Shown: piece after piece, positions 1 through 64,000 of the stretch
Layout of the letters: each line of letters starts with the position of its first letter
How positions within the stretch are numbered: position 1 is the first letter of the stretch
Virus record (IMG/VR): IMGVR_UViG_3300046522_000512
Coordinates: 1-64,000 of that record
DNA length: 64,000 nucleotides
Source of the DNA: a virus
Direction: 5' to 3' (one strand)
Made by a program: the position numbers and the translations under genes
The notes under the pieces: model-generated
Seen by the model: the letters and a program-made list of their open reading frames with translations, nothing else
Database searches by the model: none
Told to the model about the DNA's origin: nothing

Positions 1-600
1 GCGACCTTCGCCGCGGTGACGGCCTGGTCGGCGAGCGCGAGCTCGGTGACCGCGCCGTTGGCGAGCTTCGCCTGAGTCACCGCATTCGCGGCGAGCTTCG
101 CGTTGAGGACTGCGCCGTCGGCGAGCCGGGTCGAGTCGATCGCGGCCGCCGCCACCTTGGCGGTGGTGACGGCCTGGTCGCCGATCTTCTGCGCCGTCAC
201 GGCGAGGTCGGCCAGCTTGGTCGAGTCGATCGCGGCGGCCGCGACCTTCGCCGCGGTGACGGCCTGGTCGGCGAGCGCGAGCTCGGTGACCGCGCCGTTG
301 GCGAGCTTCGCCTGAGTCACCGCATTCGCGGCGAGCTTCGCGTTGAGGACCGCGCCGTCCGCGAGCCGGGTCGAGTCGATCGCGCCCGTGGCCACCTTGG
401 CGGTGGTGACCGCGGCGTCGCCGATCTTCTGCGCGGTGACCGCGAGGTCGGCGAGCCGGGTCGAGTCGATGGCGGCCGCCGCGACCTTCGCCGCGGTGAC
501 CGCCGAGTCCGCGAGCGCGAGCTCCGTCACCGCGCCGGCGGCCAGCTTGGACTGAGTCACCGCATTCGCGGCGAGCTTCGCGTTGAGGACCGCGCCGTCC
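1..600. repeat. 240-bp tandem coding repeat (~2.5 copies visible; 80 aa = 8 x 10 aa)
   Basis: 1-109 matches 241-349. The unit recurs from 481 with more substitutions. Confidence 0.95.
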
Positions 601-1337
601 GCGAGAGCCCATGACTCCACCGCGCCCGCGGCGAGCTTCGCCGCGGTGACAGCATCGTCCGCGAGCAGCAGATCGTTGATGGCGCCCAGCGCCACCTTCT
701 CGCTGGTGACAGCCGCCGCGGCCAACTTCGCCGCTGTGACCGCCTCCGCGGCCAACTTGACGTCGGTGACAATCCCGTCGATCAAGTCCTGTGACACGGC
801 CTGCCGCGGCGTGCCCTGCACCGCCACGGACGCACCACCAGTCAGCAGCGCCGTGTTCTGCGCGACCAGGCGCACCCACACCGGGTCGTAGCCCTCGATG
901 TGGACGGTGGCCGTGCCGCCGAGCAGCGCCGTGATCGTGGCTATCTGCGTGGTCAGGGACGGGGTGAAGTCCTCGGCCGTGCCGACGTGGACCTGGACGA
1001 GGGAGAAGTCGGCGGGGGCCGCGTCGGCGTCCGCCCATTGGCCGTCCCAGTCGATGACCAGACCGGCCAGCGCCTCCGTGACGGTCGGGGCGGACGGTGT
1101 GGGCGGCGGCTCGGTGTTGACCGGGTCGGGGACCAGGGCGATGGTGCCGTCGGACTGCACGCCGACGGAGCCCTTGAGCGTCCCTTCCTCGTCGTAGATG
1201 TCGAGGCTGCCGCCCTCGATCGACGCATAGTTCAGTTGGTTGGTGCGCTCCAGCGCTGCCAGCCGGTCTTCGAGCGCCTTGAAGTAGCCGGCGAACTGCT
1301 TCGCCTTCTCGCGCTCGTCCAAGCGGAAGGACGACAC
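1..1337 (-). CDS. Phage tail fibre/minor tail protein with AVTxAKLAxx decapeptide repeats (3' end runs off window)
   Basis: Absent from the ORF track because there is no stop in the window. GTG at 1337 follows a GGGAGGGAGG RBS and translates MSSFRLDEREKAKQFAGYFKALEDRLAALER...PPPTPSAPTV...WDGQW...HVG, then repeats such as AVTAAKVAAA/AIDSTRLADG. Lies downstream of minor tail genes. Confidence 0.85.
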   Translation of the reverse strand, partial: MSSFRLDEREKAKQFAGYFKALEDRLAALERTNQLNYASIEGGSLDIYDEEGTLKGSVGVQSDGTIALVPDPVNTEPPPTPSAPTVTEALAGLVIDWDGQWADADAAPADFSLVQVHVGTAEDFTPSLTTQIATITALLGGTATVHIEGYDPVWVRLVAQNTALLTGGASVAVQGTPRQAVSQDLIDGIVTDVKLAAEAVTAAKLAAAAVTSEKVALGAINDLLLADDAVTAAKLAAGAVESWALADGAVLNAKLAANAVTQSKLAAGAVTELALADSAVTAAKVAAAAIDSTRLADLAVTAQKIGDAAVTTAKVATGAIDSTRLADGAVLNAKLAANAVTQAKLANGAVTELALADQAVTAAKVAAAAIDSTKLADLAVTAQKIGDQAVTTAKVAAAAIDSTRLADGAVLNAKLAANAVTQAKLANGAVTELALADQAVTAAKV

Positions 1338-1392
1338 CCGTCCCTCCCTCCCGTGTCCCACAGGCCGCCGGGATGTCCGGGGGCAGAGCGGG

Positions 1393-1420
1393 AGAGTGGG
1401 AGGAAGGAGGGGTTAGCGTC
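1393..1420 (-). promoter_or_regulatory. Putative phage late promoter (copy 1)
   Basis: GACGCTAAC-N13-CACTCT upstream of the fibre gene. Confidence 0.7.
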
Positions 1421-1429
1421 TCGGGCAGG

Positions 1430-2635
1430 TCAGCCGTAGAAGTCGGAGCGCGTCAGGTTCAGCACTGCGGTGCCGGCTGCGGGGTCGATCTCCTCGGACA
1501 CGATGCGGTGCCAGATCGCCAGCTCGCCCACCCACGGAATCTCGACCTGGACGAGGATGCGGTCGCCGAGTGCCCACGAGCCCAGAGGGGCGTTGGGGTG
1601 GTGGCGTATCGCGATGCTGGGAATGGTGAGCTGCTCGCTGTGCTTGGCCCGTTCCTTCTTGCCGTACTCGGTGAGGGCCTTGGCGTTCGCGGTGCTCTTG
1701 TAGCTGACGAGCTTGGCCCGCCGGACCCGCTTGTCGTTCACGACGACGCGAGCCCGAGCAGTCTTCGCGCCCGACCCCTTGCCCAGCACGTAGATGTTGT
1801 TGGCGAAGAGGTCGCCTTGGCCGGTGGGGGTCGCGATCTCGATGATGTTCTCGCCCTGACTGAACCGGAGATCACTGCGGGACTTGCCGAGCCGTCGGCG
1901 GCCCAGGGCGACGTGGTGGAGGATCTTCTCCTTGGAGCCGTCCCAGTAGTGGCGTTCGAGGTAGTCCGCATGGGCGAGGCTCATGACATCGCCGATGACC
2001 TGACCGCAGTCGGGGTTCTCCCACCACTGGAGCTCCCACGGGTCCTCGCCGGAGGCAGCGCCGAGCTTGTAGCCCGAGTCGTGTCCGTCGATGGTGATGC
2101 CGAGCTTGCCCGCGTCGTAGCTCTGTAGGTGGGCCCAGATGTGCCGATACACATCGAACACGTCCCACCGGCTGGAGATCGGGTCCTTCGGGCGCTTCGG
2201 CATCTTCTTCTTCGGATGCGTGTGGTCTATGTAGCCGTCGTGATTTTTGTCTTTACCCTCGTACGCCCATTTTTTGGGGATCTTGGCGCCTGAGCGGATC
2301 GTGTCCCCGAGGTAGGGCATGCCGTTCGGGTAAGCCGTGTAGCCCGCGCACGTGACCTTCATGGCCTGGCCCTCGAAGCCCAGGTTTGTGACGATGCCGC
2401 CCCACCGGATCCGGCCCTCGAACTCGGCGAACAGAGACGTGGCCCACTCGGCGATGACGGGCAGACCGTCAGGCTTGGCCATGAGCCGCAGGTACTCCGG
2501 GTGAATGCTGCCCTGCATCTGCCCTGGCCCGTTTAGCTCTCGTTTAGGCGGCCCGTCCGCCTCGAACGGAACATCCCAGTCGAGGAAGTCACCGGACACC
2601 GTCCGCATCGCGATGTACCGCCAGCCGTTGGCCAT
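1430..2635 (-). CDS. Siphovirus minor tail protein (Gp37-like/baseplate hub type)
   Basis: 401 aa. RELNGPG and IRWGGIV motifs and C-terminal LGDRI..WHRIV are typical of actinophage minor tail proteins. Position after Dit. Confidence 0.8.
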   Translation of the reverse strand: MANGWRYIAMRTVSGDFLDWDVPFEADGPPKRELNGPGQMQGSIHPEYLRLMAKPDGLPVIAEWATSLFAEFEGRIRWGGIVTNLGFEGQAMKVTCAGYTAYPNGMPYLGDTIRSGAKIPKKWAYEGKDKNHDGYIDHTHPKKKMPKRPKDPISSRWDVFDVYRHIWAHLQSYDAGKLGITIDGHDSGYKLGAASGEDPWELQWWENPDCGQVIGDVMSLAHADYLERHYWDGSKEKILHHVALGRRRLGKSRSDLRFSQGENIIEIATPTGQGDLFANNIYVLGKGSGAKTARARVVVNDKRVRRAKLVSYKSTANAKALTEYGKKERAKHSEQLTIPSIAIRHHPNAPLGSWALGDRILVQVEIPWVGELAIWHRIVSEEIDPAAGTAVLNLTRSDFYG

Positions 2636-3600
2636 CAGGCGCTCACCGGCTCCTGCGAGTAGGTCACCTCAAGAGAGAGAACGGTGCTCGCGTCCGCGCG
2701 CAGCACCCCCGTGACGCCCACTGTGCCGATGCCTTCCACATCGATGTCGAGCACCTGCCCGCGGTTCTCGGGCGCGAGGAGGAACTTGTGCCCGGCCTGC
2801 ACGGCGAGTCGGCTCGCCTGCGTCGCCCCGTACGGCATGCCCACTCCGTGCTGCTCGCCGAGCGACACCCGCACCTGACCGCCGGCCTCCGTGGCATCGG
2901 GGTGCAGCACGCCCGTGACGAGGACGTGCACGGCCGCATGCGTCGCCCACTCCGGGGTCTTCTCCGACCAGGTGGCGCCCAGTGGCCAGACCTCCCACTC
3001 GTCCGTGACCGGGCCGACGTCGTCCGGCGTCGACCAGGCGCCCGGCAGGTAGCGGCGGGAGGTCTGGGAACGCGGCCGCACCATCTGCCGCAGATCCTTG
3101 ACCATGGCGGCGGTGATGACAGTCGTCGATGCAGGCATGTCGATCCGGGCCAGCGTGACCGCGGTCGAGTCCGGATCGATGTCAAGGATGCTCGTGGTAC
3201 CCGGAGGTACGTCGGGGATGACCCGGGTCCACACGTACGGCCCGACCTCCGGATCCTCCGGCGTGGGCCACGTCTCCCCGCCGAACGGATCCTCGACCCT
3301 GGCAATGATCAGGTCCGACCGGCCGCCGTCGGACGACGTCGGTTCGATGTCGACCTGCTCCGTCGTGGCCATCCGCGCCGCGTAGCTCTGATTGCCGCCA
3401 CCCACGACAACCCGCCGCTTCGCCACCATCGCTCCGGGGCCAACCTGAACCGCCGAGCCTGGAGCCTCCAGAGCGGTCACCAGGAGGTCGGCCGGACCGA
3501 CGATGCCCTCCCCGCCGCACGCGGCCGCTTCAACGATCAGGCGCATCGTCTCCTCGGACGCTGCCGTGCCTTCTACAAACCAGGGGATGCCGTCCCACAT
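2635..3600 (-). CDS. Minor tail protein
   Basis: 321 aa. RSDLIIARVEDP and VTLARIDMPASTTVITAAMVKDLR resemble actinophage tail proteins. Stop/start overlap with the downstream gene. Confidence 0.75.
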   Translation of the reverse strand: MWDGIPWFVEGTAASEETMRLIVEAAACGGEGIVGPADLLVTALEAPGSAVQVGPGAMVAKRRVVVGGGNQSYAARMATTEQVDIEPTSSDGGRSDLIIARVEDPFGGETWPTPEDPEVGPYVWTRVIPDVPPGTTSILDIDPDSTAVTLARIDMPASTTVITAAMVKDLRQMVRPRSQTSRRYLPGAWSTPDDVGPVTDEWEVWPLGATWSEKTPEWATHAAVHVLVTGVLHPDATEAGGQVRVSLGEQHGVGMPYGATQASRLAVQAGHKFLLAPENRGQVLDIDVEGIGTVGVTGVLRADASTVLSLEVTYSQEPVSA

Positions 3601-3629
3601 GCCGTCTCCTTCTCCGTACCGGAGAGGAG

Positions 3630-3657
3630 AGAGTGGGTGGCCGCAGCGCCTACTGTC
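3630..3657 (-). promoter_or_regulatory. Putative late promoter (copy 2)
   Basis: GACAGTAGG-N13-CACTCT. Confidence 0.65.
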
Positions 3658-3663
3658 GCCCGC

Positions 3664-4710
3664 TCACCACCAGCCGTACGCATCCCGCCAGGCCATGCGT
3701 ATCAGCGGCCCCGTTGGAAGGTGGGCCGCCGACTTCGTGTACGACAGCGACATCGTCCAGTACCCGGGCGGAATGAACATCTGCGCCAGTCGCGGACTCG
3801 CCCGCGTCAACTTGTCGGCCACCGAGCCCTTCGACGTCGCTCCGTCGTAGTGGGTGACCGTACGCACCCACGGGCGAGCATCGATCGTGACGTGGTCCCC
3901 GGCGTCGATCGTCATGGACAGCTGCACAGCCCACTGGTCTGACAACGAGAGCTTCGGGTTCTTGCACGGCCCGTGGATCTCCACGTACGGGTAGGTGTTC
4001 AGGGTGCCGGCCTGCTGGACCGCCGCCGTCTTCTTGGACTGGAAAAGCCAACTGCCGCTCGACCCCCGGCCCGGCCGCGGCGGCAACCCCCCAAGGATCC
4101 GGTGGTCGTAGACCGTGGCCTCCTTCTCCGTCGCGTCGTAAAACCGGTCGTCGACGGCCTCGAACTGGGCGACGACCGGCGTGTACCCCTGCCGGGACAG
4201 ACGTGAATGCGAGACCGCGAACTTCCGCGGCCGCCCATAAAACTGCCGGGTTCGGCCTGCAGTCGTGTGCATCAGCCAGCCGACTCGGCCCGCCCCCGCG
4301 CGGATCGAGTCGGCCCGCCACACCTGTCGCAGCATGTTCAGCCCGTCGAGCCCCCACAGGTGCACGCCCTGGTCCTTCTTGAAGGTGCGGGCAGCCACTT
4401 CCTCCACGGCTGTCCAGTCGCCCACCCGGTCGCCGTTCGTCCAGGGGCGTCTGGGCCAGTGCAGATCGATCGGTCCCCTACTGCCGTCGACTCCGAGCTC
4501 GAACGTGACGGTCGCGTTCCGCTGGTAGTCGCGGCCCATACGGACACCGTCCTCGCCCGGCAGCGACGCGTCGGCCAAATCCATGTCGGCGAAGGCGATG
4601 TCCGGCTCGCTCAGGCAGTAGATGCCCGAGGACTCCCGGCCGAACGTCAGCGATGCGCCCGGGTAGGCGTTGTAGGAGGAGTAGCCCAGGAGCCATTCGC
4701 CGTCTCTCAC
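3664..4710 (-). CDS. Distal tail protein (Dit)-like
   Basis: Start taken at GTG 4710, a GTGA overlap with the tape measure stop. Immediately follows the TMP. Motifs DGVRMGRDY, YGRPR, YPYVEIHGPCKNP and terminal WRDAYGWW. Confidence 0.75.
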   Translation of the reverse strand: MRDGEWLLGYSSYNAYPGASLTFGRESSGIYCLSEPDIAFADMDLADASLPGEDGVRMGRDYQRNATVTFELGVDGSRGPIDLHWPRRPWTNGDRVGDWTAVEEVAARTFKKDQGVHLWGLDGLNMLRQVWRADSIRAGAGRVGWLMHTTAGRTRQFYGRPRKFAVSHSRLSRQGYTPVVAQFEAVDDRFYDATEKEATVYDHRILGGLPPRPGRGSSGSWLFQSKKTAAVQQAGTLNTYPYVEIHGPCKNPKLSLSDQWAVQLSMTIDAGDHVTIDARPWVRTVTHYDGATSKGSVADKLTRASPRLAQMFIPPGYWTMSLSYTKSAAHLPTGPLIRMAWRDAYGWW

Positions 4711-7700
4711 GGGGTGCCTCCCAGACGGATCCGGCGAAGCTCGAACATGGCGTCCTCCAATGCGGTGCCGGTGCTTGCGACGGCACCGATGTTCAGGTTG
4801 AGGTCGCCGCCGACGAGGGCGCCGGCGCCCTGCGGGGCGGACGAGCGCGGTGCGGTGACGGTGCGGGTGGACGAGGAACGGGCCAGGGAGACGGCTCCGT
4901 TGGCGAAGGCGCGCGGTCCGCCCTGGCCGGGGTAAACGACCATGCCGCCGAACATCTGGGCCACCTGGTCGAGGATCGCCTTGCTGCGCTTCCGCTTGGA
5001 TTTGGCCAAAGGGAGGTAAGCCTCGCCCTGAGTCTCGTCCTCCGCCCATATGCGCCATTCGCCGCCCTTTGCGATTTGGGCGATGTGGTTCTCGGCGCCG
5101 TTGGCGAAGGCGCGGACACGGGCGCCGATGGCGTTGATGCCGCCCTCGGCGTAGCGCAGGATGCCGCCGTTGGCGTGCCGTGAGACGACCGACGGCTTGC
5201 CCGACTCGCTGTACTGGACGGTGACGTGCACCGTCTTGCCGGTGAGGCTGTTGATCTTCCCCTGGATCGCCTGCACCTGCTGGATCGGCGTCTTGTTCGG
5301 CGCGGTGATCTTCACCGTCTTGCCGTGTGACCCGTCCACCGTCTTGATCTTGTAGCCGAGATCCTTCAGCGCGGACAGTGCCGTCTTGGTGGGCGTCTTG
5401 ACCTCGATCGACTTGCCCTTGGGCAGGCCCGACACCTTCTGTTGCACAGACTTCAGGTCGCCGGCGGCCTGCTTGATGATCGCCTGGACGGTGACCTTCT
5501 TCTTGTCCGGCGCGGCCGCGATGTCGTCGGCCAGGGCCGCGATGTCGATGCGGGCCTTGCCGCTCGGGGCGGTGACGACGACGTTCTTCGAGCCGGGGAT
5601 GCGCTGGAAGCTGTAGCCGAGGAGCTCAAGCTGAGTGCGCGCCTCGATCGTGGGCGACTTGATCTGAATGCCCTTGCCCGGCGGGATGCTCGCCAGCTGC
5701 GTACGCAGCCCCAAGATTTCCGCGGTGGCCTTCGGCATTCCCTCCGTGGTGATCAGCGTGGTGATCTGATCCGGGATGAACCCCATCTGATCCGCCAGCG
5801 CCTTCGCCGCGGGCGCCGGGATACCCAGCGCCTCGGCGAGCGCGATCGCCTTCGTGCGGGCGGATTCCGCGGCGTCCCGGCTGGTGTTCATCGCCTCCGA
5901 CAGAGGGATGAGGTTGTTGTCGGCGGCCTCGCGCGCGCTCGTGGAGACCTGGAGCATGCCGTCCCGCAGCTCCTCCAACTTCTGGTTCAGATCCTGGCCG
6001 TTCTTCGTGGACGTGTTGACCAGCTTGTCCGTGCCGACCAGGGACTTGCCCCAGCCATCGGAGTGCTCGATGTTGTCCTTCATCGTGTCGTCGATCTGGA
6101 GCATCGTCTGGTTCAGCCGCGCGGTGGCGTCGTGGATCGACATGGTGTTGCCCTTGAGGGAGTCAAGGGCCGACCTGAGCGCCTGGACCCGCTCGTCGGA
6201 GGTCTTCGTCTTGTCGTTGAAGTCCGCGATGGCGCCACCGAGCCGGGTGTAGGAGTCGACGCCGGTGACGCCGCTGTCCTTCATGGCGTCCGCGGCTTCC
6301 TTGCTGTCCCGCTTGGACTTGGCCAACTCACCGTTCACGGAGCCGAGCGCGTCGGCCGCCGCCTTGTACTTCAAGCCGATCTCGTCTGGCACAAGGACGG
6401 AGGCCTTGTCGCCCGCGATGTTCTTGTACTCCATGTGGTCGTTCATCAAGCCGAGCATCTTCTTGCGCAGGTCACCGATAGAGCCGCCCTGCTCCAAGTA
6501 GGCGTCGGTGAGATCCTTCAGCGACACGCCCGCATTGCGCATGGTGTCGACCAGCCGCCCCTTGCCGTCGGCAAGCTGCGTGTCCTGGAGGAGCTGCACG
6601 GCCTGCGCGCGCACGTTCGCGTCGATGACGCCCTTGGAGTCAGCGAGGGCCTTCGCCAGGGACTGGACGCGCTCCTTGTGGGCGGCGGCCGCCCGGGCGT
6701 TCTGCTCCTGCTTCGCGGCGAGGAGACCGAGCCCGATCGTGGCGCCCGCGATCGCGATACCGAGGGGGCCGCCGAGGGCGCCCACAAGGCCAGTACCGAC
6801 GGTGCGGACAAGGCCCCCTGCCGCGGTCGCGGATGTCCGGGCTGCTGCCCTGATCCCGCCCAAGGAGCTGCTCAGCCGGCCGCCCTCCGTGGAGGCTCCA
6901 CGGTAGGCGAGCTGCATGCGCTGCCATGTGCTGATCTGGGGGCCGATGGCGCCAGGCCCCAGACCGTTTGCCGCGCTCCTCAGACCCGTCATGGACAAGC
7001 CGAGGCGCTGCACGATGCTGACGACACCGCCCACAACCTTCAGGGCGAGCATGGTGCCGAGGAACGTCGCCAGGACCGTGTTCGCCCCGGGGATGACGCG
7101 CATGAGCGTGTTGAAGACGCCCAGGAGACCGCTGAACGCCTGCATCAGCACGCCGAGCCCGCTGCCTGCCGCGGACAGGTGCCCGACGGCGGTCGCCAGG
7201 TTGGAGATCAGGCTGATCAGGCCAGGGCCGATGCTGTGGCCGAGGGAGCTGAAGAACGTGCCCAGGGCGGGCCCGAGCTGGGTGCGGATCTGCCGGATCA
7301 GGTCCCTGACCCCGGTGTCCCGAGCAGCCCGGCCGAAGCTGCGGAAGAAGTCGCCGACGAGCATGTTCAGCTCGTGGAACGTGCCCGCAGAGTCCTCGTA
7401 GAACTGTTTCATGGCGGCCTGGCCCGGCTTGCTGTGCGCCCACCGGTCGAAGCGCGTCATCGTGCCCTCAAGGCCGTCGAGGAGGGTGTTGCCGACGTCC
7501 ATGCCGGCCTTGCTCATCCCGCCGAAGCCCTTGATCATGTGCAGCGTCGTGCGGCCCAGCTGGTCCGCCTTCTGCCTGGCGTGGTCGAGGAACTTCGCCA
7601 GCGAACCCGTCTCGCGGCCCGCTTGCACGGAGGCCCGCACCCACTGCGTCAGCCTCTCGGCGCCCGCGCCGACCTGTTCCACGAACGGGCCGGAGGCGAC

Positions 7701-9845
7701 CAGGAAGTCGAGGGAGGCGTGACCCAGGTTCGCGAGCCCGTCGGTCAGGTGGCCGATGACGGTGTTGCTGGTGCCCGCGATCGTCTTGAAGTCCCGGCGG
7801 AACACGCCGGTCTGCATGAACTCCGCACCGCGGTGGGCGAGCTCGCCCATCTGCCCGGCCGCGTCACCGAGGGTGCTTTGCAGGAGCGGCATGACGGAGC
7901 GTGCCAGGGGCTTGATGTCGTTGGCGACCTTGGAGAAGAACCGCTCGGAGACGGCCATCTTGACCTTGTCCCAAGCCACTTGCAGCTGGGAGACCGCTGT
8001 GACCGCCTTGCGCGCCGACGGGCTGAGCTGGTCCATCGCCTGCTTGAGCTTCGCCTGTTGCGCTGCGGTGACCTTGCCACCGGCGGCCGTCTGCTGCTGG
8101 AGCTGCAACGACTCCTTGAGGGCCTTACCGAACCCGGAGAAGGCGACCTTCGTGCCGATGAACGCGGTACCGATGGCGGCGACCAGGCCGGGGATCGCGC
8201 CGAGGACACCCACGGCCGGCGCGGCGGCGGACACGAGCGCGTACAGCCCTTCCACGTACGCGCTGAGTGCCGCAACCGCAGGCTGGCCGAGCGCGAGGAT
8301 CGTCCCGAACAACGCCGCCCGCCAACGGCGGCGGCCGCCGCGGTTCATGTCCGGGCTCACCGGCACGTTGAGCGAGAGGCTGTCGGCGAGGGCTTGCCCG
8401 GCACGGAGCACGCCGCGCAGGCTGCGGGTGAAGAAGTTGCCGCCCTCCGCGCTGACACGGGCACGTATGAGGGAGGTCGCGGCGCGGCCGGCGCGCTGAG
8501 CGATGGTGGCCACGCCCCGCGTCAGGTCTCGGACGGCCCGGGCGGCGGGCGTGACGGCGACTCGGACGGCGTTGCGGGTGTCGCGGGCTGCGGTCGAGGT
8601 GATGCGGCGCAGGTCCCGGGCCAGGCCCGTGACGGCGGTCCGGGCAGGCTCGGTGAGTACGCGCACCCGGGCGGCAACGGCGCTGCTGTACGGGCGGATG
8701 GCCGTGCCGATGCTGCGGCCGAAGTCGGTGATGGCCCGGCGGGAGGAGTCCGCGGCCATGCGCACGCCGACCACGAACTGAGTGCGGTAGCGGGTCGCCA
8801 TCTGCCGTACGGACGTGGCGAAGTCGCGGGCCGCCTGGCGGGACACGTCCGCGCCGACCCGGAGCCGGACACGGAAGTCGCGCAGTGGCCCGAAGATCAG
8901 GCTTTCCAGCCAGCCGGAGCCGCCGAGGCGGCCGCCGAACGCGAGGCGTAGCGCGTCGGCTGCCTCCTCGCCGAGGCGGCGCATGTTCCGGCCGATAGCC
9001 CGGAAATCGGTGCTCCGTACGCGCAGCCCGGCGATCCTGACCCGCAGGGACAGATCGCGGCCGTACGTCGTCAGGAAGTGGCGGGCCTCCCCGGCAAAGG
9101 CGCGTATCGCGTCGCCGGTGGTCGCCACACCGAGCCTCACCTTGGCGCCGAGGCTGCGCACCAGGCCCGCGTTCTTGCCGAGCATGGTGAAGAACGCGCG
9201 GCTGAATGCCCGCCCGGTGTCCCGGCCGGCGGTGACCGCGATGCGGCCCATGTCCCGGACGAACGTGCGCAGCACGCCCCGGGTCGGGGCGAGCGCCGAC
9301 CGCGTGACCATCCGTAGCTGCCGTAGCGCCACGGTGGCGATCCGGGAGAGGGACCCGCCGAGCTGACGCTCTGAGTCGCGGTCCGGTGCGACCCGTACCC
9401 GGACCGTGGAGGCCGCCGGGTCCCGGGCGACCCGGGTGAGCAGACCGCGCAGCGAACCGCGGAGTCTGCCCACCAGACGGCCAAGGCCGCCACCGCCACC
9501 GCCACCACCGTTTCGGGTGCTGCCGTTCTCGTCGTCGCCCAGGCGCACGGGCAGGTTGACCGCCGCGCCCTGCGCGGCGTTGTCGGCCACGGTGGACACC
9601 TCGCGGCGGAGCCGGTTGGTGTCCTCCTCGACCTTGACCTTGACCTTCGCGTAGACGCCCTTGGACGCCTCCTCGACAGCCCGCTTCAACTGCTTGCGCA
9701 GTCCCTTGCTGTCGACCTTGACGGCGATCTTGGCGGCCACGCCCTCGGCGGCCGCCTCCACCTTCGTGCGCAGCTCCCGGGCGAACCCTTCGAGGGAGGC
9801 GACAACGGTGACTTCAAGGCGTCCTGCCTGCATGCCCTCAGCCAC
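4707..9845 (-). CDS. Tail tape measure protein
   Basis: 1712 aa, Ala/Gly/Leu-rich and helical. N-terminal AGRLEVTVVASLEGF and C-terminal ANGG...WAEDETQGEAYLPL. Follows the tail chaperones. Confidence 0.92.
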   Translation of the reverse strand: MAEGMQAGRLEVTVVASLEGFARELRTKVEAAAEGVAAKIAVKVDSKGLRKQLKRAVEEASKGVYAKVKVKVEEDTNRLRREVSTVADNAAQGAAVNLPVRLGDDENGSTRNGGGGGGGGLGRLVGRLRGSLRGLLTRVARDPAASTVRVRVAPDRDSERQLGGSLSRIATVALRQLRMVTRSALAPTRGVLRTFVRDMGRIAVTAGRDTGRAFSRAFFTMLGKNAGLVRSLGAKVRLGVATTGDAIRAFAGEARHFLTTYGRDLSLRVRIAGLRVRSTDFRAIGRNMRRLGEEAADALRLAFGGRLGGSGWLESLIFGPLRDFRVRLRVGADVSRQAARDFATSVRQMATRYRTQFVVGVRMAADSSRRAITDFGRSIGTAIRPYSSAVAARVRVLTEPARTAVTGLARDLRRITSTAARDTRNAVRVAVTPAARAVRDLTRGVATIAQRAGRAATSLIRARVSAEGGNFFTRSLRGVLRAGQALADSLSLNVPVSPDMNRGGRRRWRAALFGTILALGQPAVAALSAYVEGLYALVSAAAPAVGVLGAIPGLVAAIGTAFIGTKVAFSGFGKALKESLQLQQQTAAGGKVTAAQQAKLKQAMDQLSPSARKAVTAVSQLQVAWDKVKMAVSERFFSKVANDIKPLARSVMPLLQSTLGDAAGQMGELAHRGAEFMQTGVFRRDFKTIAGTSNTVIGHLTDGLANLGHASLDFLVASGPFVEQVGAGAERLTQWVRASVQAGRETGSLAKFLDHARQKADQLGRTTLHMIKGFGGMSKAGMDVGNTLLDGLEGTMTRFDRWAHSKPGQAAMKQFYEDSAGTFHELNMLVGDFFRSFGRAARDTGVRDLIRQIRTQLGPALGTFFSSLGHSIGPGLISLISNLATAVGHLSAAGSGLGVLMQAFSGLLGVFNTLMRVIPGANTVLATFLGTMLALKVVGGVVSIVQRLGLSMTGLRSAANGLGPGAIGPQISTWQRMQLAYRGASTEGGRLSSSLGGIRAAARTSATAAGGLVRTVGTGLVGALGGPLGIAIAGATIGLGLLAAKQEQNARAAAAHKERVQSLAKALADSKGVIDANVRAQAVQLLQDTQLADGKGRLVDTMRNAGVSLKDLTDAYLEQGGSIGDLRKKMLGLMNDHMEYKNIAGDKASVLVPDEIGLKYKAAADALGSVNGELAKSKRDSKEAADAMKDSGVTGVDSYTRLGGAIADFNDKTKTSDERVQALRSALDSLKGNTMSIHDATARLNQTMLQIDDTMKDNIEHSDGWGKSLVGTDKLVNTSTKNGQDLNQKLEELRDGMLQVSTSAREAADNNLIPLSEAMNTSRDAAESARTKAIALAEALGIPAPAAKALADQMGFIPDQITTLITTEGMPKATAEILGLRTQLASIPPGKGIQIKSPTIEARTQLELLGYSFQRIPGSKNVVVTAPSGKARIDIAALADDIAAAPDKKKVTVQAIIKQAAGDLKSVQQKVSGLPKGKSIEVKTPTKTALSALKDLGYKIKTVDGSHGKTVKITAPNKTPIQQVQAIQGKINSLTGKTVHVTVQYSESGKPSVVSRHANGGILRYAEGGINAIGARVRAFANGAENHIAQIAKGGEWRIWAEDETQGEAYLPLAKSKRKRSKAILDQVAQMFGGMVVYPGQGGPRAFANGAVSLARSSSTRTVTAPRSSAPQGAGALVGGDLNLNIGAVASTGTALEDAMFELRRIRLGGTP

Positions 9846-10673
9846 TGACCTGCACCATTCCTCTCCGGGCAGCGGCCGCCAACATCTTGCGGTGGCCGGT
9901 CATACGGGGCTGCCGCGGGCTGTTCCCCTGGGGGACAGCGGCGGCGTCTTCAAGGGCCGGTGGTCGGTGTACCGACACGGGCTCCTTGCGGCGCTTCTCC
10001 GCGGCGAGAATCGAAACTTCCTCGATGACCTGCGCCAGGAGTTCCTTGGTCACCGTCCAGCCGCCAACGGGGGTGGACATGACGCGGGAGTCCTCCGGCA
10101 GCCCGTCGAGGAGTGACGTCAGTCGTCGGAGGCCGATGAATCCGGGCTGTCCTGGCCGGAGCCAGACTCGGCGGGCGTCGATGCGGTGGTATCGGGAGAG
10201 GTCGGACTCGACGTCTGCGAACCGCTCGCGGAGGAGCCGCCCAGTCCGAAGAGCTTTCCCAGGTCCACCGCGTAGATGGTCGCGAGGGCCTTGGTCAGGC
10301 GTACGTACTCGGGGACCGACGGCTTGTGCGCCGTGAAGTCCTCGAACTCGTCCTCGCCGAGGAGCTCCCTGTAGATGTCCTTCACCGCGGCGACGAACTG
10401 GCGCGGGAGGTTGCCGTGCCGGAAGAACAGATCGACGACCTCGCCGGTGCCGATGTCGCCCGAGCCGTTCATGGTCTCGCCGATGAGCCCCATCAGGTTG
10501 AGGTCGTCGGACAGCAGCGGGTCCAGTGCGTCCGCGGGGAGCTCGGCCGGGAACATCAGATCCCAGTCGTCGCGCACCTTCACGGCGATGCCGTGAGGGA
10601 ACTTCACCTCACGCCGGTCGGCAGAGATGTCGATGGCGTACGTCGAGTCGGTCTTGGCCGTCTTGGCGGTCAT
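9838..10673 (-). CDS. Tail assembly chaperone GT (-1 frameshift product)
   Basis: A -1 shift at GGGAAAG joins the G frame to an open frame reading ALRTGRLLRERFADVESDLSRYHRID...LLDGLPEDSRVMSTPVGGW, which runs into the 9838-10080 ORF. Confidence 0.85.
10119..10673 (-). CDS. Tail assembly chaperone G
   Basis: ATG at 10673 after a GGGAGG RBS (MTAKTAKTDSTY). Low-complexity Ser/Thr tail follows the slippery site. Confidence 0.85.
   Translation of the reverse strand: MTAKTAKTDSTYAIDISADRREVKFPHGIAVKVRDDWDLMFPAELPADALDPLLSDDLNLMGLIGETMNGSGDIGTGEVVDLFFRHGNLPRQFVAAVKDIYRELLGEDEFEDFTAHKPSVPEYVRLTKALATIYAVDLGKLFGLGGSSASGSQTSSPTSPDTTASTPAESGSGQDSPDSSASDD
10254..10260 (-). other. Programmed -1 ribosomal frameshift site GGGAAAG
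   Basis: CTG GGA AAG in frame. Same heptamer as the lambda G-T site. Confidence 0.88.
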
Positions 10674-10709
10674 GGGTCGGGTCCTCCCGGTGGGTGTCGA
10701 AGCACCGGG

Positions 10710-10737
10710 AAGGTAGGAACCCTGATCGGCTTGCGTC
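10710..10737 (-). promoter_or_regulatory. Putative late promoter (copy 3)
   Basis: GACGCAAGC-N13-TACCTT upstream of the chaperone gene. Confidence 0.7.
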
Positions 10738-10763
10738 TCGGGGTGCGCCGGGCCTGCGGAACT

Positions 10764-10877
10764 CCCGTGTCTCTCAGTGAGAGACACGGGTGCACGCCGA
10801 CATGATTCGAGCCGTGTCTCTCAGTGAGAGACACGGCTCGGGAAGGCCGTCTGGGTGTGTCTCTCACTGAGAGACAC
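10764..10877. repeat. Three 21-bp palindromes GTGTCTCTCA(G/C)TGAGAGACAC, putative parS/operator sites
   Basis: Cores at 10767-10787, 10814-10834 and 10857-10877, directly upstream of parA. Confidence 0.9.
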
Positions 10878-10976
10878 GACCCTTTCGGTTACAGCCTATG
10901 GGGGTCTGCCACTTGGATAATCGTTTGGCTGGCAGAATGCGAGCGACCTGATCGCCATGCCTGGAAGGGCGACGTC

Positions 10977-11873
10977 GTGACCATCATGCCTATGTCAGCC
11001 GAAGCTCTCGGCGTCGACTACCGACTCTTCAGCCACGTGACTGTTTTCGCCAGCGGTAAGGGAGGCGTCGGCAAGACCACCCTGACCGGCAACAACGCCA
11101 CCCGGACCGCCAGCAAGGGAATCCCCACCCTGGCCGTCGACGCCAACGGGCAGGGCAATCTCCGGCGCGAGTTCGGCATGGACGAGGGCGACCGGGGCGA
11201 GGCTTTCTACGAGTCCCTGAAGAACGGCACCCCGCTGGTGCCCGTCAAGAACGTGCGCCCCAATCTCGACGTCGTCGTGGGGGGCAGTGAACTCCGCCAG
11301 ATCACCAGTCTGTTCATGGAGCTCGCGACGCGAGAGGGCCCCTATGCGGCGTTCTGCCGCCTCGCGCAGTGCCTGCAACCGCTGCTCCCGAACTACGGCG
11401 TCGTCTGGATGGACGCTCCGCCGGAGAACCCGAACATCCTCACCCTGTGCCTGTGCGCGAGCCGCTGGCTTGTCGCCCCGGTGAAGATGGACGTGTGCTC
11501 GCTGGAAGATGCACTCAAGGACATCTCCGACGCCTTCCGCGCCGCGAAGCAGGTCAACCAGCTCCTCGAACTGCTGGGCGTCGTCCACTTCGGGTCGCCG
11601 AACAAGTCGAGCAGCATCCACAAGGAAGTCGTCCACGAGGCTCGCAAGATGCTCGGCGCGAACACCCACGTGTTCGACGAGACCGTTCACGCCTCCTCCA
11701 AGACCGCCCAGCTCGCCCGCAAGCTCGGCGTCTCCGTCTGGGAGCTCGAACAGCTGAAGCGGCCCGAGGACAAGGGCTTTGAAGACACGATTGCCAAGCT
11801 TGCCGCGGCTCACGACCAGCTGACCACCGCGATGCTGCTGCGCATGAGGAGCCGACTGGAGATGGCCGCATGA
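10977..11873 (+). CDS. parA: ParA/Soj family partition ATPase
   Basis: Deviant Walker A KGGVGKTT, VDANGQGNL and Walker B MDAPP. Start is GTG 10977 or ATG 10986/10992. Confidence 0.93.
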   Translation: MTIMPMSAEALGVDYRLFSHVTVFASGKGGVGKTTLTGNNATRTASKGIPTLAVDANGQGNLRREFGMDEGDRGEAFYESLKNGTPLVPVKNVRPNLDVVVGGSELRQITSLFMELATREGPYAAFCRLAQCLQPLLPNYGVVWMDAPPENPNILTLCLCASRWLVAPVKMDVCSLEDALKDISDAFRAAKQVNQLLELLGVVHFGSPNKSSSIHKEVVHEARKMLGANTHVFDETVHASSKTAQLARKLGVSVWELEQLKRPEDKGFEDTIAKLAAAHDQLTTAMLLRMRSRLEMAA

Positions 11874-12745
11874 CCACGAACACCGAAGACGCGCGCGGCG
11901 AACTGGAGGACGCTTTCAGTGGCAAGGCGTCGCCCGAGGAGGACCCGTTCGCCTTCCTGAAGCTCGCGGGCACCGGCCTCCCCGACCAGCAGTCCAGCGC
12001 CACGGCGGCCGTGGTCGAGCCGGAGCCTGAGCAGCTGGAGGTCGAGCCCGAGCCGCCGGCCGACGCGCCCAAGAGCGAGCGCCTCGCGTACTTCGAGGGC
12101 ATCGTCTACCGCGAGCGGGAGCTGTACAAGGACACCGTCGCCGCGGCCGACAACCGGTTCGTGGAGCGGGCGAGTGGCCCGCTGTACGCCATCAACCGGG
12201 AGAAGCTGTATCTGGAGCTCATCTCGGAGGAGACCGGCGAGCCGTTCGAGCGGTTCAAGGACTACCTCGCGGAGCGCTGGGGCATCTCCCGGGCGCACGG
12301 CTACCGGATCCTCAACGAGTACCCGGTGATGACGGCCCTCGGCGACGATGCGCCGGACAAGCTCACCACCCGCCAGGTCCCGAAGCTGCTCGCCGTGCTG
12401 CGCTCGCGCGGCGCGGAGGATGAGGCAGTAGGCCGGGAGGCGGTCCGCACGGTGTGGCGGGAGTCGGAGGTGAAGACGCCGGCGGGCTTGCAGGCGACCA
12501 TCGACCGTCTTGGCTGGGGCGACGCCGAAGCCGAAGCGCTCGACGACCTCAGCGAATCCGACCGGGAACGCGTCGCGCTGGTCGACCGCTGGGACAAGGT
12601 GACGCGGGCGCTCGACCCTGCGAAGGCCCGGCAACTGCTGTCGCGGAGTCCCGAGGACGCGCAGCGGCTCCTCGACCAGGTGATGCCGTTCGTGAAGGTC
12701 CTGGAAGAGGTCGCGCAGCTTCCGGCCGCCAAGGGCGAGAAGTAG
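11870..12745 (+). CDS. Putative centromere-binding partner of ParA (HTH; non-canonical ParB)
   Basis: ATGA-coupled to parA. Acidic disordered N-terminus and HTH-like FKDYLAERWGISRAHGYRIL. No GxxR CTPase motif seen. Confidence 0.65.
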   Translation: MTTNTEDARGELEDAFSGKASPEEDPFAFLKLAGTGLPDQQSSATAAVVEPEPEQLEVEPEPPADAPKSERLAYFEGIVYRERELYKDTVAAADNRFVERASGPLYAINREKLYLELISEETGEPFERFKDYLAERWGISRAHGYRILNEYPVMTALGDDAPDKLTTRQVPKLLAVLRSRGAEDEAVGREAVRTVWRESEVKTPAGLQATIDRLGWGDAEAEALDDLSESDRERVALVDRWDKVTRALDPAKARQLLSRSPEDAQRLLDQVMPFVKVLEEVAQLPAAKGEK

Positions 12746-12764
12746 CGCCGATCGCTGCCCGGAG

Positions 12765-12836
12765 CCCCGTGTCTCTCAGTGAGAGACACGGGGCTTTCCG
12801 CTTCCCCGGCCCGTGTCTCTCAGTGAGAGACACGGG
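12765..12836. repeat. Two further 21-bp palindromes GTGTCTCTCAGTGAGAGACAC (putative parS; may double as bidirectional terminator)
   Basis: Cores at 12769-12789 and 12813-12833, between the converging par partner and major tail genes. Confidence 0.9.
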
Positions 12837-12842
12837 ACTCGA

Positions 12843-13433
12843 TCACGGCGCCGGCGCGAACGACGGGTCGTCGGTGAGCAGGTACCAGGCGTCGGCGTCA
12901 TCGCCGCCCTGCACGGCCAGGCGCAGCGGCAGCACGGCCTCCTTTGCCTTCTGGAGGTCCGACTGCACGCCCTCCATCTGCATGGCGCGCGGCACCACGT
13001 ATCTGTAGTGCTTGCCGCCGTCGATGACCTCGACCACGGCCGCGATCTCGCCGCGGCCGCCGACGCGCGGCGGCACGAACTTGTAGTGCTTCGGGGTGCC
13101 GCCCCCGGACGGCGTGATCTCGGTGATCGTGCCGCCGCCGAACACGGCCTTGAAGTTCGCGCCGTTCCACTGCTGGAGGTCGACCTCGATCGTCGCCGAG
13201 TCCGAGGTCTGGAAGGTGCGCGACGGGTAGTCCGACTGCGCGCTCTTCACGGTCTCGAACTGGGGCTCTTCGTTGAATTTGAGCGAGTCCTCGGTGGTGA
13301 GGCCAACGCTGTACCAGCCCGTGCCCATGGCGGCGGTAGCGTCCGCCGGGGCCGCGGTGCCCACGGGCGCAAGCCATACCTGGGTACGTGCGGGGATGAC
13401 GATCTGGGTGTTGTTCGTGATTTCGCCACTCAT
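12843..13433 (-). CDS. Major tail (tube) protein
   Basis: 196 aa. VWLAPVGTAAP and W.SVGLTTEDSLKF motifs of actinophage tail tube proteins. GAGGAG RBS. Confidence 0.88.
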   Translation of the reverse strand: MSGEITNNTQIVIPARTQVWLAPVGTAAPADATAAMGTGWYSVGLTTEDSLKFNEEPQFETVKSAQSDYPSRTFQTSDSATIEVDLQQWNGANFKAVFGGGTITEITPSGGGTPKHYKFVPPRVGGRGEIAAVVEVIDGGKHYRYVVPRAMQMEGVQSDLQKAKEAVLPLRLAVQGGDDADAWYLLTDDPSFAPAP

Positions 13434-13471
13434 GGCGGTGCTCTCCTCGGGCCGGGGTTAAAGGCCGGCCC

Positions 13472-13499
13472 ACGATGGAGAGCGAGAGGGGTTACCGTC
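13472..13499 (-). promoter_or_regulatory. Putative late promoter (copy 4)
   Basis: GACGGTAAC-N13-CATCGT upstream of the major tail gene. Confidence 0.7.
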
Positions 13500-13692
13500 C
13501 CGGGCTCACCCTCTGCGCGGGCGCGAGGAACGACGGCGGGAGGCCGAACGCGGCCGCCACGATCTGCCGGAAACGGTCGCGTTCCAGGAACTCGGCGACC
13601 GTCCGGCGCGTGGCTGCGCACACCGGATGCTGGACGCGGATGACGCGCACCGGTGTCGGGGGCTGCCAGACGTGGACTTCGTGCTCGGTCAC
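13492..13692 (-). CDS. Small hypothetical protein
   Basis: GTGA overlap with the upstream stop; 66 aa MTEHEVHVWQPP... Confidence 0.45.
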   Translation of the reverse strand: MTEHEVHVWQPPTPVRVIRVQHPVCAATRRTVAEFLERDRFRQIVAAAFGLPPSFLAPAQRVSPGR

Positions 13693-14132
13693 GGGCTCTC
13701 CTGCGGAGGGTGGATGGCGAGTAGTAGTCCGAAGATCCATCGGGCCTGACCGGTCTCCAGCGGCGAATCGATGACCATGCCGGACGGCCGGACGGCGCAG
13801 AGAACGGGCTGACCGGGCGTGGGGTCCTGGTCGACGAGCTCCTTCGCCGCGAGCGCGCACACGAGCAGCGCACGCCTCAGCGCGGCCGGGCCGGGCCAGC
13901 CGCTCGGGTCGCCGATGAGCTCCAGCGACACGTTCGGCTCCGAAGCCCACCGCATGTCCCGCAGGTCTCCGCCGGGGCCGGCCGAGATCCGAAGGTGCGG
14001 CCACGGTGCCTCGATCGCCCCGGAGACATGGCCGGGCCCGCCGAGCACTTCCTGAACTTTGGGGTGCGCGGCGAGCCACGGCAGCAGCAGGCCGACCGGG
14101 TCGGCGTCGGCGAGCGCGTACGGATCGGCCAT
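13689..14132 (-). CDS. Tail terminator/tail completion protein
   Basis: 147 aa, upstream of the major tail gene. PWPHLRISAGPGG and terminal ARWIFGLLLAIHP. Confidence 0.7.
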   Translation of the reverse strand: MADPYALADADPVGLLLPWLAAHPKVQEVLGGPGHVSGAIEAPWPHLRISAGPGGDLRDMRWASEPNVSLELIGDPSGWPGPAALRRALLVCALAAKELVDQDPTPGQPVLCAVRPSGMVIDSPLETGQARWIFGLLLAIHPPQESP

Positions 14133-14136
14133 GAGG

Positions 14137-14394
14137 TCAGCCGCGGGCGGCGTAGCCGTTGCGGCGGAGCTGGCGGGCGTAGTCCGGGCCCACGACCACG
14201 GTCGAGCCCGGCAGATACTCCTTCGCCCCGATGCGCAGGTGATGCGCGAGCGTCAGCTTCTCCGGCTTCTGCCCCGGGCGCAGCGGCGGCCCGGCGACAG
14301 CCACGGTCTCCTCAGCGGGCGCTTCCGCCGGTGCTGCGGTCTCGGTCGTCTTGGCGTCCGTCTCAGCGGGCGTCTTCCTGGTGTTGGTCGTCAT
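14137..14394 (-). CDS. Small virion-associated hypothetical protein
   Basis: 85 aa. C-terminal YLPGSTVVVGPDYARQLRRNGYA resembles small phage head-module proteins. Apparently leaderless. Confidence 0.7.
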   Translation of the reverse strand: MTTNTRKTPAETDAKTTETAAPAEAPAEETVAVAGPPLRPGQKPEKLTLAHHLRIGAKEYLPGSTVVVGPDYARQLRRNGYAARG

Positions 14395-14402
14395 GAGGCG
14401 GA

Positions 14403-14429
14403 AGAGTGCCTTCGCCGACGGCTACTGTC
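14403..14429 (-). promoter_or_regulatory. Putative late promoter (copy 5)
   Basis: GACAGTAGC-N12-CACTCT, 8 nt before the ATG. Confidence 0.7.
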
Positions 14430-14441
14430 GCGCGCTGCGGG

Positions 14442-14972
14442 TCAGCGGCTCGCGGCGACCGCCGCGGCGGCCCGCGCCATGTAGAACACGCCCGGAGCGA
14501 TCAGGTTCCCCGGGTAGACGGTGCCGACCTCCGCGGCCACAACCCAGTCGCCTTCGGCGATCACCTTCACGGTCACAGTCGTCCCCGCCACGATGGGAGG
14601 GAGGGTGCGGATGTTCTTGGAGATGCCGTCGGGGATCGTGTCCGCGCGGCACTCGCAGTTCTTGAGGTTGGCGACCGCGCGAGAGGACTCGTCCCGCGGG
14701 AACTTCATGTAGGTCTTCGGGCCGACGCCGCGGTGGTCTCGGTCCCACTGCATGGAGTTGATCTCGAAGCGCAGGTTGTCGGGGCGCTCCTGGCCGTTGG
14801 CCTGGATGTGCGTGCGCCGCATGTGGTGGTCGGCGACGGTCACCCACTTCTTCGTGGGCGGCGCGAAGATCTTCGCCTGTCGCTCGACCCGGCGGCCGAT
14901 CTCCTCGACCCTCGGGGCGATCATCACCGCGAGTCGCTGCTCCAGCCCCGGCGATACATGGAACGTGGCCAT
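14442..14972 (-). CDS. HK97 gp10-like neck protein carrying a MuF-like insert
   Basis: ATG 14972 in a TGATG overlap. AKIFAP...SKNIR...AAEVGT...YMARA outline of gp10-like proteins, with internal WVTVADHHMRRTH...KFPRD...NCECR. Confidence 0.65.
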   Translation of the reverse strand: MATFHVSPGLEQRLAVMIAPRVEEIGRRVERQAKIFAPPTKKWVTVADHHMRRTHIQANGQERPDNLRFEINSMQWDRDHRGVGPKTYMKFPRDESSRAVANLKNCECRADTIPDGISKNIRTLPPIVAGTTVTVKVIAEGDWVVAAEVGTVYPGNLIAPGVFYMARAAAAVAASR

Positions 14973-15301
14973 CACGGCACCTCCGGCGGGTTCAGGGTGG
15001 CGGTGACGGCGATGTAGTCGGCGGCCCCGTGCCCGGGAACGGTCTTCTGCAGCGCGGTCACCACCGTCCACGTGCGGGTGCCGTCCCCGATGACGTCGCC
15101 GGGCCGGACGCGCCACGCCGCGGGATCTACCCGCAGCGTCCATGTCCCGTCCGACTGCTCGATGGCCGCGCCCGGCCACGTGCCCCGGGCGGCCGGCCGG
15201 GCGTCCGGCGGCGGCGGCACGGGCACGCCGTGCGCATCACGCCCCCAGGGGTGGTCGAGGACGTACACCGTGAGATCCCGGTCCGGGAGGAGGACGGCCA
15301 C
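14972..15301 (-). CDS. Head closure/head-to-tail stopper-like protein
   Basis: 109 aa. RDAHGVPV, PGDVIGDGTRTWTV; synteny. Confidence 0.65.
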   Translation of the reverse strand: MAVLLPDRDLTVYVLDHPWGRDAHGVPVPPPPDARPAARGTWPGAAIEQSDGTWTLRVDPAAWRVRPGDVIGDGTRTWTVVTALQKTVPGHGAADYIAVTATLNPPEVP

Positions 15302-15304
15302 GGC

Positions 15305-15940
15305 TCAGCCCGCCACAGCCGTGACGAGAGCCTTGGAGATCCCGAGCTTCACCGCGGTCGCGTACGTCGTGAATGCCGTCGTGCGGTTCCCGCGGTTGGC
15401 CCGGGTCGTGTCGCCGCCGGTGAAGAACGCCTGACGCTGTGCCGTGGTCAGCTCCAGTTGGACGCCCATGCCCCTGGTGGTGCGGTTGCAGATGTTCGCG
15501 GGGTCGTTGCCGTTCAGCTCCTCGGACGCGACGCTCACAGTGAACCCGGCGTCTTTAAGGCACTGCCCGATCTGGTCGCGGAGGTTGTAGTCGGCGCCGC
15601 CGAGGTACGTCGCTGCGCCGGTGCCGGTCGCGCCGTGGAACGACACGGCGTGCGTGGCGGCCGCCGCCATCTTCAAGGCCTGCGCCTCGTCGTAGCGGGT
15701 CGACGTGACGTGCAGGTCATCGTTCGTGCCCGCCGTCTTGAACCCGTCCAGGGCGTAGAAGTTGTGGATGTCCCCGGCGACGACGTCCGCGATCTCCTGA
15801 GAACCGGGCTCGATACCGCCGCCGTGGATCGCGAAGCACACCAGGCTCGACACCTGGGAGAGCCGCCAGAGCCGCTGAAAGTCGATGCCCTCAATCTGGG
15901 CGGCTGCCAACTGCGCATAGGAGCTGTAGAGGTCGGGCAC
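15305..15940 (-). CDS. Poly-gamma-glutamate hydrolase family protein (PghP/DUF867)
   Basis: Signature motifs AIHGGGIEPGS, LHVTSTRYDE, SFHG, YLGG, NICNR and GVQLEL. Confidence 0.9.
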   Translation of the reverse strand: MPDLYSSYAQLAAAQIEGIDFQRLWRLSQVSSLVCFAIHGGGIEPGSQEIADVVAGDIHNFYALDGFKTAGTNDDLHVTSTRYDEAQALKMAAAATHAVSFHGATGTGAATYLGGADYNLRDQIGQCLKDAGFTVSVASEELNGNDPANICNRTTRGMGVQLELTTAQRQAFFTGGDTTRANRGNRTTAFTTYATAVKLGISKALVTAVAG

Positions 15941-15964
15941 GTCATCCTGCCTTGTCGGGTCGGG

Positions 15965-16834
15965 CTACCAGCGGGAGTAGCGGCGGCCGCCGTACGGCCA
16001 TGGGCTTGCGGGGGCGGTGGCGATCGTCCGCCACAGGCGTTTGCGGTAGTCGCCCAGGGAGTCCAGCGTCGGCAGCGCACCGGCCTGCCCCGCCGTCGGG
16101 GAGGCTTCGTAGCTGATCGACTGGCCGTCGGCCGACACGGATGACACCCGGCGCCCGCCTGCGGCCGCTTCCCCGGCCGGGCTGTTGCGGTGCCGTTCAG
16201 CGGCGTGCGCCACGACGTAGCGGACGATCGGCTCTTCGGCGGCCGCGTTCAGGCCGATCAGGAGCCGCACCGTGTACGTCTCGTCGGCGTTCTGCTCCCA
16301 GCCCGCCACGCTCACGATGTCGTCCACGTCCGGGATGGGCCACGCGCGATGGTCGGACAGCGGATGGAACGGGCGCAGCCCCACGTTCCGCAGCACCATC
16401 GGCTTCGGCACGAGAGGCCGCTTCAGGTACACGGCGACGTCCGCCTGCGCCTTGGCCAGGCTGTCGCGGAAGGTCTCGCGCTGGACGGCGTCCAGCGGCA
16501 GCGGCACGCCGAGCTCGTCGGCGAGCTGCTCGGGTGAGGCGATCAGCCCGGTGCCCAGAGGCAGGTCCAGGCGTACGGTGCGGTCGGTGGCCGGGGAGGT
16601 CTCCGCCGCGGGGGTGAATGTGACGGTGCACCAGTACCGGCCGTCGGGCAGGTTGTCGGGGATCGTGAACCGGTACTCGTTCTCACCGACACGGACAGCC
16701 GGGCCCGCGGTAGCCACCACGGTCCCCGATCGGTCGGGAGCCGAGTACAGGTCGATCCGGCTGACCTCCCCGCCCTCGGGCTCGGGATCGCACAGCACCC
16801 CGCCCCACACGGGCCGGTACAGGTACATCGCCAC
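15965..16834 (-). CDS. Head-tail adaptor-like protein with N-terminal beta-sandwich extension
   Basis: ASPEQLADELG, AQADVAVYLKRPL, SSVSADGQSISY and LDSLGDYR resemble gp15-type adaptors. N-terminal YRFTIPDNLPDGRYWCTVTF looks Ig-like. Confidence 0.7.
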   Translation of the reverse strand: MAMYLYRPVWGGVLCDPEPEGGEVSRIDLYSAPDRSGTVVATAGPAVRVGENEYRFTIPDNLPDGRYWCTVTFTPAAETSPATDRTVRLDLPLGTGLIASPEQLADELGVPLPLDAVQRETFRDSLAKAQADVAVYLKRPLVPKPMVLRNVGLRPFHPLSDHRAWPIPDVDDIVSVAGWEQNADETYTVRLLIGLNAAAEEPIVRYVVAHAAERHRNSPAGEAAAGGRRVSSVSADGQSISYEASPTAGQAGALPTLDSLGDYRKRLWRTIATAPASPWPYGGRRYSRW

Positions 16835-16846
16835 AGTCCCTCTCCT

Positions 16847-17389
16847 CTACTCGCCGAGCTGCGCGCGCAGGGTGGCGACGATGTGCTCGGCGTCCTGGCG
16901 CTGGACTTCCGCGCCGACCGACAGCAGGAGCCGCGAGGCCGGCGTGCGGTAGGGGCCCATGCTGATGTGCTCGATCAGTCGCTTCGTGGAGCGCCAGACG
17001 TTGCCGTACGGAGGTACGGGCTCGAACACGGCGTCGGGGTCGGTGGGCGCCAGGCCGGTCAGCTCGTCGACGATGCAGTCGCCGATCTCCGCGGGCAGGA
17101 GGGCATCGGGGCCGACAGGTTTCGGCGGGGCCGTCGCCCTGGTCGGCGCGGGCGGGGCTTCCAGCGGAGCGACCTCCGGCGCCTTCGTCTCGATCTCTTC
17201 GGCGGATATGGCCTTGTTCTCGATCTCGGCCGTGCCGGTCTCGGTGTCGTCCGAGACGGCCTTCGCCTCCACCGGGGCCGACTCCGGCTCGGTCGCAGCC
17301 GTCTCCGACTCGGTTACGGGCGCCGTCGCCTCTACGGCCGGAGCGGGTTCCGCCGCGGCCGCAGCCTTGCGGGTTCGGGGTGTTGCCAC
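16847..17389 (-). CDS. Hypothetical virion protein with acidic Ala/Pro/Glu N-terminus
   Basis: GTG after GGAGGA RBS; contains VEAKA, IENKA and IETKA. Confidence 0.75.
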   Translation of the reverse strand: MATPRTRKAAAAAEPAPAVEATAPVTESETAATEPESAPVEAKAVSDDTETGTAEIENKAISAEEIETKAPEVAPLEAPPAPTRATAPPKPVGPDALLPAEIGDCIVDELTGLAPTDPDAVFEPVPPYGNVWRSTKRLIEHISMGPYRTPASRLLLSVGAEVQRQDAEHIVATLRAQLGE

Positions 17390-17421
17390 AGCATCCTCCA
17401 GATGAGCGGGGTTGGGGCGAC

Positions 17422-17449
17422 ACCCTGACCCGCGGGGTTCGTTTACGTC
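17422..17449 (-). promoter_or_regulatory. Putative late promoter (copy 6)
   Basis: GACGTAAAC-N13-CAGGGT. Confidence 0.65.
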
Positions 17450-17486
17450 GCGCTGTGCCGTCCGCGGGGGCCCGGCACAGCGCGAC
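17447..17486 (-). terminator. Stem-loop after IPT/TIG gene
   Basis: 14-bp inverted repeat GTCGCGCTGTGCCG/CGGCACAGCGCGAC. Confidence 0.6.
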
Positions 17487-17495
17487 CGTCAGGGA

Positions 17496-17978
17496 TCAGG
17501 AGTAGGTGAAGCCGTTCGCCTTGGTCACGGCCCCCGCCTCGTCGCCGACGACGACGTTCACCGCGCCAGCAGCGTGGGCCGGAGCCGTAACCTGGATGGT
17601 CTCGGCAGTCAGAATTTTGAGGTTCGTGCCCGCGGTGGCGCCGAACTTGACGTCGGCGACGCCGTCGAGGTTCGTGCCGGTGATGGTCACCACCGTTCCG
17701 CCGGCGGCCAGGCCGGTGGCCGGGGACACCGTCGCGACGGTCGCCGCAGGGAACAGCTTGTCGATCTGCGACTGACGCACCACCGCCCCGGCCCGGAACA
17801 TGAGCGTCTTGATCGAGCCCTCGGGGACGCCGTCACGGCTGCCCGTGGGGCGGGTGCCCTCGTCGTGCCGACGGGTGGCGTACACGTCCTGGGTGACGAT
17901 CAGCTCGGGGTCGGATACCGCACTGGTAGGGAATGCGGCCTTGGTGATGCGGGCACCGGCGGCGTTGTACAGGCCCAT
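17496..17978 (-). CDS. IPT/TIG-domain protein (probable capsid decoration)
   Basis: VATVSPATGLAAGGTVVTITGTNL...VKFG...VTAPAHAAGAVNVVV...GFTY is a typical IPT/TIG domain. Confidence 0.88.
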   Translation of the reverse strand: MGLYNAAGARITKAAFPTSAVSDPELIVTQDVYATRRHDEGTRPTGSRDGVPEGSIKTLMFRAGAVVRQSQIDKLFPAATVATVSPATGLAAGGTVVTITGTNLDGVADVKFGATAGTNLKILTAETIQVTAPAHAAGAVNVVVGDEAGAVTKANGFTYS

Positions 17979-18013
17979 GAGGAGCCCCTTTCTCAGGTGT
18001 GGTCGAGTGCCGC

Positions 18014-18041
18014 AGGGTGCCCGACGAGAGGCCCTACAGTC
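18014..18041 (-). promoter_or_regulatory. Putative late promoter (copy 7)
   Basis: GACTGTAGG-N13-CACCCT. Confidence 0.65.
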
Positions 18042-18056
18042 GCCGCCTGGAGCCCG

Positions 18057-19304
18057 TCACAGGATGCGGAGGTCGTCCCACCCGTCCTTCGTGACGGAGA
18101 AGACCATCAGGCCCGGCTGGGACACCTCGCCCGAGCGCATCGTGTACCAGTCCGATCCGTTGTCCAGCGTGGGTGCCTGCACCCACAGCCGGCCCGCGCC
18201 GAGCTGCTGCGCACGGAAGTGGTGGAAGTGCCCGGACACGAGGATCTTGGCGTCCGCGATGGGCTGACGACCGAACGTCTGGCCCTTCCACCAGTCCGGC
18301 GCCTTCTCCGGGCGGGCGTACTGGTGACCGTGGTTGAGGCCCACGATGGTGCCCGCCATGTCCAGGGAGACGGTGTCGCGCCAGGGCTCCGGCGTCACGA
18401 ACGAGACGTGCCCGTACGCGTCCGGGTTCTTGGCGTACGCGTCCGCGATCTGGCTCAAGACCTCGATGCCCCAGTCGTCCTCCGGGGGCCCCACAGGGTC
18501 CTTCCCGCGCCGTACGCGGGCATGGTTGCTGCCGCACGTCGCGGCGACCACCCGAGGGAACGCGGTGGCGAGACGGTCCAGGCCCTCGAAGCTCAGCCGC
18601 CGGTGCACGCGCACCATCTGCGTGAGTGTCAGGTCGTTCGTGTATGCCTGACTCGCGACGTTCTCGAACCCCTCGATGCAGTCCCCGGCGTCGAGCCAAT
18701 ACGCGGAGTCGGGGGCCCGCCCGATCTTCCCGAGGTCACGCATGTGGTCCTGGAGCCGGTCGAAGCGCTCACCGACCCGGGCCACCAGCTCCCTGGTTCC
18801 GCCGTCCCGGCCGACCTTCCCGGCCTGCGGGTCCGCGTACACCACGGCGAGCGCCCGCTCCGTCGTCTCGGCCGGAGTGCGCGGGGTGCGGCGGCGCCGC
18901 ATCGCGTCCTTGATCAGGCTGTTGAGGTCTTCAGCGGACGCCCACCCGGGCGTCGAGGGCTCGATCAGGTAGCGGCAGCGCCACACCGGCCGGGTCACCG
19001 CGTCCTCGCCCTGCGCGTCGCGATGCCACGCGGCCGGGTCGTGGCGGGCCTCCACGAGCCTGACCCGGTAGCCCTCGGGCACGACTAGGCCGAGCTCCTC
19101 CACCCGCTCACGCCAACCGAGTTCGTCCTGTCCCGGCGCCTCGGCGGCCGGCGCGGTGACGAGCATCGATCCGCCCGGCTCGTAGCGCACCCCGGGCTCC
19201 CAGCCCTTCGGCGCCGCGGTGGTGGGCCGGGTCGTCTCCGGCGGTGTGGTCTGCTCTGCAGAGGCGGGCGCCAGGAGCGCATCTAGCTGTTCGTCGAGAC
19301 TCAT
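18057..19304 (-). CDS. Calcineurin-like metallophosphoesterase/nuclease
   Basis: Motifs ADPQAGK, AGDCIEG, GSNH, HGH and GHFHH. ATG 19304 overlaps the upstream stop (ATGA). Confidence 0.85.
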   Translation of the reverse strand: MSLDEQLDALLAPASAEQTTPPETTRPTTAAPKGWEPGVRYEPGGSMLVTAPAAEAPGQDELGWRERVEELGLVVPEGYRVRLVEARHDPAAWHRDAQGEDAVTRPVWRCRYLIEPSTPGWASAEDLNSLIKDAMRRRRTPRTPAETTERALAVVYADPQAGKVGRDGGTRELVARVGERFDRLQDHMRDLGKIGRAPDSAYWLDAGDCIEGFENVASQAYTNDLTLTQMVRVHRRLSFEGLDRLATAFPRVVAATCGSNHARVRRGKDPVGPPEDDWGIEVLSQIADAYAKNPDAYGHVSFVTPEPWRDTVSLDMAGTIVGLNHGHQYARPEKAPDWWKGQTFGRQPIADAKILVSGHFHHFRAQQLGAGRLWVQAPTLDNGSDWYTMRSGEVSQPGLMVFSVTKDGWDDLRIL

Positions 19305-19570
19305 CGCGGGCACCTGCATCCGTTCGAGGCGCCGCGGCGCCGGTGCCGTGCCACAGACGGGGCTTGCACGGGATAGCCGCTGGCCGTGAGCGTGTCCGCG
19401 ATCCGTGTGGAAGTCACCATGCGGGTGTCGAGCAGCCCGTTCAGCTTCTCTGCGGTCGCGGCGTCGAGAGACGCCAGGATGTCGCCGACCGTGCAGCGCG
19501 CGCCGCGGCGTGGGGCGGGCTCGGTCATGAGCTGGGTCAGGGCCGTGCTCAGCCCGTCAGTGTCTGCCAC
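19301..19570 (-). CDS. Small HTH/Zn-binding protein coupled to the phosphoesterase
   Basis: CTVG...STRIADTLTASGYPVQAPSVARHRR...CRC. Confidence 0.75.
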   Translation of the reverse strand: MADTDGLSTALTQLMTEPAPRRGARCTVGDILASLDAATAEKLNGLLDTRMVTSTRIADTLTASGYPVQAPSVARHRRRGASNGCRCPR

Positions 19571-19597
19571 GGCGGATCCTCGCTCTCTCCATGAGTA

Positions 19598-19625
19598 CGG
19601 GGCCGGACCATACGGTCCGGCCCCG
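19598..19625. terminator. Stem-loop downstream of the major capsid gene, overlapping promoter copy 8
   Basis: CGGGGCCGGACC-ATAC-GGTCCGGCCCCG. Confidence 0.65.
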
Positions 19626-19633
19626 CTAACGTC
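19607..19633 (-). promoter_or_regulatory. Putative late promoter (copy 8)
   Basis: GACGTTAGC-N12-TATGGT. Confidence 0.55.
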
Positions 19634-19669
19634 CCCGAGTGCTGACTTTCACGACCGGTAGGCCGCTAC

Positions 19670-20974
19670 TTACACCGGGTCGGTCCACGTACCAATGACG
19701 AAGCTCTCCGGTCGGGAAACCTCAAGTGCCAGCCGCTCGTCGGCACGGAACGTGAGGACGCCCCTCTCGAAGTTGTCGCTGTTCTCCGAGGACACGGTGA
19801 CCGACACGTTCTCCCGGTCGTAGATCTGCGCGCCCATCCCGAACGAGCCGAGGAGGTACTTGTCGTCGGGCATGGCCGTGGTCTCGACGACGTTGACGCG
19901 CCACACGCGCTTCTGGGCGCCGACGGCGACCTGGAGCGCGACGCGGAAGGCGCCGTTGTTGTCGGTCTCGACCTCGACCTGCTCCCACATGGTGGGGCTG
20001 AGGACGACGCCGGTCGGCTCATACTCGGCGAGCAACGCCTTGGTCATCGCGCGCCGCATCTGGATGGAGAACTTGTCGGTGTTCTGCCCGGTGTACGTCT
20101 GGACGCCGGTGGTGTTGAACAGGCCGGTGATCTTGGTGCCGTCGGTGCCGACCGAGTGAAGGAGGTCCCAGTCCTCGGCAAACTTGATGCCCTCGATCAG
20201 ACGGCTGTTGATGAACTGCTTCAGACGCGGTTCGTCGGACAGGATGTTCTTGTGCCCGTCGAGCATGTGGGCGATCTCGCTGACCGGGAAGGAAACCGGC
20301 TGGAGGGTCAGCTTCGAGCGGGGGGCCCGTCCGAACACGTCGGTGTCGAGGCCGGTCGGCGCGGACGTGCCGTCGGCCGCGCGACGCTCGGCGACCTGCG
20401 CGGCGTTGTTCACCCAGCCGGTCTCGCGGATGCCCTGAAGTACCGCGTTCTTCGTGGTCGCCTTCGGGAAAAGATCGCGAATGTGGAACTTTCGGCGCTG
20501 CGCGTCGGTGATCCCGAGATCCTGGACGCCGCCGAGGGCCGCGTGGGTCTGGGTGCCGGCCGACAGGGAGAAGATCGACTTCCCCTCCATCTCGGCGCGG
20601 ATGAACGGGCGGTCCTTGAACTGCGCGCGGGCCGCGGCCTGGTAGGCGTCGGACGCGACGAACATGTCACCGAGAGACTTGACCTCGGTGTCGGAGCCGG
20701 AGCCGCCGCCGCCGTAGTACTGACCCGCGGCCGAGGAGCCGGCGGGGGCGTCGAGGTACTGGCCGAGGGCTTCGGCGCCGGTCGCGGCGTCGATCAGGCC
20801 CTTGATCTCCTGGGCGTCCTTGACCGCCTTGACGTAGGCGTTGCGCTGCTCGGTGGAGACGACGAATGCGCCGTTCTCCTCCTTGAACGTTCCTGCGATG
20901 CGCTCGGCTTCGGCTGACTTCTCGTTGAGCTGGCTCTTCAGCGAGCGCAGAAGGCTCTGGTCGGTGGTAGGCAT
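19670..20974 (-). CDS. HK97-family major capsid protein
   Basis: Coiled-coil delta domain then EVKSLG, IRDLFP, IAH and DNFERGVLTFRADERLALEVSRPESFV, matching the HK97 gp5 C-terminal pattern. Confidence 0.95.
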   Translation of the reverse strand: MPTTDQSLLRSLKSQLNEKSAEAERIAGTFKEENGAFVVSTEQRNAYVKAVKDAQEIKGLIDAATGAEALGQYLDAPAGSSAAGQYYGGGGSGSDTEVKSLGDMFVASDAYQAAARAQFKDRPFIRAEMEGKSIFSLSAGTQTHAALGGVQDLGITDAQRRKFHIRDLFPKATTKNAVLQGIRETGWVNNAAQVAERRAADGTSAPTGLDTDVFGRAPRSKLTLQPVSFPVSEIAHMLDGHKNILSDEPRLKQFINSRLIEGIKFAEDWDLLHSVGTDGTKITGLFNTTGVQTYTGQNTDKFSIQMRRAMTKALLAEYEPTGVVLSPTMWEQVEVETDNNGAFRVALQVAVGAQKRVWRVNVVETTAMPDDKYLLGSFGMGAQIYDRENVSVTVSSENSDNFERGVLTFRADERLALEVSRPESFVIGTWTDPV

Positions 20975-21057
20975 TTTGGTTGCACTCCCTGTGCTGGACG
21001 GGCGATGACGTGCGCATCACGCCCGGCCAGCACCGGGACGTCTCAACGCTGGGGCGC

Positions 21058-21085
21058 ATGGAAAGGCACAGGGGGTGTTAGCGTC
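21058..21085 (-). promoter_or_regulatory. Putative late promoter (copy 9, capsid gene)
   Basis: GACGCTAAC-N13-TTCCAT. Confidence 0.65.
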
Positions 21086-21140
21086 TCGGGCTCCCGGCCA
21101 CGCAGGGACGCGCAGCGGGGAGCCCGAGGAAAACCGCAGT

Positions 21141-23123
21141 TCAGATGGCAAGTGCGGCGAGTGCCGCCTTGACCTCCGTGGGGTCCAGGTGCACGGAGTC
21201 GTTCTCGTCGGCCGGGGTGTTCCCCGGGGGAACAGCCGTGTCGGCGTAGGGGATTGTGCTGTCGGCCGGTCCGTCGTCGGCGGTGGCGCTGTCGGCGAGT
21301 TCGTCATAGGCGGCGGGATCGCCGTCCCCGTCGTCGGGCCAGCCGTCGGTGATCGAGTACTTGTCCAGCCACGAGTCGGAGTCGTCCGAGCTGCCGTCGT
21401 CCATGGGGGCGCCCTTCTTCGACAGGGCGTCGAGGAGTTTCCCGATGGTGGGCCGCAGGTGTTCCAGGTGCGCGGGTCCGGCGTCGGACACCTCGATCAG
21501 CGCCGTGGCGTCCTGAAGAGCCCGGTCGGTCGGCCTGATGAACCGCTCGCGGGTGGACTCCGTGGCGTCGGCCAGGCGCTCCGGCCCGGCAACAGGGGTG
21601 GCCACGGTGGTGAGTTCCACCTGAACGGGCACGCCCAGGTCCACGTCCCGGCCCGACACGGTGTACGGGATGGCGTACGTGTCCGTGTCGCCGTCGTCGT
21701 AGCGGCTGACGATGATCCGGTCGGGGTAGGTCGCCTCGATCGCCACCCAGCAGCATTCCGGCTGCTCGGGGCCCCCGCCGCCGCGGTCGTCGTTGTCCGG
21801 GGTGAGCAGTGCGCGCGCAGCTTTGCTGAGCTGGTCGCGGAGCTGCTCGTAGGAGTAGGGCATGGGTGTGCTCATGAGTCGCTCCGGAAGCTGAATGGGT
21901 TCGGCGGACTTGGCCTCGATGACGATCTGCGCGGCCGACTTCTGCTCCAGCACCGCGGCGTGGGTGGCGGCCGACTTCGCCTCCATCACGATCTGCGCCG
22001 CCGACTTCGCCTCCATCGAGGCGGCGGGTGCGGCCGCGGTCTCGTCGGAGGCCGCGCCGAGCGGCACCTCGAACTCGTCGCCGCCGCGCACCACGTGGAG
22101 CGTCGTGAAGGTGACCGGGGTGGCCGGCACCGGGTCGGTGCTGTCCAGGTCGTATCCGAGGGTGACGTGCGGGGTGAACCCGTGGTCGTCGCGGACCGCC
22201 TCCGAGTACGGGGACCCGGACAGGGCGAGTACAACCTGCTGCCGCAGCTCTGCGAGGCCCGGCACGTCGACCGGCACCCACGTGGGTATGCCGTCCCCGG
22301 TGTCGGGAAAGACGCCGAGGCCGCCGAGGGTGCCCGTCAGCGGGCCCGAGTCGTTCACGGCCGGGGTGACGATGTCGCGCAGGTCGTCAGGGTGCCCGCC
22401 GAGGTCGCCGACGTCGCCGAGGTAGGCGAGCGTGATGTGCAGGCTCTCCGGGGCGGTGCCGTCGGGCTGGGCGATGGATGCGGCGACGTCGGCCGGGATC
22501 TTCAGCGCGACCATCACGCCGCGCCCCACCTGCGACTCGGCCGCCTTCAGCTCGACCGCCGACCATGTGGCCTTGCGCTCCAGTTCGTCGCGCGCCCGGG
22601 TCGCTGCCTTCACTTCGATGCTCCGCGTCATCGGGTGCGCGCCGTGAAGTACGGGGCTCACCTCGTACAGGTCCAGGTCGTGGATGATGCGGACGCCGTC
22701 GTGACGCTTGGACGCGCCGCCCGGGGGGACCTTGAAGCCGATGGAGAACTGCGCTTCGCCGTTCTCATGCCACTGGCGGACCTGTTCGTAGGCATCGCGG
22801 CCGCGGGTGGTGCGCAGGTTGTACTGGCAGGTCGCGACAAGCGCTCCGGCCTCCTTGGGCCACACGGAGCCGCCCGGGATCGAGGCGAAGCGCGGATCTC
22901 CCGGCATCCACTCCTCGATCGACAGGACACTGCCGACCGGCTCTTTCCAGTCGTGGCTCCACACCGGCTTTACACGGCGGGACGCGAGGGTGCGGGTGAA
23001 CGCTCCGGGGATGATGAGGTCTTCGACATCGTCGACCACGCCTGTGACTGCGAAGATGGCGCGGACGATGCCCTTTCCGCCGCGGGCGCGGCGCAGCATT
23101 GCGGTGGGCGGCGGGCTCGGCAC
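21141..23123 (-). CDS. HK97-type prohead protease fused to a 2H phosphoesterase (2'-5' RNA ligase/Acb1-like) and a C-terminal scaffold-like region
   Basis: Protease: DLIIPGAF, VWSHDW..PVG, FSIGF, LYEVSPVLHGA. 2H domain: LHITLAYLG and FTPHVTLGY. Confidence 0.9.
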   Translation of the reverse strand: MPSPPPTAMLRRARGGKGIVRAIFAVTGVVDDVEDLIIPGAFTRTLASRRVKPVWSHDWKEPVGSVLSIEEWMPGDPRFASIPGGSVWPKEAGALVATCQYNLRTTRGRDAYEQVRQWHENGEAQFSIGFKVPPGGASKRHDGVRIIHDLDLYEVSPVLHGAHPMTRSIEVKAATRARDELERKATWSAVELKAAESQVGRGVMVALKIPADVAASIAQPDGTAPESLHITLAYLGDVGDLGGHPDDLRDIVTPAVNDSGPLTGTLGGLGVFPDTGDGIPTWVPVDVPGLAELRQQVVLALSGSPYSEAVRDDHGFTPHVTLGYDLDSTDPVPATPVTFTTLHVVRGGDEFEVPLGAASDETAAAPAASMEAKSAAQIVMEAKSAATHAAVLEQKSAAQIVIEAKSAEPIQLPERLMSTPMPYSYEQLRDQLSKAARALLTPDNDDRGGGGPEQPECCWVAIEATYPDRIIVSRYDDGDTDTYAIPYTVSGRDVDLGVPVQVELTTVATPVAGPERLADATESTRERFIRPTDRALQDATALIEVSDAGPAHLEHLRPTIGKLLDALSKKGAPMDDGSSDDSDSWLDKYSITDGWPDDGDGDPAAYDELADSATADDGPADSTIPYADTAVPPGNTPADENDSVHLDPTEVKAALAALAI

Positions 23124-23159
23124 GGCGGGTTCCTCCTAGGCGGGGCTCTCGATGCGCGC

Positions 23160-23187
23160 ACCGTGCCCCGCCCGGGGGGTTAGCGTC
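23160..23187 (-). promoter_or_regulatory. Putative late promoter (copy 10)
   Basis: GACGCTAAC-N13-CACGGT. Confidence 0.7.
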
Positions 23188-23211
23188 CCGCCGTGGCCTT
23201 CCGGCCGGGCC

Positions 23212-23784
23212 TCACTTCCACGGCTTGCCCTTCTTCTTCTTGGGGTCCGCGGGGTCCACTTCGCCGCCCGAGCCGTCGGCCGGGTCGTTGGGGACGGCTT
23301 CGTCCGCGGTGCCGTAGTCCAGCGCGAGGCCGCCGTCGTCCGCGGCCGCGGGATCGGCGGCGGGATCGCCGGCCGCCGGGTCCTGCGCTGCGGGGTCCTG
23401 CATCGCGGGGTCCTGCGCTGCGGGGTCCGGCTGGTCGCCGGTGCCGCCGGACTGCGCCATACCGGCGTCGTCCACGTCGATGGCCCACGTGTCCGGGTCC
23501 GAGTAGCGCCACACCTGCCCGGACTCGTCACGGACCCAGCACGTCAGCGTGCCGTCCTCCGCCTTGTCCAGCCACGCCTGCTCGCCGTTGTTGCCGGAGA
23601 AAGAGGCGTACGCCTGCGCCGGATCGGTCTCGTCGCCCTCGTCGTAGGCGTCGCCCGCCCACGGCCGGGCGTCATCCTGATGCGGTGGCTGAAGCTCCGG
23701 CGGCTGTTCGGCAGCCGGGTCCATGCCCTGCGCCGCCGGGTCCTGGGACGGGGGCAGCGCCTTCACCTCGAATCTGTAGTCCAC
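23212..23784 (-). CDS. Acidic hypothetical head-module protein with QDPAA repeats
   Basis: 190 aa, apparently leaderless GTG. Begins FEVKAL, has 15-nt repeats near 23375-23430 and a basic tail KKKKGKPWK. Confidence 0.75.
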   Translation of the reverse strand: MDYRFEVKALPPSQDPAAQGMDPAAEQPPELQPPHQDDARPWAGDAYDEGDETDPAQAYASFSGNNGEQAWLDKAEDGTLTCWVRDESGQVWRYSDPDTWAIDVDDAGMAQSGGTGDQPDPAAQDPAMQDPAAQDPAAGDPAADPAAADDGGLALDYGTADEAVPNDPADGSGGEVDPADPKKKKGKPWK

Positions 23785-23791
23785 GCCGCGA

Positions 23792-23818
23792 AGGGTCGGG
23801 AGTTCAAGAGCTTGCGTC
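23792..23818 (-). promoter_or_regulatory. Putative late promoter (copy 11)
   Basis: GACGCAAGC-N12-GACCCT, 7 nt before the GTG. Confidence 0.65.
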
Positions 23819-24093
23819 TCGGCCTCCGCCAGGAGCGTGGCCCGGACGACTGCGCCCGCCTGTGGCCGGTCGGTTCGAATTGCAACAAATTGGTTAAAGC
23901 GCTAGACATGTGGCGAGAGCCCGGTGTCCGATGGGCATCGTTTTCAGCAGGGCCCCACCTCAAGGGTGTGAGCGCTTCAGGCGAACCCGACCGCCTAGTT
24001 CCCGGTCGGGTTCGCCTGACGGCTTTTCCGACGGAACGGTCGCGTACGTCCATCCACGCCCACACCATGTACCTGCCGGTACGACCAGTCTGC

Positions 24094-24222
24094 TTACCTC
24101 CAGGCCGCGATCGCGGCAATGGTTGCCACGATCAGCCCGAGGGCCGCCAGCGCGACCATCCAGCGGTCAGCGGGCCGCCAACGGCGTTTCCCCTTCTTGG
24201 GGTGCTTCTTGGGGTGGTGCAT
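24094..24222 (-). CDS. 42-aa single-pass membrane peptide
   Basis: GGGAGG RBS; MHHPKKHPKKGKRRWRPADRWMVALAALGLIVATIAAIAAWR. Too short for the ORF track. Confidence 0.65.
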   Translation of the reverse strand: MHHPKKHPKKGKRRWRPADRWMVALAALGLIVATIAAIAAWR

Positions 24223-24324
24223 GGGTTCTTCCTCCCATCGCGGTCTAGTGGACGGATAGGCATCTGCACATCTGCCTCAGCACCACCTCCAATGAGCAGG
24301 TGTCACTACCCATACCACACGCAC

Positions 24325-24361
24325 TGTGGTCTACGCCACAGGCTATGTGGTCTAAACCAAT
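24325..24361. promoter_or_regulatory. Two tandem GntR-type (dre-like) operator boxes
   Basis: TGTGGTCTACGCCACA (24325-24340) and TGTGGTCTAAACCAAT (24346-24361), 21 bp apart in an AT-richer divergent intergenic region. Confidence 0.5.
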
Positions 24362-24460
24362 AAATCTCTGTGGGGCGCTGACCAGGAATAACGCTGCTTC
24401 AGGCAACAAACTGGTCTGCATCCGTGGTGAGATCGCGTAGCAGATAGCTAGGATCGGGCT

Positions 24461-24718
24461 ATGGCTAAGACACAGTTGAACGCGCGCGTGCCGGAGGAGC
24501 TGGCCGACGAGGTCCGCTCGGCCGCGAGTAGGGCAGGCATGGACATTGGGGACTACGTCGCCGCAGTCCTTGAGGCTGACCTGGCGGCCGCGTCAGGAAG
24601 CCAAGAACTGCGACAGGCTCGCGCGAACATGCACGCTGCCGCGGCCTACAAGAAGTGGATGGCCAGTGAAAAGTCCGAAGAGGGCGCGATGAGCATGGAG
24701 GAGGTCTTCCACGCGTGA
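24461..24718 (+). CDS. Ribbon-helix-helix antitoxin-like protein
   Basis: KTQLNARVPEELADEVRSAASRAGMDIGDYVAAVL is an RHH pattern. C-terminal AMSMEEVF is typical of RelB/ParD-like antitoxins. Confidence 0.8.
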   Translation: MAKTQLNARVPEELADEVRSAASRAGMDIGDYVAAVLEADLAAASGSQELRQARANMHAAAAYKKWMASEKSEEGAMSMEEVFHA

Positions 24719-24963
24719 CGGCGATCCCGGCAAGGTTCGCTGCCCACGTCGGCGAGACCATCAAGAACCTGCCCGGCCCTGACAAGGAGGAGCTGCACAC
24801 CGCGATCCTGCGGGCGTGTGCGGACCCGATGTCGTGGCCACAGGCCGACAAATACGAGATGGACGAGACGGTGCGCGTCATCACGACGCGCACCGCCATC
24901 GTCCACTACGTGATCCTTCTCGGCGCGGACCCTCACCTGTGGCTCTTCGCCATCACGGTCTGA
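24715..24963 (+). CDS. RelE/ParE-fold toxin-like protein
   Basis: GTGA-coupled, 82 aa. ARFAAHVGETIKNLP..K..L...I...CADP followed by three beta strands. Confidence 0.6.
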   Translation: MTAIPARFAAHVGETIKNLPGPDKEELHTAILRACADPMSWPQADKYEMDETVRVITTRTAIVHYVILLGADPHLWLFAITV

Positions 24964-25180
24964 CCGCGACCACGCTGGTCTTCTGCCGAAGCAGAGCCAG
25001 CACCGCATCCGCGTCGCCCGGGTCGAGATCCCGCCGGGGCCCGAGGGGGCCGAGCAGCACCGGCGTGCCGGCGTACTGCTCGACCATCGCCCTCACCCGG
25101 CGGGACCCGGTGACCGGGCCCCCGCCGGGGATCTGGACCTGATAGGCGGAACCGTCCTCCATCGTGCCCGTCACCAGCAT
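24953..25180 (-). CDS. Small hypothetical protein directly downstream of the giant gene
   Basis: ATG 25180 after AGGAAGG; MLVTGTMEDGSAYQVQ... Confidence 0.7.
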   Translation of the reverse strand: MLVTGTMEDGSAYQVQIPGGGPVTGSRRVRAMVEQYAGTPVLLGPLGPRRDLDPGDADAVLALLRQKTSVVAVRP

Positions 25181-25197
25181 GCTTGCCTGCCTTCCTG

Positions 25198-28100
25198 TCA
25201 CCGAGTGGCGAGCAGTCCCAGAAGGAACGCCCGCAGGTCGTCATCCCTGTACCAGTCGCCCGAGAACATCGTCGCGAGCCCGCGAGCCACGATCTGGTCA
25301 TCGGTGACGTCCTCCGCCCGGCCGCCGAACAGCCGCTCCAGCAGCGCATCCAGCGTGCTGCGCCGGGCCCCGGGCCGTCCGGTGTGGGTCCGGGTGAACC
25401 CGAACACCTCCTGCGCGGCCAGCAGATCCGGGTAAGAGCGCTGAAGGTGAGCCACCAGAGCGTTCACCGCAGTGCCGCGGCCGCCGTCGCCGAGGTCAGC
25501 GACCGTGGCCGTACCGGAGTCGGCGTCGTACGAGCCCGCGTCACCATCGACCGCGGTCACGAACCGTGCCGTGCGGTCCGCGAGCCACTCCCGCGGCACG
25601 TAGCCCGCAGCATCGGCCAGCGCTCGCGCCGCCGCCGGGTCGCTGCTGTGGCTCAGCGTCAGCCGGTTCCTGCCACCGGGGCCCATCTCTCGGACCTGCG
25701 CGAGGGTGTCACGCACCGCGCCGGGCAGCGCGGCCGTGTACGCCTGGTGCAGCCGGTCGGCTTCCTGCCGGGCGTGCTGCGCTTCCACCTGCGCCGCGGC
25801 GATCTCCGGACCGAGGTCCGGGGCGCCCTGGCCGGCCGCCACCGCCCGCAGGTTCCGAACACGGGCCTCCGCCCGGTCCTGGTAGCGGCGGGCGTGCCGC
25901 ACCGTGCCGTGCGGGTCGTCGCCGAGCTCCGGCGCGGCCGCCATCAGCCGTGCCACGACATCGGCGTCCACGTCCGTACCGGCCGCGCGCACCGCGGCGA
26001 GATGCCGCAGGGCGTGCCGCCCGGGTCCGCGGTCCGCAGCCCGGTCCATCGTCCAGCCCGTGCCGTCCTGCACGCCGGGGAGCTGACCCGCGGCGAGCGA
26101 GGAGCGGGTGGCCAGCCGGTACCAGCGACGGCGCCGGGAGACCTGACCGAAGTGGCCCGGGGCGGGCAGCAGCCGCGCCCAGTGCGCCACCTGGTCGGCC
26201 AGCGACATGCCGTCCCCGTGCCGCGGCAGGGAGCGGGCAGCGGCCGCGATACGGCGCAGGCGCCGAGTCTCCGGCCACGATCGCACCCGCCGCACCAGAC
26301 CCTTGCGGAACCGGTTGATGGCCTTGAACGGGTACGCCACCGCGGCGGCGAGACCCTTGAGGAACGCGGCCACCAGCTCCACGACCCGGCGGGCGATCTG
26401 CACGAGCGCCGCCGTGATGCGGGCGAGCATTCCCGGCCGCTCGCCTTCCGGCAGCTGGGCCGCAATGCGCTGCGCTGCACCGTCACGGCTGTCAGCCATG
26501 CGCTGCGCGAGCCGGGCGACGATCGCCGCGCGCCGCTCCGGAGTCAGCAGCCCCGTATCGGCATCCCGGAGCGCCTCGCCCACCGCACCATCGACGTGGC
26601 CCTGCACCTCGTCGTCGACTGGGGAACCCGCACCCGCGTCGGGCTCGGGAGTGGCCTCACCATCGGCGCTGCCGTCCCCGTCGCCCACACCGGTGTCGAG
26701 GTCGGGCTCATCCGACTCCGACCGGTTGCGCAGCGACTCCGGGATCAGCCGCAGCAGGTCCGCAGCACGCGCCGCGGTGTCCTCGGGCGACTCCCCGTCC
26801 AGCGGCTCCAGGTCGTCGAGCGTCTGCACCGCAGCCTGCACCGCGTCGATCCGCGAGCGCATCGCCATCCGCCGCAGCTCGGCGAGCAGCCGCTCCCGCT
26901 CGTCGCCGGTGATACCCGACCCGTCGACCACCGCCTGCGCGTCCCTTTGCACGCGCCGCATCGCCGACCGGAGCGCGCCCGCCGTGACCTTCGCGGCGAT
27001 CTGCTCCCGGAGCTGGTGAATGCTGCCCGGGGTCTGAGTCCCTTCCACCGCGGCGTCGACCACGGCCCGCGCGACCAAGTCGCCGTAATCGGCCGTGAAC
27101 GCCGCCGTGTCCAGGCCCGCGTTCGGGTCCCGAGCTTCGGCGTCATCGTCGGCCGGAACCTGCGGCTCGGGCAGTTGGTACAGCGGGTCACCGGCGGCCA
27201 TGGTCCGCTCGGAACGCTGCCCGTTCCCGTCTTCCACCGTCAGGACCCGCAAGCCGCCCGGGGCGTCCTGGACGTCCGTGACGCGGTACGAGGCCATCTC
27301 GTCGGGGTTCGTCTCGTCCGGCAGGGCGATGGTGTCACCGACACCGACCGAGCCGACCGTGCCCGGCTCCGGCCGCCCCGCCGGCGCGCTGTCCGCATCC
27401 GGGTTCGGGGCGTCGGCCTCGCCGGTCAGGCGGCGCTGGTTCGCGGCGAACCAGGCAGCCGCGGGCCGTTCCCGGTCCATGACGCTCACCGACTCGGCAA
27501 GGGATCCGCCGAGGATCTGGAACGTCCTGGTGGTGGACGGCCTACCGGCCAGGCCTTCGAGCTCGACCGTGACCTGCTTGTCGCCGACGCTGACGGACTG
27601 CACCTTGCGGGTGAACCAGTCGCTGCCGTTGGCGCCGGTGCCGAACACCAGGTGATCGCCCGGCTTCAGCTCGGTCGCCTTCACGATGCGGCGGTCTGCC
27701 TGATCGGCGACCCCACCGCCTTCAAGGGCGCTGTCGTAGGGCAGGGGCCGGAACGGGGCGCGGGCGCCCACGCTGTCACTGATGAACCGGCCGTCAGCGT
27801 TGGCCAGGAGGAGATTGACTGTCTTCCCGTCCTCGCTTCGGATCCCTTCCACGACCAGCAGACGGGAGGGCTCCCCGTTGACCGGCGCCACGATCACATC
27901 ACCGGTACTCAGGTAGCGCGCTTCGGTGGTCATACCGCCGTCGTCGTTGCTCGTCCCGGTCTGCCCGGCCGCCTGGTCGAGGCGGTCAGCGGCCCGCTTG
28001 GCTGCGCGGCCCTCCGCCGTCGATGGGTCGGCGTTCTGGCGAAGGCCTTCAGCTATCGCGGCCGCCTGCTCGGGGGTGACGGGCAGGTCCCGGGCGATCC

Positions 28101-31100
28101 GGGCCGCGCCCTGCTGCGCCTCGGGGGCGTCGCCGGGGGCGGTGCCCCGGTCGGCGACCGCGTCGCGCTCTTCCGGTGCAAGCTCCGGGTCCACGGTCGG
28201 CCCGGTCACGGGCTCCACCGTCGGGGCCGGCTCGCGGCTCGTGATCGGCTCCTTGCGCCGCTGGGCGGCCGGTGTGCCGTCCTGCCCGTTGTTGTCGGTG
28301 TCGCCGATGACGCGCAGGTCCGTGACGGGCATGGGCTTCATGCCCTCCGTGGTGGCGACGGTCGCGGTGTCGCCGTCCAGTTCCTCCACGGTGCCGAGCA
28401 TGTTGCCGTCCCGGTCGCTGACCCAGTTGCCGACGTTCACGCGGTGCCCGTCCGTCGTCCAGCCGGACGGGCGCGCCGCGCCGCCGTCGATGACGTTGAG
28501 GGTGCTCGGCTCGTGCGCGTCGTCGGTGCGGTCGTCGCCGAACTGCACCCGCACACCGGCGGAGTTCGCCCCGACCACGACGCCTTCGCGGCCGTCGTCG
28601 TCGGTCACGACCGACCCGGGGAACAGGCCGTTGCCGCCGCCGTCGGTCGCCACCCGGTCGGCAACCCGGCCGGTGAGGACATCGGAGTCCGCGCCGGTCT
28701 GCACCGTGGTGGCTTCGTCGCCGATCTCGCGAGTGGCGCGGGCCGCCGTGGCGTCCGGCTTGACCCACACCGACTCGCGCTTGGTCGAGCCGTCCGGGGT
28801 CTCGGCGATCAGCACGCGGACCATGTCCTGAACGCGCCGGGCCCGGACCGTCGGAACCTCCGTGGGCCCGTCCATGACGTACCCGGCCAGGGTCCGCGCG
28901 GTGCCGCCCTTGGTGATGCCGTCGATCCGCACCACGTCACCCTGGCGGATGTCGGAGACCTTGACCCACTCGGCGGGCCGCCCGTGCACAGGCTCGGGCA
29001 CGGCCGGGCGCTCCGGCTCCGCTTTGTCCGCAGACGGCTTCGGGGTCTCCTCGGCCGGGGCGGGCCGCTCCTTGGCCGGCGCCGGGGTCTTCGCCGCCGG
29101 GGCGGGTCGGTCCTCGGCCGGAGCCGGGGCCGGGGTCTCCTTGGCCGGAGCCGGGGCCGGGGTCTCCTTGGCCGGAGCCGGGGCCGGGGTCTCCTTGGCC
29201 GGGGCGGGCCGTTCCTCGGCCGGGACCGGGGCCGGGGCCGGAGCCGGGGTGTTGGGGGCGGCCGCTGGGCGCTCCTCCGCCGGGGCCGGGGTGTTGTCGC
29301 CGGAGGACGTGGCCCGCTGGGGGGCGACCTCGGGGGCCTCGCCGACCTGACGGCCGTACCTGTACTCCTCCACCGGCAGGTTGACGTCGTCCGCGGACAT
29401 CAGGCGCTGCGCGTTGTCCCCGACGGGGATGACGAACGTGTCCCCGGCCAGCTGGTGGGCGCCCACCACACTGGAGGCGACGTGGATGCGCACAGCCTTC
29501 TGCCGCTTCTTGTTGATGGTGATCGAGGCCGGACGGGGCTCACCCACCACGTAGCCGGTCCTGCGGGTAGTCGCTCCCGGGTAGCGGTTGGTGATCCGGC
29601 CGTCGAGGTCCACGATGTCGCCCGCTCGGAGGTCGGTGACGGGGACGCTCTCCGCCCTGTCCTTGCCGCCCTCGTCCACAAGGTCGTCAAGGAACTGCTT
29701 GGAGGCCCGAGCCTTGCTGATCTCGTGGTGCATGGCTCGCGGGTCCTCGGGTCGCAGCACGTCCAGGTAGTCACGGATCTCGTCGGCCAGCCAGCCGGGG
29801 CCGAGGATGTGCTTGTGCTTCAAATCGGCAGGCTGGTACTTGTAGTGAGTGGCGTCGAGCCACCGCAGCTCGTCGTGCAGGTGGTCCAGGTCGTCCGCCA
29901 CGTTCCCGCTGATCGTCTCGCCACGGCCGAGGGCGTCGGCCAGCGCGCGAATCTTCCGGTAGCGCTCCATGTCCGCCGGGTTGTCGTTCAGCGACTCCAG
30001 GCCGCGCAGCCCCTCCTCCTCGGGCGGGAACCCGAGGCTGAGGTTCGAACCCCTGAAGTCCCAAGCGATGTCGGGGTGGACGATGCTCAGGTCGGGCTCG
30101 CCCTGTTCCATGTCCCGCAGTACGAGATGGGCGATGGCCGCATCCCGGGTGGAGAAAGTGCCGTTGTGGTAATGGTTGCCGAGGGGCATCTCGCCCTCCC
30201 ACCGCTCCTCGGGCGGTGTCATGTAGAAGCCGGTGGTGTGCGGTGCGCGCACGCTGCCGATCAGCCGGCCGTTGCGCCAGACCTCTTCGCGGCCATGGTC
30301 CGAAACGAGCTTCGGGGAGGGCGTGAACCCCTGCGCAGCGAGTTCCTGTATGCGCTCGGGTGATCCGAACAGGGCGCGCTCACCCTCTTCGCTGATGATG
30401 CCGTTCTCGCCGGTCTGGTACTGCCTCAGCTCGTCGTGCGTCGGGATGCGCCGACCGTCCACGGTGCCCGCACGGCGGCCCTCTCCATGTGCGGCGTTGA
30501 TGCCGTACTGGGACGTGGGCGCCGGGGCATCACCCGTGGGGGCCGCGCCCTGACCGTCGCCCGCGCCTGGCGCGTCGGAGCCGCCCGCGGAAGGCGCGTT
30601 CGAGGATGAGGCGCCGTCTTGGCCGCCGACCGGCGTCGCACCGCCCTCGCGCGGCACGTCCGCCCCGCCGGCCGCAGGGGCGTCGGTGTCAGGGAGGCGT
30701 GCGACCTTGTCGTCCGCGAGGATCGTCACGCCGTTGCGGACGTTCGGCTTGGCGTCGGGGTTGTCGCTCAGGTGCAGGCGCCAGGCCTTCAGGCGCTCCC
30801 CGTCGCGGGTCGCGGTGACACTGCGGGCCGGGGCGAGGAGGAAGCCCTCCCGGGTCACCTTGCTTCCGGCGGTGTTCTGCGTCTCGACGCGCACTCGGTC
30901 ACCGCGCTGCGGCTCGTTTGGGTTGACGATCTCGGCGCGCGGCTCGTCGCTGATGTCCGGGACGGACGGCGTCCGCTCCGGCCGCTGCGGCGTGCTCTCC
31001 GCCGGCTCGGGGACGTCGGTCCGGTACTGCACATCAGCGCCCTCGGGGATGGCCACGATGTCGCTCGGGTGGAAGCGCCGAGCCTGGTTCTTGACCTTCC

Positions 31101-34100
31101 AGTAGCCGTCTCCCTGCCAGTCGTTGGAGCGCTCCACCACGACGTTCATGTGCTGAGTGCGCTTGCCGTCCTGGCGGGCGACGATCCGGAAGCGGTCCCC
31201 GATGCGGGGCTGGATCCGGGAGCCGTCAACGGCCTGCCAGCCCTCCGGCACGGGCACACGGGACGCGCTGGCCCGCTCCTCCCAGGTTTCCATCCGGCGC
31301 TTCAGGTCGGAAGTGTCCTCGCGCCCCGGGTTGCCCTCCGGGAGCCGCTCCGCCAGCTCGCCGTCGTAGAGCGCCGCCGACTCCCTCTGCACTGCGTCGC
31401 CGCCCTTGAGCGGATCCCGCGACTCGACCTCAATACGAACGCCGCCGTTGAACTGCCTGGTGTGAAGCACACGGCCCACCAAGTGCTTCGGCTCGTTGTA
31501 CATCTGGTCTGCCCCAACGATGTGCACCCAGTCCCCGACCTGGATCTCGGACGCGGGAACCATGTCGCCGTCGTAGCGCTGCCGCAGCGCCGCGAACTCG
31601 TCGGGCAGCCCCGCGGCAGGGTTGGCGTTGTCGGCCTGGCCGGTACCGGCGGGCGTGCGACCGGAGCCGTCACCGCGGCCGCGGCCGCTGCCCGTGCTGG
31701 GAGTGCTGCTGTCGGGGAAGTTGGGCAGGCCCATGCCGAGGCCGCCCGGGAGGCCGCCACCGCCGCCGTTGGGGGCGCCGTTGCCGAGCTGGTTGCGGCG
31801 ACGCCGGCGCCTGTCCCGGTCGTCATTGTTCTCGGACTCGTCGGGCTTCGGCTCGCCGTCCCCGGACTCATCGGGCTTCGGCTCGTCGGTGCCCGGCTCG
31901 TTCGTCTGGGACTCGCCGGTCTCGGGCGCGTTCGTGCCTGACGCGCCGGTCTCGGGCGCGTTCGTGTCGCGGGAGAGCCGCTCGGCCCACTCATCGCTCT
32001 CGCCGTCGGCGACATAGATGTGGTCACCTGCGTGCCCGTGTGTCGAGAGGAGCAGCCGCCAGCCGTCGACCTGGCTGCCGCCGCGCCACATCTGCGCCCG
32101 CTCCGGCGGCTCCAACAGGTCGCCCTCGGCCACGTATATGCCGCCGATGAACTCGTTCGACCCGCGGACCCGCAGACGTTCGCCTTCCTGCAGCGAAGCG
32201 ACATCAGCGGCCTCGCCGTCCGGGCGCCGGGAGATGGCTTGGGCGGCTTCCCACTTACGGGCGTCGTCCTCGTTTTCCTTCTTCACCCACTTGTCGCGGA
32301 GCTTGGCGTTCGCCTTCTTGCGCAGAGCAGGTTCGGGCGCGGTCAGGTGAACGACCCAGTCGCCCGGGTGCTCGGTGTGGCTGCCCGTGGAGAGGCTGGT
32401 CGTGCGCGGCCTGCCCTCCTTGCCGTCGGCGTGCAGGTTGACGACGACATGGGCGGCGTCCAGACCGTCGAACCTGTTGTCCTTCGCGTAATAGCCTCTC
32501 GCCGGGCGGTAGAGGTCGCCGGGCTTGAGGTTCTGCAGACGCGTCCAGCGCATGCCGTCGGGGAGTTCGGCCTCTCCGACGATGAACTGACCGTCACCGG
32601 TTCTGGGATCGGCGACAGGAAGGTACTCGCCGCCGAGGGCGCTACGCCTGTTGTTGTAGTGGTGGTACCCGGAGAACGACTGATCGTCGTTCTGCCCGCG
32701 CCAGGCGTGGAAACCCGCGTAGTACGCCTTGACGTCGTCACTCGCCGAACTGAGGGATCGCCCCACTTCGGGGAAAGCTCCAGTGAGCCCGTTCGCTCTC
32801 TGCTCGGGGTCGTCGCCACCCGCAACGCCAACGAGGAAGTCCTTGACCTGCTGCTCTGTGAGCCCGTGCCGGTCGGCATCCGCCACAGCGGCAGCAATCT
32901 GGTCCAGCACAACCTGCCGGCTCCGCTCGCTGTCTCCGGCCCACAGGGCACCCAGCTTCTCGGCGGCATCCTTCATTCCGGATCGCGTAGCGATGCGCGG
33001 GATCATGATCTCCCGGCTTGCGGCACGGAACTCTCCGGCAAGCCGCTGTGTGGCCTCTCGCATGGAGGCTGCATGACCGGCGAGGAAATCCCTCTGGTCG
33101 CCGTCGTACTGCGCGAGCAGATGACGCGTGTTCTCGTCGAACTGGTCCAACGGGAAGGCGTCACCCGCGTCACCGATCCACCGGGGAGCCGCCTTCGGGC
33201 TGAGTGGCCTGGAGGCGGGGCCGGGCATGTTCTTGACCCGGTCCAGAAGCGCATTCCGCGGACCGTCCGGGGCCGGGTTCGCCCACACGCCGGCCCACTT
33301 GCGGTACTCGTCGACCTCCTTCTGGTCGGGCCGGGTGTATTCGCTCAGGTCGAGCCCGGGAACGTCCGGGATCTCCAGTTCGGGCACCGGGCCGGGAGGA
33401 GACATCCGCTCGACCTCATGACCGGCAGGGACTTCGATCACGTCGTCCCACGCATGCACGGCATGCGGCGTGTCCGCGATGTGCACCTGCCACGACATGA
33501 CCGGGTCGTCGCGGCGGGGGCCGTCTCGCCTCGCCGCCGCGCTGACGACGTATCCCTCGCGGGTGACCTCGTTGCCGTCCGCGTCCGGCACCGTGGCGCG
33601 GATGTACTGGCCGGGCTTGACCGAGTCGATGTCGACGGGGCCGAGCGCCGGGGCTTCGGGAGCGGGCAGTCGCTGGATCTTCTGGTCGGCGGGGATGTCA
33701 ACCTGGTTGCCGCGGCCGGGCGACTGGTTCGGCCCGTTCCCGATGTACAGGATCCACGCGTCGAAGTCCCCGTGCCGGGGGCGGTGACCCTTGCCCTTGC
33801 GGGGGTTGGCCAGGAGGTAGCCCTCGTGGACTCTGGTCCTGTCCAGGGTGTCCGACACTTCCACGCGGACGTAGTCGTTGATGCGGGCCTGGTCCGCGTC
33901 GATGGTCTCCCCATCGGCCTCCGGCTCGGGACTGGCCTTGCCCGGGTCGCCGTCGGCGGCCGGGCTGCTGTCGCTGCCGTTGAGGTCGGCCAGCTCTGTG
34001 CGGACCTGCGCCGCGTCGAGCTTGACCGGGGCGTCGGTCTTCGACGTCTCCCGGTGCCCGTACGGGACCCAGTCCGGGGCGTCCACGTCGCGCGGGACGT

Positions 34101-37100
34101 CCGGCTCGCCCGGAGGGGGCATGGTCTGCCAACTGTGCCAAGCGCGTGACGCCTGTGCACGGATCTTGTCCGCAAGCCTCTGGAGAACTGCCTGCCGACG
34201 GCGGCCCTCGGGGGTCGACGCGTCCACGCTGTCCGCGGTGGCAGTGGCCTCCTCCGCGAGCCGGTTCATCTGCCGGTAGTTGAGGCCGCCCTGCCCCCAA
34301 TGCTTCGCAGCCTCACTCAGTTCATGGTCAGAGGACTTCGCCCACTCCTTGGCGAGCTTGAAGAACTCCTCACGCTGAGCGTCGCTCAGCTCGCTGTACT
34401 GGACTGTGTCCCTGCCCTCTTCGGGCCGCAGGTGCCGCCAGGCCGTGTCCTTCAGCGCCACTCGCATTCCGTTGTCGCGGCGGTTGCTGTCGACGGCCTG
34501 AGCGGCTTCGCGCGGCCCGTACAGCGGGTCGGAGGCCGACTGCGCCGTCCCGCCGCCGGTCTGGCCACCGCGGGCGTCCTGGCCATGCCACACAGTGCCG
34601 CGGCGGCGGATCCAGCCGACGACGTTGCCGTCCTCGTCGAGAACCTGCCCGTGACCTTCCTCCAAGTCCAGATTGGCCAGACGCGCGCCGTAGAAGAGCC
34701 CCAGGCCCTCGGGGGTCTGCGCCGACTCCAGATCCTGCTGCCGCTTCTCCCCGCGGGCTGCTTCCTGCGCTGTGGGCGCGTTGTGCTCGGCCGTGCGTGC
34801 CTCGCCGGGCATGGACAACTGCCGCGGCTCGTACGTCCGCGGAGCGCCGCCGCCGTCGAGGACAACGACCTTCCCGTCCTCGGCGAGGATGACGCGGCCC
34901 TCACCGTTCGGGGTGACGGCCGTGTCGCCGTTGTGCCACTCGCGGGCGGTAGAGCCCTCCTGGGCCTGTCGGTTCGGCCCGGCGGGCAGCTCAGTCGGGA
35001 GGGTCAGGCCCTGGAGCTTGGCGGATTCCTTCACATCGCGGCGGTGCAGTGCTTCCTCGGCGAGCTGCCGCGACTCCTCGGTCTCGTCCAGAACGACGAG
35101 CTGCCGGGGATCAAGGCCGAGGCCGCCTCCGCCTTGAGTGGCGAGCTGGGCGGTGTAGAGGGTCGTGCGGCCGTCTTCGTCCACCGTCTTGGCCATGACG
35201 AACCGCGAGCCCCACAGCTTGTCGCTCGACGAGCCCTCCCGGATCACATGGCCGGGCTGGATCTCGTTCGGCGGGACCGCCCGGAACCCATCGGGGAGGG
35301 TGTCTGCCCACGCCGGTCTCGGGAGGGCAGAACCGTCGTCCTTACGCACCGCGATGAAGTGGTCGGCGTACCAGTTTGGGTCCGCCCGGAACTCGTGGCC
35401 GGCGTCGTCGCGCAGGATTGGATTGCCGCGGGTGTTCACGACCCGGGCGGTGACGGTCTCGCCGTCGTCGTTGCGGTAGTCGACGTAGTAGCCGACCTGA
35501 TAGCGGATGTCGAAGCGTCGCCGGTACGCCTCCTTGTCGGCCGCAGTGGCATCCGGGCCGGGCGGAACCTGGTCTCCCGTGATGATGCCAGTGGCAGGGT
35601 CGGGCGCAGCCGGGCTGCCGGTGTTCGCCTCCTTGCGGGGCTCGGTCGTCTCCGGGCTCGGCTGGTCGTTCTTCAGTGCGGCGAGTTCGTCACGGACCTT
35701 TCCGGCGTCGAGCTTTGCCGGGGCGCCGCCGCTGGCCTCCGGGTAGCGGCCCTCAGCCACGGCCTGGTTCAGCTCGTCCTCGGACGCGACCGGCAGTTGC
35801 GGCCGGTCCTGCCCGTTCCGGCGCTGGACCTGCGCGGTGCCGATGTACTGCTCGCGCTGCTGCCCGTCCACGTCGTAGCGGGCGATGAGCCCGGGGCCGT
35901 CGAGGCGGGCGACCTCCCCGACCTGCGGGGTGCCGTCTTCCTCCTGGAAGTTGATGCGGTCGCCCGGCTTGAAGTCGTCGAGGACCCAGTCCCGCCGGTA
36001 CTCGCCGGTCGGCGGCTGCGTCGGGTCGCCGTCGTTGACAGCCTCGAACACCCAGCCCAGGGAACCGGCGTCGAGGACGTCGGTCGCCCGGGTCACCGCC
36101 ACGTAGGCGACGCGCAGGTCTTCGTCTTCGGGGACGGTGTCCCACTTGATGTGGCCGTTGTCGTCGTACTCGGGGCCGCGGAAGTCGTCCGCGATCCGCA
36201 CCTTCTCGGACTCCAGGCCCTTGGACTTGTGGGCCGTCGTCACGAGCAGATCGTGCGGCTTCTTCTCGTCGACCAGGCGGCCGCCGCCGGTGTCCTCCTG
36301 CGGGTAGAGCTTCGCCAGATGGGCGTCGATCTTCGCCTTCGCGTCTTCCAGCGACAGCTTGTTGTCGACCTGGTAGTTGATCGTCCTTCCGTTCTTGGTG
36401 AAGGACTCGGTGCGCTTGCCGGGCTCGTAGTAGTAGCGGCGGGACTCGCGGTCGTACAGCAGCTTGCCGACGCCGTTGGTCTTGGCGTCACCGAGCCACC
36501 GCTTGAGCTGGTCGACCTTCGGGTCGTTCCAGTCGAGCGTGACCCACACGCGGCCGCCGACGTTCTCCGTGTCCGCGGCCTGCGCCCCGGACTCCATCAG
36601 CTTGTCGATCTCGTCGGGGTGTTTGTCCAGCAGCGCGAACAGGCTCTTCAGTTGCTGGAGCTCCGGGTCGGAGTTGACCTCGTCGAGGATGTCCTCGTAC
36701 GACTTGCCGTTGAAGCGGGCGAGCTCGGCGTGGCTGGTGCGCTCCCCGTTGGCGAGCGCACGGGCGGCCGTCACGAACTCCTGCAAGTCCTTCACGCCGC
36801 CGGACACGGCGATCGTGCGGCCGGCGGCGAGCGCCTCCACCGCGGCGAGCGCGACACCGGCGTTCGTGCGGGCGATGACCATCGTCTCGTCGCCCGGCTT
36901 GATGTTGCCCAGGCGCGAGTCCTTGCGGTCGAAGCCCTTCAGCCGCATCCGCGTGCCCAGCAGGCGCAGGAACCTGTTGCCGACGTTCGCGACGGCCGGG
37001 CCGAACCGGAACGACTGGGTGAGCGTGGCGCGGGCGTCGACCGGGAGCTTGCTGAGCGCGTCGGAGGCGCCGCGGAAGCCGTATATGGCCTGGTTGGAGT

Positions 37101-40100
37101 CGCCGACCGCGACGACCTGAACACCCTGGTCGATGGCGGCGCGAACCACGCCCTCCATGACCGGGTTGACGTCCTGCGCTTCGTCCCAATACAGGGTGTC
37201 GGCGTCGATCTTGAACCCACCGACCGCCCACATCTTCACGATGTAGTCGAAGTCCATCGGCAGGTCTTGACCCGCGTCGCCCTTGGTGGGGTCGGACAGG
37301 TTCGCCCACATGCGGTCGGCGAGCGGCTTCACCGCGTCGAACAGGTCGCGGGCCTCCTGCGCCGTCTTGGCGCCGGTGATGTGCTGCGGGCCCATCTCCG
37401 CGTCCGACGACTTCGCCCACGTCTTAATCATCAGCTCGGCGACAGTCGCGGCACCGCCCGGGGCCAGATCCCGGTCCCCGGCCTTCACCGTGTCGTACCA
37501 GCGCATGCGGTCCGCGATCTGCTGCGCGGACAGCTTCTTGAACCCGCCCGCCTTGTGGTTGGGCAGACGGTTGTTCAGCCGCTTGTCCGCGACCTTCGCC
37601 GCGTACCCGTTGGCCGTCGAAGCGGTCAGGTTCTTCGCGTACTCGCCGCGGGCCTGCGCCTCGCGCGCCTCGTTCGCCACCGACCGGTTGAACGCGAGAT
37701 AGACGATCTTCTTGCCCGGCATGCGGTGCGACAGCATCTTGAGCGTCGACGACTTGCCCGTACCGGCGAGCGCCATCACGGCCATGTTCAGGCCGCGGCG
37801 GGCCGCGCCCTCGATGATGATGCCCTGCTCCTCGGTGGGCGGGTACGCCTCGTTCGCCGCCGCCGCGGTGTCGATCCGCGCCCACTCCTCGTCGGAGTAG
37901 CCGCCCGCCTTGGCCGCGGGCAGGTCTTCCACCCGGTGCACCAGGCCGGTGGTCTCCGCGTCGTTCAGCCCGTACCCGGCCAGCCGGTCACGGATGACGT
38001 CGCCGCGCTTGCGCGGGATGACCTTCCCGTCTTCGCCGTACTCGGGCGTCGGGCTCCACCGGCGCCGCTCCTCTTCCTCCAGCTCGAACCGGCGCTGCTC
38101 CAGACGGAGCCGGTACGCGAGATCGACGGAGTCGGTCGCGTCCTGCAGCGGCGCGATCTGCTCGTCGAGAGTGTCGATCTCCTCGCCGATCTGGTCGCCG
38201 TCCATGTCGGCCGGCGGGGTGGCCGGGACCGGACGGGCATCCGACGGCGCGGACGGCCGCGGTGCCTTGCCAGCCGAGTCCGGGGCGCCCTGCTGCCTGG
38301 CGATCACGTCGCGGCGGTGACGCAGCTCTCGCTGAACGTCTGCCACCTGCGCCCCGAAGCGGCCAGAGCGCTCCTCCGGGGTCATCTCCTGGTCGTGCAG
38401 GGCATCAGCCAGGTGAAGGGCCGTCTCGCTCGCGGGGCCGAACACTCCGCCCGCGGCCTCACCCCACTGCTGGTCAAGGAACGTGAACAGCTCGTTGGAC
38501 AGTTGTCCGACGCGGTCCCGCGGCTCGTCGCCGAACTGCTCCTGATAGCCCGCCTTCAGCGAATCGAGTGCGTGGCGGCTGGTCGCCTTGTTCTTGGCGA
38601 ACAGGGCGCTCATCGGCAGGTCGCTGGACGCCGGGGCCGGCTGCGGGGCGTCGGCGGACCGCTGCCGCTCGGGCGCCTTCGTGACTCGATTGAAGGGGAT
38701 CGTCTCGCGGTCACCCGCGGGTCCGTCCACGACCACACCGTCATCGGTGGTCTCCACGACGGTGCCCAGCTTGCGCTGCGCGGGTCCGCTCTCGTCGTAC
38801 CAGTAATGGACCTTGTCGCCGGATTCGAACTGCTTGCCGTCGTCCGCGGACGGAGTCGGCTGGGGCAGAGGCGTCGTCGGGGTACCGGCGGCAGGCGGGT
38901 TCTCCTCGAACACGCCGTCACGGGTCCGCCCCATGATGTCGATGTACGGCACTTCGCGTTCCGCGCCGTTGCGGCCACGGAGAACGGCCGTGTCCTGGTT
39001 GGCCGAGCGGACGAACTCGCCGCTCTGCTGCATGTTCATGGCGTTCCGGTTGGAGAAGGCCACGGTGTCACCGGGCTGGAAGTCGCCGTCCTGCCAGGCG
39101 CGGCCGGTGGAGGGCGCGTCGCTGCCCTTGGCCGGGGTTTCCGGCGCGGGGGCCGGGGTGCCCGTCAGGCTGCGCCGGAACTGCTCCTGCGCCTCCCGCT
39201 CGATGCGGTCGCGCTGCGCGTCCTCGCGGCGACGCTTCTCGACCGTCACCGCGTGGCGGGCAAGGTAGTCGTCGGTGACCCGCATGAAGTTGTCCAAGGG
39301 CGCCTCCATGCCCTGGCGGTCGGTGTCGGTCAGCCGGTTCCGCAGGCGCTGCGCGTCCTCGCGGGCACCGGCCAGAGATGCGGCCGTGTCCTCGGTGTCG
39401 CCGGACTCCTGCGCGGCGATGGCTTGGAACACGTTGTCGCGCAGCGAACGGGCCGGGGCGGGCATGTCCCGGCCCCACGTGGTCTCGGCCGCGCTGGTGA
39501 CCTGACCCTGCGCGCCTTCCACTCCGGTGATGCCCGCGCGCCACTCGCGCTCGTTGGCGAACGGGCGCACCGTGTCGGCCGGCTTGGGGGCCGGGCGAGG
39601 GGCGGCCGGAGCCTGCGGGGCAGGCCTCGGGGATGGAGGCTGCGGCCCCGTTCCGGGCGTCCCGGACGCCTGCGGCGTCTGGCTGTTGCGTTCCTGGGGC
39701 GCCTCGTCGGCCGCGTCCAGGGCTGCGAGACGGGCCGTGCGGGCTTGTTCCCGCTCGTCGCGCAGAGCACGTGCCCGGCGCTCGCCTTCGGGCGTCATGA
39801 CGTAGTACTTGATCGAGCCTCCGCCCACGCGGGGCTTGCTCCGCTCGTCGGCGTACCCGAGGCGGAGGAGGCGACGGATCACGTTCGGGTGGGCCTCGAT
39901 CTGCTGGCCGTCGGGCCCGAGGCCCGAGTTCAGCGCGCTCTCAAGCGCGCGGGCCTGCGCGGTCGTCAGGCTCGGCTCGGCCTCGGGCTGCGAGGCCGGG
40001 GTCTCCTTGGGGGCGTCCTGGCCCTCGGGCTCGGCGCCGGTCCGGTCGGCGGCTGGGGATATCTCGGCGAGGTCGGCGCGGACCTTCTGCGGGTCCAGCG

Positions 40101-43100
40101 TGACCGTTTCGCCGCTGTTCTGGCCGCTGGGTGTCGAGGACTGTTCGGCGGCGGCGCGGGCGGCGCGGTTCTTCTCGCGGCGCTGCTGCTCACGCTCCAG
40201 CCCGGCGTGGCGGACCACGTCCTTGTCGCTGGCCTCGCCCTTCGCGATCCGCTCGGCGAGGGTGTCGGTCTCCTCCTTCAGGTCGGCATTGTTCATACCG
40301 AGGGCGTCCGGCTGCGCCGGGGCGGCCTGCGCACTGGACGACGTCCGCGCCAGGAACGCCTCACGCTTCGCGGCGAGCTTCTTCGCCCGCGCCGCGTCCC
40401 GGGCCTCGGTGGTGGGCCATATCCACTTCACGCGGCCCTTGTCGTCCTGCGAGATGGCAGGCGGGGCCGGTGTCTTGGGGACCAGGTTCACATCCCGCGC
40501 GGCGACCTGCGCAAGGACGTCTTCCTGGTCGTTGGACATGGCGCGCAGTTCGGCGTCCAAGGCGGCGATCTGCTTGTTGCGCTTGGCGGTGTCCTCCTCG
40601 GTCACCGTGGGCTGCGCCTTCAGCCGCATAATCTCGTTGAGGAGGTCCAGTTGCCGGGTGGACTCCTCGAACACGGTGGCGAGTTCGAACGGCTTCCCGA
40701 TCCGGCCGGCTGCCTGCTCGGCGGCCCGCTTCTTGTCCGCGCGCCGGTGTTCGGCGCGCTTGATCCGCTCGTCGATGTTGGCGATCGAGTTCTCGATGCG
40801 GGACAGCGGCAGCGTGCGCGGCTTGCCGTCGTGGTCGATGAGCTCGTGGTCCTCGTAGTCCTGCCAGGCGCCCGGGACCTGGGGCAGGTCGACGCGGACC
40901 GTGTTGTACCACTGGTTGCCGATGCTGCGGGTACGGACGAACCGGGCGGTGACTTCCAGGCCGCCAACCCGGCCGATCGGGATACCGGCCGCATTCTCGT
41001 CGTACGGGCGGCGCATGCCGTCCGCGTACACCGCCCGCAGGGCCGTGTTCAGCGCGTTGCGGGCGTCGTCGCGGGCGTCTCCGCCCTCGAAGTCGGTGGT
41101 GCCGATGGTGGCGTTGAAGTCGTCGCCGCGGGTGGGCTTGCGCTTCTCGACAGCCTGCTGGAGCTGCGCGACGTACTGCTTGGTCCACTCCTCGGCCTGC
41201 GCGGAGTCGCGGATGGCCTCCTTGAAGCCCTCCTGGGAGCGCCGGTAGGCGTTGAAGCGGCCCCGCAGCCGGTTCACGAGCGGCTTGAGCTGCGCCTGGG
41301 CGATCAGGTGCGGGTCGCCGGCGGTGAGGGCGCTGACCTCGTCTGCGTCGAAGTTGACGGGGCCGATGTCCTCGACGACGCGCTCGGAGAGCGAGCCGCG
41401 CATGAGGGCCCGGATGAACTTCGCCTTACGGGCGATGGCTTCCCAGAACTTGGCGTCGGTGGACCGCTCGGTGGCGTACTGGAAGATGGCGACTTCGTCG
41501 TTGGCGTTGCCCTGCCGGATGACGCGGCCGTTGCGCTGGTCGACGTCGGCGGGCCGCCACGGGGCGTCCACGTGGTGCAGGGCAACGGCGCGGAGCTGGA
41601 CGTTGGTTCCGGTGCCCATCTTGGCCGTGGACCCGAGCAAGACGGAGATCTTGCCGGAGCGGGCGTCGTTGAACAGGCGGGCCTTGGCCGCGTCGTCCTT
41701 CGCCTCGTGGATGAAACGTATCTGCTCGGCCGGGATGCCCCGGGCGATCAGGAGCGACTTCAGCTCGTCGTACGTGGAGAAGTCGGTGTAGGTCTCCTCG
41801 TCGTCGCGGGACAGCGACTCACTGCCGTCGTCGGTGAGGCTGGCGTCCATCTCGTCGGCGTCGGTGCCGCTGCCGGCCTTCTTCTTCCGCTTCTTGCTGC
41901 GGCCCGGGTCCTTCGGCGTGCCCAGGTCGAGGAAGACGATTTGCAGGCCGCCCGGCGTGTCGTGCGGGGTGGCGTCGGTCTTGCTCGTGGGGAAGACGGC
42001 GTCCTTCGTCTCCCCGTAGATCCGCACGACGTTGTCCGCGACCGTCGGCAGCTTGTTGCCGCCGCCGAGACTGGGGTCGAGAAGGCGCGGGTCGAGCGCG
42101 GCCATGCGGCCGTCGCCGAGGAGCTTGAGGTGGTTGTCCTCCTTCGGATCAACGTTGCCGCCCTCAAGGCGCGCTGCGCGGGCCCGGAGCAGTACCTCGT
42201 ACTCCTCCTGCGCCGGGGACATCGGCATGGTGATCGTGACGGCCTTGCCGCCGACGATGCCCGGCACGGGAAGGTCGAGGTCTTCAGCCGTCTTGACGTC
42301 GGCGAACGAGCGCCACAGCCGCAGCAGCTCGGGCACGTTCTGGAACGCCGCCAGACGCGTCTTCTCCTTGTAGGAGCCGTCAGGGCTGCGCTCGACCGCG
42401 GAGACCATCTGCGCGAACGTGGACGCGAAGTCGTCGAAGTCCAGCATCCCGAGCTCTTCGAGCAGGTCGGGGCGCAGGTAGCGCATCATCGTGTGGACTT
42501 CAGCGATGCTGTTCGCGACGGGGGTGGCCGTCGCGAACGTCACGACACGGCCGGTGTCGGACCGCTTGCGCAGCCACTCCAGCTTCATTTCCAGGTCGGA
42601 GGCCCGGTTGGAACCGTCGATCGCCGCGACCGAGGACGGCGTGTCGAGGTTCTTGTACATGTGGGCTTCGTCGACCACGAGGTAGTCGACGCCCATGTCC
42701 TCGAAGTGCAGGCCCGCAGCGTCTTTGAGGCCGCTGAGCTTCTTGTCCAGCTTCTCCTCAAGGCTCTTGAGGCTGGCCTCCATGCGCTTGACGAGGCGGG
42801 TGTCGTTGCCTTCGCCGTCGGCGTCCTTCTGCCGGAGGATCTTTTCTCGCAGCCGCTCCACGCGGCGGCCGATGTAGTCCTCTTGGATCTCCGGGCGCAT
42901 CTGGATCGACTCGAACGCGGTCTGCGTCAGGATGATCGCGTCGTAGTCACCGGCCGCGGCCCGAGCGATGAACTCGCGGCGGCCCTTGCCCGCCAGGTCT
43001 TCGCTGCTCGCGGTGAGGATCCGGTTGTTCGCAACGGACTCGGGGAAGATCTCCGCGAACTCGTGCCGGAACTGCTCCAGCATGTGCCCGGGGACGACCA

Positions 43101-46100
43101 TCGCGGCCTTCTTCACCAGGCCCAGGCGCCGCAGCTCCATGACGCCCATGGCCATCTCGGCCGTTTTGCCTGCACCGACCTCGTGCGCCAGGAGCACGGA
43201 CGGCTCATTGACCATCCGGGCGACGGCGGCGTGCTGGTGGGGGTGCGGGTCGAACCACTCGACCAGGCCGGGGATGGTGCGGCGCTGCCCGTCGTAGGAG
43301 CGCGGCGCCATCGAGTTGAAGTTGTCGTTGTAGAAGCGCTTGTGCTTCTCGGCGCGGTCGGGGTCGGCCCACAGCCAGTCCGTGAACGCCTCTCGCAGGA
43401 GGGTGGCCTTGGCCTGTGCGTCCTCGGTGGCGTCCTTGTCGTAGACGCTCTTGGCGTTCTCGCCGTGGCCTTCCTTCTTGGTGACGACGATCTTGCGGTT
43501 GGTGAGGATCGCCTCGGCGATCTCCAGAGCGGTGTAGCCCTTCGCGCTCCACGTGTGTGCGGTGCGCTCCGCGATGCTCTTCTTCGCCCCGTCGGGGGCG
43601 TCGACCGCCCACAGGGCGCCGCCCTGCCAAGACACCGTGATCCGCTGGTCGCCGAGGGTCTCGCGGAGGAACTGTTCGACCGGCTCACGGCCGATCCAGG
43701 AAGCGCCCATCGGGGCGGCGATCTCGCCGGTGGACAGATCCGGCGGGACGACCCGCTCAAGGTGCTCGACGTTCAGGTCGTAACGGCTGTCGTCTGCCGC
43801 GGCGCGGCGGGCCTCATCGAGCTTCGTGCGGACGTTCCCCGACAGGTAGTCCGCGGCCGTGACGAGCTCGCCGTCCGGGGCCTGGAACGCCATCGGGTAC
43901 TCGACGCCGGTGTCCGAGTCGACGGAACGAGCCGTCAGCAGTCGCGCGATGGCAGTGTCTGCGTCGGTGCGCATGACGCGGGCGAGGCCGTCGGCGGTCA
44001 GCCGGCCGTCGGTCTCCAGCACGATCGCAAGAGCGTCCTGCGGGTCGTCCGCGTACTTCGCGATCTCCCGGTACGTGCCAAGCCGCTTGCTGAAGATCGG
44101 CGCCTTGGTGGTCTTGCGGGTGGTGTCGTCGAACTCGTCGAGCGGCGTGATGTTCGACATCGTCGGGTCGTTGGTGAACAGGCCACCGCGCGCCGCCTTC
44201 TTGCGGTACGTCTTCTCGACCTTCTCCCCGGTGTCGGGGTCGATGGCGGTGCGCTTGGACCACGTGAACCGGTTGATGGCGCCGAACTTGGAGTGGTAGG
44301 CGTCGTACTGCTTGTTGAGCGCCTCCCGGAGTCGCTCGATCAGGGACTCGTCGGCGTCCTTGCGGTTCTCCTCCGCAAGGAGGGACTGGAACGTGTCGCG
44401 GATCGCGAGGAGCTGCCGGGCCTCGTTCGCCTGCGTCTTGAAGACGGGGAAGGGGTGCACCATGCCGTCGCGGACCTGCGTGAAGGACCCGTCCGGTTCG
44501 GCCTGCACGTGCCCGTCGACCCGGGAGGAGCCGGGCGGCAGAAGCGTGACCTTGCTGCGGCCCTCCGTGTCGGGCTTGTAGGCGAGGCCTGCCGCCTTCG
44601 CCTCCTCGACGGTCCGCTTCAAGGCCCGTTCCAGGTTGGCGATGGTCTTGCCGTCGCCGTCCACGCGCAGCTCGTTGTCCCGGTGCATGCCGTGGCCGAC
44701 CGCGAGCTTGCCGAGGATCTGCTGAGGGTTGTCGTGGAAGTAGCTGTTGTAGAAGACAGGCGGCTCGACCTGATCCGGCGGCGTGCCCGGCTTGGGCGGC
44801 GTCTGCCCGGGAAGGGCGTACGTGGGCAGGGAGTGCACCCACATCGGCGGGTCGTTCTGCGTCCGCTCCGACGGCCGCTTGATCTCACCCTTGCGGTTGC
44901 GGCCCGATGTGAACGACTTGCTCTTGTCGCGGCGCCGGAAGATCAGAAGGTCCGTCATCACCGACGTGCCCGCGGTGCGCTGGTGCGCGCCGGACGGCAG
45001 ACGGATCGCGCCGACCAGCTCGCCCTTCTCCGCCATCTCCATACGGGCGGCCTCGCTGCGCCCGCCATGGCCGTCCATCGTCAGCGACGACGTCACGACC
45101 GCGACCAGGCCGCCACCACGGGTCAAGTCCAGGGACTTGAGGATGAAATGGTTGTGGATCGAGTGGCCACCCTTGTTGTGCACCAGGTCGGGCACCTTGT
45201 ACCGGCCGAATGGCACATTGCCGACCGCCGCATCGAAGGTGCCGTTGGGGGCGCGGGTGTCACCGAACGACTCGTGCCGGACCTCGGCGTGCGGGTAGAG
45301 GGCCTTCGCGATGCCCGCGGTGATCGAGTCGACCTCGACACCGGTCATGTGCGTGCCGTCGGGCGCGTAGCCGATGAAGTTGCCGACGCCGGATCCGGGC
45401 TCCAGCACACTGCCGGCGTCGAACCCGAGGTCGGTCAGGGCCGCCCACATCTGCTGCACGATCTGCGGGTCGGTGTAGTGCGCGTTCAGCGTGTTCGCGC
45501 TCGCGTCGGCCCACTCGGCATCGGACAGCAGCTCACGCAGCCGCTTCGCGAGCGGCTGGAACTGCGCATCCGGCTGCGGCTTGAAGATCTGGGGGACCGC
45601 ACCCCACCCGGAGTACCGGGCGAGTTCCTGCTGCTCGGCCCCGGTCGCGGGACGGTTCTCGTCCTGGAGGCGGCGCAGGATCTCGATGGCGGCGATGTTC
45701 GCCTTGGCCCGGTTGACCGGGCTCGACGGAACGAGAGTCTTCCCGTCGGCAGGGGGCTCGTAGGCCGGAGCAGTGGCCTGCTGCTCCGGCGTACCGAACG
45801 CTACGGGAGCTGAGGCAGCTCCACCCGCGGCATGTCCTTCGTCTCCGTTCCCGGATCCTTCGGCATCCCGTACACCATGTCGTGCAGCACCCGTTCCCGG
45901 GCCCGCATCCGGACCGACTTCAGCTCGCGAGCCCGCGCCACCGCGTCCGTGCCCTCCTGCAGCGGAGGAGCCCACTCCTCCGTCAGTTCCTCGATCTGCT
46001 GCACGATCTCGTCCGACCGCTCCCGGGCGAACTCCTCGAACGCCTTGTCCGTCGGGAACCGATCCACTTCCAGCGGCCGGTACGTCTTCCAGAACGTCCG

Positions 46101-49100
46101 AACGAGATCCACGTACGACACTGTCATTGCTCCTCTTGTGCTGTTCGGACAGGGCCTGTCGAGCGACGCTCACGTTCTCACGCGCCAGGCGCAGGAACTC
46201 GGCCGCATGGGCATGGTTGGCGCCGCCGCGGCCGCGCAGGGCGCGCTGCATTCCGTCGAGGGCGCCTTGGAACTGCTGGATGGCTTCCGACGGCGTGATG
46301 TCACCGCGCTTCAGCGCGTCCACGGCGTCACCGGCAGGCGCCGCCAGGTCGTGCGCGGCGGGCGCTCCACGCAGCTCGGTCAGACTGTTGATGACCGGGC
46401 CGAGCTGCTGCTCCGCCACATCGAGCGCTTCCACGATGTGGTTGCCCGCGGCGGTGGTAGCCGCCATGTCGGCCAGGCTCGGGCCCTGGTCGGCGTTGGG
46501 GGCCGGCTGCGGGGCCGCCTCGGGGGCCGGGGCGGGGGCGTGGTCGGTGTCGTGCTCGCGCACCAGGTCCGCGAGGGCCGCCTCCTCGGTGAGGAACGGC
46601 TTCTTGGAGCTGTAGCGGGTGCCGTGACCGAGCCGGTTCCACGTCCAGCGACCCGCAGAGCCCTGGAGCGTGGCGTCGTCCTGGTTGCCGCCATCGACGG
46701 CGGCGGGGCGGTGGCCCGACTCATTGTGCGCGCCGAGCTGGACGCGGGAGAGCTGCTGTGCGTACGCCTGTCCGTCGCGGCGCTGGGCCTCGGCGAGGAT
46801 CGCCGTCTTCTCAGCCTGGGCGCGGGCCCTCTTCGCCTGGTCGCCGGAGGACAGGGTGTCAGACCAATCCTGGTCGGCCTTCGCAAAGGCGGCGTCGAGG
46901 TCCTCGCGCGACACCTGCGACCAATCCCGCTGCTCGGGCTTCGCCTGCGGGGCGTCGGGGTTCGGGGTGTTGGTGCGGTCGCCCGCGTACGGGGTGCCGT
47001 CGGGGCGGGTGATGTCCTTCAGCGCGTGGGAACGCGTGCCCCGCTCGGCGCGCACGAGCACAGAGCCGGAGTCGCGGTTTACGGCCATGACCGAGCCGAC
47101 ACCGTCAGGCGAGTTGACCTCGTCGCCGTTGTTGGGGAAGTCGCCTTCCGGCGTGGCCTGCGGGGCGCTCGGCGCGGCCGCGGCCGGGGTAGCCGCAGGG
47201 GCCGGGGCGGGCTTGTTCTGCTGCTCCTGCCGCTTGCGGTACTCGTTCGCGGCGTGGGACTCCGGGGCGCCGTGGGCGATGTCCCACTGGCCCCGCTGGT
47301 CGTCCATCTGGTTGCCGAAGGCCCGGCTCCACACCCCGACCCGGTGCCGCTCGCGGGGGCCCAGCTTCGGATCCCACCAGTCGACTTCCTGGTCCGGGTT
47401 GGACGACTCGCGCACCCCGCGGCCGACCTGCATGGCGAACTGGCTGGCATCCTCCCAGGACTTGAAGCCCTGCCCTGCGCCGCCGGACCAGCCGAGGGCT
47501 CTGCCGTCGTAGGCGCGGTGCACATCGAACCGGTGGGGGCCGCGCTGGACGATCGCGAAGCCGAAGTGGTTGGCCATGGTGACGTTCCACTTGGGGTTGC
47601 CCGCCATGGCGCGCACCCCATCGCTGTACACGCGATCCAGGCCCGGGGCGCCGCCGTTCTTCCAGTACTCGCGCAGCTCACCGGTGTTGCCGGGCTTACG
47701 GAAGCCGACCTTGTCGTCGCCGTTGTTGCCGCTCGGTCCGACGTGGCCGACGGCGATGTTCTGCCGGGGGATGCCAGAGGTGTCGGCGATGGACTGCGCG
47801 GCCTGCACGAGCGGGTTCGGCCGCTCGGTCGGGGCCGCGGGAGCCGCGGGAACGGCCGGGGCCGGGGCCGGCGGGAGGACGGCGGGGGTCGCGGGAGCGG
47901 GCGTGTTCCTCGCGGCCGCGCCCTCACGCTTCTTCGCGGCCTTGTCCGCGAATACCTTCTTCGCCTCCACGCTGGCCTGGCGCACCATCTCCTGGCCCTC
48001 GGGAGACTCCAGGCGCTGGTGATAGCCGGGGCTGTCCCAGTCGAACGGCTTGTCGCCGAGCTGGGCGGCCTCCAGGCGGTTCGCGAAGTCGACGGCTTCG
48101 CCCTTGCGCTCCGACATGGCCAGGCGGACGCCGCTGCCGGAGACGATGACCGCGTATCCGGTCTTGCGCTGGCCGTTCTTCTCCACGGTCATCTTGGCGA
48201 TGACGAACCGGCCGCCGCGGGAGAGCTGCGGCCTGTCGAGCTTGGCGAACAGTGCGGCGGTTTCCCGCTGGTGCCGCTCCTGCTGGGCCTTGTCCTGCGT
48301 GTACGGCTCCAGATTGCCCTTCCGCCAGTAGGCCTGAAGCTCGTCGAGGTTCTTGAAGAGTTTGCCGCCCAGGGCGCTGGCCGGTCTGGCTGCCTGCGGC
48401 CGCATGGGCATGCTCGTGTTGCCTTCACCCGGGGGCAGGCCTCCGCGAGAGCCGGGGCCCTTCTGGGGGCCGTCGGAGCGCCAGGCCCGGGGAACGAGCG
48501 GCTGACTCTTCGGGCGGTTCTTCCTCGGCGCGGGGATCGGCTCGTTGCCGTGACTGGTGAAGCGCTCGTGAGCGAGGCGCAGCGCGTCACGCAGGTTGGC
48601 GGCGTACCGGGCAACCTCGTCCTGGCCGTCGTTGTGGGCGATCTCCGACAGCTGGTTGGCCTCGTCCGCGAGCCAAGACAGGCGTTCCACGTCGTCCGGG
48701 TTGAGCTGGTCGTTCTTGTCGTCCCGGACGTCGAATCCGGTACCGGCGTCGGCCAGGCTGTCGTACAGCTCGTCGGCTTTGGCGTTGTGCCAGTTCGCCG
48801 GCCAGACGCCTTCCAGGTCCCCGAAGTACTCCTCACTCAAGTCGCGCACGGCGCGCCGGGCGTGGCTGGTGTCCCAGAACTGGTGGAAGTGGTCGTCTAC
48901 CGGGGGGCCGGCGGCGCGCAGCGCATCACCGTTGCCCATGACGTGCCGCTCGTGGGGGGTGTCGTCCGCGTTCCTGTCGATGGGCAGCAGGTCGGGGAAG
49001 CTCGGCATGGCGACGTTGCCGCGCCGCCGGGGCGGCAGAGGGTCGCCGTCGTTGTCGTGGATGTTCGTCATGACGCGGCCCTGCGGGACGAGCGGCTGAT

Positions 49101-49629
49101 CGTCGTCGTGGTTCGGGTCATCGGGGCCGGCGCCGAGATCCTGGCCCTCGATGTCCTGGCCGATCGGCTTGCCCTGGTCGTCGCGCTCGTGGACGGTGTC
49201 CGGGGTCTGGCCGTTGTCACCGCGGTCGTTGGCGGGGTGGTCGGCGCCCTCGGCTGTGTCGTCCTTCGCCGGGTCGTGCGGGCCGTGGCCAAGCCCGCGG
49301 TTCTCATCGCCGTAGCGCCGCTCGTCCTCGTCGCGGACCTTGGACTTGCTCTTGGTCGGCGCGGAGCCGTCCGGGCGGCTGACCATGGTCAAGCGGGCGG
49401 CGTTGATGCGGGAACGCTGGTGGGTGGCCAGGTTCTCCACGAGGACGTCGCGGCCACCGAGCGCGCGCAGGACGCGGGCCATGCCGCCGCCCCACATGCG
49501 GGCGATACCGCCCGTTTCCACGAACCTGCCCTTGGAGTCACGGGGGTGCAGATCCGGGTTCCACGTGCGGCGCAGCCTCTTGGTTTCGAGGCTGGCGAGG
49601 ATGCGGTCTACGGCGGTGGTGATCGGCAT
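25198..49629 (-). CDS. Giant (~8,143 aa) DarB-like polyvalent protein: N6-adenine MTase, SF2 helicase, UvrD-like SF1 helicase, many SH3/Tudor-like repeats and a degenerate zincin-like C-terminus
   Basis: Uninterrupted ORF with high GC3. MTase VLEPGSGVGNF/VGNVPFG (~45200-45410). SF2 AHEVGAGKT, VDEAH, GTGTNVQ, PWRP..QRNGRVIRQGN (~41500-43200). SF1 ALAGTGKS, DEAQD, VGDSNQAIYGFRGA, HKSKGLE, YVAVTRA (~36080-37780). N-terminal WNPDLHPRDSKGRF. Start at ATG 49629 inferred from promoter spacing. Confidence 0.93.
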   Translation of the reverse strand: MPITTAVDRILASLETKRLRRTWNPDLHPRDSKGRFVETGGIARMWGGGMARVLRALGGRDVLVENLATHQRSRINAARLTMVSRPDGSAPTKSKSKVRDEDERRYGDENRGLGHGPHDPAKDDTAEGADHPANDRGDNGQTPDTVHERDDQGKPIGQDIEGQDLGAGPDDPNHDDDQPLVPQGRVMTNIHDNDGDPLPPRRRGNVAMPSFPDLLPIDRNADDTPHERHVMGNGDALRAAGPPVDDHFHQFWDTSHARRAVRDLSEEYFGDLEGVWPANWHNAKADELYDSLADAGTGFDVRDDKNDQLNPDDVERLSWLADEANQLSEIAHNDGQDEVARYAANLRDALRLAHERFTSHGNEPIPAPRKNRPKSQPLVPRAWRSDGPQKGPGSRGGLPPGEGNTSMPMRPQAARPASALGGKLFKNLDELQAYWRKGNLEPYTQDKAQQERHQRETAALFAKLDRPQLSRGGRFVIAKMTVEKNGQRKTGYAVIVSGSGVRLAMSERKGEAVDFANRLEAAQLGDKPFDWDSPGYHQRLESPEGQEMVRQASVEAKKVFADKAAKKREGAAARNTPAPATPAVLPPAPAPAVPAAPAAPTERPNPLVQAAQSIADTSGIPRQNIAVGHVGPSGNNGDDKVGFRKPGNTGELREYWKNGGAPGLDRVYSDGVRAMAGNPKWNVTMANHFGFAIVQRGPHRFDVHRAYDGRALGWSGGAGQGFKSWEDASQFAMQVGRGVRESSNPDQEVDWWDPKLGPRERHRVGVWSRAFGNQMDDQRGQWDIAHGAPESHAANEYRKRQEQQNKPAPAPAATPAAAAPSAPQATPEGDFPNNGDEVNSPDGVGSVMAVNRDSGSVLVRAERGTRSHALKDITRPDGTPYAGDRTNTPNPDAPQAKPEQRDWSQVSREDLDAAFAKADQDWSDTLSSGDQAKRARAQAEKTAILAEAQRRDGQAYAQQLSRVQLGAHNESGHRPAAVDGGNQDDATLQGSAGRWTWNRLGHGTRYSSKKPFLTEEAALADLVREHDTDHAPAPAPEAAPQPAPNADQGPSLADMAATTAAGNHIVEALDVAEQQLGPVINSLTELRGAPAAHDLAAPAGDAVDALKRGDITPSEAIQQFQGALDGMQRALRGRGGANHAHAAEFLRLARENVSVARQALSEQHKRSNDSVVRGSRSDVLEDVPAAGSGSVPDGQGVRGVRPGAVGRDRAADRGTDGGVGSSAAGGHGRGGAGSRAEVGPDAGPGTGAARHGVRDAEGSGNGDEGHAAGGAASAPVAFGTPEQQATAPAYEPPADGKTLVPSSPVNRAKANIAAIEILRRLQDENRPATGAEQQELARYSGWGAVPQIFKPQPDAQFQPLAKRLRELLSDAEWADASANTLNAHYTDPQIVQQMWAALTDLGFDAGSVLEPGSGVGNFIGYAPDGTHMTGVEVDSITAGIAKALYPHAEVRHESFGDTRAPNGTFDAAVGNVPFGRYKVPDLVHNKGGHSIHNHFILKSLDLTRGGGLVAVVTSSLTMDGHGGRSEAARMEMAEKGELVGAIRLPSGAHQRTAGTSVMTDLLIFRRRDKSKSFTSGRNRKGEIKRPSERTQNDPPMWVHSLPTYALPGQTPPKPGTPPDQVEPPVFYNSYFHDNPQQILGKLAVGHGMHRDNELRVDGDGKTIANLERALKRTVEEAKAAGLAYKPDTEGRSKVTLLPPGSSRVDGHVQAEPDGSFTQVRDGMVHPFPVFKTQANEARQLLAIRDTFQSLLAEENRKDADESLIERLREALNKQYDAYHSKFGAINRFTWSKRTAIDPDTGEKVEKTYRKKAARGGLFTNDPTMSNITPLDEFDDTTRKTTKAPIFSKRLGTYREIAKYADDPQDALAIVLETDGRLTADGLARVMRTDADTAIARLLTARSVDSDTGVEYPMAFQAPDGELVTAADYLSGNVRTKLDEARRAAADDSRYDLNVEHLERVVPPDLSTGEIAAPMGASWIGREPVEQFLRETLGDQRITVSWQGGALWAVDAPDGAKKSIAERTAHTWSAKGYTALEIAEAILTNRKIVVTKKEGHGENAKSVYDKDATEDAQAKATLLREAFTDWLWADPDRAEKHKRFYNDNFNSMAPRSYDGQRRTIPGLVEWFDPHPHQHAAVARMVNEPSVLLAHEVGAGKTAEMAMGVMELRRLGLVKKAAMVVPGHMLEQFRHEFAEIFPESVANNRILTASSEDLAGKGRREFIARAAAGDYDAIILTQTAFESIQMRPEIQEDYIGRRVERLREKILRQKDADGEGNDTRLVKRMEASLKSLEEKLDKKLSGLKDAAGLHFEDMGVDYLVVDEAHMYKNLDTPSSVAAIDGSNRASDLEMKLEWLRKRSDTGRVVTFATATPVANSIAEVHTMMRYLRPDLLEELGMLDFDDFASTFAQMVSAVERSPDGSYKEKTRLAAFQNVPELLRLWRSFADVKTAEDLDLPVPGIVGGKAVTITMPMSPAQEEYEVLLRARAARLEGGNVDPKEDNHLKLLGDGRMAALDPRLLDPSLGGGNKLPTVADNVVRIYGETKDAVFPTSKTDATPHDTPGGLQIVFLDLGTPKDPGRSKKRKKKAGSGTDADEMDASLTDDGSESLSRDDEETYTDFSTYDELKSLLIARGIPAEQIRFIHEAKDDAAKARLFNDARSGKISVLLGSTAKMGTGTNVQLRAVALHHVDAPWRPADVDQRNGRVIRQGNANDEVAIFQYATERSTDAKFWEAIARKAKFIRALMRGSLSERVVEDIGPVNFDADEVSALTAGDPHLIAQAQLKPLVNRLRGRFNAYRRSQEGFKEAIRDSAQAEEWTKQYVAQLQQAVEKRKPTRGDDFNATIGTTDFEGGDARDDARNALNTALRAVYADGMRRPYDENAAGIPIGRVGGLEVTARFVRTRSIGNQWYNTVRVDLPQVPGAWQDYEDHELIDHDGKPRTLPLSRIENSIANIDERIKRAEHRRADKKRAAEQAAGRIGKPFELATVFEESTRQLDLLNEIMRLKAQPTVTEEDTAKRNKQIAALDAELRAMSNDQEDVLAQVAARDVNLVPKTPAPPAISQDDKGRVKWIWPTTEARDAARAKKLAAKREAFLARTSSSAQAAPAQPDALGMNNADLKEETDTLAERIAKGEASDKDVVRHAGLEREQQRREKNRAARAAAEQSSTPSGQNSGETVTLDPQKVRADLAEISPAADRTGAEPEGQDAPKETPASQPEAEPSLTTAQARALESALNSGLGPDGQQIEAHPNVIRRLLRLGYADERSKPRVGGGSIKYYVMTPEGERRARALRDEREQARTARLAALDAADEAPQERNSQTPQASGTPGTGPQPPSPRPAPQAPAAPRPAPKPADTVRPFANEREWRAGITGVEGAQGQVTSAAETTWGRDMPAPARSLRDNVFQAIAAQESGDTEDTAASLAGAREDAQRLRNRLTDTDRQGMEAPLDNFMRVTDDYLARHAVTVEKRRREDAQRDRIEREAQEQFRRSLTGTPAPAPETPAKGSDAPSTGRAWQDGDFQPGDTVAFSNRNAMNMQQSGEFVRSANQDTAVLRGRNGAEREVPYIDIMGRTRDGVFEENPPAAGTPTTPLPQPTPSADDGKQFESGDKVHYWYDESGPAQRKLGTVVETTDDGVVVDGPAGDRETIPFNRVTKAPERQRSADAPQPAPASSDLPMSALFAKNKATSRHALDSLKAGYQEQFGDEPRDRVGQLSNELFTFLDQQWGEAAGGVFGPASETALHLADALHDQEMTPEERSGRFGAQVADVQRELRHRRDVIARQQGAPDSAGKAPRPSAPSDARPVPATPPADMDGDQIGEEIDTLDEQIAPLQDATDSVDLAYRLRLEQRRFELEEEERRRWSPTPEYGEDGKVIPRKRGDVIRDRLAGYGLNDAETTGLVHRVEDLPAAKAGGYSDEEWARIDTAAAANEAYPPTEEQGIIIEGAARRGLNMAVMALAGTGKSSTLKMLSHRMPGKKIVYLAFNRSVANEAREAQARGEYAKNLTASTANGYAAKVADKRLNNRLPNHKAGGFKKLSAQQIADRMRWYDTVKAGDRDLAPGGAATVAELMIKTWAKSSDAEMGPQHITGAKTAQEARDLFDAVKPLADRMWANLSDPTKGDAGQDLPMDFDYIVKMWAVGGFKIDADTLYWDEAQDVNPVMEGVVRAAIDQGVQVVAVGDSNQAIYGFRGASDALSKLPVDARATLTQSFRFGPAVANVGNRFLRLLGTRMRLKGFDRKDSRLGNIKPGDETMVIARTNAGVALAAVEALAAGRTIAVSGGVKDLQEFVTAARALANGERTSHAELARFNGKSYEDILDEVNSDPELQQLKSLFALLDKHPDEIDKLMESGAQAADTENVGGRVWVTLDWNDPKVDQLKRWLGDAKTNGVGKLLYDRESRRYYYEPGKRTESFTKNGRTINYQVDNKLSLEDAKAKIDAHLAKLYPQEDTGGGRLVDEKKPHDLLVTTAHKSKGLESEKVRIADDFRGPEYDDNGHIKWDTVPEDEDLRVAYVAVTRATDVLDAGSLGWVFEAVNDGDPTQPPTGEYRRDWVLDDFKPGDRINFQEEDGTPQVGEVARLDGPGLIARYDVDGQQREQYIGTAQVQRRNGQDRPQLPVASEDELNQAVAEGRYPEASGGAPAKLDAGKVRDELAALKNDQPSPETTEPRKEANTGSPAAPDPATGIITGDQVPPGPDATAADKEAYRRRFDIRYQVGYYVDYRNDDGETVTARVVNTRGNPILRDDAGHEFRADPNWYADHFIAVRKDDGSALPRPAWADTLPDGFRAVPPNEIQPGHVIREGSSSDKLWGSRFVMAKTVDEDGRTTLYTAQLATQGGGGLGLDPRQLVVLDETEESRQLAEEALHRRDVKESAKLQGLTLPTELPAGPNRQAQEGSTAREWHNGDTAVTPNGEGRVILAEDGKVVVLDGGGAPRTYEPRQLSMPGEARTAEHNAPTAQEAARGEKRQQDLESAQTPEGLGLFYGARLANLDLEEGHGQVLDEDGNVVGWIRRRGTVWHGQDARGGQTGGGTAQSASDPLYGPREAAQAVDSNRRDNGMRVALKDTAWRHLRPEEGRDTVQYSELSDAQREEFFKLAKEWAKSSDHELSEAAKHWGQGGLNYRQMNRLAEEATATADSVDASTPEGRRRQAVLQRLADKIRAQASRAWHSWQTMPPPGEPDVPRDVDAPDWVPYGHRETSKTDAPVKLDAAQVRTELADLNGSDSSPAADGDPGKASPEPEADGETIDADQARINDYVRVEVSDTLDRTRVHEGYLLANPRKGKGHRPRHGDFDAWILYIGNGPNQSPGRGNQVDIPADQKIQRLPAPEAPALGPVDIDSVKPGQYIRATVPDADGNEVTREGYVVSAAARRDGPRRDDPVMSWQVHIADTPHAVHAWDDVIEVPAGHEVERMSPPGPVPELEIPDVPGLDLSEYTRPDQKEVDEYRKWAGVWANPAPDGPRNALLDRVKNMPGPASRPLSPKAAPRWIGDAGDAFPLDQFDENTRHLLAQYDGDQRDFLAGHAASMREATQRLAGEFRAASREIMIPRIATRSGMKDAAEKLGALWAGDSERSRQVVLDQIAAAVADADRHGLTEQQVKDFLVGVAGGDDPEQRANGLTGAFPEVGRSLSSASDDVKAYYAGFHAWRGQNDDQSFSGYHHYNNRRSALGGEYLPVADPRTGDGQFIVGEAELPDGMRWTRLQNLKPGDLYRPARGYYAKDNRFDGLDAAHVVVNLHADGKEGRPRTTSLSTGSHTEHPGDWVVHLTAPEPALRKKANAKLRDKWVKKENEDDARKWEAAQAISRRPDGEAADVASLQEGERLRVRGSNEFIGGIYVAEGDLLEPPERAQMWRGGSQVDGWRLLLSTHGHAGDHIYVADGESDEWAERLSRDTNAPETGASGTNAPETGESQTNEPGTDEPKPDESGDGEPKPDESENNDDRDRRRRRRNQLGNGAPNGGGGGLPGGLGMGLPNFPDSSTPSTGSGRGRGDGSGRTPAGTGQADNANPAAGLPDEFAALRQRYDGDMVPASEIQVGDWVHIVGADQMYNEPKHLVGRVLHTRQFNGGVRIEVESRDPLKGGDAVQRESAALYDGELAERLPEGNPGREDTSDLKRRMETWEERASASRVPVPEGWQAVDGSRIQPRIGDRFRIVARQDGKRTQHMNVVVERSNDWQGDGYWKVKNQARRFHPSDIVAIPEGADVQYRTDVPEPAESTPQRPERTPSVPDISDEPRAEIVNPNEPQRGDRVRVETQNTAGSKVTREGFLLAPARSVTATRDGERLKAWRLHLSDNPDAKPNVRNGVTILADDKVARLPDTDAPAAGGADVPREGGATPVGGQDGASSSNAPSAGGSDAPGAGDGQGAAPTGDAPAPTSQYGINAAHGEGRRAGTVDGRRIPTHDELRQYQTGENGIISEEGERALFGSPERIQELAAQGFTPSPKLVSDHGREEVWRNGRLIGSVRAPHTTGFYMTPPEERWEGEMPLGNHYHNGTFSTRDAAIAHLVLRDMEQGEPDLSIVHPDIAWDFRGSNLSLGFPPEEEGLRGLESLNDNPADMERYRKIRALADALGRGETISGNVADDLDHLHDELRWLDATHYKYQPADLKHKHILGPGWLADEIRDYLDVLRPEDPRAMHHEISKARASKQFLDDLVDEGGKDRAESVPVTDLRAGDIVDLDGRITNRYPGATTRRTGYVVGEPRPASITINKKRQKAVRIHVASSVVGAHQLAGDTFVIPVGDNAQRLMSADDVNLPVEEYRYGRQVGEAPEVAPQRATSSGDNTPAPAEERPAAAPNTPAPAPAPVPAEERPAPAKETPAPAPAKETPAPAPAKETPAPAPAEDRPAPAAKTPAPAKERPAPAEETPKPSADKAEPERPAVPEPVHGRPAEWVKVSDIRQGDVVRIDGITKGGTARTLAGYVMDGPTEVPTVRARRVQDMVRVLIAETPDGSTKRESVWVKPDATAARATREIGDEATTVQTGADSDVLTGRVADRVATDGGGNGLFPGSVVTDDDGREGVVVGANSAGVRVQFGDDRTDDAHEPSTLNVIDGGAARPSGWTTDGHRVNVGNWVSDRDGNMLGTVEELDGDTATVATTEGMKPMPVTDLRVIGDTDNNGQDGTPAAQRRKEPITSREPAPTVEPVTGPTVDPELAPEERDAVADRGTAPGDAPEAQQGAARIARDLPVTPEQAAAIAEGLRQNADPSTAEGRAAKRAADRLDQAAGQTGTSNDDGGMTTEARYLSTGDVIVAPVNGEPSRLLVVEGIRSEDGKTVNLLLANADGRFISDSVGARAPFRPLPYDSALEGGGVADQADRRIVKATELKPGDHLVFGTGANGSDWFTRKVQSVSVGDKQVTVELEGLAGRPSTTRTFQILGGSLAESVSVMDRERPAAAWFAANQRRLTGEADAPNPDADSAPAGRPEPGTVGSVGVGDTIALPDETNPDEMASYRVTDVQDAPGGLRVLTVEDGNGQRSERTMAAGDPLYQLPEPQVPADDDAEARDPNAGLDTAAFTADYGDLVARAVVDAAVEGTQTPGSIHQLREQIAAKVTAGALRSAMRRVQRDAQAVVDGSGITGDERERLLAELRRMAMRSRIDAVQAAVQTLDDLEPLDGESPEDTAARAADLLRLIPESLRNRSESDEPDLDTGVGDGDGSADGEATPEPDAGAGSPVDDEVQGHVDGAVGEALRDADTGLLTPERRAAIVARLAQRMADSRDGAAQRIAAQLPEGERPGMLARITAALVQIARRVVELVAAFLKGLAAAVAYPFKAINRFRKGLVRRVRSWPETRRLRRIAAAARSLPRHGDGMSLADQVAHWARLLPAPGHFGQVSRRRRWYRLATRSSLAAGQLPGVQDGTGWTMDRAADRGPGRHALRHLAAVRAAGTDVDADVVARLMAAAPELGDDPHGTVRHARRYQDRAEARVRNLRAVAAGQGAPDLGPEIAAAQVEAQHARQEADRLHQAYTAALPGAVRDTLAQVREMGPGGRNRLTLSHSSDPAAARALADAAGYVPREWLADRTARFVTAVDGDAGSYDADSGTATVADLGDGGRGTAVNALVAHLQRSYPDLLAAQEVFGFTRTHTGRPGARRSTLDALLERLFGGRAEDVTDDQIVARGLATMFSGDWYRDDDLRAFLLGLLATR
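29040..29290. repeat. Pro/Ala linker with 27-bp tandem repeats (PAPAPAKET)
   Basis: GGGGTCTCCTTGGCCGGAGCCGGGGCC repeated about three times, plus degenerate flanking copies. Confidence 0.85.
45801..46127 (-). CDS. TnpV-like protein, nested out of frame in the giant ORF
   Basis: 108 aa with AAGAGGAG before the ATG. High GC3 in this frame, while the giant frame has low GC3 and low complexity here. FWKTYRP...RARELKSVRMRARERVLHDMVY resembles TnpV-family proteins. Confidence 0.8.
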   Translation of the reverse strand: MTVSYVDLVRTFWKTYRPLEVDRFPTDKAFEEFARERSDEIVQQIEELTEEWAPPLQEGTDAVARARELKSVRMRARERVLHDMVYGMPKDPGTETKDMPRVELPQLP

Positions 49630-49636
49630 GCGGCGG

Positions 49637-49664
49637 ACCATGCACACCGGGGATGGTTAACGTC
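49637..49664 (-). promoter_or_regulatory. Putative late promoter (copy 12, giant gene)
   Basis: GACGTTAAC-N13-CATGGT, 7 nt before ATG 49629. Confidence 0.72.
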
Positions 49665-49700
49665 GCGGGCTCGAATTTTGCGGCCCGCGACGCGGCCGGA

Positions 49701-49916
49701 CTACATCGTCTCCGTCAGGATGTGGAGGAGGAACCAGCCCGAGAAGCCCGTCCAGGCGAGGGTGAAGGCGGCTCTTCCGAGCTTCGAGGTACGGACGTGG
49801 AAGAGCCGTCGGACGTTCTCGCTGAGGGTGTCCTCGTCCTTGCGGTTGATGAGCGCCCACGTCTCGTAGAGGGCGAACGCTGAGGTCCATGCAGACCAGA
49901 TGAGCCAACTGTTCAT
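49701..49916 (-). CDS. Small two-TM membrane protein
   Basis: ATGA-coupled, 71 aa: MNSWLIWSAWTSAFALYETWAL...DTLSENVRRLF...FTLAWTGFSGWFLLHIL. Confidence 0.8.
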   Translation of the reverse strand: MNSWLIWSAWTSAFALYETWALINRKDEDTLSENVRRLFHVRTSKLGRAAFTLAWTGFSGWFLLHILTETM

Positions 49917-50539
49917 GACGTCGTCTCCATTGCTGAGGAGGGCAGGGGGCGGGGGCCGGTGCCGTCGTACGGGGCGGCGAGACCGGCATTGATCAGGGCG
50001 CGATTGAGCTCGTGGCCGTAGGGGGTCGCGATGGTGGCGAGGTAGCGGCCGTACTTCTCGCGGCGCTCGGTGTCGACGGTGAACGCGGGCCCGTGCGCGG
50101 CGACCCACTCGCGGACCCAGTCGGCGGCGTGCTTCCCGGCGTCGGTGTTCTTCTCGGCGGTGTTGATGCCGAGGAGCCGGACGCGTTCGAAGGCGCGGAG
50201 CTCGAACCCGAGGTCGATGGCGAGGTCGAGGGTGTCTCCGTCGATGACGCGGGTGATGCTCGCGCTGTAGGTGTGCGGGGCCGGGGCGTCGGTCAGGGTC
50301 GCGAGGTAGCGGCCCTTGGTGTCGCGGGTGGTCTGGACGGTGAGCGGCCCGCCGCTGGCCTTCAGGTGTGCGCGGGCCCACGCGGCGGCCTTCTTCGGGT
50401 CGTCGGTGGTCGTGTCCGCGGTCGCCACGGCGGTCAGGCGGACGCGTTGGGCCAGGTGCAGGTCGAACCCGAGGTCGATGTCGAGGTCGAGGGCGCCCGC
50501 GCGGCCGATGCTGAGGAGGGTGGTGCGGTAGGTGTGCAT
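49913..50539 (-). CDS. Thermonuclease (SNase) family protein with duplicated domain
   Basis: ATG 50539 overlaps the portal stop. The second copy has RVIDGDT, RVRLLGINTAE, KYGRYLA and LNRALINAGLA. The first copy is degenerate. Confidence 0.88.
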   Translation of the reverse strand: MHTYRTTLLSIGRAGALDLDIDLGFDLHLAQRVRLTAVATADTTTDDPKKAAAWARAHLKASGGPLTVQTTRDTKGRYLATLTDAPAPHTYSASITRVIDGDTLDLAIDLGFELRAFERVRLLGINTAEKNTDAGKHAADWVREWVAAHGPAFTVDTERREKYGRYLATIATPYGHELNRALINAGLAAPYDGTGPRPLPSSAMETTS

Positions 50540-52998
50540 CACAGGTCGCCGCTTTCGGTGGTGCGGTAGCGCAAGCGGCACCGGCAGTTGATCGTCAGGT
50601 GGAGGGGGGCGAGCTGATCGCCGGGGAAGCGCATGGCGAAGCCGCCGACGTCGTACGGCTTGCCGACGGGCAGGGTGGTGCCGTCTACGGCCTGGTGGGC
50701 GGCGCGTACGCGGTCGTCGCGGCGGGTGACCCAGGTGCGTTCGATGCCGGGGCTGATCGCCGCGGCGGTGGCTTCCGCGGTGCCGTTGACGGTGGCGACG
50801 GCCGCCATCTCCGCCATCCCGGACGCGGTCTGTGCGGCCTGGTCGCCGAACGCGGTGCGTACGAGCGCGACCAGGTCGTCTATGTCGTCGGTGACGTCCT
50901 GCGCCTGAGTCAGCAGGGTTGCCGCGCTGTCCAGGAAGCCGCGGGCGATGTCCTCGGCGGCCGCCACGGCGTCGAGGACCGCGGCGGTGATGCGCTGCGA
51001 GGCCTCCGCCGGTACCCGCGGGGCGCCGAATGCGGCCATGGTGCGATCCGCTGTGGCGGCTGCGACCCGGGCGAGGATCCGGGCGAGGGTTCCGGTGACC
51101 TCGTCGAGCCACCGGTCGGCGCCGATGACCCGGGTCACGTCGAGTGCCGTGTCCCCGCCGCGCCGGTCCTCGGGGCCTGTCGGCTTCCAGAACTTGGTGC
51201 CCTTGCGGGCCTTGGGGGAGCGCAGCCGGGCGGTGACGACGCCTTCCTGCCGGGCGAACAGTGACTCCAGTGCGAGCGCTATCGCCTCTTGCGCCCGGTC
51301 GTAGTCGTCGTCTGTGACCTCGTACGAGGGCCGGTCGACGACCTTGAAGGGGAGGGCCTTCGTCTGGATGCCGCGGGCTTCGTCGACGGCGGCCGCGGCC
51401 GGGCCGGGCTCGGCTTGTACGTCCTGCCCCATGCGGGCTTCTGCGACTGCTGCGGCGGCCTCCCCGGGGCCGGCGGGCAGGTCTTGACCCATGCGGGCGT
51501 CGGCGACGGCCGCAGCCGCCGCACCACTGCCGTCCAGCGCGGGAGTGCCGGCGGGCTGTCCGCCGTCGGCGCGGGCCTGCGCCACCGCGTCGGCTGCCGC
51601 CCCGTTGCCGCCGGGCTGCGCCGACGGGTCGATGGGTGCGTTCGGGCCGCCGGGCGGCATGCCGGGGACGGCTTGGGAGCCGCCGCCCTGGATGCCGAGC
51701 GCCGCGGCGTCGGAGGGGAGCAGCGGGACGGGGGCCTTCTGCGGGGAGATCCACAGGGCTCGGGAGTGGGGGTTGTTGAACGGGGTGAGTCCGGCGCGGC
51801 GCCGGTACTCGTCGATGGAGATGAGTCCCTTGTCGAACTCCTCGCGGGCCTCCTGGCGGCGCTTGCGGCGGGGGAGTTCGAGGGCCTGGACGGTGGAGGT
51901 GTTGTAGCGAATCCCCAGGTCGTCTCCGCCGAGGTCTCCGGCGAACGCGTCGGAGATGAGCGCCAGGTGGCCGAGCTCGGTGTGGACCCAGAACCCGTAC
52001 TCTTCCTGCTCCGCGTTGTCGAAGGTGCGGCCCGACGCGTTGCCGGTGACGGACTCCGGGACGCCGAACGCCCCAAGGATCTCGATCTTGGAGTTCATCG
52101 CGGCGTGCTCGTAGGCCATCTCGCGCGGCCGGGCCGCCAAGTCGACGTAGTTCATGCCGCCGGGGCCCGCGCCGACCACGGACACGTGCCCGGCGAACTC
52201 CGAGCCGGGCAGGAACCGGGCCTCAAGGCGGTCCATGTCCTTGTCGGACAGGCTGCTCGTGTCGACGGCGACGATGCCGCCGGGCCTCGCGTCGTTCTTT
52301 ATGAACGCCACGTTGTACAGCCGGGACAGGTGGTCGAGTTCGATGCTGATGCCCGCGGCTTCGAGCGGTGTCTGCCCGGAGAACGGGTCGGTGGGATGCG
52401 GCTCGCGGATCCAGCGGACCCGCTCCGGTTCGAGTTCGCGGACGTGCCCGAACAGGGTCGTGAACTGGAAGTGCTTGATGTACTCGCCCTTGTCGTCCGG
52501 GATGGGGATGACCCGGTCGGGCGGAAGGAGGTCGAGGCGGGTGATGGTGCCGCGGTTGGACCGGGTCACCTCAACGAACGCACCCCGCTTGGACAGCAGG
52601 ATCTGGGCGGAGAGCCGCTTTCGGAACTGCGACCCGCTCTCCAGCGGGTTGGCCTTGGGCCCGTTCAGGAGCCGCAGGAGCGGATGGTCGTCGATGACCT
52701 CCTCGAACTCGCCGTCTTCGGTGAGGCCGCGCCCGATCTCCAAGGGGAGGCGGGCGGCGTGCTTGCCCATGGTGTCGATCGCCTTGTAGACCCAGACGAC
52801 GCGCTCATACCCCTCGGTGACGACGCGCCCGAGATCCCAGCCGTCGGCGCGGCCCTCGGTCCCCCACACGTTGCTCGTACCGGCGTACTGGGTGGAGGTG
52901 TAGCCGCCCGTCCACGCGATCGTTTTCGACTCGGCGGGCTGTAGGGCCTGGTTGGCAATCAGGTTTCGCAGAGCTGGTAGCCAGCGGCGTCGGGCCAT
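50539..52998 (-). CDS. HK97-family portal protein fused to a MuF (minor capsid) domain
   Basis: Portal: WVYKAID, HPLLRLLNGPKANP, GQTPLEAA, FIKNDARPGG, ILGAFGVP, GLISIDEYR. MuF: WVTRRDDRVRAAH...FPGD...INCRC. Confidence 0.95.
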   Translation of the reverse strand: MARRRWLPALRNLIANQALQPAESKTIAWTGGYTSTQYAGTSNVWGTEGRADGWDLGRVVTEGYERVVWVYKAIDTMGKHAARLPLEIGRGLTEDGEFEEVIDDHPLLRLLNGPKANPLESGSQFRKRLSAQILLSKRGAFVEVTRSNRGTITRLDLLPPDRVIPIPDDKGEYIKHFQFTTLFGHVRELEPERVRWIREPHPTDPFSGQTPLEAAGISIELDHLSRLYNVAFIKNDARPGGIVAVDTSSLSDKDMDRLEARFLPGSEFAGHVSVVGAGPGGMNYVDLAARPREMAYEHAAMNSKIEILGAFGVPESVTGNASGRTFDNAEQEEYGFWVHTELGHLALISDAFAGDLGGDDLGIRYNTSTVQALELPRRKRRQEAREEFDKGLISIDEYRRRAGLTPFNNPHSRALWISPQKAPVPLLPSDAAALGIQGGGSQAVPGMPPGGPNAPIDPSAQPGGNGAAADAVAQARADGGQPAGTPALDGSGAAAAAVADARMGQDLPAGPGEAAAAVAEARMGQDVQAEPGPAAAAVDEARGIQTKALPFKVVDRPSYEVTDDDYDRAQEAIALALESLFARQEGVVTARLRSPKARKGTKFWKPTGPEDRRGGDTALDVTRVIGADRWLDEVTGTLARILARVAAATADRTMAAFGAPRVPAEASQRITAAVLDAVAAAEDIARGFLDSAATLLTQAQDVTDDIDDLVALVRTAFGDQAAQTASGMAEMAAVATVNGTAEATAAAISPGIERTWVTRRDDRVRAAHQAVDGTTLPVGKPYDVGGFAMRFPGDQLAPLHLTINCRCRLRYRTTESGDL

Positions 52999-52999
52999 G

Positions 53000-53365
53000 T
53001 CACGCCCCCTCGCCGCTCATCCATACGGCGACGGCCAGAATCGCGCCGAACAGGACAGACCAGGGTGTGAACGTGTACGCCGCGGCGGACATCAGGGCCA
53101 GGCCGACGGTGAGGGTGACGTAGCCGCGGTAGAGGCGTACCTGGGGAGGTACGGGCGGCTCAGTCTGGCGGAGGACCGCCCCGCCAGCGGATGCCGTCAG
53201 TGCGCCGATCAGGAACACGACCGTGGGCGGCGACGCCGAGTAGAGGGCTCCCAGCAGGCCGACCGTCCCGACGCCGGCCAGGAGGAGGCCGAACAGATCG
53301 CGGGCGAGGCGACGCCGCATAGCCCAGCGGGTGGGAGGCGGTGGAGACTGCGTTGGAGGATTCAC
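53000..53365 (-). CDS. Four-TM membrane protein preceding the portal
   Basis: 121 aa with four hydrophobic segments; apparently leaderless GTG. Confidence 0.75.
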   Translation of the reverse strand: MNPPTQSPPPPTRWAMRRRLARDLFGLLLAGVGTVGLLGALYSASPPTVVFLIGALTASAGGAVLRQTEPPVPPQVRLYRGYVTLTVGLALMSAAAYTFTPWSVLFGAILAVAVWMSGEGA

Positions 53366-53372
53366 GCCGCGG

Positions 53373-53400
53373 ACCGTAGGAAGGCCCGCGGGTTTGCGTC
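53373..53400 (-). promoter_or_regulatory. Putative late promoter (copy 13)
   Basis: GACGCAAAC-N13-TACGGT, 7 nt before GTG 53365. Confidence 0.72.
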
Positions 53401-53405
53401 GCGGG

Positions 53406-53564
53406 CTAGGCGTCCAGGTCGATCACTGCGTACGCGATACCGAGCCAGGCCAGGACGGCGACGAAGACCGTGACGGCTGCGGCGGCGCGGGCGTCACCGG
53501 TGTGGGAGAAGGTCAGTCCGCCGGAGATGAGACCGCAGGCGAGACCGGCGAGGAAGACGCGCAT
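53406..53564 (-). CDS. 52-aa two-TM membrane protein
   Basis: AGGAA RBS; MRVFLAGLACGLISGGLTFSHTGDARAAAAVTVFVAVLAWLGIAYAVIDLDA. Confidence 0.65.
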   Translation of the reverse strand: MRVFLAGLACGLISGGLTFSHTGDARAAAAVTVFVAVLAWLGIAYAVIDLDA

Positions 53565-53573
53565 GGGTGGTTC

Positions 53574-54023
53574 CTATCGGGCGGGGCGTGAGACGCCGGA
53601 GACGTAGGCGCTGATGCCGCGCCGCTGGATGGTGCCGCCGGGGATGAGCTTGGCGCTCGGGGGCGGCTCGGGGAGCTTGCGCTTGGCGCGCACGCTCTGG
53701 TCGCCGCCGATCAGGTGCCGGTTGTCGATGAGCGCTTCGCAGTCCTTGTCGGAGACGTCGTCGTAAGGGCGTCGGCAGCCGCGGCAGTAGACCTCAAGGG
53801 CGTCGATGCGGGTTCCGGCCGGGGCGGTGAAGGAGCCGCGGAAGTCGGCGGCCTTCGCGATGCGGTCCTCGACCTTGATCTCTGCGGCGACGATCCACAC
53901 GTGCGCGCGGGTCTCGACTTCCGCGGGCTCGGTGGTGTCGGGCGGGGGTGATTCCAGCGGCTCGTCGAAGAGGTCCGCGAACAGACTCAGTTCCAGTTGG
54001 TCCCGCACTACCGCTGTTGTCAC
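53574..54023 (-). CDS. Hypothetical protein with H/CxxC/C motif
   Basis: GTG after GGAGGA; HVW...YCRGCRRPY...C...HLIGG. Confidence 0.7.
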   Translation of the reverse strand: MTTAVVRDQLELSLFADLFDEPLESPPPDTTEPAEVETRAHVWIVAAEIKVEDRIAKAADFRGSFTAPAGTRIDALEVYCRGCRRPYDDVSDKDCEALIDNRHLIGGDQSVRAKRKLPEPPPSAKLIPGGTIQRRGISAYVSGVSRPAR

Positions 54024-54127
54024 AGACGATCCTCCGGTATCGCAGTGGCCCCCCAGCGTCAACGCCTCGATGCCATATGGACGTAGTGACCGGCCTGTGC
54101 GTTACACCTGGTCGTTTCAGGGCAGCA

Positions 54128-54173
54128 GAAAGCCCCGCTCGTCCACCGCGGGGGTGGAGCGGACGAGCGGGGC
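54128..54173 (-). terminator. Intrinsic terminator after the methyltransferase
   Basis: 13-bp inverted repeat GCCCCGCTCGTCC followed by TTTC on the minus strand. Confidence 0.65.
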
Positions 54174-54193
54174 CGTACGGGGGTGCGGAGCGG

Positions 54194-54871
54194 CTACGCG
54201 GGCGCGTAGGCGCGCACCAGGAGGGTGCCCAGCACTGCGGGTTCCTGCGGGGGGAGGACTTCCGCGCGCACGTCGGTGAAGCCGTGCCGTTTGAGGATGT
54301 CGGCCCACTGGTCGGCGCTGTACTGCCACCGGTACACCTGTAGTTCCTTCTCGCGGCCCTCCAGCCACTTGCCGCCCATCTGCTGCGCCCCGTACTGGCC
54401 GGTGACGGGCTCGCGGTGGGAGAAGGCGAACACGCCGCCCGGGGCAAGGCGCTTGGCGACTTGGGGGAAAAGGTGCTCGGGGTCGGTGAACCAGACGGCG
54501 CCCCATGTCGAGTAGATGGCATCCCAGGTGCGCAGGTCGTCGTCGAGGAACGCGCACGCCTCGGCGTGGATGAACTCCAGTCCGGGGAGGCCTTCCCAGA
54601 AGGCGCGGGCGCGGGCGACCTGCACGGGGGAGAAGTCGACGCCGGTCACCTTGGCGCCGGAGCGGGTGAGGTAGGCGGCGTTCTCGCCCTCGGCCGGCCC
54701 CAGGTCGAGGACGGTCGACGGGCTGCCGAGGAGTTCGGCGCCGGGCCCGTTGTCCTTGATGCCGGTCCAGTCGAAGCGCTCGGCCGCGGGGCGGGGTTCG
54801 GCTCCTTCTCCGCGGTAGGGCTTGTACTTGTCCCAGTACTCGGCTGCGGTCTGTGGGGCTGCGCTGGACAT
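54194..54871 (-). CDS. Class I SAM-dependent methyltransferase
   Basis: VLDLGPAEG, VTGVDFS, WDAIYS, LAPGGVFAFS. Confidence 0.9.
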   Translation of the reverse strand: MSSAAPQTAAEYWDKYKPYRGEGAEPRPAAERFDWTGIKDNGPGAELLGSPSTVLDLGPAEGENAAYLTRSGAKVTGVDFSPVQVARARAFWEGLPGLEFIHAEACAFLDDDLRTWDAIYSTWGAVWFTDPEHLFPQVAKRLAPGGVFAFSHREPVTGQYGAQQMGGKWLEGREKELQVYRWQYSADQWADILKRHGFTDVRAEVLPPQEPAVLGTLLVRAYAPA

Positions 54872-54966
54872 GCGGATCCTCCGGGGGAGAGACGAACTCC
54901 AGAGGCGTCACGCTAGCGGCGGCGCTGCCGTGCCGTACGGGAAAGGAAGAAACCGTCACATACCTG

Positions 54967-55005
54967 AACAAAGACGCCCGGGGTCGCGTGATGCGACCCC
55001 GGGCG
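54967..55005 (-). terminator. Intrinsic terminator
   Basis: CGCCCGGGGTCGC/GCGACCCCGGGCG stem followed by TCTTTGTT on the minus strand. Confidence 0.7.
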
Positions 55006-55021
55006 CCTTACGGCCTACCGG

Positions 55022-55489
55022 TCAGTGGCAGCTCGTGCCCGGCGCGCACGGCGTGCACTTGGAGAAGTCCGCCTCCCACAGCGGCCAGTCCACGCCGAAA
55101 CCGTTGTCAGCGATGACGTGGGCGGTCCGCTCGACGGAGCCGTCGTACTTGAACGCGATCTCCGGAATGTGTTCCAGGAACCGGCCGAAGTGCCGCTCGC
55201 AGAATTCCCGGTAGTTGCGGGTGTCCAGGATGAAGCCGTGGACCGCGATGTCCACGATCCGCCCGCAGCCGATCTCCAGGCGGTCGTCCCACCGCTCCAT
55301 CGCGGTCATGAGGTAGGCGACGGCCTGCCCGAACAGGCGCTCAGCCATCACCCGGTCGAACGGGTTGTCGCGCATGAGGAGGAGGATCTGGCGGTCCCAC
55401 ACGTCCGGGGCGACGTAGTCCCGGGGGTCGCGGGTGACCGTGTATTCCTCGCGGTCCTTCGTGATGAGCTGCGGTGTTGGTGTTGCCAT
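55022..55489 (-). CDS. GRDP/DUF1399-like protein with Cys-rich tail
   Basis: ATG after GGAGG; VDIAVHGFILDTRNYREFCERHFGRFLEHIP; ends KCTPCAPGTSCH. Confidence 0.75.
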   Translation of the reverse strand: MATPTPQLITKDREEYTVTRDPRDYVAPDVWDRQILLLMRDNPFDRVMAERLFGQAVAYLMTAMERWDDRLEIGCGRIVDIAVHGFILDTRNYREFCERHFGRFLEHIPEIAFKYDGSVERTAHVIADNGFGVDWPLWEADFSKCTPCAPGTSCH

Positions 55490-55627
55490 GGTGCCCTCCG
55501 GTGTCGGATTGCGTGGCGCTACCTCCCGGCCGACGGATGACGGCCGGGCTGCCCGCACCACACGGGTGCGGGGGTGGAGAGGCGCCGGGCGGGGGAGACG
55601 GGGGTGCATCCCCCGGCCGGCGCCGGT

Positions 55628-56083
55628 CTATGTGGGCCCGGCGGCCTCGGCCGTGGGCAGGTAGGTCAGGAACACGGCGCGGCGGTGGAGCTGTTCGAGC
55701 AGCAGCGCGTACGTCTCGTTGTCCGTCGTGATCGCGGCCCGGCTGATGGCGACGATGCCGTCCGCGAAGCCTTGCCCCGCGTACAGGCAGGCCTCCGTGA
55801 ACCCGGACCGCTGCCCGATCTCGGGGGCCTGGCCGACGTCGGCGAACGAGGACGCCGCGAGCCGCCACCCACGGCTCCGTACGTGGTTCTCGATCAGCTC
55901 CAGATCCGCGCGCCGTTCGGCGCCCGGCTCGGCCAGCGCGTAGGGGACGACGCGGACCGTACGGCCCACAGCACGGGCCGCGGCCACGGTCTCCAACTGG
56001 AAGCGCCGTCGCACTATCTCCAGCCGCACGTCCTCCGGCCGGGGCGTGGCGGCGAGCGGCGGGTATTTGCTGGGTGTCGTCAC
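55628..56083 (-). CDS. Resolvase catalytic-domain-like protein, probably inactive
   Basis: RGWRL..FAD.G..RSGF..GFADGIVA pattern, but YAL replaces the Y-x-R-x-S catalytic motif. Confidence 0.6.
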   Translation of the reverse strand: MTTPSKYPPLAATPRPEDVRLEIVRRRFQLETVAAARAVGRTVRVVPYALAEPGAERRADLELIENHVRSRGWRLAASSFADVGQAPEIGQRSGFTEACLYAGQGFADGIVAISRAAITTDNETYALLLEQLHRRAVFLTYLPTAEAAGPT

Positions 56084-56105
56084 AGTGCCTTCCCTCACGA
56101 TCGGA

Positions 56106-56690
56106 TCAGGAGCTGGTGCTCAGGGACTCGCCGAGGAGTTCCTCGTGCGGGATGGGGCCCGGCTTGAACCGGTCGAGGAGATCGGCCAGGGGCCAGTGCG
56201 GCACGAGACGGTCACCGCGGCACGGGCGTAGCCAGTACGGGCCCGGCGGCTGGGTCCGCTGCAGGGGCGGCAGGGTGAGTTCGTGCGGGGCGCCCCGGCA
56301 TATGCCGTAGCTGTTGTCCCAGATTGCATGCGTGCCCGGCGGCACGAGCCAGATGAGCAGATCCTGCTCCGGGTCCGCGATGACCGGGCCGCAGGCGGGG
56401 GTGTCAGAGCGTGCGCCCCGGAGGCGCTGGACTTCGTCCATGAGGTCCATGACGGCGTGGGCTTGGGGGCCGGAGGCGGTCACGACAGCGTCGAAGAACT
56501 GGCCGCCTAACGGTAACCGGAACGGGTTCCCGTGCTGGAGATCCATCAGGTTCCGTACGCGCGCGGCGAGGTCGCTCATGTCCTGTGCGACGTCCTCGGG
56601 CGCGGCGTCCAGGGTGGGCCTGAAGTCGACGCTGCCGGGCCCGCGGCGGAGTGGCTGCGCCGCACGCTGGGGAAGGGGCGCGGGCGTCAT
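56106..56690 (-). CDS. Conserved actinobacterial hypothetical protein
   Basis: ATGA-coupled; GPVIADP..LIWLVPPGT..W and LPP..PPGPYWLRP. Confidence 0.7.
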   Translation of the reverse strand: MTPAPLPQRAAQPLRRGPGSVDFRPTLDAAPEDVAQDMSDLAARVRNLMDLQHGNPFRLPLGGQFFDAVVTASGPQAHAVMDLMDEVQRLRGARSDTPACGPVIADPEQDLLIWLVPPGTHAIWDNSYGICRGAPHELTLPPLQRTQPPGPYWLRPCRGDRLVPHWPLADLLDRFKPGPIPHEELLGESLSTSS

Positions 56691-57241
56691 ACGGCATCGC
56701 CCCAGGTCGCGGGGAGAAGGGCCTGCACGGTCTTGCCGACGACCTCGCCATCGTCCTTCTGGTGGTCCCATGAGGCGGTGCCGCGGTAGTGGGCCAGCCA
56801 CCACAGGCCGGGGGGCGCGGACCGGGGCTCATGGCTCTGGTTCGCGACCTGGTCGAAGTCCGGGAACTCGGGGAACGCGTCGTCGACCTCGATGAGCAGT
56901 TCGTCCGTGTCGGGGTGGGCGAGCAGCCGCAGGACAACCTTCCCGTCGGCGAAGGGCCGCCCGTGCCTCACGGCGTTGTCGACCAGGTGGGAGGCGACCC
57001 GGGCGGCGGCGTCGATGTTGCCGGGCCAGGAACAGACCGTGAGCCGCGGGCGGATGCGCAGCCGCGCGTTCGTTGCTGCTCCGCTGTCGGCGACCAGGCG
57101 GGTGCTCCATCGGAACGGGGACTGCTCTGCGGGCAGCGGAAGGAGTGCGGTCGCAGTGCCGGCCGGGCGCAGCACAGTGGCGGACGCTCCCCCGGGCGGG
57201 GGGACCGCTGGGGCTGCGGGTTCGGTTGCGCGCGGTTTCAC
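56687..57241 (-). CDS. HATPase_c (RsbW-like) ATP-binding protein
   Basis: ASHLVDNAVRHG, LLIEVDD, GLW, GKTVQALL; start uncertain. Confidence 0.8.
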   Translation of the reverse strand: MKPRATEPAAPAVPPPGGASATVLRPAGTATALLPLPAEQSPFRWSTRLVADSGAATNARLRIRPRLTVCSWPGNIDAAARVASHLVDNAVRHGRPFADGKVVLRLLAHPDTDELLIEVDDAFPEFPDFDQVANQSHEPRSAPPGLWWLAHYRGTASWDHQKDDGEVVGKTVQALLPATWGDAV

Positions 57242-57496
57242 GGCGGGGGGCTCCCAGGTTCATGGTTGTGCTCGGTCGGGCACTCTCTGCGAGGGCTGAC
57301 ACCACCGTGGCAACCGTGGGGGGACGGATCTACCCCCATATCCGCCTCGGGTTCGGGAGAGAAGTTGACGCCTTCCCTCGGACGTTCCTCGGACTTCCCT
57401 CGGATCGGTAAGTACCGTCTGTAGAGGGCATCTTGAGTGAGACAAGGTTCTACCGTCGGATCAGTGACGTGCAGTCGGATGTTCGAGGAGGAAGCC

Positions 57497-58819
57497 GTGT
57501 TGCTCTTCCGGAAGGCGCTGGAGTTACGCGGCATACGCACCCCTGATGACTTCCTCCCGGAGTACCGGAAGGTGGCCGAGCGGCTCGGGTCGAGGGACGC
57601 GGAACCGGCCCTGAAGACCGTCGAAGGATGGATCTACGAGGGGCGGAAGCCGCAGCGGGTGTTCCGGCCGGTCATCGTCGAGATGCTGGGTTACACCATC
57701 GAGCAACTGTGGTCCCCGGAGGACGCCGCGCCGTACTTCGCTGCGCAGGCAGACACGTCACCGACTGCACCCCATGTCGAGTTCGGCATGGACCTGATCG
57801 AGATGAGAAGGACGGGCACGATGGCAGTACGACGCGCGAAGGATTTCCTGCTCGGGGCAGACCGGGACCGGGTGGGCGACGACACGCTCGGCGTGCTCGA
57901 CGACGAGGTGCGGCGCCTGGTCGCCGAGTACCCCCGGGTCCCGCTCCCGACGGTGTGGCCCGACTTGCTGGAGACCCAAGAACAGGTCTTCCGGCTCCTG
58001 GAAGGCGGCCGCGTCCGGCCCTCCCAGCTCCGCGACCTGAACGTCGCGGGCGCCATCCTGAGTTTCTTGGTCGCCAAGGGCTTCAACGACATGCAGAACC
58101 CCCACGAGGCCATGACGATGACCCGGGTCGCAGCAGCGTGCGCCAGGGACGCCGAACACCCCGGGCTCATCGCCCTCACCGACGGACTCAAGTCGCTCAT
58201 CGCCTACTGGGCCGGGCGGCCCGCGGACGCCTACCACTACGCCGGCCAGGGTGCCGAGAGCGCCGTCAACGTGCAGGGGACAGCGGGCCTGTGGCTCCTC
58301 GGCCTCAAGTCGCGCGCCGCCGCGGTGCTCGGCGACGAGGAGACCGTGCGCGAGGCGAACCGGCAGGCCGCCGACCGGAGAGAGCGCGTCGTCCCGGACG
58401 ACCTGGACGAGCTCGGCGGACTGTTCACCTACAGCCGCGCAAAGCAGCTCTATTACTCGGTGGAGGCCGAAGCGCTCCTGGGCCACGGCAGTGCGCAGCT
58501 CGCCGCGCAGGCCGAGGAAGCCGTCGACGCGTTCGCCGACCCCAACGCCCCTGACTGGGCATTCGGCGACCTCGCAGGCGCACAGTGCGACCTCGCGCTC
58601 GTCCGCCTCTACAGCAGCGACGCGGACGGCGCAGCGACCGCCATCCGCCCCGTGCTCAACCTGCCCGCCTCCCACCGCAACAACGGGATCATCGTCTCCG
58701 CCAGTCGCGTCCGCTCCGCACTGGATACCGGCCCCGTGCGGACAGCTGCGGTCGCGCGTGACCTGCGCGCGGAGATTGAGGCATTCCCGGGCGCCAGGCC
58801 TGCCCTGCCCCGCGGGTAG
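57497..58819 (+). CDS. XRE-like transcriptional regulator with helical C-terminal domain
   Basis: GTG after GAGGAGG. HTH-like KTVEGWIYEGRKPQ...LGYTIEQLW, followed by TPR-like helices. Divergent from the HATPase operon. Confidence 0.8.
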   Translation: MLLFRKALELRGIRTPDDFLPEYRKVAERLGSRDAEPALKTVEGWIYEGRKPQRVFRPVIVEMLGYTIEQLWSPEDAAPYFAAQADTSPTAPHVEFGMDLIEMRRTGTMAVRRAKDFLLGADRDRVGDDTLGVLDDEVRRLVAEYPRVPLPTVWPDLLETQEQVFRLLEGGRVRPSQLRDLNVAGAILSFLVAKGFNDMQNPHEAMTMTRVAAACARDAEHPGLIALTDGLKSLIAYWAGRPADAYHYAGQGAESAVNVQGTAGLWLLGLKSRAAAVLGDEETVREANRQAADRRERVVPDDLDELGGLFTYSRAKQLYYSVEAEALLGHGSAQLAAQAEEAVDAFADPNAPDWAFGDLAGAQCDLALVRLYSSDADGAATAIRPVLNLPASHRNNGIIVSASRVRSALDTGPVRTAAVARDLRAEIEAFPGARPALPRG

Positions 58820-58828
58820 AGTCCGGGC

Positions 58829-59371
58829 ATGCACCCGGTCATCCGTTCCAGCAAACGCCTCGACCTGCGGGAGCTCGCCCTCACGGACGTGGGGGCGTTG
58901 CACGCCATCTACGGCAGCCCCGTCGCGACCGCACACCTGTCGTTCGAGCCCCGCAGCCGAGAGCAGGTCGAACAGATCGTGGCCCGGTCCGTGGTGGCCG
59001 CCGCGGAGACACCCCGCACCGAGTACGCGCTCGCCGTCATCGAGAAGGAGACGGGCGAGCTGATCGGGTCCGGTCGTCTGGCCCTCGATCCCCACCAGCA
59101 GCGCGGAGCCACCATCGGCTTCGCGCTGCGCCCGCAGTCGTGGGGACGGGGTTACGGCTTGGAGACGGTGCGGCTCCTTCTCGGCCTCGGCTTCAACGAC
59201 CTCGACCTGCACCGTATTTGGGGCGCCCGTGCCCCGCTCAACGTCCCTTCGGCGCGCACCATGGCGGCCGCTGGCATGGTCGAAGAGGGCGTCATCCGCG
59301 GGCACGTCCTGAAGGGCGGAGGATGGCGGGACTCCGTCGTGCACGCAATCCTCGACCGCGAGTGGGACTGA
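58829..59371 (+). CDS. GNAT acetyltransferase (RimJ/RimL family)
   Basis: RLDLREL, IGFALRPQSWGRGYG, NVPSAR, GMVEEG, WRDS. Confidence 0.92.
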   Translation: MHPVIRSSKRLDLRELALTDVGALHAIYGSPVATAHLSFEPRSREQVEQIVARSVVAAAETPRTEYALAVIEKETGELIGSGRLALDPHQQRGATIGFALRPQSWGRGYGLETVRLLLGLGFNDLDLHRIWGARAPLNVPSARTMAAAGMVEEGVIRGHVLKGGGWRDSVVHAILDREWD

Positions 59372-59378
59372 CGAACGA

Positions 59379-60599
59379 CTAGCCTGCGCCGTCCGCGCCT
59401 TCGGTGCGGGCCTGCTGTACGGCGGCATGCGCAGGGCCGCCGTACAGCGGCACCGCGGCGAGCGGGTCCTTCTCCCCCTGACCGTGAGTGCGGTCGTACA
59501 CCGTGTCGGCGGTGTGCGAGCCATCCGCCCACCGGCCAGCCGTGTTGCGCTCCTTGAGCGGGACGCCTGCCGCGATCATGTCGGTGTTCGCCCCGGCCCG
59601 CCACGAGTGCGAGCGGACCCGCTGACCGTCGATGTACGGCACCCCTGCCCGCTCGGCGAGGAGCTGGAACCGCTCGTTCAGGGAGCCGGGGCGCATCTTC
59701 TTCCCGCGCTTGCGGTCCTCCGGGTAGGAGCGCAGGCCGCCTTTCACCGTCAGGGACCGGAACAGCGGATCATTGGGGCCGTTCGCGCCGAGCTCGCGCA
59801 GGACATCGAGCCACGCGCGGGCGCGGCGGACGAGTTGGAGGTCTTCCCGGTCCTGGATGAACCGCCCGGCGCCCTTTCCGGCCTGGTCGGTCTTGGACGT
59901 CGCCGTGATCACGTAGAGGCCCGTGTCGTGGACGCGGACCCGCCCGACGAGCTGATCGGCGAGCTCCATCTCCCGGTGCAGGTTGACGTACGCCAGGACC
60001 GCGAGGAACGCGTCCCGCTTGCCGATGGGGGTGTCCTCGTCGATCGACGCAATGATCCGCAGGTTGTACGTGAGCGTGACGGCCGCAGCCCGGTCGACCT
60101 CCCCGCCGGCCTTCACCCACTCTTTGCGCCAGGCCCTGACCCGACCCTGCGCGCGGGAGCGGTCGGGGCGCATGCCCACCGGCTGCCAGTTGTAGATGCG
60201 GGAGAGGTACTGCGCGACCGTGTCCGGCTTGAACTCCCCCGCCTTGCCCCTGCGGATCAAGTGCAGGGCGTACGAGGTGTACGTCCGGGTTGTGCACGGG
60301 GACGCGAGGAGCGGCGGCTTCTGCTGCGCGCACCAGGCCTCGAAGGCCCGGACCGTGGAGTCGCGGTTGATGACGGTGTTCTCCGCCAGGTCCGGCTGTT
60401 CGAGGTCTTCGACGTCCTGTTCGGTCAGCCGGAAGTCGGCATCGGTCCACGCGGGCCGCTCGTCGGCGAGCGGCGGCATCTCGCCGGGCGCAAGCATCGT
60501 GTGTTGGTTGACCAGGTAGCGCGGCTGTTCGGCGACGGCCGGGCCGGGGTGTCCGGCGGGCACCAACTCGCCTTCGACGATGTCCAGTTCCGAGGTCAA
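59379..60599 (-). CDS. Cre-like tyrosine recombinase
   Basis: GKRD...HREMEL (R), SKTDQAG (K), HSWRAG (H-x-x-R), GRW (W) and VYDR (Y), with an N-terminal SAM-like domain. Confidence 0.9.
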   Translation of the reverse strand: MTSELDIVEGELVPAGHPGPAVAEQPRYLVNQHTMLAPGEMPPLADERPAWTDADFRLTEQDVEDLEQPDLAENTVINRDSTVRAFEAWCAQQKPPLLASPCTTRTYTSYALHLIRRGKAGEFKPDTVAQYLSRIYNWQPVGMRPDRSRAQGRVRAWRKEWVKAGGEVDRAAAVTLTYNLRIIASIDEDTPIGKRDAFLAVLAYVNLHREMELADQLVGRVRVHDTGLYVITATSKTDQAGKGAGRFIQDREDLQLVRRARAWLDVLRELGANGPNDPLFRSLTVKGGLRSYPEDRKRGKKMRPGSLNERFQLLAERAGVPYIDGQRVRSHSWRAGANTDMIAAGVPLKERNTAGRWADGSHTADTVYDRTHGQGEKDPLAAVPLYGGPAHAAVQQARTEGADGAG

Positions 60600-61096
60600 G
60601 ACTCCTCCGGCGGCGCGTACTCGGGGTGCTCGGGGTGGTCGATGAACGGGGCGGAGAACTGCTGCACCATCACCAAGAGGGCGTTGTCCGGCTTGCCCTC
60701 CTCGATCGAGCGCTTCAGGAAGGCGACCAGCAGCGACTTGCCCTGAAGGTCTTCACGGGTCCGGTAGGGCTGGTTGCGGACGATGTGGAGCGCGGCGGCC
60801 TGGTCGGCGAAGTGCCCGCGGCCGGTAAGGACCGGGGCGAAGACCCGCCCGCCGGCGGTCTGCACGCCGAAGCGGCGCGCGTCCGGCTCGGTCAGCTCCC
60901 ACCAGCCGTCTTCCGCGGCCACCATGGCACCGTCCAGCTCCTCTTTGATGCGGGCTTCCAGGAAGGCCGCCCACTGCGCGGCCGTCGCCGTAGCGGGTTC
61001 GGCGTCCGGTCGCTCGGGTCGCTGTCCGTGGACGGCTGACGGCGCCTCGGTCGGCTCCGGCCGGTACCCCTTCGGGCTGTAGGCGTCGCGCCTCAC
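60596..61096 (-). CDS. DUF6221-like hypothetical protein
   Basis: GTGA-coupled; AAFLEARIKEE...HIVRNQPYR...APFIDHPEH. Confidence 0.7.
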   Translation of the reverse strand: MRRDAYSPKGYRPEPTEAPSAVHGQRPERPDAEPATATAAQWAAFLEARIKEELDGAMVAAEDGWWELTEPDARRFGVQTAGGRVFAPVLTGRGHFADQAAALHIVRNQPYRTREDLQGKSLLVAFLKRSIEEGKPDNALLVMVQQFSAPFIDHPEHPEYAPPEES

Positions 61097-61671
61097 GACT
61101 CCGTCCCGTTCTGACGCTTGGGGTCGGCGTCCGTCTTGAGGAAGGCATCCGCCCACTCGGTCAGCGAGTCCTGGTTATCGAGATCCGTCACCGGTCCGAC
61201 CATCCGCATGATGGTGTACATCTCGGCGGGCTTCTCCGTGCGCAGGCCGGTGCGGGGCTTCCAACGGGGCTCGGTGTGGGTGAAGTTCTCCGCGCGTTCG
61301 CGGATGGCCTCCTTGGCGGACGGGTCTGCCGAGGTGCCCATGCGGCCGAGCACCGGGTGGATCTCCTCAGGCTCGTTGAGGCCGAGTTGGCGGGCGGCGC
61401 CTTCCGGGTCGGCTCCTACGGCGTCGGCCGCGATGTGCGTGCCCGCTTCGTCCAGGGCGCGGTACAGGCCGTGCGCGGCGGTGATGAATGCGGGGGTGCT
61501 CTGGTCGTCACGGGGGGCGAGCCGGTAGCCGGGCGGCAGTGGGTCACCGGCGGCCGGCTCCTGGTCGAGCCAGAGCCGCCACACTGTGCCGTGTGGGTCT
61601 TCCGCTTCGTACGTGTTTTCACTGTGGTCGCCCACGATGTCCCATTGCGGTAGCGGGCCGCGCGTGGCCAT
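61093..61671 (-). CDS. Hypothetical protein
   Basis: 192 aa with GGGAGGGG RBS; first gene of the recombinase operon. Confidence 0.75.
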   Translation of the reverse strand: MATRGPLPQWDIVGDHSENTYEAEDPHGTVWRLWLDQEPAAGDPLPPGYRLAPRDDQSTPAFITAAHGLYRALDEAGTHIAADAVGADPEGAARQLGLNEPEEIHPVLGRMGTSADPSAKEAIRERAENFTHTEPRWKPRTGLRTEKPAEMYTIMRMVGPVTDLDNQDSLTEWADAFLKTDADPKRQNGTES

Positions 61672-61860
61672 GTGTACCCCTCCCCTGGTTGCCGGTTATT
61701 CCAGGCAGAATACCCGATAAGGCTGCCCTAACTAGGGTTCCGGGAGGGCGTGTTGCACACTGACCCGAGTTTCACCGTGAATGACCTGACATCCACACGG
61801 GCGACCCCTACACTCAGGTGAGTCTTAGCTGAATCTAGGCTCATTTCTCCTGGAGGCGAT

Positions 61861-62463
61861 ATGCGGGTAACCCTCGAAGCCGACGACGAAAGCCCGCTCG
61901 CCGCGGCGCTCCTCGAAGCGGCCCGCCATCCCGACACCACCGTCACCGTCGGCGACCCTGTCTGGACGCCCGAGCGCGCCGACCGGTTCGTCACCGAGGT
62001 GTCGATGCCAGGCCGCCGGCTGCTGCGCGCGGCCGCCGAGGGAAGCGGCCGGGTCGACGGCGAGAAGTTCCGCGAACAACACGGGGAACGGGCGCTGCAC
62101 GGGCCGTCGGCCGCCATCACCAAGACCGTCAACCGCGGTATCCGGGAAGGGTGGTTGCCCGAGGGCGCGGAACTGCCGCTCTCCTCCACCTACGACGGCC
62201 GCTCCTCATGGTCCAAGACCGACGGATACCGGCTCCCCGCCCATCTGGCCGACATCTTCCGTGACGCCTTCACCCGGGTCTACCCCGCCGGGGCCGAGTC
62301 GCTGAACGACGTCCGCGAGCACCTGGCCGACATCTACGAGCAGGGCGGCCGCGACCGCGAATACGCGCTTGAGCGGGCCGACACGTTCCTCGAAACGCAC
62401 GCCGACGCACTCACCCAGTGGGCCCTGGCCCGCGTCAACGCAGAGAGCAGGACGAGCGCATGA
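61861..62463 (+). CDS. Hypothetical protein
   Basis: 200 aa with GGAGG RBS and high GC3. Confidence 0.8.
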   Translation: MRVTLEADDESPLAAALLEAARHPDTTVTVGDPVWTPERADRFVTEVSMPGRRLLRAAAEGSGRVDGEKFREQHGERALHGPSAAITKTVNRGIREGWLPEGAELPLSSTYDGRSSWSKTDGYRLPAHLADIFRDAFTRVYPAGAESLNDVREHLADIYEQGGRDREYALERADTFLETHADALTQWALARVNAESRTSA

Positions 62464-63059
62464 CCCGCCAGACCGCCGCCCCGTTCGACCACGTCAGCCT
62501 GAACCCGACCTACCAGTCGGCGCGTTGGCTCGCCAGGCGCGTCGAGGAGGAGGAGATCGTCATCGATCCCCCCTACCAGCGCGGGGACGTGTGGAGAGAG
62601 GACCAGCGCGTCGCGTTGGTGCAGACGTGGCTGCGCGGCCTGCCCGCCGGCGTCGTGATCCTGTCCGACCGCTGCACCGAGGGATGGCGCAGGGCCAACC
62701 GCGGCCACGACCCGTACGAGACCGGCAAGGGCCTGTGGGCGTGCGTGGACGGCAAGCAGCGCCTGACCACCGCGGTGATGTGGTTCAACAGCGAGTTCGC
62801 TATCCCGGCGTCGTGGCTTCCCGCCGACTACGTCGCGGTCACCGAGGACACCGACGACGGCCCGTACGTCCGGTTCAACGGCTGCACGCCGATGGGGGAG
62901 CGCTTCCTGGAGCGGTACTGCTCGCTCCTCGTCGCCGACACCAAGGACTGCGCAACCGAGGCGGAAGAGGCGGAGTTCTACCTGCTGGTGAATGGCGGCG
63001 GTACCCCGCAGACGGAGGAGAACATGGCGAACGCTGCCCGCGTCGCCGAAGGAGCCTGA
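62460..63059 (+). CDS. DUF262 (GmrSD N-terminal/ParB-like fold) protein
   Basis: ATGA-coupled; IDPPYQRGDVW, VDGKQRLTT, FYLLVNGGG. Confidence 0.88.
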   Translation: MTRQTAAPFDHVSLNPTYQSARWLARRVEEEEIVIDPPYQRGDVWREDQRVALVQTWLRGLPAGVVILSDRCTEGWRRANRGHDPYETGKGLWACVDGKQRLTTAVMWFNSEFAIPASWLPADYVAVTEDTDDGPYVRFNGCTPMGERFLERYCSLLVADTKDCATEAEEAEFYLLVNGGGTPQTEENMANAARVAEGA

Positions 63060-63060
63060 C

Positions 63061-63447
63061 GTGGAGATCCGATCCGCTGTAGCAGACATGCTCTCTCCGG
63101 CCCGGTGCTGCGCGCCGGGCTGCCGGGCAGTGATCGACGCGGCCGGGAAGATCCCGTTCGGCTGGCGGTTCGAACGCGGCCCGTCGAGTAACTGGCTCCA
63201 CCTGTGCCCGCTGGACTCAGCGGCCTGGGAGAAGCCGGAGCACCGGCCGGTGACCGGATATCAGCCGGCCGACCGCGGGTGCGCCTGCGGATTCCGTGCC
63301 CCCCTCACCCCGGACTCGACAAACGGCAGCATGGACCGTGCGTACGCCGAGCACCTGGTGCCGTACCTCGGCCCGCACCCCGACCTGGAACGCGGAGAAC
63401 TCGCGGCAGCCCTAGCCGCAGAGAGGCAGTACCCAACCGATGGATGA
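63061..63447 (+). CDS. Cys/His-rich hypothetical protein
   Basis: GTG after GAAGGAG; CCAPGC, HLCP, CACG...EH. Confidence 0.6.
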   Translation: MEIRSAVADMLSPARCCAPGCRAVIDAAGKIPFGWRFERGPSSNWLHLCPLDSAAWEKPEHRPVTGYQPADRGCACGFRAPLTPDSTNGSMDRAYAEHLVPYLGPHPDLERGELAAALAAERQYPTDG

Positions 63448-63568
63448 CGACTCGTGCCCGAACTGTGTGGACGGCACGTGCACCGAGTGCGACGGCGAGG
63501 GCTGCGAGGAGTGCAGTCACGGCGGGGTCTGCCCCGACTGTGACGGCACGGGCCGCCAGGCCGCATGA
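63440..63568 (+). CDS. 42-aa DnaJ-type zinc-finger microprotein
   Basis: MDDDSCPNCVDGTCTECDGEGCEECSHGGVCPDCDGTGRQAA, four CxxC. Confidence 0.65.
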   Translation: MDDDSCPNCVDGTCTECDGEGCEECSHGGVCPDCDGTGRQAA

Positions 63569-63726
63569 CTGAACACCTTCGAGAGGCGCGGCGTACGAGC
63601 GAACGCTGCGCCCTCTCCGCTCCCGAGAGGACAACCAGATGGCCGAGTCACGGCCGCTGCGCCGCGCGACCGAAACCCGGGCTCCGGGGCACCCTGTGCG
63701 CCCCGAGACCGGCCAGGAGGCGTGAC

Positions 63727-64000
63727 GTGGGGTTCCGCATCAGCGAGAAGGACTTGGACCGCTTCCCCGGTCTCCGAGCGAAGTACGAGGCGGCCAAGGA
63801 AGCGGCAGCACCTTGGCCGCCGCCGCCGCCGCCCGCCAAGCCGAAGCGGCAGCGCAAGCCGAAGGCCGAGGGCGCGGCGAGCAGCTCGGCGTACGTGGAG
63901 TGCGACGTCGCCGCGGAGGCGGTCGGCGCTCGGCACTGGGTGCTCGAACTACCGCCGGTCGAGCTCATCAACGCCAACGAGGTGCGTGGCTGGCATTGGC
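63727..64000 (+). CDS. Probable RusA-like Holliday junction resolvase (partial)
   Basis: GTG after AGGAGG; WVLELPPVELINANEVRGWHW resembles the N-terminus of actinophage RusA-like proteins; truncated by the window. Confidence 0.45.
   Translation, partial: MGFRISEKDLDRFPGLRAKYEAAKEAAAPWPPPPPPAKPKRQRKPKAEGAASSSAYVECDVAAEAVGARHWVLELPPVELINANEVRGWHW

Follow-up and report, generated by a model that had tools for sequence, protein, structure and literature searches.

Late genes in this element are preceded by a recurrent two-block motif that, judged from the sequence, very probably acts as a promoter. The window analysed here is a 64,000-nucleotide stretch of viral DNA, positions 1 to 64,000 of IMG/VR record IMGVR_UViG_3300046522_000512, and holds 13 strong copies (Table 1). 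With moderate confidence, we read the sites as the private late promoter of 125- to 135-kb Streptomyces phage-plasmids, relatives of the cultured phage Gilgamesh, recognized by an ECF-type sigma factor that the element itself encodes.

The first-pass annotation had described the motif on the minus strand as GAC-NN-WA-RS, a 12- to 13-nt spacer and a hexamer that is usually YANNNT, and all 13 copies it listed are indeed present on that strand. Each opens with GAC-NN-WA-RS; the spacer measures 13 nt in 10 copies and 12 nt in three (14403-14429, 19607-19633 and 23792-23818), and the hexamer fits YANNNT in 11 of 13, the two others reading TTCCAT (21058-21085) and GACCCT (23792-23818). Their common orientation, intergenic position and fixed spacing are borne out as well, and all 16 strong sites of the full record precede minus-strand genes. 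Numbered from the G of GAC, the motif extends beyond this description: 12 of the 13 sites have A at -7, and G is conserved at -2. Its coding-strand consensus is A-S-N-N-C-G-N-GAC-R-N-W-A-R-C, 12 to 13 nt, C-A-Y-N-N-T-N-C. Relative to the predicted transcription start, this geometry would put GAC near -35, with the hexamer spanning roughly -13 to -8. The statement that par and accessory genes lack a preceding copy is correct for parA and needs a small amendment for the accessory region, where there is one weak plus-strand match whose membership in the family is doubtful.

Table 1. Matches to the two-block motif in the window, with downstream genes and counterparts in Gilgamesh and plasmid NZ_CP122459
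Position	Strand	Score (bits)	Feature	Remarks	Gilgamesh	NZ_CP122459
1393..1420	-	27.8	Putative late promoter copy before tail-fibre gene (1-1337 or 1-1361)	Anchor 9 nt past stop of gene 1430-2635; downstream protein matches tail-fibre PHROGs	65968	115689
3630..3657	-	22.5	Putative late promoter copy before minor tail gene 2635-3600 (PHROG minor tail protein)	29 nt from hexamer end to ATG; GGAG-type ribosome site	63686	113423
10710..10737	-	26.4	Putative late promoter copy before tail-chaperone-like gene (ATG 10673)	In divergent gap with parA; ribosome site, ATG 36 nt past hexamer; gene matches Gilgamesh chaperone region (tblastx); par palindrome of 27 bp situated 27 nt upstream	57809	107549
13472..13499	-	28.1	Putative late promoter copy before tail tube gene 12843-13433	Pfam Phage_TTP_17, E = 1e-36	56851	104695
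14403..14429	-	26.6	Putative late promoter copy, 12-nt spacer, before 85-aa gene	ATG 14394 at 8 nt past hexamer, leaderless layout, as in both counterparts	56104	103573
17422..17449	-	22.0	Putative late promoter copy before 180-aa gene 16847-17389	Hairpin ending at position -1 (z = -2.1)	53718	
18014..18041	-	20.2	Putative late promoter copy before IPT/TIG-domain gene 17496-17978 (Pfam TIG)	Weakest of the 13 sites; leave-one-out 15.2	53109	
19607..19633	-	22.8	Motif copy just past capsid gene, before 89-aa ORF 19301-19570	Hexamer inside strong hairpin (-31.5 kcal/mol, z = -4.1); membership the least certain among window copies	None at 15 bits or more	None at 15 bits or more
21058..21085	-	24.7	Putative late promoter copy before major capsid gene 19670-20974 (Pfam Phage_capsid)	Deviant hexamer, 83-nt leader; motif columns conserved in 32-row alignment; preceded by hairpin (z = -4.6)		
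23160..23187	-	26.1	Putative late promoter copy before prohead protease / 2H phosphoesterase gene 21141-23123	Pfam Peptidase_S78 and 2_5_RNA_ligase2	47097	94691
23792..23818	-	22.6	Putative late promoter copy, 12-nt spacer, before 190-aa gene	GTG 23784 at 7 nt past hexamer, leaderless layout, as in both counterparts	46201	93906
49637..49664	-	29.7	Putative late promoter copy before giant ORF	Best-scoring site; in-frame ATG 49629 at 7 nt past hexamer, leaderless layout, as in both counterparts; ORF from this ATG is 8143 aa	31955	74737
53373..53400	-	28.0	Putative late promoter copy before 121-aa gene, then portal gene 50539-52998 (Pfam Phage_portal)	GTG 53365 at 7 nt past hexamer, leaderless layout, as in both counterparts	28759	71671
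63668..63695	+	17.0	Weak match before 197-aa ORF, accessory region; doubtful member	Under shuffle maximum of 19.7 bits		

The 9-mer alone is not enriched, with 17 matches in the window versus 33.35 +/- 6.07 in shuffles. Of the 17, however, 14 lie on the minus strand, and 13 of these 14 carry the hexamer and sit between genes. We built a two-block matrix from the 13 window sites and scanned the 84.8-kb record with it. Leave-one-out scores of the 13 sites range from 15.2 to 27.5 bits, and the best background matches in the record reach about 15 bits. At 15 bits or more, the record contains 20 matches (17 minus, 3 plus) versus 0.40 expected from 30 second-order Markov shuffles, in which the maximum score was 19.7 bits. 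Sixteen minus-strand sites score at least 20 bits, 13 of them in the window; the three strong copies beyond it, which were not part of the training set, precede terS-like, HNH and TerL genes. Since the training sites were those chosen in the first-pass annotation, selection bias was addressed by the leave-one-out scoring and by independent genomes.

Scanning relatives with the window-derived matrix gave the same picture. Gilgamesh has 25 plus-strand matches and one minus-strand match and the 131-kb Streptomyces plasmid NZ_CP122459 has 19 and four, where about one is expected in either; 32 Streptomyces genome loci contribute 95 plus-strand matches and one minus-strand match in 231 kb. Although many Gilgamesh genes lie on the minus strand, those opposite-strand blocks account for just the one match, compared with 25. 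Fifteen of the 16 sites recur upstream of the corresponding gene in Gilgamesh or NZ_CP122459. Among 116 sites from relatives, the spacer is 13 nt in 106 and 12 nt in 10, the upstream block is conserved over ∼16 nt (A at -7 to C at +8), and its position 6 is always A, position 7 is A (43%) or G (56%) and position 8 is C in 74%. Base -2 is G in 84% and base -1 is C, G or A, with T in only 0 to 1%. The hexamer starts with C in 72% and T in 19%, has a conserved A four nucleotides before an invariant T, and is followed two nucleotides on by a C that is 88% conserved despite lying outside the matrix; this T and C fall 16 to 18 bp beyond the upstream block. The family includes seven complete plasmids, the 32 genome loci, IMG/VR contigs and Gilgamesh.

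A search of host genomes, as the first-pass annotation had proposed, placed the motif largely within the element: a strict pattern run against five whole genomes (43.3 Mb) had 16 matches, 13 of them inside the element and three elsewhere. Since the reversed pattern gave two matches in the same genomes, those three outside matches do not make a visible host regulon with this signal. Confinement to the element rather than the chromosome fits a dedicated reader.

The distance to start codons is informative about where transcripts might begin. An ATG or GTG lies 6 to 8 nt past the hexamer at six of the 16 record sites (four of 13 in the window), compared with a background of 4.0% (binomial P = 2.3e-5), and the ORFs that these six codons open are 85 to 8143 aa long. 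At the remaining sites, a ribosome site precedes a start codon 25 to 83 nt past the hexamer, and both classes recur in Gilgamesh and NZ_CP122459. We infer that transcription would start 6 to 8 nt past the hexamer, either on the start codon itself, yielding leaderless mRNAs at about one site in three, or 20 to 85 nt ahead of a gene that has a ribosome-binding site. The start-associated sequences of cluster K mycobacteriophages, a conserved block that abuts the start codon and includes the ribosome-binding site, were considered and set aside, as the sites here stand 6 to 8 nt from the start without a ribosome site or at a variable 25 to 83 nt. With a predicted start at the motif of each late unit, most virion, packaging and lysis genes, or short groups of them, would own a copy. 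The earlier proposal of many promoters under a dedicated reader, rather than one antiterminated transcript, thus agrees with geometry, conservation and confinement to the element; less in keeping with it, a strong hairpin directly upstream of the motif or ending at it occurs at only four of 16 sites, and read-through or antitermination across the module may also occur.

The remark that no sigma factor is recognizable in the window was confirmed by Pfam scan, tblastn and a family profile, and the whole 84.8-kb record likewise contains none by Pfam on 48 ORFs, tblastn and the family profile over 585 ORFs. According to tblastn, however, the record does not include the segment syntenic to the sigma region of its relatives. 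There, Gilgamesh gp92 carries Sigma70_r2, r4_2 and ECF domains, a homologue is found in all seven Streptomyces plasmids that share the capsid gene, and in four genomes the contig of the element itself contains the best sigma match. In addition, all 13 IMG/VR family loci found via the sigma carry one to three motif matches, on the opposite strand. The reader would thus be encoded by the element, the likeliest candidate being the ECF-type sigma of every complete Streptomyces relative, and the gene of the present element would lie within a ∼55-kb segment missing from the record. A 39-kb viral contig with a sigma gene may belong with this element, its only tie being co-occurrence in the same samples: two runs (X1 and X3) that also contain the DNA of the window cover it in 30 of 30 bins.

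The element sigmas form three subtypes that have only about 35% identity with one another, yet the motif barely changes among their carriers, which weighs against the sigma as the reader. All share a C-terminal extension of ∼45 aa, absent from a host ECF sigma, and their nearest families are the host ShbA and BldN. ECF sigma genes are usually, if not by strict definition, preceded by their own promoter. The element sigma, whose recognition of the sites we infer, differs in this respect, a further point against it as the reader: no match of at least 15 bits lies upstream of its gene in Gilgamesh (86.7-87.0 kb, minus) or NZ_CP122459 (3.1-3.3 kb, minus). This suggests an order of events in which early or middle transcription makes the sigma, which would then switch on the late regulon.

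Phage sigmas for late regulons include gp55 of T4, with TATAAATA, and gp33/gp34 of the Bacillus phage SPO1. As in those phages, one private sequence precedes many late genes here, for which a phage-made specificity factor is predicted. Unlike the element sigma, the T4 and SPO1 factors are highly divergent and not of ECF type, and T4 late promoters have no -35 block, whereas an upstream block is present here; the setting also differs, since the elements here are temperate phage-plasmids whose hosts are high-GC actinobacteria, and roughly one site in three is putatively leaderless. In their two blocks and fixed spacing the sites resemble ECF (group 4) promoters, and as in ECF systems a sigma gene of this type accompanies them in every complete Streptomyces relative. 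ECF spacers are put at 16 to 18 bp in the excerpted text of PMC7776599, and for the Streptomyces coelicolor sigma-E promoter an excerpt of PMC6767563 gives a -35 region with AAC and a -10 region with TC. The upstream A-A/G-C core with a conserved T and C 16 to 18 bp on follows the sigma-E layout in part (PMC6767563). The sites depart from sigma-E and ECF promoters in the ∼16-nt length of the upstream block and in A or G at position 7, and from a typical ECF -10 in the conserved A four nucleotides before the T, which resembles a housekeeping -10.

The case for this sigma as the reader is weakened by a Thermobispora relative that retains the core of the motif while lacking such a sigma. In plasmid NZ_CP039125 of Thermobispora bispora, whose capsid protein is 46% identical, the same 9-nt core recurs at 16 sites, followed after 12 nt by a similar hexamer, and neither Pfam r2, a family-specific profile (741 ORFs) nor protein search detected a sigma in this plasmid. 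The plasmid carries insertion elements and may be decayed. Possibly, although we think it unlikely, the sites are promoters read by a host sigma, either HrdB or a BldN/ShbA-type ECF sigma, acting by itself or with an element-encoded activator on the upstream block, and the element's own sigma serves other genes. The sigma-free Thermobispora plasmid favors such a host reader, as do the kinship of the element sigmas to ShbA and BldN, the housekeeping-like A and T of the hexamer, a gap of 17 to 18 bp from GAC to the hexamer if GAC is part of a TTGAC-like -35, and an upstream block that exceeds a usual -35, as an activator site would. The HrdB-type consensus of Streptomyces is TTGACN-17-TANNNT; its GAC-hexamer distance would fit, yet the sites do not match this promoter type in having G and C/G, not TT, at -2 and -1 and in the predominance of C over T as the first hexamer base. 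The three outside matches versus two for the reversed pattern in the host genomes also weigh against a host sigma. Its combination with an activator is further at odds with gene content: what the Thermobispora and Streptomyces elements have in common is limited to structural genes, ParA and a single Gilgamesh-only hypothetical ORF, with no shared regulator. More speculative still, the promoter core (GACGYTAAC, 12 to 13 nt, CAYNNT) might predate the present reader, Streptomyces phage-plasmids having captured a sigma of the BldN/ShbA kind and made the regulon private. The Thermobispora core would then be read by a host ECF sigma of that kind or another factor; the captured sigma would have gained its C-terminal extension and the promoter a matching upstream extension (A -7, G -6, C -3, G -2), with the sigma tail contacting DNA upstream of -35, a recognition mode that to our knowledge has not been described for ECF sigmas.

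Readings without promoter function fare far worse. That a prophage repressor uses the sites as operators, silencing late genes in the plasmid state, seems very improbable, even though many co-oriented asymmetric intergenic copies on an extrachromosomal prophage with a par system are what one might expect of it. The stoperators of cluster A phages, bound by the L5 repressor gp71, are single 13-bp sites that occur in both genome arms, follow the direction of local transcription and stop elongation, and some cluster A mycobacteriophages carry par systems. The present sites share with them their number, co-orientation, asymmetry, short intergenic gaps and temperate actinophage context; we nevertheless rejected a stoperator-type site, since there are two unrelated blocks with promoter spacing, neither inverted nor direct repeats, on the late strand only, the other-strand gene blocks of Gilgamesh being nearly free of them. 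Moreover, the start codon fixed 6 to 8 nt past the hexamer at a third of the sites would play no role in repression. Hardly more credible is a motif acting in RNA, as a signal for processing, stabilization or termination at the junctions between late genes on a single long transcript. The four hairpins mentioned above, the hexamer enclosed in one and the compensatory changes between subfamilies in the hairpin before the capsid promoter would suit such a signal, but 12 of the 16 sites lack significant surrounding structure, the conserved bases behave as sequence rather than as pairs, and the window has no Rfam match. The fixed distance to start codons without a ribosome site likewise suits transcription starts.

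With a private late promoter read by the element's own sigma as the favored reading, a candidate ECF-type sigma is now paired with a defined target sequence. Since Gilgamesh grows on Streptomyces lividans, this pairing is directly testable and, if confirmed, would provide an orthogonal sigma/promoter switch for Streptomyces engineering. The sigma-free Thermobispora relative raises the question of which factor first read the promoter. Predicted leaderless starts would also correct gene calls, as for the giant ORF, which would begin at ATG 49629 and not at GTG 49647. More broadly, the motif would map the late transcription units across this family of large Streptomyces phage-plasmids, which is widespread and has gone unstudied.

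The record whose first 64 kb form the window is 84,790 bases long (~70% G+C), and it is most closely related to Streptomyces phage Gilgamesh (129 kb) and to several Streptomyces plasmids 125 to 133 kb in size. These relatives place it in a phage-plasmid family. Its tblastx colinearity with Gilgamesh starts at Gilgamesh 66 kb, runs back across position 1 and ends at 121 kb; the record has no counterpart of Gilgamesh 66 to 121 kb. The minus strand carries most genes of the window, among them a siphovirus-type virion module. Pfam and PHROGs scans assigned tail fibre, minor tail proteins, tape measure, tail tube, major capsid protein, portal, and a prohead protease fused to a 2H phosphoesterase; the module also includes a giant ORF of 8,149 aa. 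A parA cassette sits within the tail genes on the strand opposite to them. FtsK-like and integrase-like genes follow beyond the window and, past these, TerL, an HNH endonuclease and a terS-like gene at record 76 to 84 kb.

The motif, GAC-NN-WA-RS followed by a hexamer that is usually YA-NNN-T, had been described in the first-pass annotation at 13 minus-strand sites of the window with a spacer of 12 to 13 nt. All 13 are present, the spacer measuring 13 nt in 10 of them and 12 nt in 3, and the hexamer fits YANNNT in 11/13. With the G of GAC as position 0 and the hexamer at 22 to 27 (21 to 26 in short-spacer sites), the motif reaches farther than described, showing an A at -7 in 12/13 sites and a conserved G at -2. 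The 9-mer pattern by itself is not enriched (17 observed versus 33 expected); 14 of these 17 matches are on the minus strand, 13 of which are intergenic and accompanied by the hexamer. That is, the signal resides in strand, position and the second block.

A two-block weight matrix trained on the 13 sites retrieved 16 minus-strand sites from the full record at 20.2 to 29.7 bits, against a background of at most ~15 bits; leave-one-out scores were 15.2 to 27.5 bits. Three of these sites lie outside the training set (see table). The strand bias and the excess over chance held up as well, with 20 real matches of at least 15 bits (17 minus, 3 plus) versus 0.40 in shuffled sequence (30 second-order Markov shuffles, same threshold). 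One of the plus-strand matches and the minus-strand copy at 83463 are arranged back to back and may form a divergent promoter pair where the packaging genes begin; the nearest plus-strand ORF call after that match is 668 nt off.

Coordinates of motif sites (anchor = G of GAC) and of neighbouring features
Feature	Position	Strand	Remarks
Motif site	14429	minus	start codon ATG 14394
Motif site	23818	minus	start codon GTG 23784
Motif site	49664	minus	start codon ATG 49629
Motif site	53400	minus	start codon GTG 53365
Motif site	78486	minus	outside training set; upstream of TerL; start codon 6-8 nt after hexamer
Motif site	81559	minus	outside training set; upstream of HNH gene
Motif site	83463	minus	outside training set; upstream of terS-like gene; start codon 6-8 nt after hexamer
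Motif match	83482	plus	19.1 bits; locus L002 (83435-83510)
Giant ORF	25198-49647	minus	ORF-list start GTG 49647
Interval after giant ORF	23819-25197		~1.4 kb, to next promoter copy
Capsid leader	20975-21057	minus	83 nt
Hairpin at capsid promoter	21086-21130	minus	-37.4 kcal/mol, z = -4.6
27-bp palindromes upstream of and downstream from parA cassette	10764-10883, 12766-12839		three and two copies

The window-derived matrix was then applied to genomes outside its training set, counting matches of at least 15 bits. Gilgamesh gave 25 on the plus and 1 on the minus strand, and the 131-kb Streptomyces plasmid NZ_CP122459 gave 19 and 4 (about 1 expected for each element), while a set of 32 capsid-gene loci from Streptomyces genomes (231 kb in all) gave 95 and 1. 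Matrix separation, shuffles and these locus counts together rule out chance as an explanation of the motif. Of the 16 sites, 15 have a counterpart ahead of the corresponding gene in at least one of Gilgamesh and the plasmid; 12 have it in both. In an alignment of the capsid upstream region (32 rows comprising the window and 31 loci; the shorter locus L026 was excluded), the motif columns are kept and the sequence farther upstream is variable. Across 116 sites in relatives, the logo shows an upstream block (A-7 84%, G-6 82%, C-3 97%, G-2 84%, GAC about 100%, W5, A6 100%, R7, C8 74%) and the hexamer (C 72%, A 86%, T 100%). Two nt past the hexamer, a C present in 88% of these sites falls outside the matrix and thus provides independent support for the motif.

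Searching five whole Streptomyces genomes (43.3 Mb) for the strict form GACGYTAAC-N12-13-YANNNT returned 16 matches, 13 within the element and 3 elsewhere; the reversed pattern gave two. Given this confinement and the strand split in Gilgamesh, whose minus strand also holds many genes, the motif marks the late module, and is a mark neither of transcription in general nor of a host regulon.

The position of start codons speaks to what the sites do. An ATG or GTG lies 6 to 8 nt past the hexamer in 6/16 sites, opening ORFs of 85 to 8,143 aa, versus a same-strand background of 4.0% (binomial P = 2.3e-5). This placement matches the layout of leaderless mRNAs, which begin on the start codon and are frequent in actinobacteria. 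The remaining sites have a GGAG-type ribosome site and a start codon 25 to 83 nt downstream. These distances would put GAC near -35 and the hexamer near -13 to -8. For the giant ORF, the start is probably the ATG 7 nt after the hexamer rather than the GTG of the ORF list. The giant-gene homologues in Gilgamesh and the plasmid are likewise leaderless in layout, as are, in all three elements, a 121-aa pre-portal gene, a 190-aa gene and an 85-aa gene. The 14 sequencing runs listed as containing window DNA are all DNA metagenomes, with no RNA run among them. As predicted from sequence, the sites are very probably promoters.

Two other readings, that the sites are stoperator-like repressor operators or that the motif acts at the RNA level, are a poor fit. 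The sequences of the two blocks are unrelated, 12/16 sites have no significant structure around them, and neither reading gives a role to a fixed distance from start codons that lack a ribosome site. No Rfam family was found in the window at gathering thresholds. Among known systems, promoters of ECF sigma factors come closest to the motif in layout: those of S. coelicolor sigma-E, in the excerpt of PMC6767563, combine an AAC in the -35 region with a TC in the -10 region, and ECF promoter searches have used 16- to 18-bp spacers, in that of PMC7776599. The BldN promoter consensus, sought for comparison, is not given in the excerpted part of PMC6101532. Titles and abstract openings yielded no published work on the motif, Gilgamesh or late transcription of these phage-plasmids.

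Several local features accompany the putative promoters. The capsid leader contains a 19-nt block invariant in 32/32 aligned rows (window; loci L015-L046), although the capsid proteins of these rows are only 66 to 90% identical; the next 7 nt are identical in 31/32, the window being the exception. This block can fold into a short hairpin, recurs in similar form in a Thermobispora plasmid and matches no Rfam family; it may control the capsid gene as a translational or RNA-binding element. A separate, strong hairpin ends exactly at the capsid promoter, whose upstream extension forms its 3' arm. Its arms covary between subfamilies, one having GGGCTCCC/GGGAGCCC and the other GTGCTGCC/GGCAGCAC. The five palindromes around the parA cassette, one of them 27 nt upstream of the chaperone promoter copy, are probably partition (parS-like) sites. 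After the giant ORF, codon-position G+C indicated no confident gene before the next promoter copy, and the matching region in relatives holds only a 77-89-aa gene.

Which factor might read the motif? The first-pass annotation had recognised no sigma factor in the window, and this extends to the whole 84.8-kb record. Gilgamesh gene 92 encodes an ECF-type sigma with Sigma70_r2, r4_2 and ECF domains. Homologues occur in 7/7 Streptomyces plasmids sharing the capsid gene, and in four genomes the best sigma match is on the element's own contig. The element sigmas form three subtypes with a mutual identity of only about 35%, and beyond region 4 all of them have a conserved C-terminal extension of ~45 aa (L047-L051, L004, L006) not shared by a host ECF sigma from the same genome. 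Of the family models, that of the ECF superfamily alone reaches its cut-off; the nearest named families are ShbA and BldN, and the nearest solved structure is BldN (6dxo). The motif is absent upstream of the sigma gene, and all 13 IMG/VR family loci retrieved via the sigma carry motif matches on the opposite strand. Two genes of unknown function follow the sigma gene in Gilgamesh and NZ_CP122459. A sigma-bearing 39-kb viral contig is covered in 30/30 bins in sequencing runs X1 and X3 and in 29/30, at low depth, in X2, three runs that also contain window DNA; this contig may be part of the segment missing from the record. De novo word and dyad counts, made on the non-coding DNA of the record, Gilgamesh and the plasmid, missed even the known motif and therefore have no power regarding a second motif for the sigma. 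Two leads were dropped: ACGCCACA, with six copies in the record's non-coding DNA but one in the window, and CCCGGTGCT, with 4 occurrences versus 1.34 expected, two in late leaders.

The counter-case is the Thermobispora bispora plasmid NZ_CP039125, whose capsid protein is 46% identical and which has the order portal, giant gene, protease, capsid in common with the record. Sixteen sites there share the 9-nt core and have a similar hexamer 12 nt farther along, in some cases in leaderless geometry; the upstream extension is absent. Neither Pfam r2, protein search nor a family profile over 741 ORFs found a sigma there, and the sole r4-like match falls on the helix-turn-helix of a terS-like ORF. 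A host sigma therefore stays a live alternative as reader, as does an unknown factor. By tblastn with composition statistics, this plasmid shares with the Streptomyces elements only structural genes, ParA and one Gilgamesh-only hypothetical ORF; tblastx matches to Gilgamesh 66 to 121 kb were discarded as short (up to ~53 bits) with inflated summed E-values. Because its record (L009, L014, L053) contains insertion elements and a self-repeat at an offset of 108,210 bases, at which motif positions recur, it may be decayed or over-assembled, and the 145-kb "circle" is probably an over-assembled 108-kb replicon.

A private late promoter repeated ahead of late genes is a textbook idea from T4 and SPO1. 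For the phage-plasmids studied here, we consider it likely that the reader of the late promoters is encoded by the element itself, and lean slightly toward an ECF-type sigma as its identity.

Follow-up and report, generated by a model that had tools for sequence, protein, structure and literature searches.

The giant gene and its place in the head-assembly block

The DNA analysed here is a 64-kb window (64,000 nt) from an 84.8-kb virus record. The encoding element is a Streptomyces phage-plasmid, and the giant gene lies inside its head-assembly block (Table 1). We regard ATG 49641 (residue 3) as a likelier start than the GTG, because TAACC is present 13 nt before it, as at 81559, and because the annotated start of a homologue aligns there. 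The protein then has 8,147 aa and 882 kDa, with a pI of 5.4. The original prediction placed the start at ATG 49629, which is in frame (residue 7), but ATG 49641 is preferred.

The GC3 of the giant frame was 0.75-0.96 per block of 250 codons, except for one overprinted stretch of about 110 codons. Metagenome contigs from an independent sample tiled 27-47 kb, including pieces of 13,284 nt and 9,024 nt, without a single indel. One relative was 84% identical across aa 3-3288 within a single alignment, and a closed circular plasmid carried a 5,247-aa homologue in identical synteny. As predicted, the ORF is intact, and the independent contigs together with the single-gene homologue on a closed plasmid argue against a mis-assembly or fusion. 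We concluded that the ORF is a real gene for one 0.88-MDa chain with a beads-on-a-string build.

The location between portal and protease genes that had been claimed holds broadly, but two small genes intervene on the portal side of the giant gene and about 2 kb of small genes on the protease side. A separate tape measure protein of 1,712 aa is present. A portal-MuF homologue with the same orientation was found 0.1-3 kb upstream at 51 of the 53 IMG/VR loci with a full N-domain. The motif GACGNTAACC is located 8 nt upstream of the GTG. Its exact core was counted four times in the window (0.17 expected), each time on the minus strand and ahead of a gene. Genes preceded by the motif include those for the portal, giant, protease and capsid proteins. 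The gene thus has its own copy of a repeated promoter-like motif, in line with the putative late promoter proposed earlier. Part of the motif falls in the 3' arm of a 9-nt inverted repeat; a search for further copies did not find this hairpin as a repeated element.

Table 1. Coordinates of the giant gene, its parts and its neighbours.
Feature	Position (nt)	Strand	Residues	Remarks
Portal protein and MuF-like C-terminal domain fusion	50539..52998	minus		upstream partner gene
SNase-like nuclease gene	49913..50539	minus	208 aa	between portal and giant gene
Hydrophobic protein gene	49701..49916	minus	71 aa	directly upstream of giant gene; position of Gilgamesh gp47, 'membrane protein'
Promoter-like intergenic motif	49655..49672	minus		GAGCCCGnGACGnTAACC; TAACC 13 nt before ATG 49641
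Giant ORF	25198..49647	minus	8,149 codons	single frame, from GTG 49647
N-terminal 'address' domain	49348..49596	minus	aa ~18-100	W-x4-HPRDxxGRFIETG, then ~50-aa barrel-like stretch
Nested gene, weakly TnpV-like	45801..46127	minus, +1 frame of giant	108 aa	own AGGAG and ATG
DarB-like core	40516..46122	minus	aa ~1176-3044	N6-adenine MTase and SNF2-type SF2 ATPase
Protease-tail-like linker motif 1	40057..40107	minus	aa 3181-3197	core LDPQKVRADLA
UvrD/Rep-like SF1 helicase	36058..37845	minus	aa ~3935-4530	PF00580, motifs
Protease-tail-like linker motif 2	35671..35721	minus	aa 4643-4659	core LDAGKVRDELA
Protease-tail-like linker motif 3	33979..34029	minus	aa 5207-5223	core LDAAQVRTELA
Seven-copy ~100-aa beta-module region	28723..33960	minus		Pro/Ala-rich linkers and helical or unknown domains between copies
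C-terminal chassis	25201..28983	minus	aa 6889-8149	KOW/Tudor/EF-P-like barrels, helical bundles, terminal alpha/beta domain
Prohead serine protease (Peptidase_S78) and 2H phosphoesterase fusion	21141..23123	minus

Enzymes, barrels and constant ends of the chain

The profile phrog_10089 matched three tiles of the protein (E 2.8e-101, 9e-183 and 1.4e-112), covering profile positions 1451-3244 with the methylase and the helicase parts. Against annotated DarB-like proteins, tblastn aligned 84-90% of the core (~1,700 aa) with 31-33% identity. The methylase has motif I LEPGSGVGNF at aa 1415. Its motif IV at aa 1477 is NVPF, in contrast to the canonical NPPF/Y and to P1 DarB, and GNVPFG was found in 39 of the 40 relatives having the motif. 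An Eco57I-type Pfam match (19.7 bits) was under the cut-off of 25.3. The ATPase motifs GAGKT (aa 2158), DEAH (aa 2326) and QRNGRVIR (QxxGRxxR, aa 2704) are present, and SNF2-rel_dom, ResIII and Helicase_C were all over the Pfam cut-offs. The predicted DarB-like methylase and SF2 helicase were confirmed by the profile matches (E 1e-101 to 9e-183) and the intact catalytic motifs, and the dyad is putatively active. The second, UvrD-like SF1 helicase was also recovered: PF00580 matched with 35.6 bits (cut-off 23), UvrD_C with 25.4 (just under the cut-off of 25.6) and phrog_1967 with E 2.3e-45, and the motifs GTGKS (aa 3962), DEAQD (aa 4155) and VTRA (aa 4516) are intact. No isolated phage matched the whole gene in a megablast search, and no actinophage was among the 25 best of 139 phage records matching the DarB-like core.

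All 47 large relatives retain aa 6889-7125 and 7424-8149, and the N-terminal ~170 aa are present in 44-45 of them. The methylase-ATPase dyad was found in 42 and the UvrD-like helicase in 15 of these 47 proteins. We concluded that both ends (~170 aa at the N-terminus, ~1,250 aa at the C-terminus) are constant and that the cargo between them is swappable across the more than 100 phage-plasmid relatives. The phage studied here carries the DarB-type dyad, the UvrD-like helicase and many small barrels as cargo.

The HPRDxxGRF motif noticed in the original prediction is present as HPRDSKGRF at aa 34-42 and is kept in 46 of 48 relatives. The N-domain was represented by 143 cluster representatives, mostly at the N-terminus of proteins of 86-7,217 aa. 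It also heads proteins with Zeta-toxin or RelA/SpoT domains, which points to effector-type cargo. Among the matches listed, the C-domain occurred only in proteins of 3.0-7.2k aa. PF28553, PF28554 and PF28555 are the Pfam families listed for relatives.

By tiled BLASTP self-comparison, copies of the ~100-aa module start at aa 5230, 5330, 5795, 6011, 6222, 6649 and 6876; untiled BLASTP of the whole protein against itself returned the self-match only. Copy 7, which was modelled once, is a beta domain (pLDDT 73-85) that matched no named fold. Five further barrels were modelled in aa 7000-7492, with EF-P/KOW/Tudor matches. The segment aa 7421-7492 matched EF-P/eIF5A domain I (Z 8.9-10, rmsd 1.0-1.5 Å over 58-62 residues), aa ~7000-7055 matched the KOW domain of DSIF/Spt5 (Z 7.3-8.5), and the top whole-model Foldseek matches were multi-KOW Spt5 proteins (E 3e-6 to 1e-3). 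The seven modules and five modelled domains amount to at least 12 KOW/Tudor/SH3-like barrels, with an estimate of roughly twenty for the chain, which agrees with the over a dozen small barrel-like modules proposed earlier. A short SH3-like 'module B' with four copies (aa 3520, 3604, 4556 and 4901) was assigned by resemblance only, and its HMM gained nothing past the hand-picked seeds. The most hydrophobic 19-mer of the whole protein is located in the C-terminal chassis (aa 7755-7773). Neither the C-domain, as sequence or as profile, nor the profile of the N-domain had a meaningful match among PDB sequences. With the model of the C-terminal 729 aa, Foldseek and a structure search recovered the barrel and otherwise just helical bundles of a generic type.

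The proposal of a zincin-like tail was not supported. HExxH and HxxEH are absent from all 8,149 residues, PF18818 (MPTase-PolyVal) had no match in a six-frame search, and the tail had no Pfam, NCBIfam or PDB sequence match. The fold searches listed no zincin, with the last alpha/beta domain barely covered. In a C-terminal alignment of 20 relatives, H647 of the 729-aa segment was the sole invariant His of a candidate helix. Among the ESM-feature neighbours of the tail, every one with a Pfam family was of the zincin type (ATLF, M90, Mx1; 0.84-0.85), a weak likeness that we take as a lead only.

The nested out-of-frame TnpV-like gene is conserved and sits just before the methylase. Opposite to it, the giant frame (aa ~1174-1283) encodes a low-complexity stretch of Gly, Arg, Ala and Asp with a GC3 of ~0.40. 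The DarB cassette may have been captured via read-through of a TnpV-like gene, which would survive, overprinted and translated, in the +1 frame.

Protease-tail motifs in the linkers

The last ~17 aa of the prohead protease (nt 21144-21200) form a tail motif that is kept in 15 relatives, as far as Kitasatospora. A six-frame translation of the whole record contained the pattern LD[PA]..V[RK]..LA exactly four times, at the C-terminal end of the protease and in three disordered linkers of the giant protein; it did not occur in 2,000 shuffles. Copies in relatives of the giant protein were detected in about 5 of 48 by a motif HMM and in 13 of 47 by a loose regular expression, and gp48 of Gilgamesh gave no match. 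A family-wide packaging signal was considered for the tail copies and dropped, as the motif HMM matched so few relatives.

The putative protease site E-x-K-[A/S] was found eight times in the protease and at the delta-domain boundary of the capsid protein. The giant protein has two such sites in 8,149 residues, compared to 3.7 expected, both inside the folded DarB-like core. The assumption that the size of the protein implies processing thus found no support, and the prohead protease probably leaves the chain intact. The E-x-K cleavage consensus of the protease tail is lost in the linker copies, and packaging would therefore leave the chain uncut. The HK97 gp4 protease segment can bring GFP into HK97 capsids (PMC11626933).

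Relatives and possible function

The giant protein has more than 100 relatives of 3.0-7.9k aa on Streptomyces/Kitasatospora phage-plasmids of 114-138 kb and in phage Gilgamesh (gp48). It was the longest protein among the family-search matches listed, with proteins up to 14,261 residues covered. Gilgamesh is an isolated phage that can be cultured on S. lividans. Its gp48 (MN234216, 4,624 aa, 'hypothetical protein') has 57% of the length of the giant protein, with 46% identity in the N-domain and 42% in the C-domain. The gene order is as here: portal-MuF (gp46, annotated as 'portal and MuF-like fusion protein'), small membrane protein, giant, protease/hydrolase and capsid. Judged by relatives of ~4.6k aa without Pfam domains, gp48 seems to lack the dyad and the UvrD-like helicase. 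In the literature on Gilgamesh, on Streptomyces phage-plasmids and on Streptomyces DarB we found nothing on this family.

The DarB class is defined by incorporation into the virion head and by protection in cis from type I restriction. P1 DarB and the other members of PHROG 10089 (from Erwinia phage PEp14, Sinorhizobium phage PBC5 and Ralstonia phages) have an N6-adenine methylase followed by an SNF2-type ATPase in the same chain, and like the giant protein they are phage-encoded and often very large. Unlike in P1 DarB, the dyad makes up only ~23% of the giant protein, and constant ends, the SF1 helicase and ~20 barrel modules are added. A DarA/Hdf-type helper was not detected in a search for the DarA_N family, in which the control had no match either. 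DarB-like dyads of other phages sit in virion gene blocks.

The virion RNA polymerase of phage N4 is a very large, capsid-carried and ejected protein with separate regions for encapsidation and exit and an enzymatic centre. Proteins linked to MuF or portal carry variable effector domains (PMC5512222). In contrast to both, an RNA polymerase is absent from the giant protein, MuF is part of the portal protein, and packaging of the giant protein is inferred.

Proteins of this kind are already known as polyvalent proteins (Iyer 2017), and the giant protein is the largest member found here. According to that work (PMC5512222), P1 DarB belongs to the phage head and shields DNA in cis, and polyvalent proteins unite many conflict-type domains in one chain of >2,000 aa beside portal-terminase genes. 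They are predicted to be delivered with the DNA, and actinomycete dyads co-occur with UvrD. The same text describes OJH72069.1, a giant of 12,242 aa with SNF2 and UvrD from a Streptomyces viridifaciens plasmid, and assigns Streptomyces MTase-SNF2-UvrD giants to conjugation-like contexts. In contrast, the context here is plainly a phage head module. OJH72069.1 was absent among the listed relatives of the C-terminal half of the giant protein. The Pfam search of the giant protein gave neither an LPD nor an MPTase domain, in contrast to polyvalent proteins. The description as a DarB-type polyvalent protein applies, with the dyad, UvrD and barrels in 8,147 aa, portal-MuF upstream and protease and capsid downstream. 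New are the constant ends with a swappable middle, the portal-MuF linkage, the protease-tail copies and the nested TnpV-like gene; text searches of PMC5512222 returned no TnpV, SH3, constant ends, HPRD N-domain, protease-tail mimics or nested gene.

We consider it fairly probable that the giant protein is a capsid-loaded and ejected polyvalent protein for anti-restriction and establishment. A virion-carried protein is favoured because of the portal-MuF gene upstream at nearly all loci, the shared late-type motif and the three protease-tail copies. The protein would be loaded into the procapsid and then released into the cell with the DNA. The constant ends would serve head incorporation and exit, partnered with the portal-MuF protein encoded upstream, and the three linker motifs may tether the chain inside the procapsid at the site of the protease tail. 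After ejection, the methylase-translocase dyad would protect the entering DNA in cis from restriction, like P1 DarB, and the UvrD-like helicase may aid establishment or repair of the incoming genome, which later becomes a circular plasmid. Points that count against this reading are that the tail copies are not universal, the NVPF motif IV, and the conjugation-like contexts in Iyer et al. Most relatives of 3.0-4.5k aa lack the dyad and many have no recognisable enzyme. Since many family members lack the methylase-helicase, DarB-like anti-restriction cannot be the core role of the family. A wider, more tentative and rather doubtful proposal joins these steps: a modular capsid-cargo platform with a fixed address and chassis, in which mimics of a putative capsid-binding protease tail tether an uncut chain inside the procapsid and into which the DarB cassette was captured via the TnpV-like gene.

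An unlikely alternative is that the protein stays unpackaged and works inside the cell that produces the phage or carries the lysogen. Its tasks there could be replication, repair, upkeep of the plasmid, methylating progeny DNA or excluding rivals, and its late-gene position would be incidental. The plasmid lifestyle of the 114-138 kb element, the cellular repair roles of UvrD- and SNF2-type motors and the plasmid transfer contexts of similar Streptomyces giants, as given by Iyer et al. (PMC5512222), are consistent with such a role. The conserved slot between portal-MuF and protease/capsid with a common upstream motif, the three protease-tail copies and the virion gene blocks that harbour DarB-like dyads elsewhere speak against it.

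Similarly improbable is a chiefly structural role as internal head protein or 'ejectosome', in which the ends and barrels form or line a DNA exit path across the thick Gram-positive envelope. The enzymes would then be optional passengers, and infectivity rather than counter-defence would be the essential function. The ends are universal, whereas the dyad is absent in 5 of the 47 large relatives and in most of those of 3.0-4.5k aa, apparently including gp48, and the portal-MuF linkage is tight. The most hydrophobic segment lies within the conserved C-domain, but with a Kyte-Doolittle value of 1.64 it is borderline, and a helical match to the phage ejectosome chain 8vb2_I (Z 8.0) is weak and within helical-bundle noise. 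The separate tape measure protein and the effector-like presence of the N-domain at the head of toxin-type cargo also speak against this role. An assembly chimera, or separate genes with frames open by chance in 70% G+C DNA, is very improbable and already largely refuted: spurious long ORFs are common in high-GC DNA, a 3,837-aa ORF runs antisense to the giant gene and the codon bias is wrong across the ~110-codon stretch, but the GC3 is coding-type elsewhere, a relative is 84% identical within a single alignment, the independent contigs show no indels, the same single gene is present in an isolated phage and a closed plasmid, and without an in-frame stop a ribosome from the 5' end must read through.

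If the giant protein is truly packaged, the question arises how a 0.88-MDa chain is loaded, spared by an active prohead protease and threaded through a siphovirus tail. Gilgamesh, which can be cultured, and strain-collection isolates with closed plasmid-prophages bring this within reach of bench work. The nested gene, which is conserved, would be a clean case of overprinting that arose by gene fusion. The constant ends and the protease-tail mimics suggest a natural cargo-addressing rule for HK97-type capsids, which would be useful for protein loading.

The giant reading frame and its gene neighborhood

The source record is an IMG/VR virus of 84.8 kb with a CheckV completeness of 64%, of which the window comprises the first 64 kb and has a G+C content of about 70%. 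On the minus strand, the giant ORF begins at GTG 49647 and ends with the stop at 25198 (8,149 codons; amino acid positions are counted from this GTG). The length of an open frame is weak evidence alone in DNA so rich in G+C, as exemplified by an ORF of 3,837 codons antisense to the giant ORF. We, therefore, checked the G+C content by codon position. GC3 of the giant frame was 0.75–0.96 in all 250-codon blocks, which is the signature of a real coding sequence. Two contigs from a different rhizosphere sample, of 13,284 nt (31840–45123) and 9,024 nt (from 45103), matched with few substitutions and no indels, and the contig breaks in this sample were confined to short repeats. The sequence of the giant gene is thus independent of any single assembly, and the single intact ORF of the original prediction was confirmed.

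Translation likely starts at ATG 49641 and not at ATG 49629 as first assumed, because the TAACC core of an upstream motif is located 13 nt before it, with the same spacing at a second site (81559), and because the annotated start of a close homologue aligns there. The product from ATG 49641 has 8,147 aa, 882 kDa and a pI of 5.4.

The giant gene was expected to have its own copy of a promoter-like motif, and this was the case: sites of the GAGCCCGnGACGnTAACC type precede a number of minus-strand genes, among them those for the portal, the giant protein, the protease and the capsid, and the exact core was found four times in the window versus 0.17 expected. We infer a late-promoter function for the motif. 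A 9-nt inverted repeat, GTCGCGGGC ... GCCCGCGAC, with a 12-nt loop (49673–49703, minus strand) lies between the stop of the upstream gene and the giant gene, and its 3' arm overlaps the motif. Since the sites of the motif at 53400 and 81559 likewise have comparable flanking inverted repeats, it may be the site of a regulator instead of, or besides, a promoter.

The order portal, giant gene, protease was predicted correctly, but the giant gene adjoins neither of the two, as small genes intervene on both sides. The start of the SNase-like gene overlaps the portal stop (TGATG), and this gene is absent at the equivalent position in Streptomyces phage Gilgamesh. The first gene of the small opposite-strand pair is weakly similar to CopG antitoxins (E 0.005), and plasmid NZ_CP107821 has a similar opposite-strand pair of small genes in the equivalent place. 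The pair may be a toxin-antitoxin module within the head gene block.

Features around and within the giant gene, in minus-strand order (window coordinates)
Feature	Position	Strand	Remarks
Portal and MuF-like domain fusion	52998–50539	-	
SNase-like nuclease	50539–49913	-	PF00565 E 2.6e-9; phrog_452 E 6e-44
71-aa hydrophobic protein	49916–49701	-	directly before the giant gene
Nested TnpV-like gene, 108 aa	45801–46127	-	within the giant ORF, in the +1 frame, shortly ahead of the methylase
75-aa ORF		-	next after the giant gene
Toxin-antitoxin-like pair, 85 and 82 aa	24461–24963	+	overlapping genes, just past the giant gene
190-aa ORF			between the toxin-antitoxin-like pair and the protease gene
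Peptidase_S78 prohead protease and 2H phosphoesterase fusion	23123–21141	-	
HK97-type capsid protein	20974–19670	-	
Tape measure protein, 1,712 aa		-	beyond the capsid gene in the same gene order

Domains of the giant protein and a nested gene

Residues ~1176–3044 matched the "DarB-like antirestriction" PHROG with E values down to 9e-183 and showed 31–33% identity to annotated DarB-like proteins from proteobacterial phages. Methylase motif I is present, motif IV reads NVPF (a variant common to 39 of the 40 relatives having motif IV), and the SNF2-type ATPase motifs GAGKT, DEAH and QxxGRxxR were found. This supported the predicted DarB architecture of an N6-adenine methylase joined to an SF2 helicase (DarB dyad). 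The second, UvrD-like SF1 helicase was also recovered, as a UvrD/Rep-type enzyme with intact motifs at aa ~3935–4530.

A module of ~100 aa is present in seven copies between aa 5230 and 6975. Two AlphaFold models, built from alignments of 19–20 relatives and covering aa 6876–7492 (pLDDT 65) and aa 7421–8149 (pLDDT 79), gave, from the N- to the C-terminus, six small all-beta domains with low-confidence linkers, helical bundles and a terminal alpha/beta domain. The barrels matched EF-P/eIF5A domain I (Z 9–10, rmsd 1.0–1.5 Å) and KOW/Tudor domains, and among the whole-model Foldseek matches, the multi-KOW string of Spt5 ranked best. The estimate of more than a dozen small beta-barrel-like modules was, therefore, fair, with 12 from HMM or model and several more by resemblance only. 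The Pro/Ala-rich linker at aa ~6780–6870 (28980–29310, minus strand) consists of tandem (K/E)ETPAPAPA repeats, whose number may differ among strains since independent contigs break at 29119–29172.

The proposed zincin-like tail was not confirmed. Neither HExxH nor HxxEH occurs anywhere in the giant protein, MPTase-PolyVal had no match in six frames, the C-terminal tail had no family or PDB match, and no zincins were among the fold matches listed for the C-terminal model. Only one histidine of the candidate helix is invariant in the alignment of relatives. The sole hint came from a language-model search with the tail, in which the few named neighbors were all zincin families (ATLF, M90, Mx1) with scores of 0.84–0.85, lead level only by the tool's own grading. 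The tail is at most a catalytically dead zincin-like fold.

At nt 46170–45800, GC3 of the giant frame is ~0.40 and its product is of low complexity (Gly/Arg/Ala/Asp); GC3 of the +1 frame is 0.88, and this frame contains an intact ORF of 108 aa whose ATG follows an AGGAG at a distance of 5 nt. This ORF is weakly TnpV-like (Pfam E 0.014), and its language-model neighbors are actinobacterial "TnpV family" proteins of ~100 aa (0.91). Among the 32 related viral loci for which the fetched DNA extends to the methylase, it was detectable in 16, down to ~30% identity, always in the +1 frame and with the stop always 30–105 nt ahead of the methylase homology. Four distinct relatives were inspected closely: all four keep the Shine-Dalgarno sequence and at least three an ATG or GTG start. 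Because the giant ORF has no stop in this region, it is still one translational unit. Judged from the sequence, the linker appears to be an overprinted read-through of a small gene brought in with the DarB cassette.

Possible packaging and processing

The predicted N-terminal HPRDxxGRF motif is part of an N-terminal domain (N-domain; W-x4-HPRDxxGRFIETG plus a barrel-like stretch), which we found in 143 cluster representatives. The N-domain is mostly N-terminal, in proteins of 86–7,217 aa, some of which carry Zeta-toxin or RelA/SpoT domains. In 51 of the 53 IMG/VR loci with a full N-domain, a same-strand portal-MuF homologue precedes it by 0.1–3 kb, a linkage that bears on possible packaging, and in 48 of the 53 the N-domain ORF extends beyond the fetched DNA (typically >1,700 codons). 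In the distant IMG/VR loci L090, L092 and L096–L098, a bare HPRDxxGRF follows a MuF-type motif at 2–3 kb on the same strand, and several database proteins have 3–7 internal copies of HPRDxxGRF. It may be a short linear motif with a general association with MuF/portal.

The C-terminus of the prohead protease reads ...LDPTEVKAALAALAI. A six-frame translation of the whole record had exactly four matches to LD[PA]..V[RK]..LA, and 2,000 shuffles had none: one match is at the protease C-terminus, and three are in disordered linkers of the giant protein (aa 3184, 4646 and 5210). This protease tail (the last ~17 aa) is kept in 15 relatives, as far as Kitasatospora and Gilgamesh. Duda, Oh and Hendrix (2013) reportedly mapped capsid targeting in HK97 to the C-terminal region of the protease. 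A segment of the HK97 gp4 protease is sufficient to bring GFP into capsids (PMC11626933). As not every family member has the tail copies, they represent a lineage addition and not a general address.

E-x-K-[A/S] occurs eight times in the protease versus 0.2 expected, brackets its 2H domain and marks the capsid delta-domain boundary (TEVK/SLG). These properties make it a plausible recognition site of the S78 protease, and we deduced it as the putative cleavage rule. The giant protein has two such sites versus 3.7 expected, both within the folded DarB-like core and not in linkers, and the processing that had been suggested from its size thus gained no support. The protease tail contains EVKA; the three copies in the giant protein have KVRA, KVRD and QVRT there, and tail copies in six relatives have R, Q, D or E where the protease tail has K. 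This would fit tethering by the copies in the giant protein without cleavage.

A phage-plasmid family with constant ends

Relatives of the giant protein are almost always encoded on contigs of 114–138 kb from Streptomyces and Kitasatospora isolates. Eight of these contigs were deposited as plasmids, and one plasmid is closed circular (132,597 bp) with the same synteny as the window. The isolated virus among the relatives is Gilgamesh (129 kb, host S. lividans), in which gp48 (4,624 aa, "hypothetical protein") is preceded by gp46 ("portal and MuF-like fusion protein") and gp47 ("membrane protein"). From the relatives on plasmids and in Gilgamesh we concluded that the window belongs to a phage-plasmid of that group.

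Iyer et al. 2017 (PMC5512222) described polyvalent proteins, the methylase-SNF2 dyad with P1 DarB as type example, and gigantic Streptomyces proteins in which UvrD co-occurs. The matches listed included nearly 200 database proteins (4.5–7.9k aa) with the same core, and none of the relatives listed was longer than the giant protein of the window. In view of that description and these core-sharing proteins, it is a very large addition to an already known kind. A limited literature search found no description of the constant-ends architecture of the phage-plasmid family or of the almost invariable presence of a portal-MuF gene beside it, nor of the motifs mimicking the protease tail or the nested TnpV-like gene.

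We compared 47 relatives of 4.5–7.2k aa. Every one of them retains residues 6889–7125 and 7424–8149, and 44–45 retain the N-terminal ~170 aa; the DarB dyad occurs in 42 and UvrD in 15, and the remainder is mosaic. A search with the C-terminal domain among proteins <4,481 aa yielded a further 62 relatives, most without any recognized domain; the full-length ones have 3.0–4.5k aa and the shorter ones resemble contig-end fragments. The family thus combines two constant ends with cargo that can be exchanged, and the methylase-helicase belongs to the cargo and is not the essence of the family.

What the first reader, a model, noticed from the sequence alone, without database searches (positions are those of the whole stretch)
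45801..46127. Same-strand, out-of-frame TnpV-like gene nested inside the giant ORF just ahead of the methyltransferase domain
Seen: across these 327 nt the giant frame drops to A/T-ending codons (AAT GAC AGT GTC GTA CGT GGA TCT) and a Gly/Arg/Ala low-complexity peptide. The alternative frame has an RBS-like AAGAGGAG, an ATG, G/C-ending codons and a helical protein ending RARELKSVRMRARERVLHDMVY. Inference: true dual coding. The giant protein grew by reading through a formerly separate partner gene of the MTase-helicase, and that gene is still under selection, perhaps as a chaperone or inhibitor.
Basis: partly seen in the sequence, partly recalled or inferred. Interest (0 to 1): 0.82.

Follow-up and report, generated by a model that had tools for sequence, protein, structure and literature searches.

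The report
TnpV-like gene nested in giant ORF
A real 106-108-codon gene for a small helical TnpV-like protein is written one base out of frame inside the floppy-linker part of an 8,149-codon phage anti-restriction (methylase-helicase) gene, and both readings are kept in about 20 actinobacterial mobile elements, so one stretch of DNA very probably encodes two proteins.

Summary
Only at 46127..45801 (minus strand) does GC3 of the giant frame fall, from about 0.9 to 0.40, while the +1 frame rises to 0.88. That frame encodes a protein with SD, start and stop. The conserved start is GTG 46121, not ATG 46127. Pfam TnpV is sub-threshold (15.8 vs 27 bits), but a profile of the homologues matches a threshold-passing TnpV of Micromonospora pVMKU (hhalign 96.4%).

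The layout recurs in about 20 actinobacterial plasmids, phage-like contigs and genomes at 20-94% identity. The helicase frame is -1 relative to tnpV and open across all of it. No conserved start exists for the methylase part. SD motifs are conserved and no slippery site is present. Substitutions peak at the tnpV third position inside the overlap and at the giant-frame third position outside it.

Short forms without the big N-terminal module also start upstream of tnpV.

An AF2 model of the nested protein is confident (pLDDT 92.6). A complex model with the methylase region passes its controls (0.78 vs 0.00). There are no expression data.

This scan has noted the same kind of nesting before on other DNA. 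I found no paper describing it.

The parts
45801..46121 (-). Nested tnpV-like gene. It is 106 codons from the conserved GTG (46121..46119) to TAG (45803..45801) and lies in the +1 frame relative to the giant ORF. An alternative ATG at 46127 would give 108 aa.
   Evidence: ORF and translation. GC3 is 0.88 against 0.40 in the giant frame. The GTG start is conserved in relatives. Homologues were found. hhalign to a Pfam-passing TnpV gives 96.4%. The AF2 model has pLDDT 92.6.
46130..46137 (-). Shine-Dalgarno-like AAGAGGAG. Its GGAG core lies 8 nt upstream of GTG 46121.
   Evidence: Sequence. A GGAG/GAGG motif at -8 to -14 is present in 23 of 23 lineages. The initiation region is no more structured than shuffled sequence (z = +1.0).
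25198..49647 (-). Giant polyvalent DarB-like ORF of 8149 aa, read continuously in one frame.
   Evidence: ORF. GC3 is about 0.9 throughout outside the overlap. Pfam finds SNF2, ResIII, Helicase_C, a weak Eco57I methylase match and UvrD-type helicase. The gene lies between portal-MuF and prohead protease/capsid genes.
45799..46128 (-). Giant-frame linker, about residues 1174-1283, Gly/Ala/Val/Arg/Asp/Ser-rich. This stretch is the one that also encodes the nested gene.
   Evidence: Composition. No stop in this frame in 20 of 20 lineages tested. Omega in this frame is about 1-2.6, so it shows no amino-acid constraint.
46129..49647 (-). N-terminal module of the giant protein, about 1174 aa, with no Pfam hit. 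It has no stop codon before the nested gene.
44068..45798 (-). Conserved N-terminal domain plus N6-adenine methylase region directly after the tnpV stop. It contains the motifs ANIAAIEIL, WSGWG, EPGSG.GNF and NVPF. No start codon in this frame lies within 340 nt after the tnpV stop.
   Evidence: The weak Eco57I hit covers residues 1459-1543. This region is the predicted docking partner of the nested protein.
41509..43251 (-). SNF2/SF2 helicase domains of the giant protein (residues 2133-2713).
   Evidence: Pfam SNF2-rel_dom, ResIII and Helicase_C are above their cut-offs.

Best explanation
This is a same-strand, out-of-frame (+1) nested gene pair.

The 8149-codon gene encodes a capsid-module polyvalent DarB-like protein: an N-terminal module, a linker, a methylase, an SNF2 helicase and further modules. 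Ribosomes that start at its 5' end read straight through 46128..45799 and produce an unconstrained Gly/Ala/Arg/Asp-rich linker.

On the same mRNA, other ribosomes bind the internal Shine-Dalgarno sequence (46137..46130) and start at GTG 46121, or possibly ATG 46127. They make a 106-108-aa four-helix TnpV-like protein that ends at TAG 45801.

Selection acts on the amino-acid sequence of the small protein. On the giant frame it acts only to keep the frame free of stops.

The small protein is most likely a dedicated partner of the methylase-helicase. The model places it against the methylase domain near catalytic motif IV. Nesting keeps the two genes co-inherited and co-transcribed.

What is shown: both frames are conserved and the selection pattern differs between them. 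What is inferred: translation of both frames, the binding, and any regulatory role.
For: 1. Frame switch. GC3 switches frame exactly over the nested ORF.

2. Recurrence of the layout. It is seen in L001, L005, L007-L012, L014 and L017, which are Streptomyces plasmids and IMG/VR contigs at 31-94% identity. It is also seen in 12 of 15 TnpV-like loci from 401 Actinomycetes genomes. In each, the WSGWG methylase motif or a long downstream ORF lies in the -1 frame, and that frame is open across tnpV.

3. Open giant frame. It has zero stops in 20 of 20 lineages, while the other off-frame has 2-8. Synonymous permutation gives P(open) of 0.11-1.0 per lineage, product 1e-9. The empirical background is 0.28.

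4. No route around the overlap. There is no stop for the upstream module and no conserved start for the conserved FRP..Q.DLAP / ANIAAI region that follows the tnpV stop.

5. Short forms. They carry a giant-frame ATG about 80 nt upstream of tnpV, with a conserved peptide (IDGQLSLESLWA). Its variable sites are mostly third positions: 11, against 6 and 5.

6. Substitution pattern. Third-position variability follows the tnpV frame inside the overlap (0.40 vs 0.20 and 0.26) and the giant frame outside it. Omega is 0.05-0.72 in the tnpV frame and 0.98-2.6 in the giant frame. dS is lower than in the flanks.

7. Initiation signals. An SD motif is present in 23 of 23 lineages and there is no conserved slippery heptamer.

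8. Family evidence. hhalign of the family against the stand-alone pVMKU TnpV (Pfam 28.4 bits, cut-off 27) gives 96.4%, E 1.2e-9. A profile search finds 1138 cluster representatives at E <= 1e-3, and the best 150 are all 85-303 aa.

9. Fold. AF2 gives pLDDT 92.6 and pTM 0.81.

10. Complex model of the nested protein with giant residues 1280-1860. The median ipSAE is 0.78 and the best control 0.00. That mark was reached by 58 of 80 solved complexes and 2 of 110 mismatched pairs, and those counts hold only roughly because my own alignments were used. The three runs scored 0.83, 0.78 and 0.00. The runs agree in at least 0% of contacts, and the partner's pLDDT is at least 75. No solved relative of the small protein exists.
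Against: There is no RNA, ribosome-profiling or peptide evidence for either product. Everything rests on comparison and models.

Pfam TnpV is below its cut-off for the window protein (15.8 vs 27 bits) and for most actinobacterial relatives.

A single open off-frame of this length is common in 70% GC DNA. The lineages are not fully independent, so the combined probability overstates the case.

One of the three complex runs gave 0.00. Foldseek found no informative fold match.

L022 breaks the frame rule. L006 and L013 keep an intact tnpV after losing the helicase. So tnpV may have a role that does not depend on the helicase.
Confidence: 0.8

Rival explanations
1. Three ordinary genes (upstream module, tnpV, methylase-helicase). 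The giant frame merely happens to stay open across tnpV in GC-rich DNA. The methylase-helicase starts independently or by reinitiation after the tnpV stop, and the linker peptide is never made.
For: Between 23% and 28% of 106-codon off-frame windows are open by chance in this gene. RefSeq annotates tnpV and the helicase as separate genes in L015, L016 and L002. The remnant L006 has a GTGA stop/start overlap at the junction.
Against: The upstream module has no stop in any intact relative. The giant frame has no ATG/GTG/TTG between the tnpV stop and the conserved FRP.../ANIAAI region in the window, L012, L017, L021 and L028. Where a start does exist, it lies inside the conserved region. The junction codon is GTA, not a start, in all intact lineages. 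The giant frame is open in 20 of 20 lineages. A conserved giant-frame peptide lies upstream of tnpV.
Confidence: 0.07
2. Programmed ribosomal frameshifting. In this reading TnpV is an in-line domain, reached by a +1 shift into it and/or a -1 shift out of it into the methylase-helicase, rather than a separate product.
For: The helicase frame is always -1 relative to tnpV, as a -1 shift would need.
Against: No X_XXY_YYZ heptamer is conserved. None occurs at all in the window or in 16 other lineages. The giant frame is open along the whole of tnpV, not only near its end. SD, start and stop are conserved. The best 150 family members are all short proteins.
Confidence: 0.04
3. In the giant (phage-type) forms the nested frame is a fossil. 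It is no longer translated, and its codon bias and ORF merely persist.
For: No expression data exist. The giant forms use the weaker GTG start.
Against: Giant forms that share only 31-37% identity (window, L001, L011, L012/14/17) all keep the ORF, SD, GTG and GC3 of 0.88-0.97. Omega in the nested frame is below 1 among close relatives. The invariant motifs persist.
Confidence: 0.06

Closest known systems
comS nested out of frame in srfAB of Bacillus subtilis (own knowledge, not tested here)
   Same: A small same-strand gene with its own start sits in a shifted frame inside a very large multidomain ORF. Both products are made from one mRNA.
   Different: comS is 46 codons, confined to close relatives of B. 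subtilis, and overlaps an enzymatic domain. Here the nested gene is about 106 codons and belongs to a large family (1138 cluster representatives). It overlaps an unconstrained linker and is predicted to bind the host protein itself.
Rz1 embedded in Rz (phage lambda spanins) and overprinted genes of phiX174 (own knowledge)
   Same: A phage gene is fully embedded in the +1 frame of another gene, and the two products work together.
   Different: For the spanins the embedded gene is the younger, lineage-specific one. Here the embedded gene is the sequence-constrained one, and the host frame pays for the overlap with a low-complexity linker.
TnpV of Tn4451-type transposons (Pfam PF14198)
   Same: Small helical protein of mobile elements. 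The C-terminal half aligns to profile positions 58-111. The family profile aligns end to end with a threshold-passing TnpV.
   Different: The window protein scores 15.8 bits against a cut-off of 27. Most actinobacterial relatives also fall below it. The function of TnpV is not established.
DarB-like methylase-helicase dyad of polyvalent proteins (Iyer et al. 2017, PMC5512222)
   Same: An N6-adenine methylase is followed by an SNF2-type helicase, preceded by a conserved N-terminal domain. The gene lies in a phage head module.
   Different: That paper contains none of the words TnpV, overlapping or frameshift. At 8149 aa this protein is far larger than P1 DarB.

Membership tests
TnpV (Pfam PF14198) | Score at or above Pfam's gathering threshold (27 bits) | tested here: not met
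   The window protein scores 15.8 bits, E 0.014. Nine of 15 relatives give sub-threshold hits, best E 0.0045.
TnpV (Pfam PF14198) | Detectable homology to a bona fide (threshold-passing) member | tested here: met
   The pVMKU protein L002:2394-2831 scores 28.4 bits. hhalign of alignment A1 against it gives 96.4%, E 1.2e-9, over 85 columns from residue 1.
TnpV (Pfam PF14198) | Small (about 100-150 aa) all-helical protein of a mobile element | tested here: met
   106-108 aa, with helices at 4-14, 16-20, 25-50 and 60-84 and pLDDT 92.6. The context is a phage-like element.
Same-strand nested (overprinted) gene pair | Both frames open, and kept open across diverged relatives beyond chance | tested here: met
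   20 of 20 lineages, with a product of permutation probabilities of 1e-9 and a background of 0.28.
Same-strand nested (overprinted) gene pair | Selection signature in the nested frame | tested here: met
   Third-position variability and GC3 follow the nested frame inside the overlap. Omega is 0.05-0.72 there, against 0.98 or more in the host frame.
Same-strand nested (overprinted) gene pair | Own translation-initiation signals | tested here: met
   SD plus GTG/ATG in 23 of 23 lineages.
Same-strand nested (overprinted) gene pair | Both products detected | not testable with these tools
DarB-like methylase-helicase dyad (polyvalent proteins) | N6-adenine methylase motifs followed by an SNF2/SF2 helicase in one polypeptide | tested here: met
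   EPGSG.GNF and NVPF are invariant in alignment A4. The Eco57I-type methylase hit is weak. SNF2-rel_dom, ResIII and Helicase_C are above their cut-offs.
DarB-like methylase-helicase dyad (polyvalent proteins) | LPD36 domain N-terminal to the methylase | not tested
   No LPD36 model was on hand. A conserved region (ANIAAI...WSGWG) is present where the paper places it.
DarB-like methylase-helicase dyad (polyvalent proteins) | Encoded among virion or transfer genes | tested here: met
   Portal-MuF at 50539-52998, prohead protease at 21141-23123 and capsid at 19670-20974 flank the gene.

The most novel reading that the evidence does not exclude
The TnpV-like protein is an obligatory subunit or inhibitor that docks beside catalytic motif IV of the DarB-like methylase. 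Writing it inside the linker of its own target gene is an ancient solution, used in several phyla, that locks the pair together and sets their ratio. Low ribosome traffic on the giant ORF leaves the internal start site free, so the small protein is made in excess. The same linker position in an AT-rich Campylobacter plasmid also holds a 159-codon +1 ORF, which would make this one of the most widespread long overlapping gene pairs in bacteria.
Probability: 0.35. Interest if true: 0.8.

Novelty: new variant of a known kind. Interest (0 to 1): 0.68.

Why it matters
Well-supported long (over 100 codons) same-strand overlapping genes are very rare in bacteria and their phages. This one is conserved across a whole class of bacteria.

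It offers a clean natural system for asking how two frames co-evolve: here one frame gives up its amino-acid sequence and becomes a disordered linker.

It also exposes a systematic annotation error. RefSeq either omits tnpV inside the giant ORF or truncates the helicase start.

TnpV has had no function since Tn4451 was described. This work gives it a concrete, testable candidate partner, the methylase module of DarB-like anti-restriction proteins.

Tried and rejected
- Foldseek of the model against PDB and BFVD gave nothing with E <= 0.001; the top rows were histone H2B at TM about 0.33.
- The PDB sequence search gave only a designed repeat protein and coiled coils.
- The phage collection (tblastn) gave no match.
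- No sigma-70-like promoter or intrinsic terminator lies in 45400-46700.
- No slippery heptamer is present, so frameshifting was rejected.
- The alignment-based scan of viral contigs failed because no block was conserved enough.
- PF14198 was not found by the genome search in the Lactococcus and Campylobacter plasmids or in the 14 control genomes.
- The Campylobacter nested ORF shows no detectable homology to the family, so I do not call it TnpV.
- The Gordonia pG135 gene upstream of its helicase is not TnpV-like.
- Literature searches for TnpV with helicase or methyltransferase, for nested or overlapping genes in Streptomyces, and for DarB or polyvalent proteins with overlapping genes found no description of this arrangement.
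- I did not test RNA runs, because they cannot separate the two frames.
Full report
THE OBSERVATION

The window has 70% G+C. It holds an 8149-codon ORF on the minus strand, 25198..49647. In 50-codon windows, GC3 of this frame is 0.76-1.00 along all 24 kb except for the three windows covering 46197..45748. There it is 0.60, 0.44 and 0.50, and the +1 frame reads 0.76, 0.92 and 0.84.

The +1 frame holds an ORF, 46127..45801, of 108 aa. AAGAGGAG lies just upstream of it. Across it the giant frame reads a Gly/Ala/Val/Arg/Asp/Ser-rich peptide.

An open off-frame of this length is not rare in this DNA: 23-28% of windows in the same gene are open. The argument has to rest on other evidence.

IS THE NESTED FRAME A GENE?

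Six close homologues of 104-123 aa are called as separate proteins in public data. Related loci were found in two Streptomycetaceae genomes, five IMG/VR contigs and seven plasmids. They were also found in 15 of 401 sampled Actinomycetes genomes. A profile search of 1.8 billion representatives gave 1138 hits at E <= 1e-3. The best 150 are all 85-303 aa.

The alignment has invariant motifs at both ends: Y..L...FW.TYRP and MRARE..L.EMVY..KEPGTE.

Among the close relatives (window, L007, L009, L005, L010), variable sites peak at the third position of the nested frame inside the overlap (0.40 vs 0.20 and 0.26). In both flanks they peak at the third position of the giant frame. Omega is 0.05-0.72 in the nested frame and 0.98-2.6 in the giant frame. 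dS inside the overlap is below that of the flanks.

All 23 lineages examined have GGAG or GAGG at 8-14 nt before the start. The start shared by all relatives of the window is the GTG at 46121. The ATG at 46127 lies only 2 nt from the SD and is missing in L009, L005, L001 and L011.

AlphaFold2 on a 15-row alignment gives a four-helix model with pLDDT 92.6 and pTM 0.81.

IS IT TnpV?

Pfam TnpV matches the C-terminal half at 15.8 bits, below the cut-off of 27. Most relatives are likewise sub-threshold.

In Micromonospora maris plasmid pVMKU, the gene just upstream of the methylase-helicase passes the threshold at 28.4 bits. The profile of the window's family aligns with it from residue 1 over 85 columns (hhalign 96.4%, E 1.2e-9).

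I call the protein TnpV-like: homologous to the family, but a divergent actinobacterial branch.

IS THE GIANT FRAME REALLY READ THROUGH?

The same layout occurs in L001, L005, L007-L012, L014 and L017, at 31-94% identity of the nested protein. In none of them does the upstream module have a stop.

In the window, L012, L017, L021 and L028 the giant frame has no ATG, GTG or TTG between the tnpV stop and the strongly conserved region that follows (FRP..Q.DLAP / ANIAAI...WSGWG). Where a start codon exists it lies inside that conserved region. The junction is always G-TAG or G-TAA, which reads GTA (Val) in the giant frame. The methylase-helicase can therefore only be made by ribosomes arriving in the giant frame from upstream of tnpV.

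The giant frame has no stop across tnpV in 20 of 20 lineages, whereas the third frame has 2-8. Synonymous permutation gives 0.11-1.0 per lineage, with a product of 1e-9. The lineages are not independent, so this figure is an upper bound on significance. Even so, one sequence per clade gives about 4e-8 (my own multiplication of the values).

No -1 slippery heptamer is conserved.

THE OVERLAP IS OLDER THAN THE GIANT PROTEIN

Plasmids that RefSeq annotates with a separate tnpV and helicase (L015, L016, L002) also have the helicase in the -1 frame and open across tnpV. So do most chromosomal or plasmid loci from the genome sample.

In one clade (L024-L028, L030) the giant frame has an ATG 76-82 nt upstream of the tnpV ATG. 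It is followed by the conserved peptide M..RR..IDGQLSLESLWA, in which third positions vary most: 11 sites against 6 and 5. Related short motifs sit at the same place in L023, L032, L013, L031, L033 and L034.

The ancestral state in this group is therefore a short N-terminal peptide, then a linker that overlaps tnpV, then the methylase-helicase. The phage-type elements added a large N-terminal module in front: 1174 aa here.

Exceptions:
- L022 has the helicase in another frame.
- L035 is a second tandem copy.
- L006 and L013 have lost all but 60-95 residues of the helicase yet keep tnpV.

CONTEXT

The record is an 84.8-kb IMG/VR contig. The giant gene lies between a portal-MuF gene and the prohead protease and capsid genes. 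It carries methylase motifs, SNF2 helicase domains and UvrD-type helicase domains.

This is the DarB-like methylase-helicase dyad of polyvalent proteins (PMC5512222). That paper mentions neither TnpV nor overlapping genes.

FUNCTION

The nested protein has no solved or predicted structural relative that says anything about function.

I ran a complex model with giant residues 1280-1860. The median ipSAE was 0.78 and the best control 0.00. That mark was reached by 58 of 80 solved complexes and 2 of 110 mismatched pairs, though these counts hold only roughly because I supplied my own alignments. The three runs scored 0.83, 0.78 and 0.00. The runs agree in at least 0% of contacts, and the partner's pLDDT is at least 75.

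The confident contacts flank catalytic motif IV (NVPF at chain positions 198-201; contacts at 188-190 and 209-214). They also cover a helical region at 431-577.

This supports binding but does not show it. It fits a regulatory or structural subunit. Whether the protein is a chaperone, an inhibitor or a specificity factor is open.

BEYOND ACTINOBACTERIA

The methylase region has matches in 1963 plasmid records. I looked at two:
- A Campylobacter coli plasmid has a 159-codon +1 ORF at the same linker position, in AT-rich DNA. It has no detectable homology to this family.
- A Lactococcus plasmid has no nested ORF. There the short motif sits about 45 residues before the methylase N-domain.

Earlier notes of this scan report tnpV nested in polyvalent genes of Firmicutes and of a prophage. 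I did not verify those.

VERDICT

Dual coding is very likely (0.8) but rests on comparative evidence alone. It is a new, widely conserved variant of the known class of nested genes. Current annotation mishandles it, and I could not find it described in the searchable literature.

Noticed in passing
L024-L028, L030 (about 80 nt upstream of tnpV); also L023, L032, L013, L031, L033, L034; L038:2296-2420; L037 (giant frame, about 45 residues before KANLAAIRL): A short conserved motif sits in the helicase frame just before the tnpV-overlapping linker (IDGQLSLESLWA, AQLSLWG, DQLTLWDL, DLFSLFD, RSLFDLIELEF, ISLFDSFD). From memory it resembles the QL[SD]LF beta-clamp-binding motif. That resemblance was not tested. 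The window's giant form has no obvious copy at this place.
   Followed up: partly
L038:2426-2905 (+), Campylobacter coli plasmid pCC20JX12-60K: A 159-codon ORF lies in the +1 frame inside the 5' linker region of the SNF2/methylase gene of an AT-rich plasmid. It occupies the same position as tnpV here but has no detectable homology to TnpV by Pfam or hhalign.
   Followed up: partly
L001, L012, L014, L017 versus L015, L016, L002: RefSeq annotation is inconsistent. Giant forms are annotated as one CDS with no tnpV. Short forms have tnpV annotated, and the helicase start is placed at a GTG or TTG inside the conserved N-terminal region.
   Followed up: yes
L006:5839-6635 (Actinacidiphila soli); L013:5889-6665 (Thermobifida pTH1): These are remnants. 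tnpV is intact with GC3 of 0.9, but only 60-95 residues of the methylase N-domain remain. In L006 the junction has become GTGA, a possible new start, and the tail of the upstream module sits in the tnpV frame.
   Followed up: partly
tnpV start codons in 23 loci: All nine forms nested behind a long N-terminal module (including L021) start with GTG. Thirteen of the other 14 start with ATG. This may reflect phylogeny or tuning of expression.
   Followed up: no
window 34300..45813 (+): A 3837-codon ORF lies antisense to the giant gene. This is the usual high-GC artefact, not a gene.
   Followed up: no
window 21141-23123 (-) and 50539-52998 (-): The prohead protease (Peptidase_S78) carries a 2H phosphoesterase / 2'-5' RNA ligase-type domain. 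The portal protein has a weak C-terminal MuF-like match.
   Followed up: partly
window 49647-49500 (-): The N-terminus of the giant protein carries the motif NPDLHPRDSKGRF. There is no obvious SD before GTG 49647, and in-frame ATGs occur at codons 3 and 7.
   Followed up: no
L029 / L035 (same contig, 149454-150348): Two TnpV-like genes lie in tandem. Only the downstream copy is overlapped by the helicase frame.
   Followed up: no
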